Positions 1 through 64,000 are shown, counted from the stretch's first letter. The stretch is 64,000 nt of DNA from an archaeon (GCA_041659525.1 JBAZYC010000001.1:725554-789553); one strand, 5' to 3'. Numbers and translations are program-made. The notes: generated from the sequence alone by a model not told the origin.

Positions 1-1
1 T

Positions 2-385
2 AAAGAATTTGGGGCTGAGGCTAAGCGAAGAATTATTCTTGGGACTTTTGCAAGAATGTCTGGTTATCGTGATGCTTATTATTTGAAATCAATGAGAGTG
101 AGAGCAAAATTAATTAATGAATTTAACGAGGCTTTCAAAAAATATGATTTATTAATTTGCCCAACTATGCCTACTGTTGCTCCGCGTTTTGATGAAATAG
201 AAAAATTAACTCCTCTACAAAACTTTGCAATGGATCTTTGCACTGTCCCAGCTAACTTAGCAGGACTTCCTCACATTTCTTGCAATGCTGGTTTTAGTAA
301 TAATCTTCCAGTTGGGATAATGGCTATTGCCCCTCACTTACAAGAAAAAAGACTTTACTCATTCGCTAGTGTGGTGGAAGCATGA
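2..385 (+). CDS. gatA: Glu-tRNA(Gln)/Asp-tRNA(Asn) amidotransferase subunit A, C-terminal part (gene begins upstream of the window)
   Basis: Translation (KEFGAEAKRRIILGTFARMSGYRDAYY...DLCTVPANLAGLPHISCNAGF...LPVGIMAIAPHLQE) matches the conserved C-terminus of amidase-family GatA. The frame is open to the window edge. Confidence 0.75.
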   Translation, partial: KEFGAEAKRRIILGTFARMSGYRDAYYLKSMRVRAKLINEFNEAFKKYDLLICPTMPTVAPRFDEIEKLTPLQNFAMDLCTVPANLAGLPHISCNAGFSNNLPVGIMAIAPHLQEKRLYSFASVVEA

Positions 386-873
386 GTAAGAAAAATTTAG
401 CTATCAAAATTAATTACAGAAGAGCAGTTATTAGTGATATTAATAATATTTTAGAATTAAACAAATCTCTTGTAGCGAGTCAAAAAAAATATACTTGGTA
501 TTATCAATTAAGAAAAGATTATTCAACTAACATGAAAAAATTTATTCGAAAAAGTATTGTTTCTAAAAATTCTTTTGTAGGAATTGCTTTGGATAATGAA
601 AAAATAATTGGTTATTGCAATGCTGAAGTAAAAAAAGCTAATTCTATTACTAAGTGGGGAAAAGAACTAAATTTAATAGATCTTTTTGTTTCTAAATATT
701 ATCGCAATAAAGGAATTGGTTCAAAATTATTTTCTTTTGTTGAAGAATTTGGGAAAAAAAAGAAAGCAACTTTAATGAATTTACAGGTTGTAGAAGGAAA
801 TAATTTTGCTGAAAAATTATATATTCAAAAAGGAATGGTTCTTTTTAAAAAAAATTATTTGAAGATGATTTAA
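382..873 (+). CDS. GNAT-family N-acetyltransferase
   Basis: 163 aa ORF whose start overlaps the gatA stop (ATGA). A GNAT-like core (…VGIALDNEKIIGYCNAEV…RNKGIGSKLFSFVEE…) is present. Confidence 0.55.
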   Translation: MSKKNLAIKINYRRAVISDINNILELNKSLVASQKKYTWYYQLRKDYSTNMKKFIRKSIVSKNSFVGIALDNEKIIGYCNAEVKKANSITKWGKELNLIDLFVSKYYRNKGIGSKLFSFVEEFGKKKKATLMNLQVVEGNNFAEKLYIQKGMVLFKKNYLKMI

Positions 874-875
874 TA

Positions 876-950
876 TGGAAGAAACAAAAGTAATGATTGG
901 GCTTGAGATTCACGCTTACTTAGGAACTGAAAGTAAATTATTTATATTTT
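876..950 (+). pseudogene. Diverged 5' fragment of a gatB-like gene (25 codons, MEETKVMIGLEIHAYLGTESKLF then stop)
   Basis: The peptide aligns with the N-terminus of the intact GatB at 2371 (MMIGLEVHAYLDTKSKLFCSC). It terminates after 25 codons, and nucleotide identity to the real gatB 5' end is only moderate. Confidence 0.5.
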
Positions 951-1271
951 AATTTTACTTTTTGTTTAATCTAATTTCTATTTAATTATCAGTTGTCACC
1001 TCCGCTTTGTGGAATTTTTTCGTTGGACTCTGCTTTTCTCGACTTAAACCTTTCCCCTTTGGGTCGCTGTTGCTAAAGGTTTAATGTCTCCAAAAGCAGC
1101 GGGGCCGTCCATGAAAAAATTCGTTTTTTGCGGAGGTGGCTCAAATGATTTTTTTAAATAATTTAAGTAAACCCTCAAAAGAGGAAATATTGTCAGTAAA
1201 AAGAATTGCAAGATGCAATCCTGATGATTTGGATTCAAGAGAACTTTGGGTTCTTGAACAATCTTTAGAAG

Positions 1272-2405
1272 GTGATGAAGATGATTGATTCATCGCCGGC
1301 AAGAAGGTTGGTTAGGTGTTTAAAAACGCCTAATTTGCAGTCTTTTACAGATACTATGCAATTCAGTAATTATTTGTTGAACATAGCTTTGCCTGATGAA
1401 AATCTTGAAAAAGTTTTTGCCACAGAGTTCCCTATTTATATAACAGGGGTGAATAAAATTCTTTCATCACTTGTTAATGAAATTAAAGAAAATACTACTC
1501 AAAATTCATTACAATTAATTGCTTCTGAATTAAAAAATGATTCTACTTCTGTGCGATGTTGGTTAACTGGGTATAATCCTACACCAATACTTAAAGCGTA
1601 CAAGATTCTTAAAATTTGGAAATCTGTTTGTGGAAAAACAGAGGTTGAGTTTGAAACAAAATGGGATTTTTTATTTCAAAATGTTAGTGGATATAATTCT
1701 AGACGTATGCCTAAAGTAAAATTAACTAAAAGTCTTTCAAATGATTTAGCTTATGTAATAGGATTTTTTCTTGCTGATGGGCACATAAAAAATGTTGATA
1801 AGTTAGTACAAAGAGGAAAATATCCTGAATACACAATTGCATTTTATGACAAATCAGCAGACTTTTTGAAAAAAATTGAGGCAATTTTTGTAAAAGAATT
1901 TTCAGCTAAATGCAACCTACATTATGCAGAAGATAAAAAAGGTAGTTGGTATTGTCTAAGGTGTACTTCAAAACCAATTCATAGATTTTTTATTGAAGTG
2001 TTGGGCTTGCCTTTCGGATATAAACAAGGAAGGGTTTGTGCTCCCGAAATAATAAAACAAGCTTCTGTTGATGCGCAGAAAGAATTTATCTCTGGTTTTT
2101 GCGATGGAGAGGGGTGTGTTGGTATTTCTACTAAAAATCCTTATTTTGAAGTTGCGCAAGTTTCATATACTGCTAATCCCCCTGAAATTTTGGTTTGGGT
2201 TAGTCAAAAATTAAATGAATTTGGGGTAAAAATATCAGTTCCTCAAAAAGGAGTTACTGTTTGGAGAATAAGAACCGCTTCCCAGAAAGTTATTAATAAC
2301 TATTATACAATAATTTCTTCAAGACATGTTGACAAAATACCAAAATTTGAAGAAGTAAAAAGGTTTTCTTATGGTTCAAGAAGTAGAGATGATGATAGGA
2401 CTTGA
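1272..2405 (+). CDS. LAGLIDADG-family homing endonuclease (double-motif, single-chain type), free-standing
   Basis: Two LAGLIDADG-like motifs: LAYVIGFFLADGHI (about 1740-1790) and EFISGFCDGEGCVGI (about 2085-2125). There is a 377 aa ORF with an extra roughly 150-aa N-terminal region. The 3' end overlaps the gatB start in another frame. Confidence 0.7.
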   Translation: MMKMIDSSPARRLVRCLKTPNLQSFTDTMQFSNYLLNIALPDENLEKVFATEFPIYITGVNKILSSLVNEIKENTTQNSLQLIASELKNDSTSVRCWLTGYNPTPILKAYKILKIWKSVCGKTEVEFETKWDFLFQNVSGYNSRRMPKVKLTKSLSNDLAYVIGFFLADGHIKNVDKLVQRGKYPEYTIAFYDKSADFLKKIEAIFVKEFSAKCNLHYAEDKKGSWYCLRCTSKPIHRFFIEVLGLPFGYKQGRVCAPEIIKQASVDAQKEFISGFCDGEGCVGISTKNPYFEVAQVSYTANPPEILVWVSQKLNEFGVKISVPQKGVTVWRIRTASQKVINNYYTIISSRHVDKIPKFEEVKRFSYGSRSRDDDRT

Positions 2406-3777
2406 AGTCCACGCATATTTGGATACAAAATCAAAACTTTTTTGTAGTTGTTCAACAGCATCAGCAGATGCTCCAAATTCTCAAACTTGTCCTCTGTGTA
2501 ATGGTCATCCCGGCGCAAAACCCGTTTTAAATGAAAAAGCAGTTGAGCTTGGAGTTAAAGTTGGTTTAGCTCTTGGTTGTACAATTAATGAAGATTTTTT
2601 CTTTTCAAGAAAAACTTATTTTTATCCTGATATGAGTATGAATTACCAAATTACTCAATACGAGGTTCCGGTTGCCCAAAATGGATTAGTTGTTCTTCCG
2701 AGTGGAAAAAAAGTTAGAATTAGAAGAGCGCATATTGAGTGGGATCCTGCTGCTTTAGTTCACCCTAATGGAATGGGTAAGAGTAATTACGTTTTAATTG
2801 ATTATAATCGCTCAGGATTACCTTTAATTGAAATTGTAACTGAACCAGATATTGATTCTCCAATTGAAGCAAGAGAATTCATGAACACCTTAGAAAATAT
2901 TTTAGGTTATTTGGGTGTGTTAAAACCTGATACTACGATGAAAGCGGATTGTAATATTTCTCTTAATGGAGGAAACCGAACTGAAATAAAAAATGTTTCA
3001 GGTTTTGCTGCTGCAGAAAAAGCACTTACTTATGAAATTTCTAGACAAAAACAGGAACTAAAAAATGGAAAAGTAATTGAGCAACACACAAGAGCATTTA
3101 ACGCTGATACTGGGATGACTACCGAATTAAGAAAAAAAGAAACTGAGGATGATTATGGTTATATTTTTGATCCAGATTTAGTAAAAGTTTCTCTTGGAAA
3201 AGATTATTTAATAAAAATAAAATCCGAAATGCCTGAATTACCTGAAGAGAAAGCGCAGAGATTGATGAAGCAATTTAATTTTTCAGAGTACGAAGCAAGA
3301 GTAATTTGTGGGAATTTTAATTTAGGAAAATTGTTTGATGAATTAGTATTGCAAAAAGCAAATCCCAATATTTCAGCTAAATTACTTACAAGAGAACTAC
3401 TTGCAGTAATGAATCATGATGCCCTTTCTTGGAGTGAGGTTTTAGTTAAACCAAGCGAGTTAGTTGAACTTGTAAAATTAATTGAGAGTGGAAAAGTAAC
3501 TGACAAGAACACAAAGCAGTCAATGATTAACTATATTTCAGGAGACAAATCTTCTCCTAAAGCTTTTTTAGAAAAAAACAATTTACTTATTTCGGAGAGT
3601 ATTGATATTGATTCAGTTATAACAAAAATCCTAGTTGCTAATGAAAAAGCGGTTGTTGATTATAAAGCGGGTAACGAGAAATCTCTTAATTTCCTTGCCG
3701 GTTTAGTTATGAGGGAAACTAAGGGAACAGTTAATCCTAGTAAAGTTCAAGAACTTTTAAAACAAAAACTTGCTTAA
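2371..3777 (+). CDS. gatB: Asp-tRNA(Asn)/Glu-tRNA(Gln) amidotransferase subunit B
   Basis: 468 aa. The N-terminus is MIGLEVHAYLDTKSKLFCSCS and the C-terminal GatB/YqeY-like tail is NFLAGLVMRETKGTVNPSKVQELLKQKL. The length fits GatB and not the roughly 620-aa GatE. The true start is probably the internal MMIGLE Met. Confidence 0.8.
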   Translation: MVQEVEMMIGLEVHAYLDTKSKLFCSCSTASADAPNSQTCPLCNGHPGAKPVLNEKAVELGVKVGLALGCTINEDFFFSRKTYFYPDMSMNYQITQYEVPVAQNGLVVLPSGKKVRIRRAHIEWDPAALVHPNGMGKSNYVLIDYNRSGLPLIEIVTEPDIDSPIEAREFMNTLENILGYLGVLKPDTTMKADCNISLNGGNRTEIKNVSGFAAAEKALTYEISRQKQELKNGKVIEQHTRAFNADTGMTTELRKKETEDDYGYIFDPDLVKVSLGKDYLIKIKSEMPELPEEKAQRLMKQFNFSEYEARVICGNFNLGKLFDELVLQKANPNISAKLLTRELLAVMNHDALSWSEVLVKPSELVELVKLIESGKVTDKNTKQSMINYISGDKSSPKAFLEKNNLLISESIDIDSVITKILVANEKAVVDYKAGNEKSLNFLAGLVMRETKGTVNPSKVQELLKQKLA

Positions 3778-3888
3778 CCAAGTTCTAAAAGTCATATTAT
3801 TGACTTCTAAGTTGAATTAGTAAAAACCTACTGAAGAATAGTATTAATTAACCCTTTTGTCATTAGTAATAATAGTATTAGAGGTGTT

Positions 3889-4197
3889 TTGATGTCGGCT
3901 CCGTGGGATTTTTTAAGAGACCCAGTAACTTGGGTAGGGATTATTGAACCAATAACTTTGTGGGTTCTGCTTTTAGTTTCAATTGCACTTTTTGGATTAG
4001 CTCTATTAGCTTTGAAGAAAAAGAGTTCTTCAAAACTAAAATATGTTGCTGGCGCCTTTGGATTATTTTTCCTGAAATCACTTTTAATGGTAATGGATAT
4101 TTATTTCTCGCCAGGAGAATTTATGAATAAAGCAATTTTAGGTTTCTTTGATTTATTAATCATGATTGGATTTTTCGTTGCTTTGTTTAGGAAGTAA
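3889..4197 (+). CDS. Small membrane protein (3 predicted TM helices)
   Basis: 102 aa made of hydrophobic helices; no recognisable family. Confidence 0.4.
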   Translation: MMSAPWDFLRDPVTWVGIIEPITLWVLLLVSIALFGLALLALKKKSSSKLKYVAGAFGLFFLKSLLMVMDIYFSPGEFMNKAILGFFDLLIMIGFFVALFRK

Positions 4198-4221
4198 ATT
4201 AAGAATGGAAATTATTGAGGG

Positions 4222-4779
4222 TTGGTTTGTATGGGTAAAGTGGGGCTAGACAAACTCAATGAAGCGATGGCGCTTACTCCTAGGGATAAGATTTATTCTA
4301 CTATTGTTCAAAATCCTGGGCTTCACTTTAGAGAGATTCAAAGAAGAACAAATATTGCAACAGGCGCTCTTCAATATCACGTGGACTATTTGAAAAAGAA
4401 AAATTTTGTTAGAGAGGAGAAACAAGGAAAGTTTTCTCATTTTTATGCATTGCAAAATGAATCAGTGGATTCTTCTTTAATGAATTTAATGAGACAGGAA
4501 TCAGTTAGAAAAATTGTTATTTTTTTAATGAATAAAAGAAGAGCTACTCTTCCAACTATTTCAAAGAACATCGATCTTAGTCTTTCTACTACTAGTTTTC
4601 ATATGCAAAAACTTTTACAATCAAAGGTAGTAATGCAAAAAACTATTATTGGAAAAACTTATTTTTACCTTGCTGATAAAGAAAGGGTTTTGATTTTACT
4701 TGTCCAGTATAGAAAGAGTTTTTTGGATTCTCTTGTAGATAATTTTATTGATACTTGGGAGAAAGAGTTTAAACCATAA
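4222..4779 (+). CDS. Winged-helix transcriptional regulator (two wHTH-like halves)
   Basis: The motif FREIQRRTNIATGALQYHVDYLKKKNFV is an ArsR/MarR-like wHTH, and a second HTH-like segment is PTISKNIDLSLSTTSFHMQKLLQSKVV. Confidence 0.5.
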   Translation: MVCMGKVGLDKLNEAMALTPRDKIYSTIVQNPGLHFREIQRRTNIATGALQYHVDYLKKKNFVREEKQGKFSHFYALQNESVDSSLMNLMRQESVRKIVIFLMNKRRATLPTISKNIDLSLSTTSFHMQKLLQSKVVMQKTIIGKTYFYLADKERVLILLVQYRKSFLDSLVDNFIDTWEKEFKP

Positions 4780-4816
4780 CTCAAATTCTTGGACACGTTG
4801 TAGGGTATGATTTTGT

Positions 4817-5320
4817 ATGAAAGTAGTTTTTATTGTTCCAAAAAATAATTTTCGTGATCAGGAGCTCTTTATTCCTAAAGTTTTGATTGCAAATAAAGGA
4901 ATTGAATGTGTAATCGCTTCAAAGTATGTTTCTTCTCTAAAAGGAATGACTGGTACTATTGTAGAATCTACTCTTGCTTTATCAAAAGTGGATAATAGTT
5001 TTGATGCTATTATCTTTATTGGCGGAGAGGGTGCTAGAGAATATTTTGAAGACGCGGAAGCTCTCGCTTTAGCAAAAAAATATTTTGAAATGAATAGAGT
5101 GGTTGCAGCTATTTGTATTGCGCCTAGCATTTTAGCTAACGCTGGAATTTTGAACGGGAAAAAAGCGGTTTGCTTTGCTTCTGAAATGAGTAACTTAACT
5201 TCAAAAGGGGCAATTTGTCCTGGTGGCCCAATAATGGTTGATGGTAAAATAATTACTGCTGCTGGTCCTCTTGTAGCAAAACAATTTGGGGAAGAAATAG
5301 TTAAAGCACTAAAAAAGTGA
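4817..5320 (+). CDS. DJ-1/PfpI family protein
   Basis: 167 aa. The nucleophile-elbow region AAICIAPSILANAGIL and the DJ-1/PfpI-like fold pattern …IIFIGGEGA… are present. Confidence 0.6.
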   Translation: MKVVFIVPKNNFRDQELFIPKVLIANKGIECVIASKYVSSLKGMTGTIVESTLALSKVDNSFDAIIFIGGEGAREYFEDAEALALAKKYFEMNRVVAAICIAPSILANAGILNGKKAVCFASEMSNLTSKGAICPGGPIMVDGKIITAAGPLVAKQFGEEIVKALKK

Positions 5321-5382
5321 TTTTTTACCAATGTTTAGTTAGATGCTTAAGGATATAAATAACAAAAGCTAAGTGTATAACT

Positions 5383-5946
5383 ATGCAACAAATAATTTAC
5401 TTGTTTCGCCATGGCCACATTCAATCAAAGAAAAATATTCTTTGCGGTTGGATTAATCTTCCCTTAGATTCGCTTGGCGTGGAACAAGCAAAAGTACTTG
5501 CTAAAAAGTTAAAGGATGAAAAAATTGATGTTGCTTTTTGTTCTGATCAAATTAGAAGTAAACAATGTTTAGTTGAAGTTTTGAAATATCATCCAAAAGC
5601 AGAAGTAATTATTGATCCTAGGTTAAGAGAGAGGCACTTTGGGGCGCTTTCTGGCGAACTTGAAAGTGTTTTTGCTGATACTTCGGATTTAAAAAAAATA
5701 AATGGTTCTTACGTTGAGGGAGTTCCAGGAATTGAGAGTTTGGACACTGTTCGTAAAAGAGTTTTTCCATTTATGTCTCAATTAATAAAATTTGTACAAA
5801 ACGAGAAAGTAAATGTTGCAATCAGTGCACACAATGATTCGCTTGAATTAATCCAAGAATACTTAGAAGGACTAACTCCTGATCAAGCAAAAAAATTAGA
5901 ACACTTTCCAACGAATTACAAAAAATATGTAATTACTTTTAACTAG
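5383..5946 (+). CDS. Histidine phosphatase (phosphoglycerate mutase family) protein
   Basis: An N-terminal LFRHGH catalytic motif and a later …SAHNDSL… region. Confidence 0.6.
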   Translation: MQQIIYLFRHGHIQSKKNILCGWINLPLDSLGVEQAKVLAKKLKDEKIDVAFCSDQIRSKQCLVEVLKYHPKAEVIIDPRLRERHFGALSGELESVFADTSDLKKINGSYVEGVPGIESLDTVRKRVFPFMSQLIKFVQNEKVNVAISAHNDSLELIQEYLEGLTPDQAKKLEHFPTNYKKYVITFN

Positions 5947-5948
5947 CT

Positions 5949-6956
5949 CTATTTTAATTTAAATCCAGCTGCAATTAATAACGGGAAAATAATACTTGCT
6001 TCTCCCCAAACTTTTACATTGTTTTCATCAGGAGTGGCCTTTCCCCAGCTCTTAGCTTCGTTTACGTTTGCTCCAGCGTTACTTCCTTCTCCTTCATAAC
6101 CAGTGTTAATGTAAACAGTGTAATCTGCTCCCTCTCTCATCATACAAGAATTCATTATGAAATGCTTTGGTACACTTCCTCCAATTAAAATTGCTCCAAT
6201 TTTGTCTTCGTTTAATACTCTATCAATCATTTCTTCTACATCGCTAACCATATCTACTTCAAAATCAGGGTGCTCTTTTCTAAAAAAGTATAAGTGATCT
6301 CCAATTGCTCCATCATGCAGGGGAATGCAAAATAATTTTATATTATTTTTGTAAGCCCAGTAAACAAAACTCTCTTCTTTTTTTGGAGAAGTTTCTAGAG
6401 CTTTACCTAGTTCTCTAATTATAGTTGCACTTGTAACTCTTTTTTTACTTTTTTTGCTTTCAGTGTAAACACTCTCAAATACTTTTTTAACAAATTTTTC
6501 AAACCAAATATATCTTTCATTTGGGATAAAAATATTTCCAGTTCTATTAACCCCATTTTCTCTTAAGTATCCGCCATCTGCGTTAAAGTCTCCGTGTAAA
6601 AAGTCTCCATAAGTTTTGATTATGTCTTCTTCAAGTCCGCCAGTAGTAGTAACCATTACGTTAACTAATTTGTTTTTCGCTAAGTATGCAACATTGTCGC
6701 GTAATCCGCAAGTACCAATATTTGAAGTGAATCCTAAATAAATTGAGGAGTTGGTTTCCTGCATTTTTTTTACTAGTTCAATTGCTTTTCCTAAATTAGT
6801 TGCTTGAAAACCAGTATCTTTGAATGAATCAAAGAATTTTTTTGCATCAAAGGGTTTGTCAAAATCATACCCCTGTATTTTTCCAGACCCAATTTCTTTG
6901 CTCTTTTTTAGAACCGATTTTTTTGGATCAATTTTTGTTTTAACCATACAAAACAC
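5949..6956 (-). CDS. dys: Deoxyhypusine synthase
   Basis: Strong motif-level match to DHS: VMVTTTGGLEEDIIK, GDF..LRENGVNRTGNIFIPNERY, DGAIGDHLYFF, ILIGGSVPKHFIMNSCMMREGADYTVYINTGYEGEGSNAGANVNEAKSWGKA, KVWGEASIIFPLLIAAGF. Confidence 0.8.
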   Translation of the reverse strand: MFCMVKTKIDPKKSVLKKSKEIGSGKIQGYDFDKPFDAKKFFDSFKDTGFQATNLGKAIELVKKMQETNSSIYLGFTSNIGTCGLRDNVAYLAKNKLVNVMVTTTGGLEEDIIKTYGDFLHGDFNADGGYLRENGVNRTGNIFIPNERYIWFEKFVKKVFESVYTESKKSKKRVTSATIIRELGKALETSPKKEESFVYWAYKNNIKLFCIPLHDGAIGDHLYFFRKEHPDFEVDMVSDVEEMIDRVLNEDKIGAILIGGSVPKHFIMNSCMMREGADYTVYINTGYEGEGSNAGANVNEAKSWGKATPDENNVKVWGEASIIFPLLIAAGFKLK

Positions 6957-6982
6957 TAACTAATGCACTAAATTAATAATAG

Positions 6983-7056
6983 TGGACAGGATGAGATTTG
7001 AACTCATGACCGCACGATTATCAGTCGTGTGCTCCAACCAGCTGAGCTACCCGTCC
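6983..7056 (-). tRNA. tRNA-Ile (anticodon GAU), no encoded CCA
   Basis: The minus-strand sequence GGACGGGTAGCTCAGCTGGTTGGAGCACACGACTGATAATCGTGCGGTCATGAGTTCAAATCTCATCCTGTCCA folds as a cloverleaf. Acceptor GGACGGG/CCTGTCC, D-stem GCTC/GAGC, anticodon stem CACGA/TCGTG with loop CTGATAA, T-arm ATGAG/CTCAT. Confidence 0.8.
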
Positions 7057-7154
7057 ATGGACTTAATGGTCCTTAAAAAAATTGTTCAAGAAAAGCTTTA
7101 AATGGCTACTTGTTAACAAATTTATCTGAGGAGAACCTCCTCAAAATCTACAAT

Positions 7155-7227
7155 AGCCCCTTCGTCTAGTGGCCAAGGATGCAGGCCTTTGAAGCCTGAT
7201 ACCCCAGTCCGAATCTGGGAGGGGCTA
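7155..7227 (+). tRNA. tRNA-Gln (anticodon UUG), no encoded CCA
   Basis: AGCCCCTTCGTCTAGTGGCCAAGGATGCAGGCCTTTGAAGCCTGATACCCCAGTCCGAATCTGGGAGGGGCTA. Acceptor AGCCCCT/AGGGGCT, anticodon stem CAGGC/GCCTG with loop CTTTGAA, T-arm CCCAG/CTGGG. Confidence 0.75.
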
Positions 7228-7311
7228 TTTTTTTCTTGGGATATATACAGCGTCCGCTATTGGACTGGTAAACATAACTATTTTTTAATTAGCTGTTTAA
7301 GTAAATATTAT

Positions 7312-7932
7312 ATGCAAGTTAAATTTTTTGATTTAATAAATGCTAATCCAATATTGGGTTTCTTTATTGTTGCTATCGCGAGCACAACAATTTCAATTAT
7401 CACAACAAGAAATCTAACTTTGAATGATGATTTCTTTGGGCTTATTTTTTATGTTGCGGTAGTTTCTGTTATTGTGACGGTTTCAATACTGGCGTTGATA
7501 TGGATTCTGCTTGGGATTTTCGCTTTGTCGGTTTTTTTATTTCAAAAAATTAGTGCAGGGATTGGTTATTTAACTACTTATGAGGGAATAGTTTCTATGC
7601 CAAACAAAATAACTATTTGGTTACAGAGACACACTCGAGTACGTCTTTGTTTGGAATACGCATTTCGTCTTGTCATAATTCTCATAATTGGATATTTTTT
7701 ATTGTATTTTTTAGCTTGGCTTGTTAGTCAAGGTGTTTCTGAAACTGACCCCATTACTAACAGAAGAGACCTGATTATCTTGCTCTGGGGAATAGCACTT
7801 ACTTTGTTGGTTGAAGCTACAATGAAAGCAACAGATAAATTTAACGGACAAAAAACAACTGGTGAAAGAATCGACCTTATTGACGATAAACTTACGCGGA
7901 TTGAAAAGAAGCTAGATTCCAAAAAACGCTAG
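7312..7932 (+). CDS. Membrane protein (multi-TM), function unknown
   Basis: The listed ORF starts at 7189, but its 5' part overlaps tRNA-Gln, so the in-frame ATG at 7312 (MQVKFFDLINANPILGFFIVAIA…) is the more plausible start. Confidence 0.4.
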   Translation: MQVKFFDLINANPILGFFIVAIASTTISIITTRNLTLNDDFFGLIFYVAVVSVIVTVSILALIWILLGIFALSVFLFQKISAGIGYLTTYEGIVSMPNKITIWLQRHTRVRLCLEYAFRLVIILIIGYFLLYFLAWLVSQGVSETDPITNRRDLIILLWGIALTLLVEATMKATDKFNGQKTTGERIDLIDDKLTRIEKKLDSKKR

Positions 7933-7945
7933 ACTATAATTTTGA

Positions 7946-9295
7946 TTAGTTTCCGCAGTAAAATGTTGCTGTTAAGGTACCTTCTCGAGGCAGATTATTT
8001 AGACTGTTATCAGAATAATAAATAACATTTCCTGCCACCATTCCACCCATGCAATTTTCGTCAGAGAAAATGGAATCTTTTGCAAGACAAGAAATAAATC
8101 TACACTTTCTAGTATCACTACCTACTATCCAATGAATTAGTGTGCTTCCCATCATATTGGGGTGAAGACCATCTTTGTAACTTAAAGTTAAAACAAATGT
8201 ATTCTCATCTATTTTTTCCTGATTAGTTGTTGCGACAAAATCTAAGGGGGCATTCAAATCAGAAAATTGTTGACTATGCCCATTCGTTGTCACAATGGAT
8301 AATATCGCTGAGCTATACGGTGTTTTTTGTAAATAACAATAGTTTGAATCTGTCGGAATTGGAAATTTATTCAAATTTCTGTCATAGGATGAAAAATAGT
8401 CACAACTTGTACTTGTCATAGACCCATTGTTTGACACAACAGCATCTTTTGGGGATTGTAAAACAATATTATTAAGCAACTGAAAATTAATGTCATATAC
8501 TGCATTATAACTAACTTTATCCAATGTGAGAGGAGCTTGATAATTTTGGTCGACAGCATAAAACACGCCTATTTCATAATCAGTGCTTATTACATTGAGA
8601 CTTACGGACGGAAATATAAAAAAGAAAAGTAATATTGATATTACAAAAGAGCCAATAAAGGTTAATCCTGCTGTGAAAAGTAATTTTTTGTGGAAGGTGT
8701 TTTTTATTTTTGGGAAATACATAAGCCCTAGGAAAAAAGCTAGAAGACCTAAACCGACTGCCATATAAAAAACAGCGGTTAGCAATAGAGACGGCAAATA
8801 ATAGGAGACATTACTTCTAAAGATATTTATAAAACCAAACAATCCAAATGCAAAACCCAAAACAACAACTAAACTCGCCCCTATCCAAATAAGTAATTGT
8901 TTAGCATCTCTTTTATTACCAATTAGAAATACTAACAACCAAATAAAAACAAAATGAAGTACAACATACAAAGCTGAGGTTGTACTAAATAACAATTTTA
9001 CCTCCTCCAGATTTCCAATTAATCCTTTTAGTACTAATGAACTACCAAATGCCAAAAAGTAAGTTATAATTGTAAGTAAAATTGCTGGGAGTAATGCTTT
9101 GTTTAATAAGTTACTAATGGTAAACAAATCTTTGCCCTTTAAACCCAAAAATACCCAGCTATACCAAACAATAAATACAATTAACGAAACGACAAGTACT
9201 ATTTCAGGAATTGGGGCGAAGAAACTAATTGCATAAGCCATTAAGTCGTCTGCGAAACTCATATATTGAGATAGATTGGAATAGTTTAAGAACAA
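7946..9295 (-). CDS. Membrane protein with N-terminal multi-TM region and C-terminal extracytoplasmic domain
   Basis: 449 aa. About 8 hydrophobic helices are followed by a Cys-containing soluble domain; no family recognised. Confidence 0.4.
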   Translation of the reverse strand: MFLNYSNLSQYMSFADDLMAYAISFFAPIPEIVLVVSLIVFIVWYSWVFLGLKGKDLFTISNLLNKALLPAILLTIITYFLAFGSSLVLKGLIGNLEEVKLLFSTTSALYVVLHFVFIWLLVFLIGNKRDAKQLLIWIGASLVVVLGFAFGLFGFINIFRSNVSYYLPSLLLTAVFYMAVGLGLLAFFLGLMYFPKIKNTFHKKLLFTAGLTFIGSFVISILLFFFIFPSVSLNVISTDYEIGVFYAVDQNYQAPLTLDKVSYNAVYDINFQLLNNIVLQSPKDAVVSNNGSMTSTSCDYFSSYDRNLNKFPIPTDSNYCYLQKTPYSSAILSIVTTNGHSQQFSDLNAPLDFVATTNQEKIDENTFVLTLSYKDGLHPNMMGSTLIHWIVGSDTRKCRFISCLAKDSIFSDENCMGGMVAGNVIYYSDNSLNNLPREGTLTATFYCGN

Positions 9296-9394
9296 TTATG
9301 TTTAATTATTTTGCTATAATCTAATTGTTGAACCCAATATCTTTATTTTACTTTTAATGAGAACTAGTTTTCCTTCTTTTCTTTTAAAATTAGT

Positions 9395-10579
9395 TTATTC
9401 TTTTTCTTTAACGAATTTTAGCATTATTATTGCAACTATGGTTAATCCTAGTGATAAAATAAATGGGGTTGTTTTTCCCATGGTGTCCCAAAGAATTCCT
9501 GCTATTAAAGAAGCAGGAAGTGCGCATAGGCCTATTACCATTTGGTAGCCTCCTAGTGCGCTTGCTCTGAATTTCTTTGGAGCGAGTTCTGAAACAAAAG
9601 TTGCTTGGATTGGGCCTAGTGCGGCGTGGTGGAGTCCGTAGAATACAAATGTTAGTAAAATCGCCCACCATGCGTTTGATGAAATAAATATTATGCAAGT
9701 AATTGCCCAAAAGAGTAGGGCTATGTACATTACTTTTTTTCGCCCAATTTTGTCAGCGAGTTTTCCAAATGGAAGAGAAAAAGTTGCTGCGAGAACTACA
9801 TAAACTAAATAAAGAATTGGGATGAAAGTTAATTCGTATCCTGTTTTACTTGCGAATACTAAAAGGAATGAATAACTAAATGAACCTAGTGCAAATACTG
9901 CGCTTAGTGCGAGGAACAGTTTGTAATTATTACTAAGGTTTTTGAATTTTATTCCTTTGTAGAGTTTTATTTTATCATTCTTTTTTTCTTTTATTATAAA
10001 ATAAACTAGTGCTGCACTTATTACTGATGGGATTGCTGCGAGCATAAAAAAAGTGGTGTAACCAAAATAGTTTATTAAAAAAATACATAAGAGTATTCCA
10101 AATACTCCTCCTAATTTGTCAAGTCCTTTTATTAATCCAAAATTGTGTCCTCTATTTTTGTCAGTAGAGTGATCTGCCACAAGTGCGTCTCTTGGAGCGT
10201 CACGAATTTTTCCTGCTCTATCAATTATTCTAAATGGAATAATCATTGGCCAACTTGTGGAAATAGCATACCCAATTCTTGAGATTGCTCCTATTAAGTA
10301 ACCTAACCAAATGAATACTTTTCTTTTTCGTAATCTATCAGAAGCATATCCGCTTGCGGCTTGCGAGAGTGAAACTAGCGCATCTCCTAGTCCATCAACT
10401 AGTCCAAGTACGGACATGTTTGCGCCTAGAACGGTTGTAAGAAAGAGAGGCCAAATAGGGTAAATCATGTTCGCCCCAAAATCGTTTAAGAGAGAAGCAA
10501 TTCCAAAAGTCCAAACGGTTTTTTTGCTTTCGGAAAGAATTTTAGGGTTTTTTCGGGTTAAATTTTTTTTCTTTTGCAT
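9395..10579 (-). CDS. MFS-family transporter
   Basis: 394 aa with about 12 TM segments. MFS-like loop motifs: GYASDRLRKRKVF, and after TM6 a second repeat, ADKIGRKKVMY. Confidence 0.65.
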   Translation of the reverse strand: MQKKKNLTRKNPKILSESKKTVWTFGIASLLNDFGANMIYPIWPLFLTTVLGANMSVLGLVDGLGDALVSLSQAASGYASDRLRKRKVFIWLGYLIGAISRIGYAISTSWPMIIPFRIIDRAGKIRDAPRDALVADHSTDKNRGHNFGLIKGLDKLGGVFGILLCIFLINYFGYTTFFMLAAIPSVISAALVYFIIKEKKNDKIKLYKGIKFKNLSNNYKLFLALSAVFALGSFSYSFLLVFASKTGYELTFIPILYLVYVVLAATFSLPFGKLADKIGRKKVMYIALLFWAITCIIFISSNAWWAILLTFVFYGLHHAALGPIQATFVSELAPKKFRASALGGYQMVIGLCALPASLIAGILWDTMGKTTPFILSLGLTIVAIIMLKFVKEKE

Positions 10580-10648
10580 AATAGGACTAAGATGAGTTAA
10601 GGGGTTATTAATTTGTTGGTTAAGAAAAGAATTTGTTAAATAACAAAA

Positions 10649-11488
10649 TTAAGGGTGTGGTTTTTTTAATTGTAATTTTATTTCTGCTTGAACATCTTTG
10701 AAATATGCTCTCCAATAAGAATCATTGAGAACTTGTGAGAGATTGAATTGATATTCTTCAACTTCTCCACTTAACTGATTTCTAGCTACTATAGTTTCTC
10801 TTGCTCCGTGTGGCTCAACTGCTTCAGGAAATCCTCTTTCTGGACTTTTTTCTAATAAAATAAAGAGATGGACTTTTGAGTTTGGAAAAGCCTTTTCTAG
10901 TGCTGATTTAAAATAATATGATTGACTTTTTTGATTTGAGAAGTCTTCTATGATTACAATATTTTCTTTGTTTTTAAGAGAACCATAAGCAGGACTTGCC
11001 CGTATGTACTCTGCAAGTGCACTTGATCCTTTATCGAAAGCGAGTTCGTATTCTTTTCCTTTATTTCCCTGAAGTAATATATTTCCAAATAAGAATGATT
11101 CTGTAGTTCTTCTAGTTCCAGGTTTAGCTTTCATACAAACAGCTTGAGGAAGTTTTTGTCCAAGTTGCCAGCAAGCGGTTCGAACTAATCTTTCTGCCAT
11201 TAATCCTTTTCGTCCCACTGCAAAAATAGCTGAATTGGGGTTTGATTTAAAAATTTTAATAACTGGGCGAGCAACATTAATAGAAGCGGTTGCAGCAAAT
11301 TGTACTTGGTGTTGTTTCCAATATTGGGTCCCTGGTTGGCGTATTGTTTTTAGAAGGCCTCTTACCCGTTTTCTCCACATGCTTTTTAGACCTTTTTTCC
11401 AAACTTTTGTCTGGCTTCGTTTCCTTTCAGATAAACTGAGTTCAGACGGAGCACTTGTTACTCCAATTATTTTTGAACGGGTCTTCAT
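10649..11488 (-). CDS. Hypothetical basic protein
   Basis: 279 aa with a highly basic N-terminus; I could not assign a family. Confidence 0.3.
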   Translation of the reverse strand: MKTRSKIIGVTSAPSELSLSERKRSQTKVWKKGLKSMWRKRVRGLLKTIRQPGTQYWKQHQVQFAATASINVARPVIKIFKSNPNSAIFAVGRKGLMAERLVRTACWQLGQKLPQAVCMKAKPGTRRTTESFLFGNILLQGNKGKEYELAFDKGSSALAEYIRASPAYGSLKNKENIVIIEDFSNQKSQSYYFKSALEKAFPNSKVHLFILLEKSPERGFPEAVEPHGARETIVARNQLSGEVEEYQFNLSQVLNDSYWRAYFKDVQAEIKLQLKKPHP

Positions 11489-11548
11489 AAGATTATAAGT
11501 GAATTTTCAGACTAATAAATATTAGCTTTGTTAAAAAAAGAGTTAAAT

Positions 11549-12595
11549 TTATTTTACTTCAATTAATTCATATTTTTGACTTCCTAGCCCTATTTTTTCT
11601 GCGTGTTCAAGTACGTGGTCTCCGCCAAACATTTGTTTCTTCTCGTTTTTTCTTAAAAGATCTAAGCAGGCTTTATCTAAAGCAACTGGGTCAGTGGAAG
11701 CTAGTACTCCAATATCTTTTGCAATTGTTTGTTGTTCGCGTCCGTCACAGTCACAATTTTTTGTAATATTGAATACAAAGTTAAGGTAAATTACTTTTTT
11801 TCCTTTCTGTGCAGCGTAAGCGTGTTCTGCTAGTTTTTCAACAAATTCTCCTGGGCTAGTGCTTGCCCAATTAACGTGTACTGCCCCATATGGGCAAACC
11901 GCAATGCATTTTGCGCAGCCAATGCAAAGCGAGTAATCAATGTGAGGAACTAGCGTATCTATTATGCATGCTTCTGTTGGACAATTGTTTAAGCATGTGT
12001 GGCACTTTTTGCATTGAAGAGGATTGATTAGTGGTTTTGATTGGGCATGCATTGCAAGTTTTCCTCCGCGAGCAGCGCACCCCATTGAGAGTTGTTTTAT
12101 TGCGCCCCCAAATCCTGCGAGCATGTGTCCCTTAAAGTGAGCAAGAACAATTAGTTGTTTAGCCTGTGCAATTTCTTTTCCTATTTTGCATTCCTTGAAA
12201 TGCTTTGGTTTTGCGTCTTGGATGTTAACATTTTCATAAGCTTCCCCCATCTCTCCGTCAGCAATTACTATTGGGAGTTGAGTAAATCCATGTTCTTTTG
12301 CAAGAGCTAAGTGACTTTCTCTTGTTGTTCTTCTTCCTCGGTAAAGAACATTTGTTTCAATATAAGCTGCGTTTGCTTTATTTTCTTTTAAATAATTTAT
12401 TATTCCTTCAAAATTCTTTGATTCTATGTAAGTAATATTTTTTGCTTCTCCAAAGTGGACTTTTAGTGGAACTCTTTCTTTAAAATCAAGCATTTTGTTT
12501 TCTTCGTTAATTTTTTTTAAGAGTTCGCCAGCAGATTTACTTATTTCTCCAGTTTTTAAGTAGGAATCAATTGGCTTGAAATAAACTTTTGACAT
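11549..12595 (-). CDS. DUF362-domain protein with 4Fe-4S ferredoxin-type dicluster domain
   Basis: N-terminal DUF362-like region, then two CxxCxxCxxxCP motifs (CKKCHTCLNNCP and CIGCAKCIAVCP). Confidence 0.6.
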   Translation of the reverse strand: MSKVYFKPIDSYLKTGEISKSAGELLKKINEENKMLDFKERVPLKVHFGEAKNITYIESKNFEGIINYLKENKANAAYIETNVLYRGRRTTRESHLALAKEHGFTQLPIVIADGEMGEAYENVNIQDAKPKHFKECKIGKEIAQAKQLIVLAHFKGHMLAGFGGAIKQLSMGCAARGGKLAMHAQSKPLINPLQCKKCHTCLNNCPTEACIIDTLVPHIDYSLCIGCAKCIAVCPYGAVHVNWASTSPGEFVEKLAEHAYAAQKGKKVIYLNFVFNITKNCDCDGREQQTIAKDIGVLASTDPVALDKACLDLLRKNEKKQMFGGDHVLEHAEKIGLGSQKYELIEVK

Positions 12596-12658
12596 TTTTC
12601 ATCTACCTTTATTTGTTTTTAATTTTTTTTGGTTTTTTAAAACTTTATTTTTCAAATT

Positions 12659-13381
12659 TTATTTTTGCTCTTTTTTGTATTCTTTGTAAGAATATATTAT
12701 GAGTCCAATTGAGCCTATTATTAGTGGCACTAAAAGCAGAATTATAAAATAATTTGGGAGAATTATTCCAAATATGCAGAGTATTGCCGTTCCTTTGAAT
12801 AGTTTTTCTCCAAGTTTGTGTGTTTTATCCCAAACCGTATCACTGCTTAGTGTCCAAGGGGTTCTTATTCCAATAAAATAATTTCTCTTAGCTTTTCCGA
12901 TTAAATTTCCTACTGAATAAAATAGTGCAGCAAATGCAGGACTAAATAAAACCCCTATTTGTAAAGGGATTCCTAAATTTAGTAAAATTACTATTATTTG
13001 TATGTAAAGCATGAATCCTGAAAATACTGCAATAAACTTTTGGTATTCTTCTTGGATGCTTTCCATATTTTTTCTAAAAGGATCTAGTTTTGGTAGGTAA
13101 TACAAAACCGCAATTATAATTGTCATTAATACTGGGATTATTGCTAAACCCATTTCTTTTGAAGAGAATCCATTTGCTTCTCCATTTAGCCCCCAATGTG
13201 TAATCATTGTAGGGGGGAGCAAGTTGTAAGAGAAAGCGCTTATGAAAAATGCGAATAATATGCAAAGGTAAATAATTACTAGATTAGGGTTTATTGTTCT
13301 TTGACCTGGAGTGGCCTGCTTTGCTTGTTTTGCCTGCTTCTTCTGTATTGCTTGGCTTACGCGAGTTGTTTGGCTTTTCAT
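12659..13381 (-). CDS. Membrane protein, DUF1648/SdpI-like
   Basis: 240 aa, multi-TM. The motif PPTMITHWGLNGEANGFSSK resembles the DUF1648 signature. Confidence 0.4.
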   Translation of the reverse strand: MKSQTTRVSQAIQKKQAKQAKQATPGQRTINPNLVIIYLCILFAFFISAFSYNLLPPTMITHWGLNGEANGFSSKEMGLAIIPVLMTIIIAVLYYLPKLDPFRKNMESIQEEYQKFIAVFSGFMLYIQIIVILLNLGIPLQIGVLFSPAFAALFYSVGNLIGKAKRNYFIGIRTPWTLSSDTVWDKTHKLGEKLFKGTAILCIFGIILPNYFIILLLVPLIIGSIGLIIYSYKEYKKEQK

Positions 13382-13451
13382 ACTAACTCTTTAATTCTTA
13401 AAGTTTTTAAGGAAGTCGCAAACCAAATGAATTAGGAAGTTTTTTATTTGC

Positions 13452-13976
13452 TTGATTCTTCTATTGGTTAGTATGTATCCTGAAATGAAGTCAAAAAAGA
13501 GTGCAAAACCGCTTGCTAATTCTAGTGAAGAGAAGAACAATAGAGAGATTGTGGGTTTAGTTGTTTTTGATGGGGAAAAGTTCTTGTTAATGCATAGAGT
13601 GCTGAATTGGAAGGGTTGGGAATTTCCTAAAGGCCACCTAAAAGAAGGGGAATCCTATAACACCGCAATTGGCAGAGAACTATTTGAAGAAACGAGCATA
13701 AAAAAATTTGAAGTAGTTGAAAGCATTGATGAACTTGAGTATTATAATGATTCTAGAAAAATTAATAGTCATATAAAAAATTTTTTAGTTAGAGTTTCTA
13801 GTAATAATAAAATTAGTTTTGAGAATCAATCAATTAAAGATGGGAAGAAAGTTATTGAACATGATGATTTTAGATGGTGCTTTCCTGGAGAAGCCGTAAA
13901 AAAGCTTACTCACAAGAATATGAAAGAAACAATGAAGAAAGCCATTGCAATGCTTGGGCTTGACTTCGAAAAGTGA
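13452..13976 (+). CDS. Nudix hydrolase
   Basis: The Nudix box GHLKEGESYNTAIGRELFEETSI matches Gx5Ex7REUxEExGU. Confidence 0.65.
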   Translation: MILLLVSMYPEMKSKKSAKPLANSSEEKNNREIVGLVVFDGEKFLLMHRVLNWKGWEFPKGHLKEGESYNTAIGRELFEETSIKKFEVVESIDELEYYNDSRKINSHIKNFLVRVSSNNKISFENQSIKDGKKVIEHDDFRWCFPGEAVKKLTHKNMKETMKKAIAMLGLDFEK

Positions 13977-13993
13977 AATTTAGTTAATTACAT

Positions 13994-14239
13994 TTGTTCG
14001 GCACTCAAAATCCTGGACATATTTTACAATTATTTGGTGAAAAAATGGATTTATTTGGAAAAAAAGAAGAGGAAAAAAAAGAAAGTACTTCAGAAGAAAG
14101 TTCTGATTCAACTGAAGGTAAATACCAAGAAGCTTGTTCTTTGTGTGGTAAAGCTCCAACTGATAAAAAGTGGGGCGGACAATTCTTTCATCGCAAGTGT
14201 TATAGAAAATTGAAGAAGGGAGCTAGGGGAATGATTTAG
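13994..14239 (+). CDS. Small acidic/basic protein with putative zinc-ribbon (C-x2-C…H-x3-C)
   Basis: 81 aa, with CSLCGKAP…FFHRKCY. The start may be the internal Met (MDLFGKK). Confidence 0.3.
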   Translation: MFGTQNPGHILQLFGEKMDLFGKKEEEKKESTSEESSDSTEGKYQEACSLCGKAPTDKKWGGQFFHRKCYRKLKKGARGMI

Positions 14240-14508
14240 AGTGACTTCATTCCTATTATGACGAGTCCGTATTTTTCTAGTTCTTCTTTTGTATGGATTT
14301 TTTCCATTCCTTTTGTATTTGTGATGTAAGTAACTTGTTTTTTTATTTCTCTGCCAGTATAGTTTTTATTTTTTGGGTTCCATTCGCGGAGCAGAATTAA
14401 ATCTCCTTCTTTTATTTCGAAATCTGCAAGTCTTACTTCAAAGTTTTTTGTTCCCATAAGCACTTTTTCGAAATATTCAGGCCAAATTTTTTTTTCTATT
14501 AAATTCAT
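14236..14508 (-). CDS. ASCH/PUA-like small protein
   Basis: 90 aa. The pattern FEVRLADFEIKEGDLILLREW resembles ASCH/DUF3850 beta-barrel proteins. Confidence 0.4.
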   Translation of the reverse strand: MNLIEKKIWPEYFEKVLMGTKNFEVRLADFEIKEGDLILLREWNPKNKNYTGREIKKQVTYITNTKGMEKIHTKEELEKYGLVIIGMKSL

Positions 14509-14526
14509 TTATTCACTTTCTTTGGA

Positions 14527-16410
14527 TTATTTTTTTTGTATTTCTTTTCTTAATATTTCGCTGAGTACTTTTCCATCTACTCCTTTGAGAGACTCTTCTC
14601 GCATAATGTCTCCCATTAAGGGTCCAATTGCACCCATTCCTTTTGCTTTTACAATACTTGAATTTTTTAGTATAATTTCTTTTATTTTGCTTTCAATTAT
14701 TTTTGTATCTACACTTTGAATTTGTTTTGCTAATATTTCTGAAATTGTTTTTCCTTTCGAGATTGCTTCAACCGCTTCGCCTAAATTGTTTTTTGATATT
14801 TTTCCTTTGCTTTCTAGTATTAGTAATTCTCTTAGTTCTTCACGAGCAACTTTTTCAACTTCTACCCCATTTCTCTTTAATTCAGTTAGGGTTTGAAGTA
14901 ATAATCCTGCAGCAACTTTTGCCTGTGCGCCAAGTGCTACAGTTTCTTCAAAAAATCTTGCAAAATTATTTAGTTTCATCTCTTCAACATGATTTGTACT
15001 TAAACCCATTTTTGCATATGCTTTTTCTCTCTCACTAACGTTTTTTGGAAGTCCTTTTTCTAAAACTAGTAAGTATTTTGAGTTTATTTCTTTGAATGGA
15101 ATATCCGTTTCTGGATACATTCTTGCTTCTCCAGCAATTGGTCTTTGGTATTCACTACTTCCATCTTCTAGTGCCCCTCGTGTTTCCATAGGAACTCTTT
15201 CAAACGCAACAAGTATTCTTCCTTTTATTGCTTCAAATGCTTTTAATGCATTTTCTTTTTGTGCAACAATTAAAACAAAATTGTCTTCATTAGTACATTT
15301 GAGTGCTTTGCAAACATCTTCTACTTCGTTTTGTGTTATTCCGTAATTTGGTAATTCGTCTCGGTGAAGTAATCCGCTTACTCCAGTTGCTTTTGCATAA
15401 TTAGATAATTCACTTCCAAATCTCTTTGCTCCGATTTTTTCTCCCAAACTTCCTTTCAGGTTATTTAGTTTCATTGCAAAAATTGTTTTTCCTTTCACAA
15501 ATTTTGCTGCACTATTTGTAAATACATTTGTTAATTCAGTACTTTCAGAAAATAGTTCTTGTTTGTTTTTTAATTTTCCAAATTTTTCATTTAATTTTTC
15601 TTTTAAATTTAAAAGATCTAATTGTCTTTCAGCTTCTTTCTCAACAACCGTTCCAATCATCTCTAGTTCTTGGCATCCTTTTATTTCGCATCTTGATCCT
15701 TGTGCAATTGAAACATTTACATCCTGTCTAATAGTTCCTTTTCCTCTTTTTGTTCTTCCTGTTAATCTCATTACTTCCCCAATTTTTCCAGCAGTTGCAA
15801 TAGCTTCCGCGGGTGTTCTAATATCAGGATCAGTTGCAAGTTCAATTAGTGGTATTCCTAATCTGTCAAGGTTGTAGTATACTTTTCCATCCTCTTTTTT
15901 TATTGGTCTTGCAGCATCCTCTTCAAGTACAATTGTTTGCACTCCAATTTTTTTTGCTTTTCCTTCGCTTGTTTTTATTTCAAAGCTTCCACCAAGTGAA
16001 ACAAGTGAGGTTCTCTGAAATGCACTTGTGTTTGAACCATCTATTACAGTTTTTCTCATAGTGATTAATTTGCTCACTGGTTTTGAATTACAAAGTAAAG
16101 CTACTTCAAGAACCGTTTTTAGTGCCTCTTCATCCATTGGTTGTGGAGGTTCTTCATCGAGTTCAATTAGTGAAATGTTTTCTTTTTTTCCAGAGTAATA
16201 AAATGTTTCATTTCTTTTGAAAGCATCAATAGCAGTTTTATCATATTCTCCCAGTTCACTAGCAACGGGCCTAAGTTTTCTTTCAACAGTAAAATCAATT
16301 TCATCAGTTAGGATACTGGGAGTTCTAATAAACAATTTTCCAGTATCTAATTGTTGGTGTACTTCTAGTCCGCATTTGAGTCCTAGTTTTTCAAAATCTG
16401 CTTTTTGCAT
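14527..16410 (-). CDS. gatE: Glu-tRNA(Gln) amidotransferase subunit E
   Basis: 627 aa. The N-terminus is KLGLKCGLEVHQQLDTGKLF, and an internal AspRS-like insertion gives the GatE-specific length. Confidence 0.85.
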   Translation of the reverse strand: MQKADFEKLGLKCGLEVHQQLDTGKLFIRTPSILTDEIDFTVERKLRPVASELGEYDKTAIDAFKRNETFYYSGKKENISLIELDEEPPQPMDEEALKTVLEVALLCNSKPVSKLITMRKTVIDGSNTSAFQRTSLVSLGGSFEIKTSEGKAKKIGVQTIVLEEDAARPIKKEDGKVYYNLDRLGIPLIELATDPDIRTPAEAIATAGKIGEVMRLTGRTKRGKGTIRQDVNVSIAQGSRCEIKGCQELEMIGTVVEKEAERQLDLLNLKEKLNEKFGKLKNKQELFSESTELTNVFTNSAAKFVKGKTIFAMKLNNLKGSLGEKIGAKRFGSELSNYAKATGVSGLLHRDELPNYGITQNEVEDVCKALKCTNEDNFVLIVAQKENALKAFEAIKGRILVAFERVPMETRGALEDGSSEYQRPIAGEARMYPETDIPFKEINSKYLLVLEKGLPKNVSEREKAYAKMGLSTNHVEEMKLNNFARFFEETVALGAQAKVAAGLLLQTLTELKRNGVEVEKVAREELRELLILESKGKISKNNLGEAVEAISKGKTISEILAKQIQSVDTKIIESKIKEIILKNSSIVKAKGMGAIGPLMGDIMREESLKGVDGKVLSEILRKEIQKK

Positions 16411-16497
16411 AACATAAAGTTAGTGGGAAAGATTAAAAAAAGCCCTTTTTGTTCCAAACTCGGGGGGTATTTATTTTTTTTGGATGCCAATTATTGT

Positions 16498-17757
16498 ATG
16501 GTTAGTGTAATTAATGTTGCTCTTGTGGGCTTAGGTACAATAGGTTCAGGAGTAGTTGAGATTTTGCTAAATAATTCTAAATTAATTGAAAAGAGGACTG
16601 GGGTAAAAATTGTTCTAAAAAATGTTTGCGATTTGGATGAGAAAAGAGCGCTTTCTCTTGGCGTTGAAAAGATTTTGATTAAGGATTATAAAAAAATCTT
16701 GGCTGATAAAGAGATTGATGTAATTGTTGAATTAATTGGGGGGTACGAGCCCGCTCACACAATTATTGTAGATTCTCTTAATTCAGGCAAACACGTTGTT
16801 ACTGCAAACAAAGCAGTGATTGCAAAGTATGGTTATGAATTATTTGAATTAGCCCAAAAGAATAAAGTAAATTTTTTGTTCGAAGCCTCTGTTGGAGGGT
16901 GTATTCCAATTATTCGAACAATTGAAGAGAGTTATTCTTCAGATAATATTGAAAGTATTTATGGGATACTAAATGGAACTACTAATTTTATTCTTACAAA
17001 AATGAATGAAGGATTAAGTTATGAGAGTGCGTTAAAGAAAGCACAAGAATTAGGTTTTGCAGAAGCGAATCCTTCTTTTGATGTAGATGGTTTTGATGCT
17101 GCTCAAAAACTTTTTATTTTAGCTTCCCTTGCTTTTGATGCAAAAATTTCTCAAAGTGCTTTTACAGAAGGTATAACAAAAATAACTTCTTCTGATTTAG
17201 AATATGCTTCAAAGATTGGTTATACTATTAAACTTCTTGCAGTGGCAAAAAAAACTAAAGAAGGAATTTCTCTTAGAGTTCATCCCGCATTAATTTCAAA
17301 AAATCATGTTTTTGCAAATGTTTCAAATGAAGTGAACGCAGTTCTTCTTTCAGCAAAACATGTTGGAGAAATATTTCTCTCAGGTAAGGGGGCAGGAAAA
17401 CTTCCTACAGCAACTGTAGTAGTTACTGATATTATTGAACTTGCTTCAAGAACTAGGGTTACTCAGCGTTACTTTGATGAAGTAAAAGTAATTCCTTTTT
17501 CGGAGAATGTTTCAAGATTTTTTATGAGATTTGTTATTGCTGATAAACCTGGGGTTCTTGCAACTATTACAAAAGTTCTTGGAGATGAAGGGATTTCAAT
17601 TGAATCTCTTGATCAAAAGAAATCAAGTGCTGATTCTGTCAGAGTAATGTTAATTACTCATCCTGCTAAAGAAGTTCAAATAGCCTCTGCTCTTAATGAA
17701 GCTAAAAAGCTTTCAAGCGTTAGTGAAATATCTTTAATTAGAGTGGAAGATTTTTAA
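16498..17757 (+). CDS. hom: Homoserine dehydrogenase (with C-terminal ACT domain)
   Basis: Rossmann N-terminus MVSVINVALVGLGTIGSGV, then NAD-binding and catalytic domains (…LNGTTNFIL…), and a C-terminal ACT-like domain. The listed ORF start (16405) overlaps the divergent gatE start, so the internal ATG at 16498 is preferred. Confidence 0.8.
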   Translation: MVSVINVALVGLGTIGSGVVEILLNNSKLIEKRTGVKIVLKNVCDLDEKRALSLGVEKILIKDYKKILADKEIDVIVELIGGYEPAHTIIVDSLNSGKHVVTANKAVIAKYGYELFELAQKNKVNFLFEASVGGCIPIIRTIEESYSSDNIESIYGILNGTTNFILTKMNEGLSYESALKKAQELGFAEANPSFDVDGFDAAQKLFILASLAFDAKISQSAFTEGITKITSSDLEYASKIGYTIKLLAVAKKTKEGISLRVHPALISKNHVFANVSNEVNAVLLSAKHVGEIFLSGKGAGKLPTATVVVTDIIELASRTRVTQRYFDEVKVIPFSENVSRFFMRFVIADKPGVLATITKVLGDEGISIESLDQKKSSADSVRVMLITHPAKEVQIASALNEAKKLSSVSEISLIRVEDF

Positions 17758-17831
17758 AAAAAGTTTTTTTCTTGCCAAAAAAGTAGGCAAGAAATTAAAT
17801 AAAATTATTTTTTTAGTTTACAATTTTTTTG

Positions 17832-18185
17832 TTAGCAATAACCGTAGTATCCGCAAACGCTTCCTCTTCCTATTGAGATTCCCCATCCATTACTTCCTGA
17901 GTAGATACTCATGTTAGTGTATCCGCCTGTTGGATAGTAAGTTGGCACTGGTACATATGCTGGATAAGCGTATGTTGGATAAACGTAGGTAGGGTAGCTT
18001 CTATAGTAAGTTGTACTATATGCGTATCCTGGTGTTGTGTAAACAGTGTATGCTGGAGTGGGCATGTAAACAGGAGAGTAGTAGTTGTCTGTGTAGTAGT
18101 ATCTGTTGAATCCTGTGTAAGCCATTGCTCCGCTGGCAACAAAAATTAATGCAACTAATAGTCCTAATAGATAAATTGCTTTCAT
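17832..18185 (-). CDS. Small secreted Tyr/Pro/Thr-rich low-complexity protein
   Basis: 117 aa. Signal peptide MKAIYLLGLLVALIFVASGAMA, then YYSPVYMPTPAYTVYTTPGYAYSTTYYRSYPTYVYPTYAYPAYVPVPTYYPTGGY. Confidence 0.5.
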   Translation of the reverse strand: MKAIYLLGLLVALIFVASGAMAYTGFNRYYYTDNYYSPVYMPTPAYTVYTTPGYAYSTTYYRSYPTYVYPTYAYPAYVPVPTYYPTGGYTNMSIYSGSNGWGISIGRGSVCGYYGYC

Positions 18186-18280
18186 ATGCTCACCTTCGTA
18201 TATATTGCTGCAAACCTTATTTATATACCTTTCGTTAACGTTAACCAGTTAATTAGGGGGGCTTTTTGAAGAGTTGGTTT

Positions 18281-19591
18281 TCACTCTTCTAAATAAGTAT
18301 CAGTTCTACTAAATTCGCTTATCTCTCCGCGCAAGTTCTTTGTAAGCATTTCGCGAGCCTCTTTTGGATTAAAGTTTCCAAGTAACCAAGAAAGTTTCAT
18401 TAATGCAGTTTCAGGTAACATATCTTCGCAGTGAATTGCTCCTGTGGAAGCAACTTTTCGTAAATTAGTGTAAACATTTGGGTGTACTCTTCCATTTAAG
18501 CATTGAGAGGTAACTCCAACAACACAACCTGATTCAACTAATTCTCCTAGAGCCTTTACAAAAGAATCTTTTTCTCCAATAGGAGTGTGCCCGAGTCCAG
18601 TTCCTTCAATTATTAGTCCTTTGTATTTTTCTTTTCTATAAAAAGCAAGTTCTTTTTCAGAAACAAGCGGATGCATTTTTAGTAAACCAACTTTTTCTTC
18701 AAATTTATTTAATAATTTGAATTCGCCTTTAGATTTTTCTAGTTCTGTTTTGTTTTTTATCCACTTAATTTCTTTTGTAAAATAATTAATTAGTGCAATT
18801 GGGGTGTCATTTATTGGTTTGAATGCATCTCTTCTTGAGGTATGCATTTTTCTTGTTTTTGTTCCTGGGAGGATTGCACAATTATCATCATTAGTAGATT
18901 GGTGCATGCACACCGCTACTCCTTTGTAATTTGTTTTTGTAATAAAAGTTGCTGCACTAATTAAGTTCATTGCAGCATCACTACTTCCTCTATCTGAACT
19001 CCTCTGTGCTCCAACAATTAAAACCGGTATTGGGCAATTTTCTAGTTCAAATGAAAGAGCAGCTGCACTATATCCAAGCATATCCGTTCCGTGTCCAATA
19101 ATTATTCCCTTAACTCCTTTTTTGATTTGTTCTTTTACTGCAGTAGATATTTTTTGAAAATCAGTTACTTTCATATCTTCTGACATCATGTTTGAAACAA
19201 AAACTGATTCAATGTTAGCAATAGTAGTAAGTTCTGGAAACATTGTTACTAAATCATTAATGTCAAAACTCGCGTAAACTCCGCCTGTTGAGTAATTTAC
19301 TCTTGAAGCTATAGTTCCTCCTGTGTGAAGAATTGCGATTGTTGAAAGAGCAGGATTTTTCTTTATTTCAATTGTTTTTGCTTTTCCAACTGATTTACTC
19401 TCTCCTAAGGACTTAATGCTTTTTACTTTAGTTAATTCAAAACCAGCATTATATCCAGTACTTAGTTTTAGCATTAGCGTATCATCATTGCTTGGAATAA
19501 TTGTTCCGCTGACTTTGTTTCCCTCAAAGTCAAACTCAATCATTAACCCTTCTTTTAGAGAGTTCTTTTTGTAAAATTCAATTAGTTTCAT
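18281..19591 (-). CDS. gatD: Glu-tRNA(Gln) amidotransferase subunit D (asparaginase-like)
   Basis: 436 aa. Asparaginase motif ILHTGGTIAS and a 'GatD-type N-terminal domain'. Confidence 0.85.
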   Translation of the reverse strand: MKLIEFYKKNSLKEGLMIEFDFEGNKVSGTIIPSNDDTLMLKLSTGYNAGFELTKVKSIKSLGESKSVGKAKTIEIKKNPALSTIAILHTGGTIASRVNYSTGGVYASFDINDLVTMFPELTTIANIESVFVSNMMSEDMKVTDFQKISTAVKEQIKKGVKGIIIGHGTDMLGYSAAALSFELENCPIPVLIVGAQRSSDRGSSDAAMNLISAATFITKTNYKGVAVCMHQSTNDDNCAILPGTKTRKMHTSRRDAFKPINDTPIALINYFTKEIKWIKNKTELEKSKGEFKLLNKFEEKVGLLKMHPLVSEKELAFYRKEKYKGLIIEGTGLGHTPIGEKDSFVKALGELVESGCVVGVTSQCLNGRVHPNVYTNLRKVASTGAIHCEDMLPETALMKLSWLLGNFNPKEAREMLTKNLRGEISEFSRTDTYLEE

Positions 19592-19677
19592 TCACATAGA
19601 TAAGAGCGGTTTAATTTTTAATTGCTTTCTTAAGGGGTTTTTTCATTAATTATTCAATAGTCAACTTTTTTGAAGAA

Positions 19678-20640
19678 TTAGCAACTTCCTTCAAAAGTTG
19701 TTTTTGTACAATAAGCGCTTTCACTATTTATTGGGGTGAAGGTTGTTCCAATTTGTTTTTTGTTCCAAGCACTAGCACAATCAAAAGAATTTAAGCAATT
19801 TGCACAATAATGAATTTCTTGGTAAGTGCTATTATTTGGGTTAAATATGCTTTCTCCTACTCCTCCAGTTTTGCAAGCTTTAGTAGTATCAAGAGTGAAT
19901 ATTATTGAGTTTTCATCAAACCCTGCGTTTTGTCCTTCAAAAGTAAATATTGCTTTGTATTCTCCTGAATTACTTGGGGCAATACTCCAAAGGAAAGGGT
20001 AACTCTCCCCAGGCATTATTGTCATTGTTTCTTTTGTTTCGGAAACATAATCTGTTTCGACCCAATTAGTTGGGGATTTTTTTTCAAGTTTCAAAGAGTT
20101 TTTTCCGAAAGCAAGTTCGTTTGAACCAATATTTTTTACAAGTACTTTTATTTCTGCAGTTCCGTTTGTGTTATCAACTAATTCTATTTTATCGATTTTT
20201 GCTTGTGCAGGCAAACTTCCCAAATAAAATTTACAAGTAGCTAGTTCTCCTTGTTTGATACATCTTAAACTTGTTTGGATTTTTGTTGTATCTTTAACTT
20301 TAAAGAAATCATAATCCCATTCAATTGATTTGTTACATTTATAATTTTTGTCTTGATCCTCTTTTCTTATACAGCACTCTTTTGGATCCAAGCATTCAAA
20401 TGCAACTAATACAGTTTTGTAATCAAAATTGTTTTTGTTTACAATAAATTCTTCACCATAAAGCGGGAAACCTAAGTTCATTGTTTTTCCTAACATTGTT
20501 TGTAATTTAGCTATTTCAATGGATTTTTTCATATTATCTACGCTTTGTTTATTTTCTAGAAATTGAGGGGCAAACGTCAAAAAAACCATTACTAATGCAA
20601 GAGCAACAATTGCATAAATTATTATTTCAAATGTATTCAT
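19678..20640 (-). CDS. Cys-rich extracytoplasmic protein with N-terminal hydrophobic anchor/signal
   Basis: 320 aa. N-terminal TM MNTFEIIIYAIVALALVMVFLTF, followed by many Cys (…CLDPKECCIRK…CANCLNSFDCASAWNK…). Confidence 0.4.
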   Translation of the reverse strand: MNTFEIIIYAIVALALVMVFLTFAPQFLENKQSVDNMKKSIEIAKLQTMLGKTMNLGFPLYGEEFIVNKNNFDYKTVLVAFECLDPKECCIRKEDQDKNYKCNKSIEWDYDFFKVKDTTKIQTSLRCIKQGELATCKFYLGSLPAQAKIDKIELVDNTNGTAEIKVLVKNIGSNELAFGKNSLKLEKKSPTNWVETDYVSETKETMTIMPGESYPFLWSIAPSNSGEYKAIFTFEGQNAGFDENSIIFTLDTTKACKTGGVGESIFNPNNSTYQEIHYCANCLNSFDCASAWNKKQIGTTFTPINSESAYCTKTTFEGSC

Positions 20641-20644
20641 TTTT

Positions 20645-20854
20645 TCACTTCAAGAGTTTGTATTCTATTACAAATAATTTTTTTATTATCATCCCTACTA
20701 TGAGGGCCATTACTGCTAAGAAAATGTAAAATAACCAATTGTCTTGGTAAAAGAATAGATCTTTCCATTCTCCAGCCCAAAGATCAATGCTAAATAGTAT
20801 CCAAACAACTATAACTCCTGAAGCAAGGAATAGTAATAACTTTGCTAGTTTCAT
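20645..20854 (-). CDS. Small membrane protein (2 TM)
   Basis: 69 aa, hydrophobic. Confidence 0.3.
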   Translation of the reverse strand: MKLAKLLLFLASGVIVVWILFSIDLWAGEWKDLFFYQDNWLFYIFLAVMALIVGMIIKKLFVIEYKLLK

Positions 20855-20916
20855 TCTTATCAGGAGGATTTTACTATTTTCAATTACTTAAACTTTACTT
20901 TGAGGGGTATTTTTAG

Positions 20917-22773
20917 CTAATTTCCCGCTCCATAAGTGTCTTCTAAGGAGACTCTTTTTTGAATTGAAAACATTTTCTTTACTTCTTCAACAGTAGTAGC
21001 ACTCTCTGCTTTTTTATCTGTTCTCAAAACTATCATTCTTGGGAATCTTAAGGCAAATCCTTTTCCTTTTTCTTTTCCACAGGAGTGCATTGGGCTTAAA
21101 GTAATTTCATCTGCCCTAGTTTCTACTACATATTGAGGAATAACCCAGTGATCCGGTTCAACTTCTGAAGTTACTCTTACTGGTTTGTTTTTTGAAATTG
21201 TTTTAGAAAGTAAACCTTCAAGTTCACTAAGAATTTCTTCACTCATTCCCGTCCCTATTTTTGCAATGCTTTCAAACATATCTTTTTTCTCATTGTAAGC
21301 CGCGGCAAGCAGTGCTCCTAGTCCAAATTGAGTTCTTTTTCCCTTTCCACTATAGTATCCAATTATTACAAGGTCAAGTGTATCATCAAGTGTTCCTTTG
21401 TAGGAGCGTTTTAGTTTTATCCAAGCAAATTTTCTTGCTCCTGCAATATAAGGTGCATCAAGATCCTTGGCAATTATTCCTTCTAGTCCCTTTGCAATTG
21501 CATCTTCAAAGAATTCTTCTAGTTCTTTAGAATTATCAATTATTTTTTGTTCACTAAGTCTAATTATTTCGCTTCCATTTTCTTTTATTATACTCTGGAG
21601 TTTTTTTCTTCTTTCCTGCAGGGGTTTTTCTAAATAGCTTTCTCCATCACAGTACATAATATCAAATAAAAATAATTTCAGAGGATATTCTTTTGCTTTT
21701 TTTTCAACTTCGTATTTTCTTTTCCTTTGAATTGTAACTTGGAATGGATAATATTCTTGTGTTTCTTCATTAAAAGCAAGTGCCTCTCCTTCTACTATAC
21801 ATTTTTTTGGAATTAAGTTTTCTCTTACCGCTGCAATAATTTCAGGGAACATATCAGTGATTTCTTCGCTTTGTCTTGAAAATATTTTTACATTATCTCC
21901 GTCTTTACTTATTTGTACTCTGAATCCATCATATTTGTGTTCTACTGCACATTTTCCTAGTTTCTCAATTATTTCTTTTGCGCTTGGTAATCTCTCTGCA
22001 GCAGTGGGTCTTATGGGAGTACCTGGTTTTATTTTTATTTCTTCAAGGCCCTCTAGTCCTTCTTCTTTTAGTATTTGAGCGATTTCTCCAAGATCAGAGT
22101 CAACATTATAAGCGGCTTCAATTTTTTCTCTAATTCCAACTTTTATTTTTCTTTGTCTGTCTCCAATTTCTTTTTGTTCTTTTTTCTTCACTGTTTTTCC
22201 TTTTTCTTTTTTTAATTCTTCTTGTTCTTCTTTTGAAAGAACCATTGCAAATGCATCCATTATAGTGGGATCCCCAATTCCTAATCTAATATTTCCTAGT
22301 GGAATTCTTGCAATGTAACGGGATTCTATTGGAGAAGCTGAATTAAATAATTCTGCAAGTAATTTTGTTTTTAGTTCCTGACTTCCTATTCCTTCTGTTT
22401 GAGCCATTTTTTTTAAGTTAGAAAAAACTTTATCGATTGTTAAGCTCTCTGCGAATAGTGCTTGTTGTTTTCTTTTTTGCATCATTTGTTCAGCTGCATC
22501 CCCAAGGTCCCCTGATTTGTTAAACAATGCATCTACTTCTACTCTTGTAAACCCGCTTGATTTTGCTATTCCTTCTGCAATTAGTTTTTCTCCAAACCCA
22601 ATTTCTTTTGCTTCAAATTGCGGAGCTATTCTTCCTTGGAGAAGATAAATAACTTTTTTAGCGTCATTAGCAGGGATTATTTCAAATAACTCGGCTAAAT
22701 AATCAGTCATTATTAGTCTTGAAGAGGCTCGTTCTATTTTGTCAAAATATTGTGCAACTGTTCTGAATTCCAT
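20917..22773 (-). CDS. lig: ATP-dependent DNA ligase
   Basis: 618 aa. Adenylation motif I is KYDGFR (…EHKYDGFRVQISKDG…); the OB-fold domain follows. Confidence 0.85.
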   Translation of the reverse strand: MEFRTVAQYFDKIERASSRLIMTDYLAELFEIIPANDAKKVIYLLQGRIAPQFEAKEIGFGEKLIAEGIAKSSGFTRVEVDALFNKSGDLGDAAEQMMQKRKQQALFAESLTIDKVFSNLKKMAQTEGIGSQELKTKLLAELFNSASPIESRYIARIPLGNIRLGIGDPTIMDAFAMVLSKEEQEELKKEKGKTVKKKEQKEIGDRQRKIKVGIREKIEAAYNVDSDLGEIAQILKEEGLEGLEEIKIKPGTPIRPTAAERLPSAKEIIEKLGKCAVEHKYDGFRVQISKDGDNVKIFSRQSEEITDMFPEIIAAVRENLIPKKCIVEGEALAFNEETQEYYPFQVTIQRKRKYEVEKKAKEYPLKLFLFDIMYCDGESYLEKPLQERRKKLQSIIKENGSEIIRLSEQKIIDNSKELEEFFEDAIAKGLEGIIAKDLDAPYIAGARKFAWIKLKRSYKGTLDDTLDLVIIGYYSGKGKRTQFGLGALLAAAYNEKKDMFESIAKIGTGMSEEILSELEGLLSKTISKNKPVRVTSEVEPDHWVIPQYVVETRADEITLSPMHSCGKEKGKGFALRFPRMIVLRTDKKAESATTVEEVKKMFSIQKRVSLEDTYGAGN

Positions 22774-22860
22774 TTTAATTACCCAACTCTTTTTTAGTAG
22801 TTTTTTTCTAATTAATATAGATTGATTAGCTTTTTATAATCCTTGTGAGTATATTTATTC

Positions 22861-23298
22861 ATGGCTTGGGGACTTGAGTACATTGCTGGGTTTAATCCTT
22901 TTCCTTTCGGGGGAATGGCTATAATTGGAGCCTTTGTTTTTTTGTTTGCTTTTGGTTATATTGCTAATAGAGGAAAATCTAACGCTGCTGAACTTTCTCT
23001 TGAAACAGTAGGATATTCTCTTTTAATTGGTGGTATTTTGTTTATAATGAATCTTCCTCCATTAGTGCTCGGAGTAGGTTATATTGCAGGATACATTTTA
23101 GTTAACAAGCATGTTTCTAAAACAAAAACCGATTTTAGCTGGGTTGTTTTTGTATTTTACCTTCTTTTTGTTTTCACAGTGCTCGCTGTTCTTGATGAAT
23201 TTTCAAGGTTTTGGTGGACTGTTTTTGTATTAGTGTTTATGGTTGCTACTAACGAAATTGATCTTAAGCACAAAGTTGCCCAAAAGCCAAAGAAATGA
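22861..23298 (+). CDS. Membrane protein (4 TM)
   Basis: 145 aa, hydrophobic. Confidence 0.35.
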   Translation: MAWGLEYIAGFNPFPFGGMAIIGAFVFLFAFGYIANRGKSNAAELSLETVGYSLLIGGILFIMNLPPLVLGVGYIAGYILVNKHVSKTKTDFSWVVFVFYLLFVFTVLAVLDEFSRFWWTVFVLVFMVATNEIDLKHKVAQKPKK

Positions 23299-23378
23299 GC
23301 CTTACCCAACTTTTAAAAACCATTTTGAGGAATTTTTCTTTATTAAACCTTTGACAAAGTCAAATGTATAACAGTAAG

Positions 23379-23452
23379 GGGGATATAGTCTAGCCTGGTT
23401 AGGACCGGCGCTTTGGGAGCGTCAAACACGAGTTCAAATCTTGTTATCCCCA
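23379..23452 (+). tRNA. tRNA-Pro (anticodon UGG), no encoded CCA
   Basis: GGGGATATAGTCTAGCCTGGTTAGGACCGGCGCTTTGGGAGCGTCAAACACGAGTTCAAATCTTGTTATCCCCA. Acceptor GGGGATA/TATCCCC, anticodon stem GGCGC/GCGTC with loop TTTGGGA. Confidence 0.75.
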
Positions 23453-23624
23453 TTTATTTTTTTTAATTTTTTTATACTTTTTTTAGCATAATGCATTTTT
23501 TTTGTTTTTTTAGTCTTTTTTTTCTTAAATTTAATTTTGCCTTTTCCCTAACTAAATCAATACTAATTTAAACACTTTTTTAGTAAATTATATCAAAATT
23601 AGTTTCTCTATTGGGGGGTTATTT

Positions 23625-24440
23625 ATGAAGAAAGAGGTTTGTGATTGTAATGGGGGAGATTGTCACTCAATGCCAAAAATATTGGCTGTTCTTGCAATAA
23701 TTTTGCTTGCAGGAATTTTGGTTGCAGTTTCTTTTAACGCTGGAATCAATTCTAGTCCATCAAATGTAATATTAAATTCTGATGGAAAATTGGATGTTAA
23801 AACATTAAGTGTTTCAGGTAATGTAACTAAAATGGTTTCTCCTAACAAAGTAGATATTGTTTTGAGTGTTGAAACACTTGATTTATTAGCACAAAAGAGT
23901 CAAAGCGATAACGCTGTTATTGCTGATAAAGTAAAGGGTTCTCTTGAAGCACTTAGTTCTGTTAAGGCTGAAGTAAAAACAGTTTCTTACTCAGTGAACG
24001 AAGAATTTGAATGGAATGATATAACAAAGAAATCTGAATCAATTGGTTATAGAACAGTTAACCAAATTCAAGTTACTTTAAATGAAGCTGATATTTCTAG
24101 TGCTGGAAAAATAATTGATATAGCAGTAGAAAATGGAGCTAATAGAGTTTCAAGTATTGCTTTCGGTTTAACTAAATCAAGAGAACTTGCAGTAAGAAAA
24201 ACTGCTTTGAACGAAGCAAGTTCAACTGCTAAAATTAAAGCAGAGTCAATAGCACAAGGATTAGGAATTACAATAGGGGAAGTTCGCACAGTAAGCGAAA
24301 ACTCTTTCTATTATACTCCTAACTATGCTAACTATGATTTAGCTAAAGTTGCTGGTAGTGCAGAAGCAGTATCTACTCCAATAGTAGCAGGGGACGTAGA
24401 AGTATCTGCTAGCGTTGCAGTAGAATTCGAATTAAAGTAA
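23625..24440 (+). CDS. SIMPL/DUF541-domain secreted protein
   Basis: 271 aa with an N-terminal TM/signal. The overall pattern resembles BP26/SIMPL-family proteins (…VSYSVNEEFEWN…GDVEVSASVAVEFELK). Confidence 0.5.
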   Translation: MKKEVCDCNGGDCHSMPKILAVLAIILLAGILVAVSFNAGINSSPSNVILNSDGKLDVKTLSVSGNVTKMVSPNKVDIVLSVETLDLLAQKSQSDNAVIADKVKGSLEALSSVKAEVKTVSYSVNEEFEWNDITKKSESIGYRTVNQIQVTLNEADISSAGKIIDIAVENGANRVSSIAFGLTKSRELAVRKTALNEASSTAKIKAESIAQGLGITIGEVRTVSENSFYYTPNYANYDLAKVAGSAEAVSTPIVAGDVEVSASVAVEFELK

Positions 24441-24451
24441 ACTCTTTTTGA

Positions 24452-24490
24452 TTGCGAGCAAATTGCTCGCAATTTTTTTATTTTTTTTAT
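24452..24490 (+). terminator. Perfect 10-bp-stem hairpin (TTGCGAGCAA-A-TTGCTCGCAA) followed by T-run
   Basis: The inverted repeat lies immediately after the stop of the 23625..24440 gene and is followed by TTTTTTTATTTTTTTT. Confidence 0.5.
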
Positions 24491-24604
24491 TTGTTCTTCT
24501 AATTTAAATTATTTTAAACCCTATTTGTTAGTTCATTTTTTTGCTAATTTAACCCCCCCGAAATACTTTAAATAACAAACAAACTCAGTATTTGTGGTGA
24601 TTTT

Positions 24605-25333
24605 GTGCCTGTTACTCTAAGAAGACATTTAGCTACTAAAAAAAATGCTGCTGGGAAAAGAATAGTTCCTTTTTCAGGATTACGCGAAGGAGTTAATGCT
24701 GGTGAAGCACTAAAAAGGCATTTTGCTTTTATGAAAGTAAATAAAATCAAAGGATATTCTACTGAAGTTGAAAGAGGGGTTCTTGGAGCAAAAACTGCTC
24801 AAAGAAGATTTGGGGTAAAAAAACCTTTAGTTAAATTAAGAAAAGAACTTGGGTTAGCTAATATTTTTATTGATGAAAAAAAAGCAGTTGAAATTTTGAC
24901 TAATAAATATGGTGGGGACGAAGTTAAATCTAGAAATGCTTGGCTTAAAGGGGATACTCTTGAAGGAACATTAAAACCTTGGGATAAAATTTCTGAAGAT
25001 ATTGTTAGAAGAAGATTTGGTTTAGCACTTGCTGCAGAAGCAGGTAAAAGTGGAGCGGGAAGAAAAGGAGTTGCGTTACGAAGTGTATTACAAGATAATG
25101 TTACTCATAGTTGGATAGTCGAATCAGTGGTTCAAAGATTAACTAAAGGAATGAAGAACGTTCCTAAAATGGTTGGTCTTCCAAAAGAAACTACTGGAAT
25201 AAAAATGCAATTTGTAAAAATCCCTGATGGAAGATTTAGGGTATATATGGAATATGAAGAATTTCGTGGGGACGTTACAAGAAATTTTGCAGAATGCATG
25301 CTTCCTTCGGTTAGAAAATATTTAGAAGCATAA
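24605..25333 (+). CDS. Hypothetical basic protein (GTG start)
   Basis: 242 aa, Lys/Arg-rich, no recognised family. It sits immediately upstream of the multi-swivel cluster. Confidence 0.35.
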   Translation: MPVTLRRHLATKKNAAGKRIVPFSGLREGVNAGEALKRHFAFMKVNKIKGYSTEVERGVLGAKTAQRRFGVKKPLVKLRKELGLANIFIDEKKAVEILTNKYGGDEVKSRNAWLKGDTLEGTLKPWDKISEDIVRRRFGLALAAEAGKSGAGRKGVALRSVLQDNVTHSWIVESVVQRLTKGMKNVPKMVGLPKETTGIKMQFVKIPDGRFRVYMEYEEFRGDVTRNFAECMLPSVRKYLEA

Positions 25334-25409
25334 ATATTTAGTTGAGATGAATAGTTGGGTGATTTTTTTCATTAAGTTTATTTAACTAACAAGCTTTGGG
25401 GTTGTTTTT

Positions 25410-28400
25410 TTGGAATTGACTAAATTTTTTAGTAATCTTTCAAAAGAAAGCGTGGGCATTGCTGGAGGAAAAGGAGCTTCTCTAGGGGAAATGACTCGCG
25501 CTGGTATTCCAGTTCCTAATGGTTTTGTAGTTCTCTCTGATTCTTTTGAAAAGTTTTTAGAGGAAACAGATTTAAATGTTGAAATTGATGCAATTTTAGA
25601 TTCAGTGAATCACAACGAGATGCAATCAATTGAGAATGCTTCTGAAGAAATTAAAGCTCTTATTCTTAATGCGAAAATGCCAATTGATATTGAAAAAGAA
25701 ATAAAAAAGGATTTCAAAACTTTGAATGCAAAATTTGTTGCGGTTCGTTCTAGTGCAACTAGTGAAGATTTTTCTAGTGCTGCTTGGGCTGGACAACTTG
25801 ATAGTTTTCTTAATACTAAAGAAAAGGATTTACTTGAAAAAGTAAAACATTGTTGGGCTTCTCTATTTACTCCTAGAGCTATTTTTTACAGATTTGAAAA
25901 AGGACTTCACACTACAAAAATTAGTGTGGCTGTTGTAGTTCAAAAAATGGTTAATTCAGAGATAAGCGGAATAGCTTTTTCTGTTCACCCCGTAACCCAG
26001 GATAGGAATCAATTAATTATTGAAGCAGGATTTGGTTTAGGAGAAGCAATTGTTTCAGGTAGTATTACTCCTGATTCTTATGTGGTTGAAAAGAATCCAA
26101 GAAGAATAATTGACAAGAATATTAGTGATCAAGAAAGAGGGTTGTTTAAAGTTGAAACTGGCGGAAACGAATGGAAGAGTACTAAAGAAAATGGGGTAAA
26201 GCAAAAGCTTTCAGATAAGCAAATAATGGAGCTTAGTGAAATAATTTTGAGAATAGAAAAACATTATGGTTTTCCTTGCGATATAGAATGGGCATTTGAA
26301 GGGGGAAAATTCTTTATTGTCCAATCAAGACCAATTACCACTCTTTTAGATAAAAGTAATGATAACGAAATGCCTAGCGTAGTTAAAACAAAAAAAGTTT
26401 CAAGTAAATCAAAAGAGGATGAGATTCAAAAGTTTGTTTCATTGATTAATTCGCAACCACTTGATGTTAAGCAAGCCAAATGTAGTGTTTTGGCCGCTGA
26501 CATAGTTTTTGGGGTTTATTCTAATAAAGTAGTTTTCAATGAAAATTATTCACCCTTGATTCATCCGTATAAGTGGCCTAATTTGCAGCAAGTAATTCTT
26601 GAAGGAAGAATGAAAGGGGTTGAAAGAGTTATTTGGACAAATGCGATTAAGAACAAAAAAAAGTTTACAAGAGTTTTGAGTGAAGGTTCTGCTTTGCATA
26701 AAAAAATAGTGCGTATGAGTATTCCTGATTCACAACTATCAAAACTTTCTGAGCCACAGCTCTTAAAATATTTTGAGGAATTAGTTGAATTAACTAAAAA
26801 ATGGTGGGTGTATGCTGCGATAGGGGAAGATAAGGGGCTTGTGGTTGAAGAAAAATTAATTCCTTTGTTAGTTAAAAATCATAATTTAACTCCTCATGAA
26901 GCACAAGAATATTCTTCTGACATGGCTTCTCCCAAGGGGCAATCAGTGTTCTCAAAAGAAAGAACTGCTTTTTTAGAACTCTGTTTGATTCTTTCAAAAA
27001 ATAAAGCTCTTTTTAATTTAATAAAAAAAGGAGAGTCTTTACCTAAAAATAAGTTTTCTTTATTTTCAAAAAAAATAAATGATTATTCTAAAAAGTATTT
27101 TTACTCAAGAACAGATTTTTATGGAGGTCAAAAAATAAATGATTTTACTTTACCAAAATTAGTATTTGACGAATTAAATAAAACTACTTTATCAAAATTA
27201 AAACACGAGTTTATTGTTTTTAAAACTTCTGAAAAAGAATTAGAAAAAAGGCAAAAAGCGTGGTCAAAACGAGTTTCTTCAATTACAAAAGAAGAAAAAG
27301 ATTATTTGTGGTATTCTGAGGTAATGCACACTTGGATTGATGAAAGAAAAGTTTGTATGGTGTCCCAGTTTTATTATTTGTTTTCAGTTCTTGAAGAACT
27401 TTCTTTGAGAAGAAATATTAGTTATGACAAGCTTGCCTTACTAACTATAAGTGATTTAAAAAAATTTATCAAGGACGGAACAATTGATTTTGATTTAATC
27501 AAAAAAAGAGGAGAAGGAGCAGTTTTTGTTTATGAAAAAAACAAGCCTGTTGTAGAATTTTTTGAAAAAGACGCGGATTTGTTTAATGAAGCAATAAATA
27601 GGCACAGTTCTTCAGAAACAGTTGCTGGAACAATTGCAAGTAAGGGTAATGGCGAAAAAATTATTGTTGGTCGCGTAAAAATAGTTCATGATCCGTTTAA
27701 GGATTCTTTTGCTGAAGGGGAAGTATTAGTAACTACTATGACTCGTCCAGAGTTCGTACCTATAATGAAGAAAGCCATTGCGATTGTTACTGATGAAGGT
27801 GGACTTACCTCTCATGCTGCAATAGTATCAAGAGAGCTTGGGGTGCCTTGTATAATTGGAACAAAGAATGCTACAAAACTACTCAAGGACGGAGATTTGA
27901 TTGAAGTTGATGCAAATACAGGGGTTGTGAGACTAATAGATTCTACTAAAATTGAATCTTTAGTAAAAAATAATTTGGTTTTTGAAAAATCTATTACTCG
28001 TGATTGGGGAATGATTTATGCTGAAATTTGGCACAAAGTTTTCACCAGTGAATTCAAAAAGCAACTTGGTTGGGGTTATACAGAAGTTGTGTTTGAGGGT
28101 AAAAATAATTCTGTGACTATTTATCGTGCACCAAGTGAACATTTGGATGGAATGCGAGATTTTATTCTTGCTAATCTTGACAAGGACAAAGATTGGTTAA
28201 GGAATCATGCAAAAATAGTAAAAAAAATGGTGAACAAAGCAATTTCTTGGATGAATTATTTAGAAACCAAAAAGTTGTCAAATTATTCTTCAAAAGAACT
28301 AGCAATTATTTTTGATGATTTTGTTAAAATGAATATAGAACTAGGCCCGCGTTTTATTATGATGCTTTGGTTTCCAATTCAAATGGAGAAACATAATAAA

Positions 28401-31400
28401 GCAAATCAATACAAAGATGATGTTAAAGTAGCTATAGAAACTAGGGAAGAAATTGAAAAAATTGGTCCACTAGTTGATACTCTTGCAAGAAAAATTGCTG
28501 ATGAAGTTTCGCTTAGGGCTAAACTAGATAATTCTTTTTCTCGTTTTATTAGTATTGATCAAATAGATAACTATTTGAAGAAAAAAATAGTTCCTGATAG
28601 CAAGAACTTATCTTCAAGAAGCAAATATTTTATTGTTACTAATGAAGGAATATTACCAGAAGAATTTGAAAATTATTTAGCAAGAAAGAATTATTCATTA
28701 AAGAAAATTGATTTATCCAATATAACTACTATTAAGGGAAATCCTGCTTATCCTGGAGTGGTTAGGGGTATTGTAAAAATAATTAAGAATAAAGATTCTT
28801 TTGGAAAATTAAATGAAGGGGAAATTTTAGTTACTGGAATGACTACTCCTGATTTTTTACCAGTGATGAAGAAAACAGCTGGTTTCATCACTGATGAGGG
28901 CGGAATCACTTGTCATGCTGCAATAGTTGCTCGTGAACTAAAAAAGCCCTGCATAATAGGAACAAAAATAGCTACCGAAGTCCTAAAAGACGGTGATTTG
29001 GTAGAAGTTGATGCAAACAATGGAATTGTAAAAATCCTTGAGAGTTCAAAAGTAAAAGTTGAAAAGAGCAAAAGTGATTTGTCCCCAGGGCTTTGGAAAG
29101 ACTCTTTTCGTTGGAAATATGAGGCTTGGCCATTTTTCACATCTGTGTATTTGAAAGCTTCTTTGCCTGGGGAATCAAGTTATTATGTTCCGTGGCCAGA
29201 TTTTGTTAACAAGTTTGAAAATGGACATTTGGAAGCTTATTTGCCAAAAAAAGAAATTCTTTCTAAAGGTAAAGTTGAAATTGATGAATTAATTAGAGGG
29301 GATGATTATTTTGCAAAAGAATTTAGGTTACTTTTGAATAGAATACATAAAGCGATAAGTAATTGTGAAAAAGTAAGAAAGGACAAAAATTATTCTGAAC
29401 TAAATTTATGGTGGCCAGAGGTACAAAGCGTTCTTTCAGATGTTGCAGCACTATTATTTGGTTTTGATTATACTTTAAATGATTGGATGAAGGAGATGCA
29501 AACAAAAGATCCTGAATTGTTTAGTTCTATTTCATCTAGTATAAAAGAAATCAAACCATCTTTTATTAATGAAGCAATAAATGAAGTAGTTTCTTTAGTA
29601 AACAAATACCCTAATGACTTTGATAAAGTTCATTCTAAATTTATTGAAAACTTTTCATGGTTTCAGAATTCTTATGCTGGGGAGTTTGATATTACAAAAG
29701 AATGGCTCAGAAAATTTTATGAAGAGAATAAATCAAAAGTGAATCAAAATCATTCTAGCCCTAAAGCTTCTTCTCCAAAAAAATATAAATTACTATGTGA
29801 ACTTGCAAGTGAGGCAGTTTCGTTTAGAGATGACAAGAAAAAATTGCTTTTAATTGCAGTTGAGTTAATGAATGATTGGCTAAGAGAAAATTGCGAGAAA
29901 AATTCATTGAATTTTGATGAAATGAAATGGTTAAGCGTTGATGAAGTAGTTGAGGCAATTAGTGGAAACAAAAAAATTACTGCTTATGCAAAAAAATGCG
30001 CTTCTCAAAACAAAAGAATTGGTTTGATGGTTGAAAGGGGATATGAAGATGTTTCTGAAGATTTTTTTAACGAAATTGGCGAAGTTTTTTTGGGTTCGGG
30101 CAAGATAATTGAATTAAGAGGGATGACTGGGAATAAAGGAAAAATAGTTGGTAAAGCCAGAGTAATTCTTGATGCAAAAAAAGAGGAATATAAGCTTCAA
30201 ATGGGGGATATTTTAGTTACCTCCATGACTCGTCCAGAGTTTTTACCATTAATGAATAAAGCTGCGGCTTTTGTTACTGATGAAGGTGGAATAACTTGTC
30301 ACGCTGCGATTGTTGCAAGAGAAATGAACAAGCCTTGTATAATTAGTACCAAAACTGCCACTCAAATAATTAAAGATGGAGATTTGATTGAAGTTGATGC
30401 GAATACTGGGATTGTTAAAATCCTTGAGAGTTCAATTAAAAAAAAAAGTTTAACTGAGCCAATTGAATTAAGCAAGATTTATTCTCGAGAAAAAAGTCTT
30501 TTGTATTATAGAATGTGGAGTGATTCTGACAGAAAGGGGTATGAAAAATATTTGAATCACAAAGTAAAAAATAATTTGTTTATAATTTCTAAAAGTGGGG
30601 AAAAAGGGAGTGTTTGGTATAGTTTAGAAGAACTCAAAGAAATTGAAAAAAAGTTTTTAGAAATATATGAAGCTAATCCAAAAATTATTCAAGAAATCCT
30701 AAAAGATATAGCGGCCTCTTGGAAAGTTCTTCAAAAATACCTTTCTTCAGAAATATCTTCTCTAAATGATTTTAAAAAATATTATTCAAATTTAGTTGAT
30801 TTTTGGGCTGGTTGGAACACAATAATTAATGTTCCTGATTATTCTTGGGTTTTGGAAAAAGATAAGCAAAGGGTTTTGGATTCTAGAAAAGAAACAGAAA
30901 ATTACACCGAACAGCTTTCTTCTCTATTAACAAATTTTGTTGAAAAAGAGTTCCCTTCTCTAAAGGAACACTCTTTTTTTATTGATGTTGAAGAATTCCT
31001 TAACCCAAATCCGAATATAATGGAAAAGCTTCTAGAAAGAAAAAATGGTTGTTTTTTACTTAATGGCAAGCTTTATCCAAAAAATGAACTTGAAAATGTT
31101 TTGAATAAAAATAATTTGAAACTAGGGGTTGAATCAAATCCATCTTTGCAAGAAAGTTCAAAAGAAAAGTATTTTTTTGCAAGGGAAAGACCTTGGCTCT
31201 TTAATCCGGTTTATTGGAATCCGGTTGTTCAAACAAGTAAAGAAATAGAAGCAATTTATGGTACTTTTCTTTCAGTAGAATGGAATATTTACAAAGAAGG
31301 GCGAATGAGAGTAATAATTCCTCAAGAGGAGTGGGATAGAATTGGAGTATTTATTGCAAACAAAATGTTTTCTGATAAGCAATATTTTGATAATTTAGTA

Positions 31401-32576
31401 TCTAAAACTAAAAGTGCTAAAAAAGAAATTGATTCTTTTTTAATAAAATCTAAAAAACAGGATTATTCAAAATGTTCTTTAAAAGAGTTGAATTCTTTTG
31501 CTAAAGAGATTTATAGTTTGTTTATGAAGTATGATTCTGCAAGTGTATTTTCTTGGTTTATTGCAGGGGATTTGTTTAAAGAAAAAGTGCATAACAAATT
31601 AGGGTTAAGTTGGGAAGATTTTGAGATTGTTTCACTCCCTGAAGAAAAAACTTTTGTTTCAAAACTTGATGAAGATTTGCTAAAAGCATCTCTTTTGAAA
31701 AATCCCACTCTTCAAGCAGCAAATCTTTCAAATAAATACTATTGGGTGCCTTTTGGATATGATGGACCAAGTATTTGGGGCAAAGAGTACTTTTTGGAAA
31801 AAATAAATTCTATTAAAGATAATACAAAATTAGTAAAAAAAGAGTTAGAGAAAATAAAAGAGAATGATTTGAATAAGAAAAAAAAGATAAAAATTATATT
31901 AAACAAAATTTCAAAAGATAAACAAGCAATTGAGCTTTTGAAAAGAATGCATTATTTGACGCTTTGGACTGATGAGCGAAAAATGCTTGAGTTTCAGTTA
32001 TTTTATTATTATAATTTGGTTCTTGAGAGAATTGGTAAATTAACAGGGTTTTCAGTTATTCAACTCAAACATCTTACTGTTGAAGAACTTTTGTTGATTT
32101 CTCAAGAAAAAAATAGTTTAATTCAAAAAGCAAATGATAGAATCAATAATCCATTTCTTACTATTATAAAAAAAGGAAAAGTAGATTTTTGTACAAATGA
32201 AGAATATAATGAAATGTATGAGAAGATTGAGAATCAGCTTTCATCAACTGAACTAAAAGGGACAGTGGCTTGTAAAGGGCCAAAGGAAAAATATGTGGCA
32301 AAAGTAAAAGTGGCTTCTTCTCCAAAAGATGGTGAAAAGTTACTTGAAGGAGAATTTTTAGTAGCCTCAATGACTACTCCTGAATATATTGTTTCAATGA
32401 AAAAAGCTATTGGGTTTATTACTGATGAGGGTGGAGTAACTTGTCATGCTGCAATTGTTGCAAGAGAAATGAACAAACCTTGTGTTATTGGCACAAAAGT
32501 TGCTACTAAAGTTCTCAAAGATGGCGATTTGGTAGAGGTAGATGCAAATACAGGGATAATTAAGAAGATTTCTTAA
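25410..32576 (+). CDS. Giant (2388 aa) PEP-utilizing-enzyme family protein: N-terminal PPDK/PEP-synthase-type ATP-grasp nucleotide-binding domain plus four swivel phosphohistidine domains
   Basis: N-terminus GIAGGKGASLGEMTRAGIPVPNGFVV…VAVRSSATSEDF…CDIEWAFEGGKFFIVQSRPIT is the PEPS/PPDK/rifampin-phosphotransferase ATP-binding domain. There are four copies of …TDEGG[LIV]T[SC]HAAIV[SA]RE[LM][GNK][VK]PC[IV]IGTK…DGDL[IV]EVDAN[TN]G[IV]…, with His codons at 27812, 28914, 30300 and 32445. Unknown helical regions of about 300-450 aa precede each copy. It is a single uninterrupted ORF with an apparent TTG start. Confidence 0.8.
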   Translation: MELTKFFSNLSKESVGIAGGKGASLGEMTRAGIPVPNGFVVLSDSFEKFLEETDLNVEIDAILDSVNHNEMQSIENASEEIKALILNAKMPIDIEKEIKKDFKTLNAKFVAVRSSATSEDFSSAAWAGQLDSFLNTKEKDLLEKVKHCWASLFTPRAIFYRFEKGLHTTKISVAVVVQKMVNSEISGIAFSVHPVTQDRNQLIIEAGFGLGEAIVSGSITPDSYVVEKNPRRIIDKNISDQERGLFKVETGGNEWKSTKENGVKQKLSDKQIMELSEIILRIEKHYGFPCDIEWAFEGGKFFIVQSRPITTLLDKSNDNEMPSVVKTKKVSSKSKEDEIQKFVSLINSQPLDVKQAKCSVLAADIVFGVYSNKVVFNENYSPLIHPYKWPNLQQVILEGRMKGVERVIWTNAIKNKKKFTRVLSEGSALHKKIVRMSIPDSQLSKLSEPQLLKYFEELVELTKKWWVYAAIGEDKGLVVEEKLIPLLVKNHNLTPHEAQEYSSDMASPKGQSVFSKERTAFLELCLILSKNKALFNLIKKGESLPKNKFSLFSKKINDYSKKYFYSRTDFYGGQKINDFTLPKLVFDELNKTTLSKLKHEFIVFKTSEKELEKRQKAWSKRVSSITKEEKDYLWYSEVMHTWIDERKVCMVSQFYYLFSVLEELSLRRNISYDKLALLTISDLKKFIKDGTIDFDLIKKRGEGAVFVYEKNKPVVEFFEKDADLFNEAINRHSSSETVAGTIASKGNGEKIIVGRVKIVHDPFKDSFAEGEVLVTTMTRPEFVPIMKKAIAIVTDEGGLTSHAAIVSRELGVPCIIGTKNATKLLKDGDLIEVDANTGVVRLIDSTKIESLVKNNLVFEKSITRDWGMIYAEIWHKVFTSEFKKQLGWGYTEVVFEGKNNSVTIYRAPSEHLDGMRDFILANLDKDKDWLRNHAKIVKKMVNKAISWMNYLETKKLSNYSSKELAIIFDDFVKMNIELGPRFIMMLWFPIQMEKHNKANQYKDDVKVAIETREEIEKIGPLVDTLARKIADEVSLRAKLDNSFSRFISIDQIDNYLKKKIVPDSKNLSSRSKYFIVTNEGILPEEFENYLARKNYSLKKIDLSNITTIKGNPAYPGVVRGIVKIIKNKDSFGKLNEGEILVTGMTTPDFLPVMKKTAGFITDEGGITCHAAIVARELKKPCIIGTKIATEVLKDGDLVEVDANNGIVKILESSKVKVEKSKSDLSPGLWKDSFRWKYEAWPFFTSVYLKASLPGESSYYVPWPDFVNKFENGHLEAYLPKKEILSKGKVEIDELIRGDDYFAKEFRLLLNRIHKAISNCEKVRKDKNYSELNLWWPEVQSVLSDVAALLFGFDYTLNDWMKEMQTKDPELFSSISSSIKEIKPSFINEAINEVVSLVNKYPNDFDKVHSKFIENFSWFQNSYAGEFDITKEWLRKFYEENKSKVNQNHSSPKASSPKKYKLLCELASEAVSFRDDKKKLLLIAVELMNDWLRENCEKNSLNFDEMKWLSVDEVVEAISGNKKITAYAKKCASQNKRIGLMVERGYEDVSEDFFNEIGEVFLGSGKIIELRGMTGNKGKIVGKARVILDAKKEEYKLQMGDILVTSMTRPEFLPLMNKAAAFVTDEGGITCHAAIVAREMNKPCIISTKTATQIIKDGDLIEVDANTGIVKILESSIKKKSLTEPIELSKIYSREKSLLYYRMWSDSDRKGYEKYLNHKVKNNLFIISKSGEKGSVWYSLEELKEIEKKFLEIYEANPKIIQEILKDIAASWKVLQKYLSSEISSLNDFKKYYSNLVDFWAGWNTIINVPDYSWVLEKDKQRVLDSRKETENYTEQLSSLLTNFVEKEFPSLKEHSFFIDVEEFLNPNPNIMEKLLERKNGCFLLNGKLYPKNELENVLNKNNLKLGVESNPSLQESSKEKYFFARERPWLFNPVYWNPVVQTSKEIEAIYGTFLSVEWNIYKEGRMRVIIPQEEWDRIGVFIANKMFSDKQYFDNLVSKTKSAKKEIDSFLIKSKKQDYSKCSLKELNSFAKEIYSLFMKYDSASVFSWFIAGDLFKEKVHNKLGLSWEDFEIVSLPEEKTFVSKLDEDLLKASLLKNPTLQAANLSNKYYWVPFGYDGPSIWGKEYFLEKINSIKDNTKLVKKELEKIKENDLNKKKKIKIILNKISKDKQAIELLKRMHYLTLWTDERKMLEFQLFYYYNLVLERIGKLTGFSVIQLKHLTVEELLLISQEKNSLIQKANDRINNPFLTIIKKGKVDFCTNEEYNEMYEKIENQLSSTELKGTVACKGPKEKYVAKVKVASSPKDGEKLLEGEFLVASMTTPEYIVSMKKAIGFITDEGGVTCHAAIVAREMNKPCVIGTKVATKVLKDGDLVEVDANTGIIKKIS

Positions 32577-32639
32577 TTTCTCTAAAAATCAATCCTTAAA
32601 ACATCTTTTGTTGTTTTTATTGTGTGTTGAAGTGTTGTT

Positions 32640-34067
32640 ATGATTGTTCAAAATCTTCCTTTGAATCCTAAAGCTGAATTATTTAGGTGGGGTCCGATTC
32701 AGGTACATCCGTTTTATCTTGATCATATTGAAATGATGCATTCTGGAGAGTTTGAAAAAGTTTATCCGAATTATTCGTGGCCAGAATCGCTTTTGTTGTT
32801 TAAAGGAAACGATTTGCTTTGGTTAAATGAGTTTTCCGAGCTTTGGGCAGTTGGAAAAAGAACTTTTATTGATTTAATTTTTGAAAAAAAACAATTTTTA
32901 AAAGTAAGAAAGAGCTATGAATCTGCAAGAAAAAAAGTTGTTGTTTTTGAAAAAAAATTGGATAATACCAAGATTGAACTACTATCGGATAAAGAATTGG
33001 GTTTGCTTTCAGCAAATTTTAGTAAGGTTTGGAATTCTTTTTGGGTTCATGGTTTGATTCCTGAGCTTGCGAATTGCGGGGCGGACAAGTATCTTGAGGA
33101 AAAGCTAAAAGAAGTAGTTTCTGATTCTACTGAAAGATTGGCTGTAATGGAAGCACTTACTGCTCCTGAAGAGCTTTCTTTTTATCAACAAGAAGAAATT
33201 GAGCTTTTAGAGACAAAAAACCTAAAAAAACACAGGGATAAGTATTTTTGGATAAAAAATGGGTATGGGCATGTAGTTGACCTTGATGTTGAATTTTTTG
33301 TTGAAAGAAAAAAGGGTTTATCAAAAGGCCTAAAGAAACAAATAACTGCTAGATTGAATCAGGCAAAAGAAAAAAAGAAAGTTGTTCAAAAAAAGTATCA
33401 CTTATCAAAAGAAATAATGGAAATAGCTAGAAAAATTGTTTATTGTATTGTTTGGCAGGATGAAAGAAAAAAGAATATTGAACGTTTTTTACATTATAAA
33501 TATTTGTTGCTTGCTGAATGTTCAAGAAGAAAAGAAATTTCTAAAACTGATTTACTTACGCTTTTCTCTTTTGAACTTGAACAATTGCTTTTAGGAAAAT
33601 CTTTTGATGAAGAACTTAAAAAAAGAAAAAAAAGCTTTGCGTTGATTCTTGCTTCAAAAAGATTAGAGTTTATTTATCCTCCTCTTGCTGACGAGTATTG
33701 GGGTGTTTATTCTGAAAAAGTTGATGGACAAATAAAAGAAATAAAAGGGATAGTTGCAAGTACTGGAGAAAATCCTTTAATCAGTGGGCGAGTTAGAATT
33801 ATTCTTGATCCTCATAAAGTATCTGATTTTAAGGAAGGTTCAATTCTTGTTGCTCCAATGACTAGTCCAGATTATATTTATGTAATGAGAAAATCAATTG
33901 CAATTATAACTGATACAGGGGGATTGACTTCTCATGCTGCAATAGTTTCAAGAGAGCTTGGAGTACCTTGCATTGTTGGAACTAAAATTGCTACCCAAGT
34001 TTTCAAAGATGGAGACTTGGTAGAAGTTGATGCGAATAAAGGGATTATTAGAAAACTCAAGAATTGA
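32640..34067 (+). CDS. PEP-utilizing-enzyme swivel-domain protein (unknown N-terminal module + 1 phosphohistidine domain)
   Basis: 475 aa. C-terminal …TDTGGLTSHAAIVSRELGVPCIVGTK…DGDLVEVDANKGII (His codon 33933). The N-terminal module is similar to inter-swivel regions of the upstream giant gene. Confidence 0.7.
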   Translation: MIVQNLPLNPKAELFRWGPIQVHPFYLDHIEMMHSGEFEKVYPNYSWPESLLLFKGNDLLWLNEFSELWAVGKRTFIDLIFEKKQFLKVRKSYESARKKVVVFEKKLDNTKIELLSDKELGLLSANFSKVWNSFWVHGLIPELANCGADKYLEEKLKEVVSDSTERLAVMEALTAPEELSFYQQEEIELLETKNLKKHRDKYFWIKNGYGHVVDLDVEFFVERKKGLSKGLKKQITARLNQAKEKKKVVQKKYHLSKEIMEIARKIVYCIVWQDERKKNIERFLHYKYLLLAECSRRKEISKTDLLTLFSFELEQLLLGKSFDEELKKRKKSFALILASKRLEFIYPPLADEYWGVYSEKVDGQIKEIKGIVASTGENPLISGRVRIILDPHKVSDFKEGSILVAPMTSPDYIYVMRKSIAIITDTGGLTSHAAIVSRELGVPCIVGTKIATQVFKDGDLVEVDANKGIIRKLKN

Positions 34068-36991
34068 TTTTTATGAATTTTAAAGAATTGTTTGACTGGG
34101 TTTCTGCTTCTAAAAACGAATATGAATTAAGCAAATTTGATGGAGATATTTTCTTTTACACTGACATGGTTCTTTTTGATACTTTAAAGAAAAAGTACCA
34201 AATAGTTTTGCTTTACCCAAAAGATGATCCTTACAGGTATTGGTATTTTTCAAATCTCTCTGCTCTTGAAAGTAATTCAAAAAAGCTTTATAAAAAATAT
34301 TTGAAAAATCCAGCTAAACTTAAAAAAGAGTTTAATGCAAAAAAGAAAAAAGTTCTTTTAGCGAACAAGGTTCTTTTTAGTTCTAAACAAGTTGATTTGA
34401 AAAAGTACAAAAAGTTAGTTGTTTCAGTAAAAGGTTTTGCTAGTATTGTAATGAATACTCTTGAGGGGTTAGAGAAAATTCTTGGGAAAGAATTAGTTAA
34501 AGAATTTCCTGATGAAAAAATAAGAACTGTGTTGTCCACTTCTTTGTATACTTCCTACGCTCAATCTGAAGAGGAAGCCCTAATAAAAATAATTGAACAA
34601 TTGCCTAAAAATGAATTTGAGTTGTTAAAAACCGGGGAAAAGGATTTTAAAAAATATCCTGTTTTTAGTAAAAAGCTTAAAGTACACGAATCTAATTGGG
34701 GTTGGGCTTACTCGAATTATGCTTCTCATGAATTTGGTTTAACTAAAGAGATATTCCAAAAATCTTTATCAATAGTAAATAATATCGAATTTGACAAATT
34801 AAGATTTAGTGGGTTAGAAGTTAAACGAAGTGAAAAAAGAACCTTAATTAAAAAATTGAGTTCTAAAAAAAGAAAAATAGTTGAATTACTTGATTTGCTT
34901 TTCCAAATGCGTGATGAAAGAAAAGAAACTTGGATAAAAATTACCCCTCCTACAAAGCTTTTCTTAGGAAAATTTGCTGTAGAGCATGGTTTGACTTATA
35001 ATGATTTTAGATGGCTTACTTTTGAAGAACAAATAAGTTTCGAAAAAAATAAAGAAAAATATCTGTCTTTAATTAATGAAAGAAAAAACGGGTTGGTTGC
35101 TTTTTATGGATTTGGAAAAGAAAACAAGTTAATTTTCACAGGAAATGATTCTGAAAAGTTTGGGGAAATATTTTTTAAAAGAGAAAGTGTTTTGAAGTTA
35201 AAAGGAACTCCTGTTTCAGTTGGTAAAGCTACTGGAGAAGTTTGCATAATAATGAATAAATCTGATTTCCAAAAGTTCAAAGAGGGAAATATTTTAGTTT
35301 CTTCTCACACCACTCCTGATTATTTGCCTTTAATGAAGAAAGCTAGTGCGATTCTTGCTGAACGAGGGGGAATAACCTCTCACGCAGCAATTGTCTCAAG
35401 AGAACTACACATTCCTTGCATTGTTGGAATAAAAGGATTAGTTGGAAATTTCAAAGACGGCGATTTAGTAGAAGTGGATGCGAATAAAGGAATTGTAAAA
35501 ATAATAAAAAATAATGAAGAAATCAAACGCAATTCTAGAGAATTTGATTTTGAGGGTATTTCAAAAATGAAGTGGCGTTATATTCACAAAAGATTTAGGA
35601 CTCCTTTTTACATGTTCTTGCTTTTTGATGGTATTTCAAATCATTACAACAAGGAGTTTGATTTTCCTTATGAAATTGCAGGATTAGTGCTTGATTATGA
35701 ATTAATGCTGTCGCAGGAAGATTGGGACAAACAAAAAGTAATGGCTCTTGAAAAGATTAAACAAAATCCTTCTTTTTGTTTGGATTTTACAAAAAAAGCT
35801 TATTTGCAAAATGAAGAAAATCTAAAGTTAATTAAATCCATGGCCAAAATGGATTTAGCTTCTGTTTCAAATGCCTCTCTTGCCGATTTGCTTGTTAATT
35901 ATTCTAAAAAATCAATGAATATTTCTTCATTTATGGTTTTACCATTGCTTTTTGAACAAGACTTAGAAAAAAACATTCACGAAGCGGTTGAAAAAAAATA
36001 TGGGGCAAAAGCAACTGGAGTTATGCATACTTTAACGATTCCAATAAAGAAAACAACCACTCAGTTAGAAGAAAATAATATTCTAAAGCTTGCCTTATTA
36101 AAGAAAAAAAATAAATTAACTTTAACTCAAGTAGAAGAGCACCAAGCAAAATATGGGTGGCTAAAAAATACCTCTTTTGATGGTAGTTTTTATTCTATCC
36201 GAGAAATCCAAGATAAGATTGATATTGCGTCTAAAAGTAATCTTTTAGAGAAACTTAAACATAAAAAATTAGAAGAAGAAAAGCAAATTAAGTTGTTTAA
36301 AAAATACCGAAATTCATTCAAAGGATCAAAAATAGCAAATTCTATTGATACATTAAATGAACTTATCTTTTTTAGAAGTTGGAGAACAGAAATATTCTCT
36401 CAAAATGCTCAACTTTTAAAAGAATTTTTTGCACAAATCTCAAAAAGAATTGATTTGGATAATTCAACAAATTTGTTTTACTTAACTCATTTAGAAATAG
36501 CTAAACTTTTAACTGATGGGAAAAGTGCTCCCTCTAATTTGATAGAGGAAAGAAAAAAAGGTTATTTTATGTTTGCATCAAAGAAAAGTACTATTGTTGG
36601 AGAAGGAGAGTTGCTTGCGAATTTAAAGAAATGTATGAATATTCACTCTAATGAAGAGGTTAAAGATGAAATAAAAGGAAAATCAGCTTTTCCTGGATTG
36701 GTTACGGGAATTGTTTGTATCATAAATTCAAAAGCAGATTTTGCTAAAGTAAATTCAAAGAATCAAATAATTGTGGCATTCTCAACCACTCCCGATCAAG
36801 TTCCTATAATAAAAAAAGCTGCAGCAATTGTTACTGACGAAGGGGGGATTTTAAGTCACGCATCAGTAATATCAAGAGAATTAAAAATTCCTTGCATAAT
36901 TGGAACAAAGAACGCAACAAAAATCCTAAAAGACGGCGATTTGATAGAGGTTGATGCTAACAAAGGAATTATAAAGAAGAAAAGTAATTAG
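34064..36991 (+). CDS. PEP-utilizing-enzyme swivel-domain protein (2 modules)
   Basis: 975 aa. Swivel domains at about aa 375-480 (ERGGITSHAAIVSRELHIPCIVGIK, His 35381) and at the C-terminus (TDEGGILSHASVISRELKIPCIIGTK, His 36857; variant motif). The start overlaps the previous stop (ATGA). Confidence 0.7.
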   Translation: MIFMNFKELFDWVSASKNEYELSKFDGDIFFYTDMVLFDTLKKKYQIVLLYPKDDPYRYWYFSNLSALESNSKKLYKKYLKNPAKLKKEFNAKKKKVLLANKVLFSSKQVDLKKYKKLVVSVKGFASIVMNTLEGLEKILGKELVKEFPDEKIRTVLSTSLYTSYAQSEEEALIKIIEQLPKNEFELLKTGEKDFKKYPVFSKKLKVHESNWGWAYSNYASHEFGLTKEIFQKSLSIVNNIEFDKLRFSGLEVKRSEKRTLIKKLSSKKRKIVELLDLLFQMRDERKETWIKITPPTKLFLGKFAVEHGLTYNDFRWLTFEEQISFEKNKEKYLSLINERKNGLVAFYGFGKENKLIFTGNDSEKFGEIFFKRESVLKLKGTPVSVGKATGEVCIIMNKSDFQKFKEGNILVSSHTTPDYLPLMKKASAILAERGGITSHAAIVSRELHIPCIVGIKGLVGNFKDGDLVEVDANKGIVKIIKNNEEIKRNSREFDFEGISKMKWRYIHKRFRTPFYMFLLFDGISNHYNKEFDFPYEIAGLVLDYELMLSQEDWDKQKVMALEKIKQNPSFCLDFTKKAYLQNEENLKLIKSMAKMDLASVSNASLADLLVNYSKKSMNISSFMVLPLLFEQDLEKNIHEAVEKKYGAKATGVMHTLTIPIKKTTTQLEENNILKLALLKKKNKLTLTQVEEHQAKYGWLKNTSFDGSFYSIREIQDKIDIASKSNLLEKLKHKKLEEEKQIKLFKKYRNSFKGSKIANSIDTLNELIFFRSWRTEIFSQNAQLLKEFFAQISKRIDLDNSTNLFYLTHLEIAKLLTDGKSAPSNLIEERKKGYFMFASKKSTIVGEGELLANLKKCMNIHSNEEVKDEIKGKSAFPGLVTGIVCIINSKADFAKVNSKNQIIVAFSTTPDQVPIIKKAAAIVTDEGGILSHASVISRELKIPCIIGTKNATKILKDGDLIEVDANKGIIKKKSN

Positions 36992-36998
36992 CATTTAG

Positions 36999-38069
36999 AT
37001 GGTTCTTAAGGAATCTTGCCCTAACTTATTTAGTACTGGTGTTGATTGGCAGCTTTATTTATCGCGTCCGTTTTCTATTTTCGAATCTTCTTTGTGGCAT
37101 TCTTGGTTTTCTTCTGAAGAATTACTTTCTGTTTTAGGGGTTGTTTCTCCTAAAGGATTGTACATTGAATATCCTAAAGAAATTAGTAACAATTACCGTG
37201 ATTCAACTGAGTTAAAAAATTTTTCTGATTCTTTTGAATTAATTCCAAAAACAAATCGAGAAAAATCATTGGCTCTTCTAAAAAAAGGACTTGAGTTAAA
37301 TAATAAAACAATTGAATTAATAAAAAGTAATTCGCTTTCGCTTGAAGAGGCAGTGAATCATTTAACTCTTCTTGCAGTTCATTCTACTATAGCTCCTTTT
37401 TTTATTAGAAATGGATTAGAAAAGCATAATTTAATTGATGAAGAAATTGCCACTCTTGCAGATGAACTTAGAAAAAAATCATTTTATCCTGATTATTTAG
37501 AGAAAGTAATTTTTCCTATTGCTCAAAAAAGAATTGAGTCATTAGGGTTTGAAAAAGATTGTTTGCCTTTCATTACTTACAAGGATTTGATTAAAGGAAA
37601 TACAAGTACTGTTTTATTGAATAAGGAAAAATCAAAGCAAGGATTGCTTTTTGTTTATGATTGTAATACTAGCGATGAAAATGTTACTTTTGTTGAAGAT
37701 ACTAGTCCAATAATAAAATCACTTAACAAAGATTTTGTTGAAAGTAAAATTGGGGGCTGTACTGCCTATAGTGGAAAAGTTATTGGTAAAGTTCATTTAG
37801 TTTTTACAAATAACCCTAAAGGAATTATTTTTGATCAGGGGGATATTTTAGTTGCTATTCACACAAGTCCTAGATTGAGTCCTCTTTTTGATAAAGCTGG
37901 GGCGATTGTTACTGATGAAGGTGGAATTGCTTGTCACGCAGCAATTATTAGTAGAGAAATGCATATTCCTTGTATTGTTGGAACAAAGAATGCAACAAAA
38001 ATTTTGCATGATGGAGATTTAGTAGAAGTTGACGCAAGTAAAGGGACTGTAAAAATCTTAACTAAATAA
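36999..38069 (+). CDS. PEP-utilizing-enzyme swivel-domain protein (unknown N-terminal module + 1 phosphohistidine domain)
   Basis: 356 aa. C-terminal TDEGGIACHAAIISREMHIPCIVGTK…DGDLVEVDASKGTV (His 37935). Confidence 0.7.
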   Translation: MVLKESCPNLFSTGVDWQLYLSRPFSIFESSLWHSWFSSEELLSVLGVVSPKGLYIEYPKEISNNYRDSTELKNFSDSFELIPKTNREKSLALLKKGLELNNKTIELIKSNSLSLEEAVNHLTLLAVHSTIAPFFIRNGLEKHNLIDEEIATLADELRKKSFYPDYLEKVIFPIAQKRIESLGFEKDCLPFITYKDLIKGNTSTVLLNKEKSKQGLLFVYDCNTSDENVTFVEDTSPIIKSLNKDFVESKIGGCTAYSGKVIGKVHLVFTNNPKGIIFDQGDILVAIHTSPRLSPLFDKAGAIVTDEGGIACHAAIISREMHIPCIVGTKNATKILHDGDLVEVDASKGTVKILTK

Positions 38070-38125
38070 TAAATTTATAAAGAATAAAATTAATTTACTT
38101 CAAAAAATTGACTTAACTCAAAAGT

Positions 38126-38764
38126 TTATTTAAGTCCAGCTTCTATTGAATCAACATCGTCTGCGGAGATTATTTCAAATCCTTCGCCATCGTATTCTAG
38201 TTCAAATAGTGCGCAGTCTTTGATTCCACTTACTTCAAATCCAATTATTTCTCTAAAAATAGCAGTTATTGGTCCGCCGTGAGTCAAAAATGCAATTGAA
38301 TCAGTTTCTGCTTCACTTTCTTCTTCAATTATTTCATTAAATGCAGCTAACACTCTTTCACAAAATTCAAAGTACCCTTCAGAATCTTTTACATGGTGGT
38401 AGGGAGCGTTTTCTTCAAGATCCATTACTTCATCTTCATATTCTTCTTTTGCTTCCTCTTTTTTCATTCCGCTTAGTATTCCATAATTATTTCTTTCGCG
38501 TAAATCAGGAACTGAAATTAAAGTGGGTTGTATTTCTTTTCCAATAATTGCAGCAGTTTCAACCGCTCTTTTTTTTGGGCTAACAAATAGTTTAGTTATT
38601 TCGCTTTCGCTTAATCTTTTAGCAAGTTCTGCTGCTTGTTTTTTTCCTTTTGGAGTAAGAGAATCATCATATTCTCCGCCGTAGCGTTTCTCAATATCTG
38701 AAGTACTTTCGCCGTGTCTTAAAAGAAAAACTCGCATATTCTCACAAAGAAAAAATAATTCCAA
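38126..38764 (-). CDS. Histidine phosphatase (phosphoglycerate mutase family) protein
   Basis: The LLRHGEST motif near the N-terminus (the real start is probably the internal MRVFLL), and a later …THGGPI… region. Confidence 0.6.
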   Translation of the reverse strand: MELFFLCENMRVFLLRHGESTSDIEKRYGGEYDDSLTPKGKKQAAELAKRLSESEITKLFVSPKKRAVETAAIIGKEIQPTLISVPDLRERNNYGILSGMKKEEAKEEYEDEVMDLEENAPYHHVKDSEGYFEFCERVLAAFNEIIEEESEAETDSIAFLTHGGPITAIFREIIGFEVSGIKDCALFELEYDGEGFEIISADDVDSIEAGLK

Positions 38765-38858
38765 GACTTTATAATTGTTTTTAGAGCGACTTAATTTTTA
38801 GCCAAACTCACCCTATTAACCTTTAAAATCCCTTTCCTTATTAGTTTCTTTAGTAGAT

Positions 38859-40322
38859 GTGGTAAAAATGGCTGATCAACTTAAACTCCCTGATTACAAG
38901 AACCAACCTAGTGAGTGGTACACTGAAATAGTTAAGGAAGCCCAATTAGCGGATATTCGTTACGGGGTTAAGGGTTGCTTGGTTTTCCAACCTTGGTCTG
39001 TTGAGGCAATGGAAAAAATGTATGATTATTTAGAAAAAGATTTGAAGAAAAGAGGACACACTAATTACTGGTATCCTACTTTGATTCCCGAATCTTATTT
39101 TTACAAAGAAGCTGAGCACATAGAAGGTTTTTCTCCTGAAGTATTTTGGGTAGAAAAAGGTGGGACAGAGAAGTTAGAAGAAAAATTAGCATTAAGACCA
39201 ACAAGTGAAACTGCTTTTTACACAATGTTTGCGCTTTGGATTCGCTCTTACAAAGATTTGCCTTTCAAAACTTATCAAAGAGCAAATGTGTTTAGATACG
39301 AATCAAAAGCAACTAGACCTTTTTTAAGAAGCAGAGAATTTTTTTGGATAGAGACTCACTGTGCTTTTGCTACGCAAGAAGAAGCTTTCCAAAATGTTTT
39401 AGATGACATGGAGACTACTAAGAGAGTAGTATTTGGAATTTTTGGAGTACCAACTATTGTATTTGAGAGACCTGCTTGGGACAAATTTGCAGGAGCTAGT
39501 AGAACTTTTGGAGCAGATGCTTTTACTCCAAGTGGAAGAGTAGTTCAACAACCAAGTACTCACATGATTAATCAGCACTTTACTCAATCATTCGGCGTAA
39601 AATTTGCGGATAAGGATGAAAAAGAAAAAACTCCTTACACTACTTGTTATGGTCCCGCTATTTCAAGAATATTTGCATCAGTTGTACTAACTCACGGAGA
39701 TAATAAAGGACTAAAATTCCCTTTCGAAATTGCTCCTAAACAAGTAGTAATTATTCCAATCATGGCAGAGAAAGAACCCAAAGTTTTAGAAAAAGCAAAA
39801 GAACTCGCAGATATTTTAGATGGAGCTGGGTTCAGAGTAGAAATAGATGCAACTGAAAAGAGACCTGGTGAAAAATATTATTTTTGGGAAATGAAAGGGG
39901 TTCCTCTTAGAATAGAACTTGGTCCAAGAGATTTAGCTGAAAGCAAATTCATGTTATTTAGAAGAGATACTGCTGAAAAAGTTAGTGTTCTTGAGAAAGA
40001 TATGCTTTCAGAAGTTTACAAACAAGGAAAAAGTCTTAGTGAGAACTTAAGAGAAAATGCGTTAAAGAATTTTGAAGGACTAATTAAAGATGTTAGTACT
40101 ATTGAAGAGGTAAAAGGAATTGTTGGTAAAGGAATTGCGAGGGCAAACTTTTGTTCAGTTGAAAAAGATGGAGAGGCTTGTGCTGAAGTAATTGAAAAAG
40201 AAACTGGCGGAAAGATACGCGGAACAAGAATTGATGTTAAGGACGAATTAATTGGCGAAGGTAATTGCATTGCCTGCGGAAAGAAAGCAACAAAAGTAGT
40301 TTACATTGCAAAAGATTACTAA
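38859..40322 (+). CDS. proS: Prolyl-tRNA synthetase, archaeal/eukaryotic type
   Basis: 487 aa. Class II motifs (…FRYESKATRPFLRSREFFWIE…, …TTCYGPAISRIF…), and a C-terminal Zn-binding domain typical of archaeal-type ProRS. Confidence 0.85.
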   Translation: MVKMADQLKLPDYKNQPSEWYTEIVKEAQLADIRYGVKGCLVFQPWSVEAMEKMYDYLEKDLKKRGHTNYWYPTLIPESYFYKEAEHIEGFSPEVFWVEKGGTEKLEEKLALRPTSETAFYTMFALWIRSYKDLPFKTYQRANVFRYESKATRPFLRSREFFWIETHCAFATQEEAFQNVLDDMETTKRVVFGIFGVPTIVFERPAWDKFAGASRTFGADAFTPSGRVVQQPSTHMINQHFTQSFGVKFADKDEKEKTPYTTCYGPAISRIFASVVLTHGDNKGLKFPFEIAPKQVVIIPIMAEKEPKVLEKAKELADILDGAGFRVEIDATEKRPGEKYYFWEMKGVPLRIELGPRDLAESKFMLFRRDTAEKVSVLEKDMLSEVYKQGKSLSENLRENALKNFEGLIKDVSTIEEVKGIVGKGIARANFCSVEKDGEACAEVIEKETGGKIRGTRIDVKDELIGEGNCIACGKKATKVVYIAKDY

Positions 40323-40366
40323 TTTTGTCTTGTATTTTTCTATTAATTTTAAGGTTTCTAAAAAAA

Positions 40367-40813
40367 TTATACTTTTATTGCCCATATTTCTACTTCGCTT
40401 TCATCAATTATTTTGTCATGCATTTTTTCAAAATTAAATCCTACATCATCGTATAAGTGTTTTGCCCCCAAATTATCTTTTTTAACTAATAGAAAAAGTC
40501 GTTGAACTTTTTTGTGTTTGCATTCGTTTATGCATTGTTCAACTAGGGCAGTTCCTATTTTTTGGTCTCTCCAACCATCATCTACAAAAACTGCATTGAG
40601 TCTTGCTTCTTTTTTGTCAGGGAAGAATTCCAGTTCAGCAAATCCTGTTAAAATATTTTTTTGCTTTGAAACAAGAACTAAGTGTTTTGAATCATTAATT
40701 CTTTCAATGATTTTATCAGGGGTAAAAGTAGTGTAAGGGAACTCTTGTTTTATCATTTCATCTAGCCATTCTGCTTCACTAGCTTTTGCTTTTTCTATTT
40801 CCAAAAAGTTCAC
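40367..40813 (-). CDS. GNAT-family N-acetyltransferase
   Basis: 148 aa with …RDQKIGTALVEQCINEC… (acetyl-CoA-binding-like motif). Confidence 0.55.
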   Translation of the reverse strand: MNFLEIEKAKASEAEWLDEMIKQEFPYTTFTPDKIIERINDSKHLVLVSKQKNILTGFAELEFFPDKKEARLNAVFVDDGWRDQKIGTALVEQCINECKHKKVQRLFLLVKKDNLGAKHLYDDVGFNFEKMHDKIIDESEVEIWAIKV

Positions 40814-41512
40814 CTATTGTTGTTCTTTGAAATCCTTGTTATTTAGGTATTCGTTTATTTCTTTTTCACTCACTGCGCACCCGCCGAATTTTGCTGCCCA
40901 AAGAGCTGCTTCAATTTCCAATTTTCCGTGTGCAAGTTCATGGTCAAACAAGCCTTGTTCGTAAGCGAATGCGATTAAATCAACGCTTCTAAACATTAAA
41001 AGATTAGGAAACATATTTCTAATCGAATCTAGGTTTTGTTGATTCACTTTTATTTCTTCTTCTTGTTTTCTTTCAAGTGTTTGTTTTAACCTTGAAGGAT
41101 TTTCTATTAAAGATCTTGTTGTTCTTTCATCAATGAATAATGCTTTTGCCCCATAAATTTTTGCAATAGCAAGTGCTTCAGCTTCCCCTGCTTGGATTAT
41201 TTTTAATGGCCCATCTTTAGTAAAGAAAATATTATTTGATAATGTAAGTATTTTTTGCATAGTGTTTGTTATTTCGCTTGTAACAGGGATTACTTTCACA
41301 GTTTGTTCGCTTAGAGCGTATTTTATTCTTGCAGCATTTAGTGCAAATCTTTTATTAGTAATTGGTTTCCAAACACTTTCTTGTGCAACGGTACTTGAAA
41401 TTAATAATTCAACTTTATTTGTTCTTACAAATGACTTGAACACGTTCATTAGGCATGTCCCTGAGAGGGTAATCATTGTTCCTGTGTCAATTACTGCTTT
41501 CATTTTCATCAT
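40814..41512 (-). CDS. PIN-domain protein
   Basis: N-terminal VIDTGTMI, plus …IQAGEAEALAIAKIYGAKALFIDERTTR… acidic residues arranged as in PIN nucleases. A C-terminal helical extension follows. Confidence 0.45.
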   Translation of the reverse strand: MMKMKAVIDTGTMITLSGTCLMNVFKSFVRTNKVELLISSTVAQESVWKPITNKRFALNAARIKYALSEQTVKVIPVTSEITNTMQKILTLSNNIFFTKDGPLKIIQAGEAEALAIAKIYGAKALFIDERTTRSLIENPSRLKQTLERKQEEEIKVNQQNLDSIRNMFPNLLMFRSVDLIAFAYEQGLFDHELAHGKLEIEAALWAAKFGGCAVSEKEINEYLNNKDFKEQQ

Positions 41513-41554
41513 CTCTAAATTTAATTTTTTTCAATTTTTGTTATTTTCTTCAAT

Positions 41555-42112
41555 TTACTTTGCCTCAATAATAGTTTTTAGTTCTTTTATTCTTTGCACA
41601 ATGTTTTTCGCTTCTGGTTCTTCATCGTGCATTGTAGTAAATCCAATGTAGGATTGAACTTCTTTAACATCAGCGCCAGTAAGTTCTGCTGATTGAGCAA
41701 TACTTAATCCGTAGGAGTAAGCAAGTGAAGCTTCTTTCACTTTTGCTTTTTCATAAATGTTTTGAGCATAATTTCCTATTTCGTTATCAATCCCTCTGAT
41801 GCTTAATATTATTGATTTTAGTGAACTAAAAAATTGTTTTTCATTTTCGTTTAGCGCGGCTTCTCTTGCGGTTGATAAGTTTTCTGAAATTATTTGTTTT
41901 ACTTTTATCCACTGTGAGCTTTGTACAAAGTGGGGTTTTGTTTCTATTTTGTGTAATGAATAAGCAATTACCCCCAGTTCTGCTTTAGCATAATCATTTT
42001 GCATTGCAGCTTCTCTAATTAATCTGCTACTTAGTCCACGTAAATCAAGCACGTTTTTTTGCTCAAAGAGTCTTAGTACTTCTTCAATATCGTAGCTTAG
42101 TGGTTTCATCAA
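41555..42112 (-). CDS. Hypothetical all-helical protein
   Basis: 185 aa, no family recognised. Confidence 0.3.
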   Translation of the reverse strand: MMKPLSYDIEEVLRLFEQKNVLDLRGLSSRLIREAAMQNDYAKAELGVIAYSLHKIETKPHFVQSSQWIKVKQIISENLSTAREAALNENEKQFFSSLKSIILSIRGIDNEIGNYAQNIYEKAKVKEASLAYSYGLSIAQSAELTGADVKEVQSYIGFTTMHDEEPEAKNIVQRIKELKTIIEAK

Positions 42113-42220
42113 AAAACAATTGTTTTTCTTCTATTTAATGGTTGCGCGGAAGAGGGTGAGGTATGTGGCTTTGGTAGGGGCAATTGGCTTTGAAAGATTG
42201 TTTTTTAAGCCAAAATACTA

Positions 42221-42643
42221 ATGTTATTGTTATTGAGTGGTGTTATGAAGGTTTTAGTTCCATTGCTTTCTGGTAAAGAATCAGATAAAGCGTTTGTTGA
42301 AACTTTTGCTTCTAAAGCAGATGAAATAATTCTTCTTCAAATAGTGGATAAGGATTTTATGAACAAAACTGCTTTTGCTCTTGGAGAGTTGAGGCAATCA
42401 AAGGCCACTGTTGAAGAAATAAAGAAAATGGTTAATTCTAAAAAGAAAAAATTTACTGAAGTTACTGAGTGGGGTTCTACAATAAAAAAGATTTTGGGTA
42501 TTGCGATTTTACAAAAAGTTGATAAGGTATATTTGGTTAATCAAAAAAATCAATTCTTTGGAGATATATTAAAAGAGTTAAAGAAAAACAAAGTTGTTTT
42601 TGAAGTAATTGATGTTTTGGAAAAAGAAGAGGAAAAGGAGTGA
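42221..42643 (+). CDS. Universal-stress-protein-like (UspA fold) protein
   Basis: KVLVPLLSGKESDKAFVETF…ILLQIVDKD resembles the Usp N-terminal pattern; weak. Confidence 0.35.
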   Translation: MLLLLSGVMKVLVPLLSGKESDKAFVETFASKADEIILLQIVDKDFMNKTAFALGELRQSKATVEEIKKMVNSKKKKFTEVTEWGSTIKKILGIAILQKVDKVYLVNQKNQFFGDILKELKKNKVVFEVIDVLEKEEEKE

Positions 42644-43209
42644 TTAATATGGCTGAAAATAAGATTGCGGGCAAAATTCAAAATAGCTCTGAGCACAATG
42701 TTGCGCTTCTTTTAGAAAACAAAGTTCTTGTAGAAGATTCTACTCTCAAAGGAACTCTTGTAGAAAAAGGTTTTGGAGAAAACAAGGGAAGAAATTTGAT
42801 TCTTGATTTATTTGAAGCGCTTTACTTAATTCAAAAAGATAAACTCACTTTGTTGGACAAAAAAGGGAAATCTGTTTCCTCAAAAAAATTACTTTCCTTA
42901 GGTCTAGAGGATGAAAAAAGTTTTTACTCAAAATTTGTTGTTTACTCTGATATTAAAGAAAAAGGTTATTGCATTAAAACCGGTTTAAAATTTGGTTTTG
43001 ATTTTAGAGTTTACCCTAAAGGAAAAAAAATGGGTGAAGTCCATTCTCAATATGGAGTGCATGTTTCTCCTGAGAATGAAAAACTTTCAATGACTCAACT
43101 AAGCAGAATGACTCGCCTTGCAGGAAATATTCACATCAAAGCAATAATTGCAGTGGTGGACAGAGAGGATGAAATTAATTATTATTCTTCTGATAGAATT
43201 CTTTTTTGA
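42640..43209 (+). CDS. endA: tRNA-splicing endonuclease (catalytic subunit)
   Basis: 189 aa. C-terminal catalytic region KTGLKFGFDFRVYPKG…HSQYGVHV…KAIIAVVD carries the conserved Tyr/His/Lys pattern of archaeal EndA. Confidence 0.65.
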   Translation: MINMAENKIAGKIQNSSEHNVALLLENKVLVEDSTLKGTLVEKGFGENKGRNLILDLFEALYLIQKDKLTLLDKKGKSVSSKKLLSLGLEDEKSFYSKFVVYSDIKEKGYCIKTGLKFGFDFRVYPKGKKMGEVHSQYGVHVSPENEKLSMTQLSRMTRLAGNIHIKAIIAVVDREDEINYYSSDRILF

Positions 43210-43342
43210 AGTCTATTATTGATTTTTTTTAAGGGACTAAATTTTTTTAAAAATTAGTTTTTTTAAAAATAATAAAAAGTGTTTTAGGAATTGGATTTTT
43301 TCCAATTCCAAAACTTAATAGAAACTCTTTTTCTTTAGTTCT

Positions 43343-43567
43343 TTAGAAGTCGCATGCTCTAACAGTTTTTCTTCCGTTTTCTTTTGCTCTTGCAGCTGCT
43401 TCTTTTACCATTTTAGCTACTTTTCCGCTCAAAGCGTCAACAACATCGCTTGCTGTGTTACAATCTTCTGCTTTGATTGCGTCCTTAATTTTTGATGCTA
43501 CAACTAATACTTCAGCCATAATTATCTCCCCCATGCCCCTTTGTTGAGGCACTTTTCTGAAAAACAA
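43343..43567 (-). CDS. Histone-fold-like small DNA-binding protein (DUF1931-like)
   Basis: MAEVLVVASKIKDAIKAED…VVDALSGKVAKMVKEAAARAKENGRKTVRACDF has the histone-fold alpha2/alpha3 pattern including GRKT[IV]. The real start is probably the internal MAEV (about 43519). Confidence 0.5.
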   Translation of the reverse strand: MFFRKVPQQRGMGEIIMAEVLVVASKIKDAIKAEDCNTASDVVDALSGKVAKMVKEAAARAKENGRKTVRACDF

Positions 43568-43676
43568 TAACCCTAAAGAGTATTTAAACCAAATGGTTCA
43601 ATTTGGCATTTTAGGCAAGTGTGGGTCACTTTTTCTTTTAGTGGCTTTGTTAAAAGCTTTTTTACTCTTTAATTAC

Positions 43677-43734
43677 TTGTCTGTGATGAAGCTAATGTTC
43701 TGATTTGTGATGAACGATGGGCGAACTGAGACAA
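43677..43734 (+). ncRNA. C/D-box sRNA (2'-O-methylation guide)
   Basis: The elements are: 5' stem TTGTC, C box GUGAUGA (43683-89), a 10-nt guide, D' CUGA (43700-03), a 3-nt linker, C' GUGAUGA (43707-13), a 12-nt guide, D CUGA (43726-29), and 3' stem GACAA complementary to the 5' stem. This is canonical archaeal C/D sRNA spacing. Confidence 0.65.
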
Positions 43735-43822
43735 CTTTAAACTACAGCTTTGATAAGAGCGATTTTTAGTTTGGTGGTAGGTTTAAATACTTTCAAAGAG
43801 TTTCTATCTATAATTCAATTTA

Positions 43823-44713
43823 GTGGTTCTAATGCAAGAGGATGGTGTGTTTATTCCCTCAGAAAAGGCTTCTTCGCCTGGGTTTTCAATTAAAATGGAT
43901 AACTTGGGTTCTACTCAAATAAAACCTGAAAAAGATTCTCTTACTGGGGAAAAAGAAGATGATTATTCTGTTCCTGAAAAAGAAATAGTGGTAGAAAGAG
44001 TTAATGATGGTTCCGATACTTCAAGAGTAAAAACTGGGATAGTTGGTTTTGATGAACTAATTGAAGGTGGATTTGAAAGAGAATCAATTGTGTTAACCGT
44101 TGGTTCTAGTGGGACTGGTAAAACAATTTTAAGTATGCAATTTCTTTACAAAGGAATAGTAGATTATAACGAACCAGGAGTTTTCATTTCTTTTGAAGAA
44201 GAAAGAGATTCGCTCTTCAAGCATTCTTTGCAATTTGGTTGGGATTTTGAGAACTTAGAAAAAAATGATAAATTTAGATTACTAGTGTTTAAGCCTCACC
44301 AAGTTCCAAAAATTTTGGAAGAAGGGGGAGGACAAATCAGAGATGCTTTGGCTGAAGTTGGAGCAAAGAGAGTAGTTATTGATTCAATCACTGCTTATGG
44401 ATTACTTTTTAGAGATGAGTATAAAAGAAGAGAAAAGATTTTAGAGTTTTTTAATTTACTTAGAAGATGGGGAGTAACTTCAATGATTGTTTGCGAGGAT
44501 TCTCCAAAAGATGTTGAAGAACAAGAAGGAAGTATTGGATTTATTAGTGATGCAATTGTTTCTCTTTACTACGAGCATGATAAAGAAAAAGGAATTAGAA
44601 TTCATTCACTTGAAGTGTTAAAGATGCGCGGAACAAAACACACAAACAAAGTTTGCGCAATGAACTTTGAAAAAGATGGAATTACAGTCTACCCTGACGT
44701 AGAGGTATTCTGA
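43823..44713 (+). CDS. KaiC/RecA-superfamily ATPase
   Basis: Walker A VGSSGTGKT inside the typical KaiC-like context TGIVGFDELIEGGFERESIVLTVG. Confidence 0.65.
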   Translation: MVLMQEDGVFIPSEKASSPGFSIKMDNLGSTQIKPEKDSLTGEKEDDYSVPEKEIVVERVNDGSDTSRVKTGIVGFDELIEGGFERESIVLTVGSSGTGKTILSMQFLYKGIVDYNEPGVFISFEEERDSLFKHSLQFGWDFENLEKNDKFRLLVFKPHQVPKILEEGGGQIRDALAEVGAKRVVIDSITAYGLLFRDEYKRREKILEFFNLLRRWGVTSMIVCEDSPKDVEEQEGSIGFISDAIVSLYYEHDKEKGIRIHSLEVLKMRGTKHTNKVCAMNFEKDGITVYPDVEVF

Positions 44714-44799
44714 TTATCAGGGTCTACCCTGACGTAGAAGTGTTTTAGAAAATTACTTAGCTAATCTTTATTCAGTTTTTTTATTTTTCTGATTTTTTT

Positions 44800-45384
44800 T
44801 CATGCTTTTTCATCAGCAAGCGCGATAGTTGAAACGTAGGTGCTTGAGTAATCATATACTTTGTCAGAGAATTCTTTTGCAAGATCAATTATTTTTTGAT
44901 CAGTGGATTCATTTATAGTAAAAATAATTGCAGAGTTTTCTTCGAGTCTAGTTTTGTTACTAAATAAGTGCAAGAATTTTCCAAGAACCTCTCTTTTATT
45001 ATAAATTGCCATTACATTTAGTGCATCAAAAATAATTACTGTTTCGCCAGGAACTTTTTTTTCTGCTCTTTCAACAGCTATTTGAATATTAGTTAAATCT
45101 GAAGCATTGTTTACTGAAATTATGCTTGAAAAATAAGTGTTTGGGTCTTTTGAAAAAGCATCAATTATTACTATTCTTCCAAAATAATTCTTATTTACTT
45201 TTTGAAGTATTTCTTCCCCCGGTCCGCTCATTGAAACAAATATAATAGAGTATTTTTTTTGAGCAAGAATAGTTTCAATTGCAAAATCAATTGAGGGTTT
45301 TAATTGTTTTTGGTTTAAAACAACAAGTGAAATGTTCTTGTCCAAATTGACAAGAGCTTCTTTCAAAAAGAAAACGTTTTGCAT
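44800..45384 (-). CDS. Degenerate KaiC-like/DUF835-like protein (no Walker A)
   Basis: 194 aa. Shares a pattern (…IIDAFS…IIFDALNVMAIY…IIFTINES) with the 59026..59706 ORF. Confidence 0.35.
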   Translation of the reverse strand: MQNVFFLKEALVNLDKNISLVVLNQKQLKPSIDFAIETILAQKKYSIIFVSMSGPGEEILQKVNKNYFGRIVIIDAFSKDPNTYFSSIISVNNASDLTNIQIAVERAEKKVPGETVIIFDALNVMAIYNKREVLGKFLHLFSNKTRLEENSAIIFTINESTDQKIIDLAKEFSDKVYDYSSTYVSTIALADEKA

Positions 45385-45472
45385 ACTGAGATTAAGTGTT
45401 TTTCTTAATAAAAACCTTACTTGAAAACCCTCTAGTAATTAATAAATACCATTTAACTCCTTTATTCTTCTG

Positions 45473-48400
45473 ATGAACCCTCTAAGTAGTAATAAGGCAA
45501 TTTCTAATGCAAATAAAGAGTTAAACCAAAAAGGGCAAACAGCAATAGAGTTACTACTTATTCTTTCTGTTTGTGTGGTAGCTCTAGCAATAATTTATTC
45601 TCTTTATTACCAACAAGTAGATTTATCCAATTCTTCAAAAGAATTGACTACTTCTAAAAATACTATTCAGCGACTTATAAACACTGCTAATACTTTGTAT
45701 CTTTCAGGGGCTGGTTCAAAATCTCGTGTTTGGGTTGATTTACCTGATTCGTTAATAATGAGTGGAGCAAATATTATTGGGCGAGAAGTTTCGCTAAGAC
45801 TTTCAAACGGAACGGATATTTTTGGATCTTCTGATGTAAATTTTTTAGGGGATTGGAAAAAAAGGGATGGAAATTATATTACTGGGGGATATTATGCTAA
45901 TTTGGTTTTCAATGGAACTGTTGTAGAAATTTTTTATGATGATTTTGAAGTAAGTAATGAGAGTATTTACATTTCAGCAAAACAAGGCTCTACTACTCAA
46001 AAATCTTTTACAGTGCGGAATAATTCTTCTTACCCAGCGGTTTTTTGGTTGAGTTCAAATTTTTCTCATTCTCCTTTTGCTTCGATTTTAATTGAAACTA
46101 GTGATAGTTATTTTTCTCTCGCCTCAGGTGAATCAAAAATAATTGATTTTAATGTAGTGCTCGCTCTTGCAGCTTCAGGGAATTTTGCAGGAAATATTGA
46201 AATAATTGGTCAAATAAATGATGGATTAGTGGATACTAATATCACTAAATTTGTTTCTGTTTCAGTTGAATCTTTTTTAGAAATAAAAGAATTAATGGCT
46301 TATCCTAACTCAACTTCTTTCTCTTCTTTTTCAGGAATTTTAAATACAAAAAATTTTTCAATTTGCAATACTAGTTCAAATACTATTTCAGATATTACTT
46401 GGAGCAAAGACGGGAATGCTGATGCAAATGCATCAGGATGGTTTTCTCTTCCAACAATTACTAATATTGGGGCTAGTCAATGTACTTCTTTTGATTTAAA
46501 TATTTTAGTTCCAGTCGGAACTGCATCTATGTTGTATGATGCAAATATTACTGCTCATTATAATTCTTTAGCTTCTTCTACAAGCGCTTACATTTATGTT
46601 ACTGTTAATAATCCTTTAATTCCAAGTTCTTATTTCCTTTCAGTTACTCAAAATACTTTTCCAAACAATTATTCTAACTCAAATTTTGTTTCACAAAGAA
46701 CTGATGATAATTCTTGGGGGGCAACTGGGGAGATTGATTGGAATACTCAACTAGTAAATGCAATTTCTTCGCAAGCAAGAGCTTTGGGTTCTGATAATAA
46801 TGTTGCTGGTCTTTGGGACGCGAATTTAATTGCGGTTTATCACTTAGATGGAAATTTAGTTGATTCAAAAAATTCAAATGATCTTACTAACACGGGAAGT
46901 ACTCCAACAACTAGTGGGATGTTTGGATCGCTTGGTTATTCATTTAATGGTTCAAGTCAAAAATTATCAAAAACTTCAGGAGTTTCTTGGGATATTACTG
47001 GGACTCCAACTAAAAGTTATTCTTTTGGAGGGTGGTTTAAACCTTCTGTACTTAGTGGTATTTCAGGAATGTCTTTGTCTGCAACTGTTTCAGTAATAAG
47101 ACTTGCTTGTTCTAGTTCTTCAGGGGTTTGGATTATACAAAATGTTGCTGGTTATTCTAATGCCTCTGGTGGAGTTTGTGTAATAGGTAAATGGCAACAT
47201 ATATTTGGTACTTATGATAAAGATACTAATAGATTAACCCTTTACCAAAATGGGGTTAGAGTTGCAACAGCAATTGCAGATTATAATGGGAATAATACTG
47301 GTGCTACTGCTGACGGAATAAATATTGGTAATTCTCAAAATTATTTTGCAGGGGCTATTGATGAAGTACTTGCTTTTGACAAAACTCTTTCTGAAAGTCA
47401 AGTTCAAGCAATTTATGATTCTCAAAGAGCAAAATTTGATTCTAATTTAGTTGCTTATGTTAAGTTCAATGATTTTAATGGAACTAGTACTATTGAAGCT
47501 GCAAGGGGACTAACAGTTGGTTCCTATAATTCAACTGGATTCACTTCTGGAATGTGGGATTCTAATGCAGTTACACTTGATGGAACTAATGATCATGCAA
47601 TTATTTTTACAGGGCAGGATAATAATTTCAAATATAAGGGAGGGGATATGAGTATTTCTGTTTGGACTGTTCCATTTGCAGATACTGACGGGGGTTATTT
47701 AGTTTCAAAACCTTGGAATGCTGGAGGGGTGTATAATTATTGGGTTAAAGTTGCTGATAGAAATATTAATGTTGTTCTTTACGGGTCAAATGGAACAAGT
47801 ATAACAACCCCTTATGTATTGAACAATTTTCAATGGAATCAAGTGGTAATTGTTTTAACTTCTGATAGAAATATTTATACTTATGTTAATGGAGCTCTTG
47901 TGAATAGATTTCCACATTCTATTACTAATTGGACTACTATTCCTGGTGCAGGGGACATAAATACAAATTTAGCAATTGGATCAATTTATCCTTATGGTAC
48001 TTGGTCCGGGAGTACTACTCTTGCCTACAAAGGAATTATTGATGAAGTAAAAATGTATACAAAAGCTCTTACTCAAGCAGAAATAATTGCGGATTATAAT
48101 TCTTGGTTAGTGAACAAATTTGTTGATTCAAATATTATTGATTCGAATTCAACTGCTGATTGGAATTCAATTAGAGTAAACAAAACTGCTGGATATAATT
48201 TTGGAAAAGAGATTGAGGATTGGAATATTCTAAAATCAATGGGAATTAATGAACTTGGAAATAATGTTGATTCAAATTATTTGTACAATGATGTTAATCT
48301 AATTGGGTTATGGCATTTCAATGACAAAAATTCTAGTGGATGGGTTTTGAATTCAAAAACAAATTTAAGAGATGGAAATTTGTTTGGGAAGGCAGATGTT

Positions 48401-49813
48401 AATGGAGTTGGACTTTGGGACACTAATGCGGGGTTCTTTGATGGAAATGGTGATTATTTTGAAGCAGTAAATCGACAGGATTATAATGCAGGTAATAATT
48501 TTTCAATTTCAGCTTGGATTTATCCAAAAGCAAACGGGGCTGCAAATGGTGGGGATATTATTACAAAATTTTATTCAGCTAGTGTGCCTTATGTTTCTTA
48601 CGGATTAGAATTTCTAAGTACTAATGTACTCGCATTCGGTTCGGGTGCAACAGATAATTCTTACACAAATACTACTACTACTCCTGTTTTAACTTTGAAT
48701 AATTGGTATAATGTGGTTGCAACTTATGATGGTTCACTTAAGAAAATATATCTAAATGGAGTACTTGTTGATTCTGATTCTTATACAAAAACAATTATTT
48801 ACAATACAGGTAATGTTAATATTGGTTGTTGGACCGGGAATCTTTCTGGAAATTGTTTTAATGGTTATATTGAAGAGCCTTCAATTTGGAATCGTGTTTT
48901 ATCCGCTTCAGAAATTTCTGATTTATACACTTACCAAAAACCAATGTTTCAAAATGGTTTAATTGGTTTGTGGCATTTGAATGGAAACTTGAATGATTCG
49001 AGTGGGAACTCAAATAATGGTACTCTTAATGGAGGGAGTATAACTAATGGGTTGTGGGGTACTAATGCATATTTGTTTAATACTACCAATGATTATTTTA
49101 CAGTTGCCAATAGCACTAAATTAAATCCAAAAAGATTTGCTATTAGTGCTTGGATTTATCCTTATCAAAGAGATAAATTAATGCAAATATATTCGCATAG
49201 AGATTCAGCTAATACTGGAAGTGCTTTTTTATTAATTTCTTCAAATAACACAATAATGCTTGATACTTATAATACTAGTCAGAGTAGATTGAATCCAGCA
49301 AGCACTTTTTTAGATTCTATTGATGTTAACAAGTGGATTCATGTTGTTGCTGTTTCGGATGGGGCTAATAAGAGCATTTACAAAAATGGGGTTTTGTTTA
49401 ATAGTGCTGCTTGGGCTTTTGATACTAACACTGCTTCTTCAAATGTTTATATCGGCTCAGATTCACTTAACCCTAATACTTATAATTTTGTTGGAAAAAT
49501 AGAGGAAGTTGGGTTGTGGGAAAGAGGATTGAGTGCCGCCGAAGTAAAAGACCTTTATAGAAAAGGGGTTTCTAAACTCGATTTGAATGTTTATTCTTGC
49601 TCTGATGCGAGTTGTGTTACTAAAACTGGTTCGCAATATATTTCTGATGTGAATAATGGCCTCTGGACTTCTTTGAGTTCTAGTGTAACTAATTCGCGTT
49701 ACCTTGGAGTAGATGCTTTCTTTAAACCCTCAACTAGTTTTGCTGACCAAAACGCTAATATTTTTTGGACTGGGGCTTTCTTGAAAGATTTGAATGTATT
49801 CTTTTACAAGTAG
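45473..49813 (+). CDS. Giant (1446 aa) surface protein with class III (prepilin-type) signal peptide and three LamG/concanavalin-A-like lectin repeats
   Basis: N-terminus …KGQTAIELLLILSVCVVALAII fits the archaeal prepilin cleavage motif. Three repeats of about 200 aa start at about 46800, 48300 and 48950 (e.g. LIGLWHLNGNLNDSSGNSNNGTLNGG…). The protein is Asn/Ser/Thr-rich. Confidence 0.7.
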   Translation: MNPLSSNKAISNANKELNQKGQTAIELLLILSVCVVALAIIYSLYYQQVDLSNSSKELTTSKNTIQRLINTANTLYLSGAGSKSRVWVDLPDSLIMSGANIIGREVSLRLSNGTDIFGSSDVNFLGDWKKRDGNYITGGYYANLVFNGTVVEIFYDDFEVSNESIYISAKQGSTTQKSFTVRNNSSYPAVFWLSSNFSHSPFASILIETSDSYFSLASGESKIIDFNVVLALAASGNFAGNIEIIGQINDGLVDTNITKFVSVSVESFLEIKELMAYPNSTSFSSFSGILNTKNFSICNTSSNTISDITWSKDGNADANASGWFSLPTITNIGASQCTSFDLNILVPVGTASMLYDANITAHYNSLASSTSAYIYVTVNNPLIPSSYFLSVTQNTFPNNYSNSNFVSQRTDDNSWGATGEIDWNTQLVNAISSQARALGSDNNVAGLWDANLIAVYHLDGNLVDSKNSNDLTNTGSTPTTSGMFGSLGYSFNGSSQKLSKTSGVSWDITGTPTKSYSFGGWFKPSVLSGISGMSLSATVSVIRLACSSSSGVWIIQNVAGYSNASGGVCVIGKWQHIFGTYDKDTNRLTLYQNGVRVATAIADYNGNNTGATADGINIGNSQNYFAGAIDEVLAFDKTLSESQVQAIYDSQRAKFDSNLVAYVKFNDFNGTSTIEAARGLTVGSYNSTGFTSGMWDSNAVTLDGTNDHAIIFTGQDNNFKYKGGDMSISVWTVPFADTDGGYLVSKPWNAGGVYNYWVKVADRNINVVLYGSNGTSITTPYVLNNFQWNQVVIVLTSDRNIYTYVNGALVNRFPHSITNWTTIPGAGDINTNLAIGSIYPYGTWSGSTTLAYKGIIDEVKMYTKALTQAEIIADYNSWLVNKFVDSNIIDSNSTADWNSIRVNKTAGYNFGKEIEDWNILKSMGINELGNNVDSNYLYNDVNLIGLWHFNDKNSSGWVLNSKTNLRDGNLFGKADVNGVGLWDTNAGFFDGNGDYFEAVNRQDYNAGNNFSISAWIYPKANGAANGGDIITKFYSASVPYVSYGLEFLSTNVLAFGSGATDNSYTNTTTTPVLTLNNWYNVVATYDGSLKKIYLNGVLVDSDSYTKTIIYNTGNVNIGCWTGNLSGNCFNGYIEEPSIWNRVLSASEISDLYTYQKPMFQNGLIGLWHLNGNLNDSSGNSNNGTLNGGSITNGLWGTNAYLFNTTNDYFTVANSTKLNPKRFAISAWIYPYQRDKLMQIYSHRDSANTGSAFLLISSNNTIMLDTYNTSQSRLNPASTFLDSIDVNKWIHVVAVSDGANKSIYKNGVLFNSAAWAFDTNTASSNVYIGSDSLNPNTYNFVGKIEEVGLWERGLSAAEVKDLYRKGVSKLDLNVYSCSDASCVTKTGSQYISDVNNGLWTSLSSSVTNSRYLGVDAFFKPSTSFADQNANIFWTGAFLKDLNVFFYK

Positions 49814-49887
49814 TCTTCTTTTGAAGACTACAAGTAGTCTCCTTTGGAGAATACAAGTAGTAGTCCTTTTTTGGACTACAAGTAAGT
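49805..49887 (+). repeat. Four tandem copies of TACAAGTAG (includes the stop codon of the preceding gene), each followed by a short hairpin
   Basis: tacaagtag-[agtcttc ttt gaagact]-tacaagtag-[tctcc ttt ggaga]-a-tacaagtag-[tagtcc tttttt ggacta]-caagtaag. Confidence 0.6.
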
Positions 49888-49988
49888 AAAAAACAGCTTT
49901 CCCTAAATATAAATAATGTGATTTTTGCTTTTTTTAGCTCTAAAAACCATTTTATATCAGAATTCCTTTAGTATAAACAGATTTAGGG

Positions 49989-51059
49989 TTGGTTTTGTTG
50001 AAAAAAAATGTTTTTAGAAAAAAAGGAAGAGCTCAATCCTCTCTTGAAACTCTGTTGATTCTAGCTACTGCTTTGTTTATTTTAACTGCACTTGTTTCAA
50101 TGGTTTATGATCAATTAGATTCAGGTAATTTACAGCAACAACAAAAAATGGGTTCAAATGTGTTAAGGACTCTTGCAAAAGAAATTGATGATACTTATTT
50201 TTTGGGCCCAGGGACAGTAAAAAATATTACTATTACAATACCTGGGATGGTTGATTATAATAAATCTTATATTGAAGGAAAAGGGCTTGTGCTTAATGTG
50301 GGGGGAAGTGATTTTGTTGCTTCGACAAAAATAGAAGCAAGAGGAATTTGGCCTAACACTAGCGGTTCTTATGTTTTTCAAATAACTGCTTATGATGATT
50401 ACGTTGGAGTATCAACTCAAGTAGTTAGTTTCAATCCTAGTCAAGTGAATGAAGTTATTCCTCAATTTAGTTCAACTGATGTTAATGTCTCTATTACAAG
50501 TAGTAGTAATAGTGATTTGAATTATTTAATAAATATTGAATTTCCTTCTAGTGGAGAAAATTTAGTAACCCTAACCTCAAGTTTGAGTTCAATTTTAGTT
50601 CCTGCTAATGCAAGCGCAATTGTTCCACTAACTTTGAATTGTGAGAGAGATTCTTTTGGTTCGTATAATGGAAAAATAGTTTTTGTCCCAGTTAATTCGA
50701 CTGATTTTAATGTTTCTGTTCCGATTGATCTTGTTTGTTCTTCTTCCCAAACAAAACTAGGGATTTACCCTATTTACAAATTAATTAATTCAGTTAAATT
50801 AATTTCTAGCACAGATTCTCTTCTTGTGTGTAATGGTTCTTCAGGAGATTTTTCAAATTCAGTAGTTTCTTTTACTGGGGAGGCTGCAAGGTATATTTTC
50901 TCGGATTTTAATGGAACGATTACTGCAGAGTCTTGTCGTTCACTTGATTTAATAATAAATCCAGTTCCTGATGCAAATAATTTTAGTGGAAAGATTTATG
51001 TTTATTCAAGTGGTTATTCTGCAGTAGCAGATTTGAATTTAGTGGTTAGCGTGAGTTAA
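49989..51059 (+). CDS. Pilin-like protein with class III signal peptide
   Basis: MVLLKKNVFRKKGRAQSSLETLLILATALFILTALV; the rest is a Ser/Thr/Asn-rich beta-type domain. Confidence 0.55.
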   Translation: MVLLKKNVFRKKGRAQSSLETLLILATALFILTALVSMVYDQLDSGNLQQQQKMGSNVLRTLAKEIDDTYFLGPGTVKNITITIPGMVDYNKSYIEGKGLVLNVGGSDFVASTKIEARGIWPNTSGSYVFQITAYDDYVGVSTQVVSFNPSQVNEVIPQFSSTDVNVSITSSSNSDLNYLINIEFPSSGENLVTLTSSLSSILVPANASAIVPLTLNCERDSFGSYNGKIVFVPVNSTDFNVSVPIDLVCSSSQTKLGIYPIYKLINSVKLISSTDSLLVCNGSSGDFSNSVVSFTGEAARYIFSDFNGTITAESCRSLDLIINPVPDANNFSGKIYVYSSGYSAVADLNLVVSVS

Positions 51060-51071
51060 AGGGTTTTATTT

Positions 51072-51491
51072 ATGAATAATTTTGTTAAACATAAAAAGAA
51101 TACTCAAAAAGGACAATTGAGTTTTGAATTTATTATTACTGTAATTTTGATTTTGGGGATTTTTATTTATGGGTTATCTATTTTTCAAGCACGAAATGAT
51201 TTGAATTCTTCTTCTATTCAAAAATGGTCTTCTAATGAAATGGCTTGGAAGATTGCAAGAAATATTAATAATGTTTATTTGCTTGACGATAATTCTTCAA
51301 TAATGGATTATATTTATTGGAATGAAACTGGGGCCAGCGTTTCTGTTAACAGAGTCGTTCAGGTTTATTACGGAGAAAATTATTCTGATGCTCCACTTTT
51401 AACAAATATTGTCGATTGGAGAATAACTGACTTAAATGGAGCAATTTATTTTAAAAAAATAAATGGGAGAGTTGTAGTTGATTATTCTTAG
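51072..51491 (+). CDS. Pilin-like protein with class III signal peptide
   Basis: …KKNTQKGQLSFEFIITVILILGIFIYGL. Confidence 0.55.
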   Translation: MNNFVKHKKNTQKGQLSFEFIITVILILGIFIYGLSIFQARNDLNSSSIQKWSSNEMAWKIARNINNVYLLDDNSSIMDYIYWNETGASVSVNRVVQVYYGENYSDAPLLTNIVDWRITDLNGAIYFKKINGRVVVDYS

Positions 51492-52135
51492 TGATTTTTA
51501 TGAAATTTAAGAGAAATTTAAATGAAATCGGGCACCCGTTTTTGAACGAGTGTGGGCACCCGCCTTTGGGCGAGCGCGGGCGCTCCCTACTTAGTGAGCG
51601 CGGACAATCCCCTTTAGGGGATCGCGGGCAATTTTTCTCCCCTGACTTAGTTATTGCGGTAGGGGTATTTGTTTTTGGTTTAATGTTGTTTTTTAGTGCG
51701 AGTAATTCTGTTTTTGCCCAAGCAGAGTTATTTGATTCAAGAAAACAAGCGGATGAAGTAGCTCACTCGGTTTTGAATTCTTTAATTCTTTCACCAGGTT
51801 ATCCTAATGATTGGCAAAAGTATTCTCTAGATGATATTAATTCAATTGGTTTAGCTTCTACTCCTAATATGATTGATAGTAACAAAACAATTACTCTAAT
51901 AAATTGGTTAAATAATACTTCTACTTATTCCTCTTTAAAGCAAAAACTTGGTTTAGGCCCTTATGATATTTTCTTAAAAATTTCTACTGCTAGCGGAGAA
52001 ACCATTTTTGATTCTATTTCGCTTGGAGGAGGAGTAATCGCTTCAGACCCCCAACTCAAAATAGTTTATTCCAGAATAGTTTATTACAATAATGAATCAG
52101 TTATGCTAAATATTATTGTTTCACTTGAGAATTGA
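51491..52135 (+). CDS. Pilin-like/membrane-anchored protein with repeat-containing N-terminal leader
   Basis: Leader GHPFLNECGHPPLGERGRSLLSERGQSPLGDRGQFFSPDLVIAVGVFVFGLMLFF. Tandem 8-aa repeats are each encoded by a 24-nt GC-rich unit and contain RG[QR]; a TM helix follows. Confidence 0.4.
   Translation: MIFMKFKRNLNEIGHPFLNECGHPPLGERGRSLLSERGQSPLGDRGQFFSPDLVIAVGVFVFGLMLFFSASNSVFAQAELFDSRKQADEVAHSVLNSLILSPGYPNDWQKYSLDDINSIGLASTPNMIDSNKTITLINWLNNTSTYSSLKQKLGLGPYDIFLKISTASGETIFDSISLGGGVIASDPQLKIVYSRIVYYNNESVMLNIIVSLEN
51529..51646 (+). repeat. Five tandem about 24-nt GC-rich repeat units (GGGCNNNCC-N9-GAGCGC) inside the 5' end of the 51491 ORF
   Basis: cgggcacccgtttttgaacgagtgt / gggcacccgcctttgggcgagcgc / gggcgctccctacttagtgagcgc / ggacaatcccctttaggggatcgc / gggcaattttt…. 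Strong GC island in an AT-rich background. Confidence 0.6.
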
Positions 52136-52581
52136 TTTTTATGGATAAGAATATTTTTAACGCGAGAAAAGGTTTCATAATTACAGTGGATGCTTTTTTG
52201 AGTGTTACTCTTATTTTGCTTTTAGTGATACTTTCATTTTTCTATCTCTCAAGTACTTCGCTTGATTCTTGGAATGTTGTTGATTTGAAGAACATTGTTT
52301 TTGATTGTGCAAGTGTTCTTGAAAAAAGTCTTGCCCTAGAATCAGCGGTAAAGCAATCTTCTTCTGAAGGAATTTTATTAATTTTAAATAATACTCCTAA
52401 TAGGTATTGCTTTGAAGTTTCTGTACTTGATTCAACTAATCTTTCACCAATAATAACTGTGCTAAAAGCGGGGTGTGTTAAGTACTCGACCGAAATTATT
52501 TCTTACGAACGAGGACTAGTAGTAAAAACTGATATGGATACCTCTTTTTATCTTGCAAGAGTAGCGGGGTGGGTTAAGTGA
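52132..52581 (+). CDS. Pilin-like protein with class III signal peptide
   Basis: …NARKGFIITVDAFLSVTLILLLVILSFF. Confidence 0.5.
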   Translation: MIFMDKNIFNARKGFIITVDAFLSVTLILLLVILSFFYLSSTSLDSWNVVDLKNIVFDCASVLEKSLALESAVKQSSSEGILLILNNTPNRYCFEVSVLDSTNLSPIITVLKAGCVKYSTEIISYERGLVVKTDMDTSFYLARVAGWVK

Positions 52582-53471
52582 GTAATCCTAAAAATAAATT
52601 AAAAAGTAAAGGAAATTTTGTGAGTAATTTTAAAAATTTCTTTTCAAACAAAGGTTTCCTTTTTACTATTTCAGTCATCATGTTTGCTTCCACTTTAGTT
52701 ATTTTTGCACAAAATTATTCTCAAATTAATTCATCAAGTGAGCAACAAATAATTGTTTCTACAAAACCACTAAATCTCTTAATGCTAAATGATGATGTTT
52801 CCTTTGATTTACAAAGGTTGCTTGGTTTAAGCATGGATTTTAATTCTTCTAACTTAGGTTCGTTAACAATTTCAGGGGTAATTGATTCAAGTGCGAATGT
52901 ATCAAGTGCACTTACTAATTATGAAACTTTTTTGAATAATGTTTTATTTCCAAGGATTGCGGGGGATCAAGTAATTGATATTTCTTCAATGAAAGACGGA
53001 AAAGCGGCGCTAAACTTTGGAAACAATTTGCTTCTTGATTACAATTATGGTAATAATATGGAGTTCTTATCTATTGGTAAACCTATTACTGGCCTTGACA
53101 TTGATTTGGATTCAACAGGGAGTACAATTGATTATACTTGGTTGGATAAGTCAACGGGTTCAGTTCCTGTTAGAATAAAGTACTCTAATGATTCTAATGG
53201 TTTTTATCTTTCTGAATCGCTTGATGCTAATGCTGTTTCAACTCTTCAAGTATTTTCTCCCGATGGAAATGTTTTGTTAGTATTTGGAAAAGTAACTTCA
53301 AGTGGAGTGGATTACAATTCTTCTTTTAGGATAAGTTCTCCGGGTAAAGTGAATTATTCTTTTACTGCAAATTATTCTAATTCAAACCCTCTTCCTGTTA
53401 AAATAAATGCTTCTATTAGAAATTCTTCTGAAAAGATTGATTCAAACTCTACTCTAGTACTTAGAAGATAA
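52578..53471 (+). CDS. Pilin-like protein with class III signal peptide
   Basis: …FFSNKGFLFTISVIMFASTLVIFA. Confidence 0.5.
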   Translation: MSNPKNKLKSKGNFVSNFKNFFSNKGFLFTISVIMFASTLVIFAQNYSQINSSSEQQIIVSTKPLNLLMLNDDVSFDLQRLLGLSMDFNSSNLGSLTISGVIDSSANVSSALTNYETFLNNVLFPRIAGDQVIDISSMKDGKAALNFGNNLLLDYNYGNNMEFLSIGKPITGLDIDLDSTGSTIDYTWLDKSTGSVPVRIKYSNDSNGFYLSESLDANAVSTLQVFSPDGNVLLVFGKVTSSGVDYNSSFRISSPGKVNYSFTANYSNSNPLPVKINASIRNSSEKIDSNSTLVLRR

Positions 53472-53609
53472 ATAAAGTTCATTGAGCAGAGTTAGAGTTA
53501 ATTGCTATTTTTATTTAATTAACTTTTATTTTAGCTAGTCTTTTCTTAAGAAAAAAATTAAAAAAAGATTGGACTCCCAATGAAGGGAGGTCCTTTCAAA
53601 AGAGATTAT

Positions 53610-54074
53610 TTATGCGCATGTTCCTACTAGATCCGCAGTTCCTTTTTGTACTTTGCTATTGATTGTTGTTGAATCGTATCCTATTTGGATATAATCCTTA
53701 GGGTATGAGTACTTTGAACCAGATGTGCAAGTAACAGCGATTGTCTTTGATATTGTTGCTCCGGGTGCTACGTTGTCTGAATCAGTTATATTTGAATCAG
53801 TTGCTGTGATGTTTAAATCATTAAAGTTCATTGATTCAAATGTATTGTTCTTCAGAACTATAGTCATTGAAGTAGTACTTCTTGTCCAGTCAACTATTGC
53901 CCATGGTTCTGCTGATTTCCATGCACTTTTAGCAGTTGTTTCTGGTATTCCGCTTCCTTGGTTCATTATTTGTAACAATAATCCTACTACTACTAGTGCG
54001 ATTACTACTACAATTGCTATGATTACCAAGTATTCAATTGTACCCTGTCCTTTTGTTTTATTTAGTGTTGCCAT
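53610..54074 (-). CDS. Type IV pilin-like protein (class III signal peptide)
   Basis: MATLNKTKGQGTIEYLVIIAIVVVIALVVVGLLL is the classic archaeal prepilin N-terminus. Confidence 0.65.
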   Translation of the reverse strand: MATLNKTKGQGTIEYLVIIAIVVVIALVVVGLLLQIMNQGSGIPETTAKSAWKSAEPWAIVDWTRSTTSMTIVLKNNTFESMNFNDLNITATDSNITDSDNVAPGATISKTIAVTCTSGSKYSYPKDYIQIGYDSTTINSKVQKGTADLVGTCA

Positions 54075-54192
54075 TTAGATAACCTCCTTTCGAGTTTTAT
54101 TACCAGATTAAAGGTTTTGGAAGTATTTAAATCTTATTGTGGGGAGCTATAGAGGGCTATAGGATTTGTATTCAAGAGTTTTGAATAATTTG

Positions 54193-55245
54193 TTAGATTG
54201 AAAAATTACCTAGTAACCCGCCTACTGCTGTCACGAAGATGGTAAACAAAATTAGTCCTACAATGATCATTATGGGGGCAAATTTGAGTCCGTCCTTTAT
54301 TTTTCCCCCTCCTAAAATTCCAATGAATATACTTGCTAGTAACGAGTTAGTAAATATTACAAAGTAAGCAATGAGTTTCATAAAATCAGCAGTAATAGTA
54401 ATTGTTCCTCCGCCTAGTCCAGATTGTTTCATTAATTCGTCATTTCCTCCTCCAGTTAATCCACTTGTTTTCACTTGTATTCCTGATAAAACATTCAAAA
54501 ATTGCACACTTACTGCTAAGAGCATTGGAGATGCTATTATTACAACAAATAAAATAAACATAGAGTACATTTTTGTGGAAGTGGCAAGTTCTTTTTTTAG
54601 TTGGTTTGTTTGTTTAATATCTGCGGCAGTTGTTTCAATTAATTGAGCTAAGTGTCCACCTGACCTGAGTGCTTGTGAAAAGAATTTTGTAGTGTCTGAT
54701 AATACTTTTGAATCAATTCTTCTTCCAATATCACGCAAAGCATCAGAGAATGATTGAACTCCTAAACTTTTTTGAGTAGCAATTTTTATTTCTTCACTTA
54801 GTGGACCAAATTCGGGTCTTACTGCTGAACGAAAAGCATAGAAAGGACTCATTCCACTTTTTAGATTATTTCCGACTAAGAATAAGAAATCTGGTAAAAT
54901 ATTTTCAACCATTTTTTTTCGTCCATCAATAACATAAGAAATATGTAAGTAAAATAGTGCACTTGTTGCAAGAAAAGCAACTATTGCAAGAACGAACATT
55001 AATGCTAATTTTATTGTTGGGGGAAAATATATTTCCCAATTAAGTGCTACATTAAGCAAAGGAAACAAGCTAAAGGGGATCAAAAATCCAATTGTTGCCA
55101 TTAAAGTAGCAATGAATAATCTTAATCCTATCCAATTTCTTGCGTCATCCTTTGATCCTGCGTAAGTAAGTGCAACTTTTACTTTTTCTTCCATGAATTT
55201 TTTTGGAACAAGAATTGAAAACATTTGTGCAATAATTTCAAACAT
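54193..55245 (-). CDS. TadC/FlaJ-like (type II secretion system F-domain) membrane protein
   Basis: 350 aa. A cytoplasmic T2SSF-like helical domain sits between TM segments. Confidence 0.6.
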   Translation of the reverse strand: MFEIIAQMFSILVPKKFMEEKVKVALTYAGSKDDARNWIGLRLFIATLMATIGFLIPFSLFPLLNVALNWEIYFPPTIKLALMFVLAIVAFLATSALFYLHISYVIDGRKKMVENILPDFLFLVGNNLKSGMSPFYAFRSAVRPEFGPLSEEIKIATQKSLGVQSFSDALRDIGRRIDSKVLSDTTKFFSQALRSGGHLAQLIETTAADIKQTNQLKKELATSTKMYSMFILFVVIIASPMLLAVSVQFLNVLSGIQVKTSGLTGGGNDELMKQSGLGGGTITITADFMKLIAYFVIFTNSLLASIFIGILGGGKIKDGLKFAPIMIIVGLILFTIFVTAVGGLLGNFSI

Positions 55246-56145
55246 TTACTTCACAACCTTTGGTACTTTTGATCTTACAAGCATTATCATAGCTAATTGT
55301 ATTGAAAGAGAAAGCACTACGATTAATATTACTGCTTCGGGACCAATTCCTGATCCTCCTACTGAGGAAGCAATTACTAAGAAAGTTATTCCTAATGAAG
55401 GCATTGCTGCTGCAACTATTAAATAAACTAATGTCCAAAGATTTAGTTCTGCAGAGTAAGCTTTGATTGCATCTATTTGTTGAGCTACTAATGCTTCTAC
55501 TTGGGATTCTAATGCATTTACTATTGATCCTCCGCTTCTCATAGTGGTTATTATTTGCCAAATTGTTTTCTTTAGTACTTCTGATTTTGTTCTAAAAGCA
55601 AGTTTTTCAAGTGCTTGTGTTTCGCTCATTCCTGAGTTAACATCTTTAACAACAAAAGTAAATTCAGCTGATACTTGTCCATAATTTGATTTTGAAATCA
55701 TTTTCATTGCTTCAAATAAACTAATTCCTGAACTAAGTTGGATTAGCATTGTTCTAATCGCAAATAATAGTTCTTGGTCAACCATGTTTGCAAGTTGGAA
55801 AGCTGCAATTTTTGGATACATTAAGTGGAATATTAGCATTGAAATAAATGAACCAATACTAGCAACGAGCATTAAGGTAATTGTAAATACTCCTACTTGT
55901 TTTGAAATAATTGCTCCAAAAGCAAGTCCTACAAAGAGAAACATTACTGCATAAAGAAGAGCGGATACTAGTGAAGCTAGGCAGTATCTTTCCACATCAA
56001 TATCCATTTCGGCTTTTTGCAAATCATACTTTAGTGAGAAAACAACTTTTGAAAGAAATCTCCCGAAAAAGAGGTATCTTTCACTAAATTGCTTTGCTTT
56101 CTCTATTGGGAAAAGCATCATTACTGGTGTTTTTTCTTTTTCCAT
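55246..56145 (-). CDS. TadB/FlaJ-like (T2SSF-domain) membrane protein
   Basis: 299 aa. Same architecture as the neighbouring gene; immediately upstream with no gap. Confidence 0.55.
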   Translation of the reverse strand: MEKEKTPVMMLFPIEKAKQFSERYLFFGRFLSKVVFSLKYDLQKAEMDIDVERYCLASLVSALLYAVMFLFVGLAFGAIISKQVGVFTITLMLVASIGSFISMLIFHLMYPKIAAFQLANMVDQELLFAIRTMLIQLSSGISLFEAMKMISKSNYGQVSAEFTFVVKDVNSGMSETQALEKLAFRTKSEVLKKTIWQIITTMRSGGSIVNALESQVEALVAQQIDAIKAYSAELNLWTLVYLIVAAAMPSLGITFLVIASSVGGSGIGPEAVILIVVLSLSIQLAMIMLVRSKVPKVVK

Positions 56146-56247
56146 CTGTTTTCAACTCAAAATTATTTAATTTTTTTTATTTAACTAAATTAACCATGAT
56201 TTTAATCAATTTTTTTGTTATTTTTATTTTTTTAATTCCCATTTTTT

Positions 56248-58836
56248 TTACATTGAAAAATTTTCTTTATTTGCTGCGTTTTGTTGATTTACTGTTTGCA
56301 TTGCACTAGCATCATCTTTTTCTCCTTGCATCATTTTTCTGATTTCTTCAATAGGTGTATTTTTTTTTGCGAGTTTTTTGATTTGTTCAGGGTATGAGTA
56401 AAACATTTTTACAATATACCCAATATCATCTAAATCATTTAGATCTATTCTCTTTAACCATTCAAGAATTTCTTTTCTTTCAGCTATTTCTCTATTAATA
56501 TCATCCTCAGTCATTCCTGTGTGCATGTTTAGTAGGGTGATTAGTTTTGTGGGTTTGTTTAGTTTTTCCCACGAATCAGTTCTTGGGAGCCATTTATAAA
56601 CAGTATTAATTTGTAGTCCCTGTCCGCTACTTGTTTGTTCTATTTCGGATATTTCATAAGTTCTTCTTTTGTTTGTTTTTCTATCACGGTACTGTACTAC
56701 AATTAAATCAATTAGTTCAATTTGCATTAATGGAATATTAATTGGTGGTTCAGCTAGTCTTCTTAGTACTTGGTAACCTGAGTTTGCATGTAGGGTAGAG
56801 TAAATACTGTGTCCTGTTTCAATTGCTTCCATTAGTACTTCTGCCTCTTTTTTTCTTCTAATTTCTCCCACAATTATTCTATCGGGTCTCATTCTTAGTG
56901 AGGTAACCATTAAGTCAAGCATTGTTACTTCACCTAGTCCTTCTGGGTTTGGAGATCTTGTAACCATTGGTATCCAATTCCAATCAAGGTACTTTGGCAG
57001 AATTATTTCTCTTACATCTTCAATTGAAAGTATTCTGTGGTAAGTGGGTACGAGTGCAAGCATTGAGTTTAGTGCACTTGTTTTTCCACTCGCAGTTCCT
57101 CCTGCAATTAATATATTCATTTCGTATTGCATTGCTAGCCAAAGCATTGCGGCCATTTCTGAATTCATGGTGTGTGCTTTTCCGATAAAATCAACAATAG
57201 TCCAAGGTTTTCTTGCAAATCTTCTAATAGTAATTGTGTTTCCTTCTGAAGAAATTGGGAATAGGGTTGCATTAACACGATCTCCTGAAAGCAAGTGTGC
57301 ATCAAGAATCGGACTTAGGTTAGTTATTTCTCTTCCAATTTTTCTTCCGATTTGTGAAGAAAAATTATTTATGTCTTCTTCAGTTCCTGGCATTAAATTT
57401 GTTTTTAACCAACCATGAATTCTATGGTAAACTGTAATAGGGGTTTTTGCTGAATTTATTCCCACTTCTTCCAGCATATCATCTCCCATTATTATCTCAA
57501 TATCTCCAAGTCCATACATTTCATGTAAGAGTACTCCTGAAAGCATGTTGAGTAAATCTTTTGGTGCTTCGGGGAAATATTTTGAAAGATGAGAATTTAA
57601 TTCAAAAAAGAATCTTTCTTTTAGTTTTTTTGATTTTTTTGGGTCAACAATTTCTTCAATTTCTATGGGCATGTTTTCGGCTACTTCGTCTTTAATAAAT
57701 TCTAAAAATCTTTTAGTGTATTTTCCAATGCTGGGCATTTCAAGTGCATAAATGGGTCTTGCTTCTTCAGGATCAAGTACTATTGAAATTTGAGCAGGAA
57801 CATAATCTACTTCTATTTGATAAGTTTCAAGGACTTTTCCAACCGGAATTTTAGTTAATTTTGAAGGAGTAGGATTTTTTAGAATTAAAATTGGTTTTTT
57901 AGTTAAACTTGTAGGGTACTCTATTTCAACTACTCCGTCGCTTTCAAACATCTTTGAAATCTTTTCAACTATTAATGGATCTATTTGCAAGTAATTTGCA
58001 ATTTCACCTGTATCAATTTTTTTATATTTTTCGAGTAGTTCAAATATTTTATCAACAGGGGTTTTTAGTGAATTTATTTTATTTTCGATTCTTTTTTGTT
58101 CTTCTGCATTTCTTTTTTGTTTTGAAAAAGCACTTTCTTCTTCAGCTTCAAAATCTTGGGTGATGGGTTCTTCTATTATTGGTTCATCCATCCAACTATA
58201 GTGCTCTTCTTTTTGGCTCAAAAAAGAATCTTTGTCTTTAGTTTCTTTTGTTGAATTAACTTCAATTGGTTTTTGAATTAATGGTTCTTGTTTTTGATTA
58301 GCTGAAAGCACAACTGGTTTTGCATTAAGCGAGCTTTGCATTGAAATAGCTCCTTCGTTAGAATTTTCTTGTTGAACAATTTTTTCTGGTGTTATTGACT
58401 GCTTACCAAAATCAGTGCTCGATAGAGTTTCTTTCTTTTTATCAGTAGTAATGTTTGAAGATTTTAAATTCAAAAGTTTGTCAAAAGAACTTGAAGCGGA
58501 AGTTGAAGTTTGAGTACTATCTTTTTTAGTAATATTTGAATCCGAATTTTCTTTAGATTTATTTAGTTCTTTAGGCGTACCATAATTTGGTTCTGAATTT
58601 AGTTCTTTTACTGAAGTTACTTGAGTAAATATCTTTTGTTCTTCTTTAAATGCTGCTAGATCTACTTTTGATTGAGTGCTTTTTGAAGTGAACGGTTTTT
58701 TTTCTTCAAAAGGGAATTTTGGGGTCTGTGCCGAAGGCTGTTTTGTATTCTCTTGACCCATAGTTAAGCGTTTTATCTCGTCAAGGTCCTTATTTTTTTC
58801 TTTCCCTGAAAAAGGAAAAATCGACATTTTGTTCAC
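56248..58836 (-). CDS. FlaI/TadA/VirB11-family secretion/pilus-assembly ATPase with long low-complexity N-terminal extension
   Basis: Walker A AGGTASGKTSALNSM in a VirB11/GspE-like core within the C-terminal approx. 450 aa. The N-terminal approx. 400 aa are S/T/K/E/Q-rich and low complexity. Confidence 0.8.
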   Translation of the reverse strand: MNKMSIFPFSGKEKNKDLDEIKRLTMGQENTKQPSAQTPKFPFEEKKPFTSKSTQSKVDLAAFKEEQKIFTQVTSVKELNSEPNYGTPKELNKSKENSDSNITKKDSTQTSTSASSSFDKLLNLKSSNITTDKKKETLSSTDFGKQSITPEKIVQQENSNEGAISMQSSLNAKPVVLSANQKQEPLIQKPIEVNSTKETKDKDSFLSQKEEHYSWMDEPIIEEPITQDFEAEEESAFSKQKRNAEEQKRIENKINSLKTPVDKIFELLEKYKKIDTGEIANYLQIDPLIVEKISKMFESDGVVEIEYPTSLTKKPILILKNPTPSKLTKIPVGKVLETYQIEVDYVPAQISIVLDPEEARPIYALEMPSIGKYTKRFLEFIKDEVAENMPIEIEEIVDPKKSKKLKERFFFELNSHLSKYFPEAPKDLLNMLSGVLLHEMYGLGDIEIIMGDDMLEEVGINSAKTPITVYHRIHGWLKTNLMPGTEEDINNFSSQIGRKIGREITNLSPILDAHLLSGDRVNATLFPISSEGNTITIRRFARKPWTIVDFIGKAHTMNSEMAAMLWLAMQYEMNILIAGGTASGKTSALNSMLALVPTYHRILSIEDVREIILPKYLDWNWIPMVTRSPNPEGLGEVTMLDLMVTSLRMRPDRIIVGEIRRKKEAEVLMEAIETGHSIYSTLHANSGYQVLRRLAEPPINIPLMQIELIDLIVVQYRDRKTNKRRTYEISEIEQTSSGQGLQINTVYKWLPRTDSWEKLNKPTKLITLLNMHTGMTEDDINREIAERKEILEWLKRIDLNDLDDIGYIVKMFYSYPEQIKKLAKKNTPIEEIRKMMQGEKDDASAMQTVNQQNAANKENFSM

Positions 58837-59025
58837 ACTCGGTACAATTATTTCTGCTTCATAATTAGTTCTTTCTTATTTATAAGAGTGTTGAAATGAA
58901 CTCTAAAAGAATGAATTAACTAAAGAACTAACTGATTTTTCACTTTTTTTCAATGGAACTTGAAGTTTTCTTTAAGTTTAATACAATAATTCACGTTTAA
59001 TAATAAGTTAGGTCATTACTCTTGC

Positions 59026-59706
59026 ATGGTTAGTGGCTTTTCAATTACTCCTGAACAGGAAAAAGCGTTTGAAAGTATTCTTTCAAATAAAGATTCTGTT
59101 TTAGCTTCTGTTTCAAAGGAATCTGAAAAGTTTAATGCATTTAATGCTTTGGTTGGTTCGCAAAGAGTGCTTACTGAAATTAAAACAAAAATTTCTACTA
59201 ACTTTTCAGGTCAAGCACTTGTTGTTTGTGATCCTTCTAATTCAAAAGAGGTTCTTCTTGCTTTAACCACGTTTGTAAAGCAATCAAATCAAATTCCTGT
59301 TTTGGTTCTAATGAATCATAATTACAAAACAATTCTCTCTGATTTAAAGAAAGCGGGTGTTGAGGATAGAGTTATTATTATTGATACGGTTTCAAAGAGT
59401 ATTGCTACTGTGGAAGAAACTAGAGAGCTTATTTTTGTTGATTCGTTAAGAAACCTTACCCAGCTTCAAATAAAGATGTTTAATATAATGGAAAAAAATC
59501 ATGGTTGCGCATTTATTTTTGATTCAATAGCAATGCTTGAACTTTACCATGAAGAAGAAATAGTTTTCAAATTCATTTACTCTTTAACAAAGATTCTCCA
59601 CAAAAATAATGTTAATGGATTTTATATCTCAACAACTTCAGAGTCTTCTGGAAAGTTAGGGCAATTCTTCGAAGAAACTATTTTGCTCAAAAAGTTCTTG
59701 GATTAG
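59026..59706 (+). CDS. Degenerate KaiC-like/DUF835-like protein
   Basis: 226 aa. Paralogous pattern to 44800..45384 (…VIIIDTVSKSIA…FIFDSIAMLELY…). Confidence 0.35.
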   Translation: MVSGFSITPEQEKAFESILSNKDSVLASVSKESEKFNAFNALVGSQRVLTEIKTKISTNFSGQALVVCDPSNSKEVLLALTTFVKQSNQIPVLVLMNHNYKTILSDLKKAGVEDRVIIIDTVSKSIATVEETRELIFVDSLRNLTQLQIKMFNIMEKNHGCAFIFDSIAMLELYHEEEIVFKFIYSLTKILHKNNVNGFYISTTSESSGKLGQFFEETILLKKFLD

Positions 59707-59775
59707 AAATCAACTAGGACTTTTTCTTTCAAAAAAGCTGTGTGCAATAATTAAATACTCCTTTTTCTCTTATAG

Positions 59776-60495
59776 TTGTGCATGTATTTCCCTAAACAAG
59801 TTGTTTACTCTTTTTTTGTAGTGCTCTTTTCTTTGGTATTTTTTGGGATGTTATTTTTAGTTTTCTTTTCACAAGCTCTTGATGTGGTTGATCCTTCCGT
59901 TTCAATTATTGGCTCAGATATAGTTCTGAAAATGACTATTAAAAATATTTCAACGCACGCTGTAGACGGGGTTAAAGTTGAAGTAATTAATGGTGAAGAA
60001 GCAAAATCATTTTATCTAAAAGGGGTAAATGATGGGGAATTTTCTTCTCTTGCGCCTGGGGAAAAATATGATTTTGTAGCAGCAATTCCTATTTCGGAAA
60101 GTTTGGCTTATTCTGTAAGCATTTCAGCTCCTTTCAATAGGGCAATCCCTCTTAACTTTACTCTTGAGCAAACTACAATTGACCCTGTTAAAGCTGAAGT
60201 TTCTTTGCCTTCAAAACTTTACTTAAACGAAGCTTACACTTATTCAGTAAAACTATGTAATGTTTCAGGGAGTGATTTATCTGAAGTTATTTGGTTAGAA
60301 AATGCTCCTGCTGGTTTGTTTAAAGAAAATTTCTTTGAAAGAAGTATTTCGCTTAAAGCAGCACAATGTACTACGATTTTTTCAACACTTACTCCAATAA
60401 AGTTAAATGACTCAAGTATTGGATTTATTCTAAAGATTGGTACTATTGAGAAAAAGAGTTCTAAAGCCCTTCAAATAGTGGAGCGGTCTGCTTAA
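59776..60495 (+). CDS. Membrane-anchored extracytoplasmic protein
   Basis: An N-terminal TM, then a beta-rich domain; no family recognised. Confidence 0.35.
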   Translation: MCMYFPKQVVYSFFVVLFSLVFFGMLFLVFFSQALDVVDPSVSIIGSDIVLKMTIKNISTHAVDGVKVEVINGEEAKSFYLKGVNDGEFSSLAPGEKYDFVAAIPISESLAYSVSISAPFNRAIPLNFTLEQTTIDPVKAEVSLPSKLYLNEAYTYSVKLCNVSGSDLSEVIWLENAPAGLFKENFFERSISLKAAQCTTIFSTLTPIKLNDSSIGFILKIGTIEKKSSKALQIVERSA

Positions 60496-60586
60496 TTGAG
60501 TTGGTGAGATTTAAATACTCGGGAGCATTTATACTCTAATGAGTACAGGTACTCTAGAGCGTTTAGTATTGTATAAATTAAGTTAG

Positions 60587-61243
60587 TTGATAATAATGAC
60601 TAAAGCAGATTCAATTATTGAAATAATTCAAAAGATGGTTCAAGAGGGCCAATCTAGTGACAAGATTGTTGCTACTCTTCACGATCTTGGGGTTAGCGAT
60701 GACCAGGCAAAAAGACTTTTACTAATTGCAGAAGCAGACACTTTTACTTTACTAAAAAAAGAAATTAATAATCTTGTAAGAGAAGAGGTTTATTCTCAAA
60801 AAAAAGATTTTGAGGATATGATTAAACAAGATTTGAAGCAAATCGAGGCGGAAGAAAAATTAAAAACTAGTGAAATTGCTCATGAAGAATTAAAAGAAGT
60901 AAAAAATGATGTTCTTGAACAATCAAGAGGGTTTGAAGGAAGGGTAAACAAAGTTATTAATGATTCTCAAAAAACTGTTTCACTTGTAAGAGTAGCACTT
61001 GATTCATTAAACAATAGACTTTCACAAATAGAACTTGATGTTGAACAAATGAAGGTTCATAAATTTAGAAAAAAATCAATGTTTTTCTCTTACACTATGC
61101 TTAGTTTGGGGGCAATGATTTTGTTAATTGCCTTATTTTTATTGTTCATGAATTTTGCAAAATTAGATGTCTCTCAAATAGTAATAATCTCTATTCTAAT
61201 TCTTGCAAGTGTAACTTTAATGTTTGCTTCAATAATTGGATAA
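60587..61243 (+). CDS. Coiled-coil protein with C-terminal TM anchors
   Basis: 218 aa. A central heptad-like region and two C-terminal hydrophobic helices. Confidence 0.35.
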   Translation: MIIMTKADSIIEIIQKMVQEGQSSDKIVATLHDLGVSDDQAKRLLLIAEADTFTLLKKEINNLVREEVYSQKKDFEDMIKQDLKQIEAEEKLKTSEIAHEELKEVKNDVLEQSRGFEGRVNKVINDSQKTVSLVRVALDSLNNRLSQIELDVEQMKVHKFRKKSMFFSYTMLSLGAMILLIALFLLFMNFAKLDVSQIVIISILILASVTLMFASIIG

Positions 61244-61466
61244 AATTTAGTAAGTTCTTTGTCTTTTTGCACTTCAAGTTAGTGCCAAATTCTAGCTAAA
61301 TATACTTAAAAACAGCTTAATTTTCAAAATAAAGCATTTTTCACTTTTATTGAAGAAAGGCACTATTTTTTTAATCTTTTTATAAAATCGTCATTTTTTT
61401 GATATTCAATGCCTTTTTAAGTGTTTTCTTGAGGGTTTTACTTATTCACAAATTAGATTTACAAAC

Positions 61467-62348
61467 TTGGTTAATTGGGGGGTTTTGAGCATGGCTGGAA
61501 TGGACAAATTGAAAGCAAAAGAAGAGGAAGAGGACGAGACTAGTGAAGAAGAAACCCTAGAAACTGAAAAAACTATTACTGCGCTTGATAATAACGAATC
61601 TGTTGAGGGCGATTCTAATCCAAGTCACTCTGTTAATGATGATGGGGAAGAAAATGATGAGGAAGAAACTTCTGCTGAGGTAAGCGAAGATAATGACAAA
61701 ATGCCTTTCCCAAGAGCTACTATTACTAAACTTGTGAGAAGAAATATTTCTAAAGGTAAACAAATTAAAGGAACAGTTAAGGATGAAATGAATTTTTGGG
61801 TTGCTCAAATGGTTGAGCGAATAGCAAAGAAAATGAATTCCCAACCCTATACTTTTGTTAATTACGATATGCTAAAAGATGCAGTTGCTCCTTATGAGGA
61901 TATTCAAGGAATAAACAAACAAAGAGAGGTTCTTGTAGCCAAAATTAATGCAATTAAAACTGAATGTGACACTGTAATTAATGAAATTGATACTGAAATT
62001 AAATCTAAATCAGTTTCACTTAAATTAGAACAAGAAGAAATGCCTTTCCCTAAAGCAACTATTACTAATAAACTTAGAAAGTTCCTTGGGGACGGTAAAA
62101 CAATTAAGGGTCCTGTAAAAAGAGGACTAAATGTTTGGATTGGTAGTGTAGTTGAGAGAGTTTCAAAGAAAATGGATTCCTATCCTTACCCTTACATTGA
62201 TCGCTCAATGTTCAAAGAAGCAGTTGAACCCTACGAAGCGGTAGGCGAAATAGAACTTGAGAAAGAAAGAATAATTCAGCAAATGGAATCAATGAAAACC
62301 ATGTGCGATTTATTAGTAATGGAAATTGACAGAAAGTTTAAAGTTTAA
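61467..62348 (+). CDS. Acidic protein with two internal repeats of about 100 aa (possible histone-fold-like halves)
   Basis: Repeats MPFPRATITKLVRRNISKGKQIKGTVKDEMNFWVAQMVERIAKKM…PYE and MPFPKATITNKLRKFLGDGKTIKGPVKRGLNVWIGSVVERVSKKM…PYE. The N-terminal stretch is D/E-rich. Confidence 0.4.
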   Translation: MVNWGVLSMAGMDKLKAKEEEEDETSEEETLETEKTITALDNNESVEGDSNPSHSVNDDGEENDEEETSAEVSEDNDKMPFPRATITKLVRRNISKGKQIKGTVKDEMNFWVAQMVERIAKKMNSQPYTFVNYDMLKDAVAPYEDIQGINKQREVLVAKINAIKTECDTVINEIDTEIKSKSVSLKLEQEEMPFPKATITNKLRKFLGDGKTIKGPVKRGLNVWIGSVVERVSKKMDSYPYPYIDRSMFKEAVEPYEAVGEIELEKERIIQQMESMKTMCDLLVMEIDRKFKV

Positions 62349-62475
62349 AATTTTAATTTAAAATAAAATTTTTCTTTAAACTTTATTCTTTTTTTTATTT
62401 TTTTAAAAATCTAGTTTTTTTTTAGTTTTTTTTCTATTTTTTTTTCTTTAAACTTTTTTAATTTGTATTTTAAAA

Positions 62476-63054
62476 TTAGAGTGTTAAATTTAATTTTTCT
62501 CTGACTTTTTTTGCCATTGTTGCATTTGGATTAAAGAAAAGCATTGCGTCGCACTGACCAATATTTTTTGTGTGATTTTCTTTTAATGAAGCTTTTTCAA
62601 AATCAATTATAACTGGGGAGTAAATCGCTTCATGAGTATTTGGTTCATTAGTTTTTTTTACTAAAATATTTTTTCCTATTTGCAATTGGTTGTGACTTAG
62701 ATTTACTTTATTGAGTGCATAAAGTTGTTTGTATAATTCTTTAATAAAATTGTACAACTGAGTTGCATTAACTTCTTCATTAAAAGAATTACTCAAAATC
62801 CAATCAAATAATTTTTGTCCTTTAACATATTCCATTACCACAAAATTTTCTTTGTAATTTATTTCTTTTATTTTTGGTCCCACTCCTACTGAGTTTGCGA
62901 GCAGCAACATTTTTCCTTCTCTTTCTGCTAAGTTTTTTCGATTAGATTTTTCTCTAACTTCTTTTAACACAAATTCTTTTCCTTTATTGTCTTTTACTAT
63001 CCAAATGTAAGAACTCCAACCCTTAGCAATTTGATTGATTTTTGTGTATTTCAT
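62476..63054 (-). CDS. Bud32/PRPK-like small protein kinase (KEOPS subunit-like)
   Basis: 192 aa. Pattern GWSSYIWIV…KEFVLKEV… / …FVVMEYVKGQKLFD… / …IIDFEKASL resembles RIO/Bud32 minimal kinases. Confidence 0.5.
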   Translation of the reverse strand: MKYTKINQIAKGWSSYIWIVKDNKGKEFVLKEVREKSNRKNLAEREGKMLLLANSVGVGPKIKEINYKENFVVMEYVKGQKLFDWILSNSFNEEVNATQLYNFIKELYKQLYALNKVNLSHNQLQIGKNILVKKTNEPNTHEAIYSPVIIDFEKASLKENHTKNIGQCDAMLFFNPNATMAKKVREKLNLTL

Positions 63055-63134
63055 AGCTATTTTCTATAGGGAATTAACTTTAAATACAACCCAAGCATAT
63101 TTTGGTAATGATTGCAAATAAAGCTTACTCTAAT

Positions 63135-64000
63135 ATGGTTAGTGCGCAGGCCCCCTGTAGAGGGCAGGTACCCCTAAGGGCGCAGGGTACTATTGAGTAT
63201 TTGGTTATTCTTGCGATTATTGTTGTTATTTCTCTTGTTGTTGTTGGTTTAGTTACAGGGGTAGTGGGTTCGCCTTCTACTCAAATTAATTCTTCAACTG
63301 ACAAGATTGGAAATTTGACTAGTGGTGGAATTACTGTTGTGGAATCTGTTAGTGATTCTAGTGGAGATTCTTTAGTTAAATTGCAAAACAATAGTGGAGA
63401 AACACTGACTCTTGAAAAAGTTATGGTTGGTGAAAATGAAACTACTTTTAATGAACAATTAGTAACTGGGGACAACAAAACTTTTTCTTTGAGTGATTTG
63501 GATTTGAGTTGCCCTTGTACAGATGGTCAGGATAAAGTTTCTTGTAATTTTACATTTTACTTAACTACATCTACTGGACTGCAAAAAAAACAAGTTGTTA
63601 CTGTTAAAACTCAGTGCCAGCCAACAGTGGAAGCAACAAACCCTGCTGAAATAATTGGTTTAGGATCAGGAACTCTTTTGGATCCGTGGATAATAAATTC
63701 TTGTAGTGAATTACAAAATATTAGTCAACATTTAGATGGGAACTATTCACTTGGCGCTGATATAAATTGTTTAGAAACAAGAACTTGGAATGATTTAAAT
63801 GGATTTATTCCAATTGGTGCTAATAGTCCTTTTACAGGAACATTAAATGGGGCAAACAAAACTATTTCAGGATTATATATTAATATTCCGACAACAGACA
63901 AAAATATTGGATTATTTGGATCTACTTCTTCTGCAGCAATAATACAAAATATTGGTTTAATTGATCAAAATGTAATTGGAGTTCAAAGAGTGGGTGGGTT
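63135..64000 (+). CDS. Large pilin-signal surface protein, 5' part (runs off the window)
   Basis: MVSAQAPCRGQVPLRAQGTIEYLVILAIIVVISLVVVGL shares the GQGTIEYLVI signature with the pilin at 53610..54074. The frame stays open to position 64000. GC-rich codons encode the leader. Confidence 0.5.
   Translation, partial: MVSAQAPCRGQVPLRAQGTIEYLVILAIIVVISLVVVGLVTGVVGSPSTQINSSTDKIGNLTSGGITVVESVSDSSGDSLVKLQNNSGETLTLEKVMVGENETTFNEQLVTGDNKTFSLSDLDLSCPCTDGQDKVSCNFTFYLTTSTGLQKKQVVTVKTQCQPTVEATNPAEIIGLGSGTLLDPWIINSCSELQNISQHLDGNYSLGADINCLETRTWNDLNGFIPIGANSPFTGTLNGANKTISGLYINIPTTDKNIGLFGSTSSAAIIQNIGLIDQNVIGVQRVGG

Follow-up and report, generated by a model that had tools for sequence, protein, structure and literature searches.

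A probable system 1 type IV pilus locus encoding a candidate modular lectin pilin in a Diapherotrites-like archaeon

Positions 43823-61243 of the window, the 64-kb stretch of archaeal DNA analysed here, hold a complete and well-preserved gene cluster of the adhesive type IV pilus kind, which belongs to a DPANN (Diapherotrites-like) archaeon with a small genome. The locus probably encodes a system 1 (Epd/Tad-like) archaeal type IV pilus equipped with a modular lectin pilin, the 1446-residue protein C, in which four LamG domains follow a pilin-like N-terminal carrier. The interpretation offered by a first-pass annotation of the sequence, namely a pilus with a lectin-domain pilin as candidate adhesin, is supported.

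Gene content and conservation of the locus

The cluster is formed by an ATPase of the T2SSE/FlaI family (L), two half-size T2SSF platform proteins (J and K), a single-domain KaiC (A), two degenerate KaiC-like paralogues (B and M) and, side by side, seven proteins whose N-termini are of the class III (prepilin) type (C to I; Table 1). All the gene classes listed in the first-pass annotation occur in place, with two adjustments; the core machinery and KaiC were identified through sequence searches of Pfam, NCBIfam and the PDB. The class III proteins, counted there as "at least six", are indeed present and number seven; the two "DUF835-like degenerate ATPases" do exist as weak KaiC/DUF7504/DUF835-like proteins, but the DUF835 label rests on sub-threshold matches, since all Pfam matches of B and M fall under gathering scores. 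These two proteins are paralogues of one another (BLASTP E 3e-7), B does not have the Walker A lysine, and the gene found at the position of B in the related locus L007 has a recorded DUF835 match.

Table 1. Features of the locus, with positions counted from the first nucleotide of the window; a slash marks the predicted cleavage site.
Feature	Coordinates	Strand	Basis
A: single-domain KaiC-family ATPase	43823..44713	+	Pfam PF06745, E 1.9e-57
B: degenerate KaiC/RecA-like protein (DUF7504/DUF835-like)	44800..45384	-	sub-threshold DUF7504 (E 1.9e-4) and DUF835 (E 1.4e-3)
C: 1446-aa modular pilin-like candidate adhesin	45473..49813	+	Laminin_G_3, E 4e-72
C leader peptide, residues 1-21, predicted cleavage KG/QTAIE	45473..45535	+	rule-based scan
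C carrier module, residues 22-379	45536..46609	+	AlphaFold2, Foldseek, family alignment
C linker, residues 380-444, predicted disordered	46610..46804	+	pLDDT 30-42 for residues 381-460
LamG domain 1, residues 445-651	46805..47425	+	Pfam Laminin_G_3; boundaries by repeat HMM
LamG domain 2, residues 652-878	47426..48106	+	Pfam and repeat HMM
LamG domain 3, residues 937-1155	48281..48937	+	best Pfam stretch 990-1149; repeat HMM
LamG domain 4, residues 1156-1365	48938..49567	+	AlphaFold2, pTM 0.70
C-terminal domain of C, ~80 aa, conserved CxxxxC (LYRKGVSKLDLNVYSCSDASC)	49568..49810	+	homologue comparison
Three tandem hairpins, each after TACAAGTAG	49805..49884	+	TRF, period 23
D: 356-aa "bare" carrier-module paralogue of C (RA/QSSLE)	49989..51059	+	BLASTP to C N-terminus, E 1e-11
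E: minor pilin-like (KG/QLSFE)	51072..51491	+	motif scan; orthologue motifs conserved
F: minor pilin-like (RG/QFFSPD)	51491..52135	+	motif scan and orthologues; weak DUF7287 match
G: minor pilin-like (KG/FIITVD)	52132..52581	+	motif scan and orthologues
H: minor pilin-like (KG/FLFTIS)	52578..53471	+	motif scan and orthologues
I: 154-aa probable major pilin (KG/QGTIEYLVIIAIVVVIALVVVG)	53610..54074	-	Pfam Class_IIIsignal, 26.7 bits vs cut-off 23.7
J: TadC-like platform protein, one T2SSF domain	54193..55245	-	PF00482, E 1.7e-14
K: TadB-like platform protein, one T2SSF domain	55246..56145	-	PF00482, E 1.1e-15
L: 862-aa secretion ATPase	56248..58836	-	PF00437 (T2SSE), E 1.9e-32
M: second degenerate KaiC/DUF7504-like protein	59026..59706	+	sub-threshold KaiC and DUF7504 matches
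N + O: conserved neighbour genes	59776..61243	+	order kept beside M and the ATPase gene in L001, L002, L004

The catalytic part of L occupies approximately residues 400-862, behind a low-complexity N-terminal extension, and it bears the hallmarks of the VirB11/FlaI family, Walker A and B together with Asp and His boxes (GGTASGKTS and TGHSIYSTLHANS). In NCBIfam its best match is FlaI (260 bits) and the second is TadA (161 bits), the VirB11 model being matched as well, while in the PDB it matches afGspE (221 bits), FlaI (161) and CpaF (138); its nearest named relatives are exclusively MAG proteins of Ca. Diapherotrites and Micrarchaeota. Protein A has an intact Walker A motif (GSSGTGKT) and resembles KaiC_arch_3 (NCBIfam, E 1.1e-45), with ArlH reaching just E 4.9e-8, and in the PDB it matches KaiC (E 3.9e-58) and PH0186 (E 6.6e-37); it is likely a regulator. 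Downstream, N (239 aa) has a membrane anchor at its N-terminus and O (218 aa) a coiled coil followed by C-terminal membrane segments; a Pfam search assigned neither of them to a family.

An archaellum was also considered and rejected: the platform is split rather than being a single two-domain ArlJ, A scores 33 bits against an ArlH cut-off of 215, and L scores 260 bits against a FlaI cut-off of 550. A Pfam search of the locus proteins found no member of the ArlF or ArlG families.

The gene order is conserved among Diapherotrites-like metagenome contigs (L001, L007, L009/L010), and the division of the platform into two genes with one T2SSF domain each is found likewise in L007, L008, L009 and L010. 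In the distant L008, KaiC is followed by the carrier, then by four small genes, the ATPase gene and the two T2SSF genes, and the position of A is kept there as well as in L007, L009 and L010, while M adjoins the ATPase gene in L001, L002, L004, L007 and L009. L002 and L004 retain the block of ATPase and platform genes with no adjoining pilin block, and therefore the machinery and the pilins form separable blocks.

Class III N-termini and the expected peptidase

A FlaFind-type rule was run over all 111 open reading frames of the window with at least 60 aa. It is passed by the seven contiguous genes C to I and by three dubious cases among the remaining 104 frames: one is a Sec-type signal, another has its motif at residue 66, and the third lies out of frame within gene C. 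The strict FlaFind expression, in what we take to be its correct form, is fitted by C, D and G, and the relaxed rule by E, F, H and I, so that the N-termini regarded as prepilin-like in the first annotation do fit prepilin-peptidase motifs on formal analysis. Four of the seven (C, D, E and I) have the pattern [KR][GA]/Q...E(+5), which is the signature of EppA/Epd-type pilins; in F, Q at +1 is combined with D at +6, behind an unusually long leader of 46 aa, whilst mature G and H both start with F, and H lacks an acidic residue at both +5 and +6. The cleavage motifs are kept in orthologues from five related loci, including the distant L008.

Genes D to H are tightly packed, their reading frames being nearly abutting (12 nt between D and E) or overlapping by 1-4 nt (1 nt for E and F, 4 nt for F and G, and 4 nt for G and H). 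The first 26 residues of mature I (+1 to +26) are identical across four genomes and the remainder diverges; I is probably the major pilin.

As the first reading of the window had remarked, no prepilin peptidase is visible in it: a GxGDxK-type motif of A24 peptidases occurs in no frame of at least 80 aa of the 64-kb window, and a Pfam search with the multi-spanning ORFs of the window gave no match. The enzyme is equally absent from the ten related loci L001-L010. The combination of Q at +1 and E at +5 is the signature of EppA substrates in M. maripaludis (PMC4371748), and on that precedent, so far as it holds, an EppA-like enzyme is a likelier candidate than one of the PibD/FlaK type.

Architecture of protein C and its family

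Protein C is deposited as MFA5931464.1 ("LamG domain-containing protein [archaeon]"), encoded on a contig of 985,290 bp. As in the N-terminal portion of modular pilins, its class III signal (KG/QTAIELLLILSVCVVALAIIY) leads into a helix, modelled by AlphaFold2 over residues 4-78, of which the mature part constitutes a hydrophobic alpha-1. The rest of the carrier consists of a beta-rich domain (83-160, pLDDT about 80-90) and two Ig-like sandwiches (164-268 and 274-379). In Foldseek the carrier retrieved tandem ASH/PapD-like Ig folds, generic matches confined to the Ig-like tandem and leaving out the beta-rich domain; no solved pilin matched the head domain. The model of the N-terminal part has a mean pLDDT of 74.5, with blocks between residues 20 and 380 mostly at 75-92, and both AlphaFold2 models are of moderate quality (pLDDT 74.5 and 67.6), having been built from alignments of 6-7 sequences. 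The extra module that defines a modular pilin (Raynaud et al., 2021) is present as the disordered linker (381-444) and the four LamG domains, and the same carrier occurs with other payloads.

Three LamG/ConA-like repeats had been proposed for this protein; the repeats are real, and there are four of them. The family PF13385 (Laminin_G_3, clan Concanavalin) is detected in four stretches with 241.7 bits, above the gathering score of 27.6. A spacer of 58 aa (879-936) follows the second domain, and its motif "ADYNSxL..KFVD...NYxFGxEI" is conserved in homologues. The model of LamG domain 4 matches solved ConA-like jelly rolls, the closest being the arabinan-binding domain 5hon_A (TM 0.75, rmsd 3.2 Å), and the neurotoxin HCN and trans-sialidase lectin domains also being matched; as modelled, the domain is a ConA-like jelly roll resembling carbohydrate- and receptor-binding domains. 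A sequence search of the PDB with C matched no solved lectin. Domains of the LamG/ConA-like type also bind proteins or serve as scaffolds, so that glycan binding is one of several roles that the array of C may have. The CxxxxC domain at the C-terminus is kept in all the LamG-bearing homologues examined, and its modelled fold is confident only in part. Directly 3' of the stop codon, the tandem hairpins have an RNA folding energy of -35.7 kcal/mol (z -5.45); they are absent from both L007 and L009, the two loci compared.

C belongs to an unannotated family of 277 cluster representatives with a common N-terminal carrier of ~360 aa, made up of the class III signal, a helix of ~57 residues, a beta domain and two Ig-like domains. 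This carrier occurs alone, as in D, or with a payload, most often 1-7 LamG domains. Aligned from end to end, D shares 42-47% identity with members of the family, among them the 2141-aa LamG protein P0006 in its N-terminal part. The cleavage motif is found in 114 of 150 members; of these 114, 113 have Q at +1 and 112 have E at +5. Laminin_G_3 is present in 26 of the 55 long members, and others have different binding-type domains; some family members bear GH130, 3-keto-disaccharide hydrolase or NPCBM-associated domains, and more distant LamG homologues join LamG to DUF2341.

The GH130, hydrolase and NPCBM-associated payloads just mentioned, and the arabinan-binding domain of a GH43 arabinanase as the closest structure to LamG domain 4, would suit an array that mainly captures or processes environmental polysaccharide, either on a pilus or on the surface, with no partner-cell adhesin and no need for episymbiosis; moreover, no result of this analysis places the organism on a host. 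This possibility is nevertheless judged quite improbable, given that C has no catalytic domain, that transporter and glycosidase genes are absent from the locus, and that published genomics ties the LamG expansion of DPANN archaea to host interaction (PMC5498576). A filament devoted mainly to non-adhesive functions (exchange of DNA or other material, twitching), with C as an accessory of incidental role, seems very improbable indeed: type IV filaments are functionally versatile, and pilus-mediated DNA exchange has been suggested for Micrarchaeota (PMC5498576), but the locus has no DNA-processing, Ced-like or retraction-ATPase genes, and the conserved pairing of a carrier with binding-type payloads points to binding as the selected function.

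Comparison with known systems and proposed mechanism

The assignment to system 1 (clade 1) is the best reading of gene content and motifs, as distinct from ATPase phylogeny. System 1 pili (Epd-type) have been described as having an ATPase alongside a pair of platform genes, with five or more minor pilins and with large adhesins of the ConA-like (DUF2341) type (Makarova, Koonin and Albers, 2016, PMC4858521; see also the 2026 preprint 10.64898/2026.04.22.720090). Like the Epd pilus of Methanococcus maripaludis, the present locus has one secretion ATPase, a platform divided between two single-domain genes, a small protein that is probably the major pilin, at least five class III minor pilins (here E-H plus C and D), Q at +1 and E at +5 of the cleavage site, and large ConA-superfamily adhesin-like proteins; system 1 has been reported in a few DPANN archaea, to which this locus also belongs. 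The differences are that no EppA gene lies in or near the locus (within the 64-kb window), that L has 400 residues of low-complexity extension before its catalytic part, that the adhesin is of the Laminin_G_3 rather than the DUF2341 type and has a class III N-terminus of its own, as part of a conserved carrier of ~360 aa, that a KaiC and two degenerate KaiC-like genes replace FleN/MinD, and that I, with 154 aa, has a globular part, whereas the Epd pilin is headless (~70 aa).

The split platform also recalls the bacterial Tad/Flp pilus (TadA/CpaF, TadB, TadC), and L is related to CpaF; however, L is closer to archaeal GspE2 and FlaI, and Tad pilins are Flp peptides of ~50-70 aa cleaved by TadV. 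Tad/Flp systems and PilY1 also share with the present proposal a priming role for minor pilins and a large adhesin at the tip, although PilY1 is a beta-propeller protein and not a pilin, whereas C is pilin-like.

Class III signals on large surface proteins, served by a dedicated ATPase and platform pair, are also known from the Sulfolobus bindosome (Bas system), whose substrates are sugar-binding proteins of ABC transporters. On this precedent, C and D could be envelope-anchored surface proteins, or part of a short pseudopilus, that use the prepilin pathway for insertion and processing only, and the LamG array would be an adhesin or capture device at the level of the envelope. Reviews describe archaeal non-pilin surface proteins with class III signals, the Ig-like stalk and long linker of C would suit an envelope-spanning spacer too, giant class III proteins with other payloads are encoded away from the pilin operon (1037 aa in L001, 1712 aa in L009), and L does score against the bindosome model BasE. 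That score (146 bits) is, however, far under the cut-off of 1000 and also under the FlaI and TadA scores, the locus has no genes for substrate-binding proteins or ABC transporters, and C sits in a conserved block with one major-pilin-like and four minor-pilin-like genes, all of which makes an anchored protein rather unlikely.

For a pilus-borne C, the closest precedent is PilC of S. sanguinis, an experimentally shown lectin-bearing modular pilin that has been modelled at the tip (PMC9934059). Both proteins have, in the same order, a class III signal, a pilin moiety (putative in C), one or more Ig-like domains and one or more ConA-like lectin modules, the genes of both lie with those of minor pilins in a type IV pilus locus, and tip display is proposed for both. 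PilC is bacterial, with a PilD-type motif (IPR012902), one lectin module and 52.8 kDa, whereas C is archaeal, with an EppA-type motif, two Ig-like and four LamG domains, a C-terminal domain and ~158 kDa; no sequence homology is detectable between them, and glycan binding, shown for PilC, is a putative property of C. The published census of modular pilins (PMC8179133) covered bacteria alone.

Among the DPANN archaea, "Ca. Mancarchaeum acidiphilum" Mia14 (Micrarchaeota) has an expanded set of LamG jelly-roll proteins, some of them beside type IV pilus genes, for which a role in host interaction has been proposed; of its two pilus systems, one falls in the Methanococci/Thermococci group, and the gene for its only FlaK-like peptidase lies far away from the pilus loci (PMC5498576). 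Mia14 belongs to another phylum, and the comparison is one of domain type and gene neighbourhood; the passages of that report drawn on here describe neither a class III signal nor a conserved carrier in its LamG proteins.

We propose the following mechanism. The hydrophobic N-terminal helices would put the seven prepilin-like proteins into the membrane, where a peptidase encoded elsewhere would cleave them after the G or A of [KR][GA]/Q or [KR]G/F. The ATPase L, acting through the half-size platforms K and J, would then pull the subunits from the membrane and stack them into a filament made mainly of I. The minor pilins E-H would prime assembly and would thus lie at the distal end, the likeliest cap being H, which lacks an acidic residue at both +5 and +6. 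By analogy with ArlH/ArlI, the KaiC-like A and the degenerate B and M would probably regulate the ATPase. [quoted passage not shown]

Pilus-linked LamG proteins in DPANN archaea and lectin-bearing modular pilins in bacteria have both been published already. In the present archaeon, which may be episymbiotic, the LamG array of C would have glycans or glycoproteins as its ligands, whether on a surface or on a partner cell.

Gene content and conservation of the probable pilus locus

The pilus locus (genes A to O) lies in an AT-rich window (G+C of approximately 32%) with an archaeal gene set (GatD/GatE, ATP-dependent DNA ligase, deoxyhypusine synthase and tRNA-intron endonuclease), and the named proteins most closely related to its ATPase, L, come from MAGs and bear the labels Candidatus Diapherotrites (Iainarchaeota) and Micrarchaeota. 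Its gene content, motifs, folds and synteny are directly shown by the present searches and models. The first-pass annotation had proposed a KaiC-like ATPase, TadB/TadC-like membrane proteins and a FlaI/TadA-like ATPase, and these assignments hold: A is a single-domain KaiC (PF06745, E 1.9e-57; PDB KaiC, E 3.9e-58), the platform proteins J and K contain one T2SSF domain each, and L is a T2SSE ATPase that scores highest against FlaI (260 bits) and next against TadA (161 bits), in each case under the equivalog cut-off. The solved structure closest to L is Archaeoglobus GspE (2OAP, 221 bits), followed by FlaI and CpaF. An archaellum is ruled out by the split platform, the absence of ArlF, ArlG and ArlX genes, and FlaI and ArlH scores far under their cut-offs. 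The two degenerate ATPases that had been called DUF835-like are both present (B and M) and KaiC-like; all their matches to DUF7504, DUF835 and KaiC are under the gathering scores, and the DUF835 label thus rests on sub-threshold matches. They are paralogues of one another, the Walker A lysine is missing from both sequences, and a DUF835 match is on record for the counterpart of B in the related locus L007; judged by sequence, "degenerate KaiC-like" is a fair description of both. A six-frame motif scan of the window, with Pfam run on every multi-spanning ORF, detected no prepilin peptidase, as had been noted earlier, and the same motif scan found none in ten related loci on metagenome contigs (L001 to L010).

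A recurring gene order is found in L001, L007 and L009/L010: KaiC, B, a large LamG carrier, (D), E, F, G and H, continued on the opposite strand by I, TadC, TadB and the ATPase, with M after these. The distant locus L008 (27% identity) contains DUF7504, KaiC, an 818-aa carrier, four small genes of matching sizes, the ATPase and two T2SSF genes. In L002 and L004, the ATPase/platform block is accompanied by M and the conserved neighbours N and O, without a pilin block alongside, and the machinery and pilin blocks are therefore separable modules. The reading frames of D to H abut or overlap by 1–4 nt, which suggests coupled translation.

Several other features were observed (see the table). In the N-terminal portion of L (approximately 400 residues), a winged-helix-like segment (ELLEKYKKIDTGEIANYLQIDPLIVEKISKMFESDGVVEIEYP) comes after a long low-complexity extension rich in K/E/S/T/Q; the extension is also present in close relatives (730–860 aa), while more distant ATPases have 575–650 aa and the homologue P0245 carries a MarR domain at this position. 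In L001, L002 and L004, the adjoining genes of the histone-fold-like and kinase-like proteins are syntenic with the ATPase block; nothing obvious connects them to the pilus. Farther upstream, four successive ORFs each carry a terminal PEP-utilizer "swivel" motif (GG[LI]TSHAAIV[SA]RE), the largest having four swivel units and a PPDK-like N-terminus; they form an unusual array of pyruvate-phosphate-dikinase-like fragments, and at the syntenic spot L007 has a single 849-aa gene (PPDK_N plus PEP-utilizers). The LAGLIDADG-like ORF, directly upstream of a gatB-like gene, could represent a homing endonuclease or the remnant of an intein.

Coordinates of features in the window and in related loci
Feature	Sequence	Positions	Strand	Observation
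LAGLIDADG-like ORF	window	1272-2405	+	377 aa; motifs LAYVIGFFLADGHI and ISGFCDGEGCV
gatB-like gene	window	2371-3777		start overlapped by the LAGLIDADG-like ORF
Four swivel-motif ORFs	window	25410-38069	+	2388, 475, 975 and 356 aa
Rfam C/D-box sRNA sR2 match	window	43679-43731	+	44 bits (gathering score 42); spacer between tRNA-intron endonuclease and KaiC genes
KaiC gene (A)	window	43823-44713
Repeat at 3' end of KaiC gene	window	44687-44744		final 23 nt (GTCTACCCTGACGTAGAGGTATT) recur 35 nt downstream, right after the stop codon
Hairpins between C and D	window	49805-49884		three in tandem, each after TACAAGTAG (last two codons of C plus stop)
Insertion in F leader	window	51503-51620		in frame, GC-rich
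ATPase gene (L)	window	56248-58836	-
Histone-fold-like protein	window	61467-62348	+	293 aa; two units ([ML]PFP[RK]ATIT...), coiled coil after each
Small kinase-like protein	window	62476-63054	-	Pkinase E 4e-7, sub-threshold
Giant class III protein	L001	2819-5932	-	1037 aa; RA|QGTVEY; Gly-rich/beta-helix-like
Giant class III protein	L009	3099-8237	+	1712 aa; KA|QGTMEY; LamG plus Gly_rich_2
C-type/D-type chimera	L009	10001-16528
Separate C-type and D-type genes	L010	6462-16426

Class III signals of the pilin-like proteins

[quoted passage not shown] Of the other ORFs in the window (111 in all, counting those of 60 aa or more), only three pass, namely one with a Sec-type signal, one whose site is residue 66, and one that lies out of frame within C. 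C, D and G also fit a stricter regular expression of the FlaFind type, complemented by criteria from reviews, and the seven N-termini thus pass the check proposed for the cleavage sites; I is over the Pfam Class_IIIsignal threshold. Glutamine at +1 and glutamate at +5 are found in C (KG|QTAIE), D (RA|QSSLE), E (KG|QLSFE) and I (KG|QGTIE), and the same signature characterizes the Epd pilins of M. maripaludis processed by the peptidase EppA (KGQV, KGQL, KGQI, RAQI; PMC4371748). The N-terminal motifs are kept in orthologues from L001, L007, L009 and the distant L008. In mature I, positions +1 to +26 are invariant across four genomes and the remainder of the protein has diverged, as is typically seen in major pilins. 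In H, neither +5 nor +6 is acidic.

The leader of F contains an insertion of approximately 38 codons relative to its orthologues (MIFM...RGQFF), which produces a 46-aa leader; within it are a 24-nt tandem repeat and a triplicated cleavage-like motif, "ERG[RQ]S". The idea that this repeat is a structured RNA or a mobile element was rejected (fold z of -1.26, no second copy in the window, no Rfam match).

Protein C and its carrier family

Protein C, recorded at NCBI as MFA5931464.1 ("MAG: LamG domain-containing protein [archaeon]") on a contig of 985,290 bp, had been described as a 1446-aa class III protein with three LamG repeats. LamG domains do follow a prepilin N-terminus, but there are four Laminin_G_3 stretches (E 4e-72) instead of three, placed by a repeat HMM at residues 445–651, 652–878, 937–1155 and 1156–1365 and sharing 21–37% pairwise identity. 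An exhaustive phmmer search with residues 1–440 retrieved 277 cluster representatives at E <= 1e-3 (107 at <= 1e-10), with matches that always start inside the first ~30 residues of the target. Members of this carrier family measure either ~345–370 aa or 450–2032 aa, and D (356 aa), the neighbour of C, is a bare member of the same superfamily. The motif [KR][GA]Q...E precedes the hydrophobic stretch in 114 of the 150 best members, most of the others being truncated or slightly variant. Among 55 long members, Pfam finds Laminin_G_3 in 26, and NPCBM-associated, MG2, FG-GAP, GH130 and Ig-like domains are scattered among the rest of the payloads. There are 1 to 7 LamG copies per carrier, and D-type carriers are bare or bear one or five.

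The AlphaFold2 model of residues 1–460 (six homologues in a shallow alignment; mean pLDDT 74.5) shows a helix (4–78), a beta domain (83–160), two Ig-like sandwiches (164–268 and 274–379) and disorder from 381. No solved pilin head is present among its Foldseek matches, in which Ig-like tandems (ASH/PapD-like) dominate. The LamG region matches no solved structure by sequence; for its last repeat the expected fold is recovered by prediction, since the model of the fourth LamG domain plus the conserved C-terminal ~80 residues (pTM 0.70, shallow alignment) resembles the arabinan-binding domain of AbnA (TM 0.75, rmsd 3.2 A), as well as clostridial neurotoxin HCN domains and trans-sialidase lectin domains. 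N-glycosylation sequons are not enriched in C (34, against 32 +/- 5 in shuffles). Because of the carrier-family data, the Pfam payloads and these models, C is read as a modular protein in which a prepilin signal and a predicted carrier stalk lead, through a flexible linker, into four ConA-like domains and a terminal domain. The main rival to the pilus reading given below is that C is a bindosome-like protein anchored in the envelope, which would make use of the prepilin pathway only, an explanation that we regard as improbable.

Two further giant class III proteins, in L001 and L009, combine a major-pilin-type N-terminus with other payloads, and a second type of modular-pilin carrier is therefore present in the lineage. 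At the RNA level, the hairpins between C and D (fold of -35.7 kcal/mol, z of -5.45) differ in stem sequence and all pair; they are absent from L007 and L009, and may be a terminator, an attenuator or an mRNA-stabilising element. The repeat at the end of the KaiC gene echoes the repeated 3' end of C.

L009 and L010 represent two near-identical populations, from samples 3300029286 and ERZ27250602, and the loci share 99.6–99.99% identity. In L010 a C-type gene (1150 aa) precedes a D-type LamG gene (2141 aa), and L009 has a single 2175-aa chimera, in which an in-frame deletion of 3,437 bp has fused the C-type LamG pilin gene to the adjacent D-type gene. The crossover is a 25-nt identity that encodes VGLWHLND, the start motif of a LamG repeat, in flanks that are just 77% identical. 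That P0003 could be an assembly collapse on a 146-bp repeat is unlikely, as the copies of this repeat share only 77% identity and the crossover falls within 25 nt. The larger k-mers common in metagenome assemblers exceed this length, and a real in-frame recombination is therefore the probable cause of the difference. Within C and D in the window, no recent DNA repeats (>=20 nt, high identity) that could drive recombination in this genome were found. The chimera and the range of LamG copies suggest that the adhesin is diversified in a cassette-like manner.

A broader proposal is advanced tentatively, with the odds rather against it: C and D would belong to an archaeal family, as yet unannotated, of carrier pilins built from a class III signal, a long helix, a beta domain and two Ig-like domains. 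The family would always share a conserved operon with four minor pilins, and its payload would be exchangeable, tandem paralogues recombining at the boundaries of LamG repeats and so diversifying it. The hints of exchange are the bare and loaded forms among the 277 representatives, the 1 to 7 LamG copies, the D-type carriers with none, one or five, and the L009/L010 fusion.

Comparison with known pili and proposed function

The clade 1 pili of Makarova et al. (2016; PMC4858521) comprise an ATPase, two TadC components, small major pilins, at least five class III minor pilins and EppA, together with "two large proteins ... that contain the DUF2341 domain", for which a role as tip adhesins was put forward. 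A 2026 preprint assigns this class (system 1) to methanogens, Thermococcales and DPANN (10.64898/2026.04.22.720090). The best-supported reading, and one that is reasonably probable, is that the locus encodes an Epd/Tad-like (system 1) archaeal type IV pilus with C as carrier of a lectin-type adhesin. For this pilus we infer filament formation, a subunit order, a ligand and a biological partner. I would be the main filament subunit, and E to H would be minor pilins that prime assembly and finish distal. In lacking an acidic residue at +5/+6, H resembles GspK of type II secretion pseudopili and so, by analogy, could form the cap. The role of carrier pilin would fall to C and D, C exposing a tetravalent lectin-type adhesin. 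The KaiC proteins would act as regulators, with ArlH as the analogy; archaeal pilus loci are known to be accompanied by KaiC-family ATPases (PMC4858521).

The association of LamG proteins with pilus loci in DPANN has already been published, so the present locus refines known biology and does not overturn it. According to Golyshina et al. (2017; PMC5498576), LamG-like proteins are expanded in a Micrarchaeote and "generally abundant in DPANN", some are tied to type IV pili loci, and a single FlaK-like peptidase is encoded away from these loci. The PilC protein of S. sanguinis is a proven modular pilin of bacteria, which carries Ig-like and ConA-like lectin modules and has been modelled at the tip (PMC9934059), and the census of modular pilins covers bacteria only (PMC8179133). 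In the literature compared, there appears to be no description of the conserved carrier module, of its paralogues with and without payload, or of how large the family is.

The carrier family gives a simple sequence criterion by which such adhesins can be sought in metagenomes and their payloads set against candidate hosts, and it would extend to archaea the "modular pilin" idea, so far catalogued in bacteria only. DPANN archaea are believed to need contact with other cells, for which few mediating molecules have been described. The locus provides a concrete candidate: a pilus with a lectin-type payload on a recognisable carrier, whose gene shares a conserved operon with those of a defined minor-pilin set. 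If the payload is indeed exchangeable, it would constitute a cassette system that tunes the adhesion targets of DPANN pili, and hence their range of partners.
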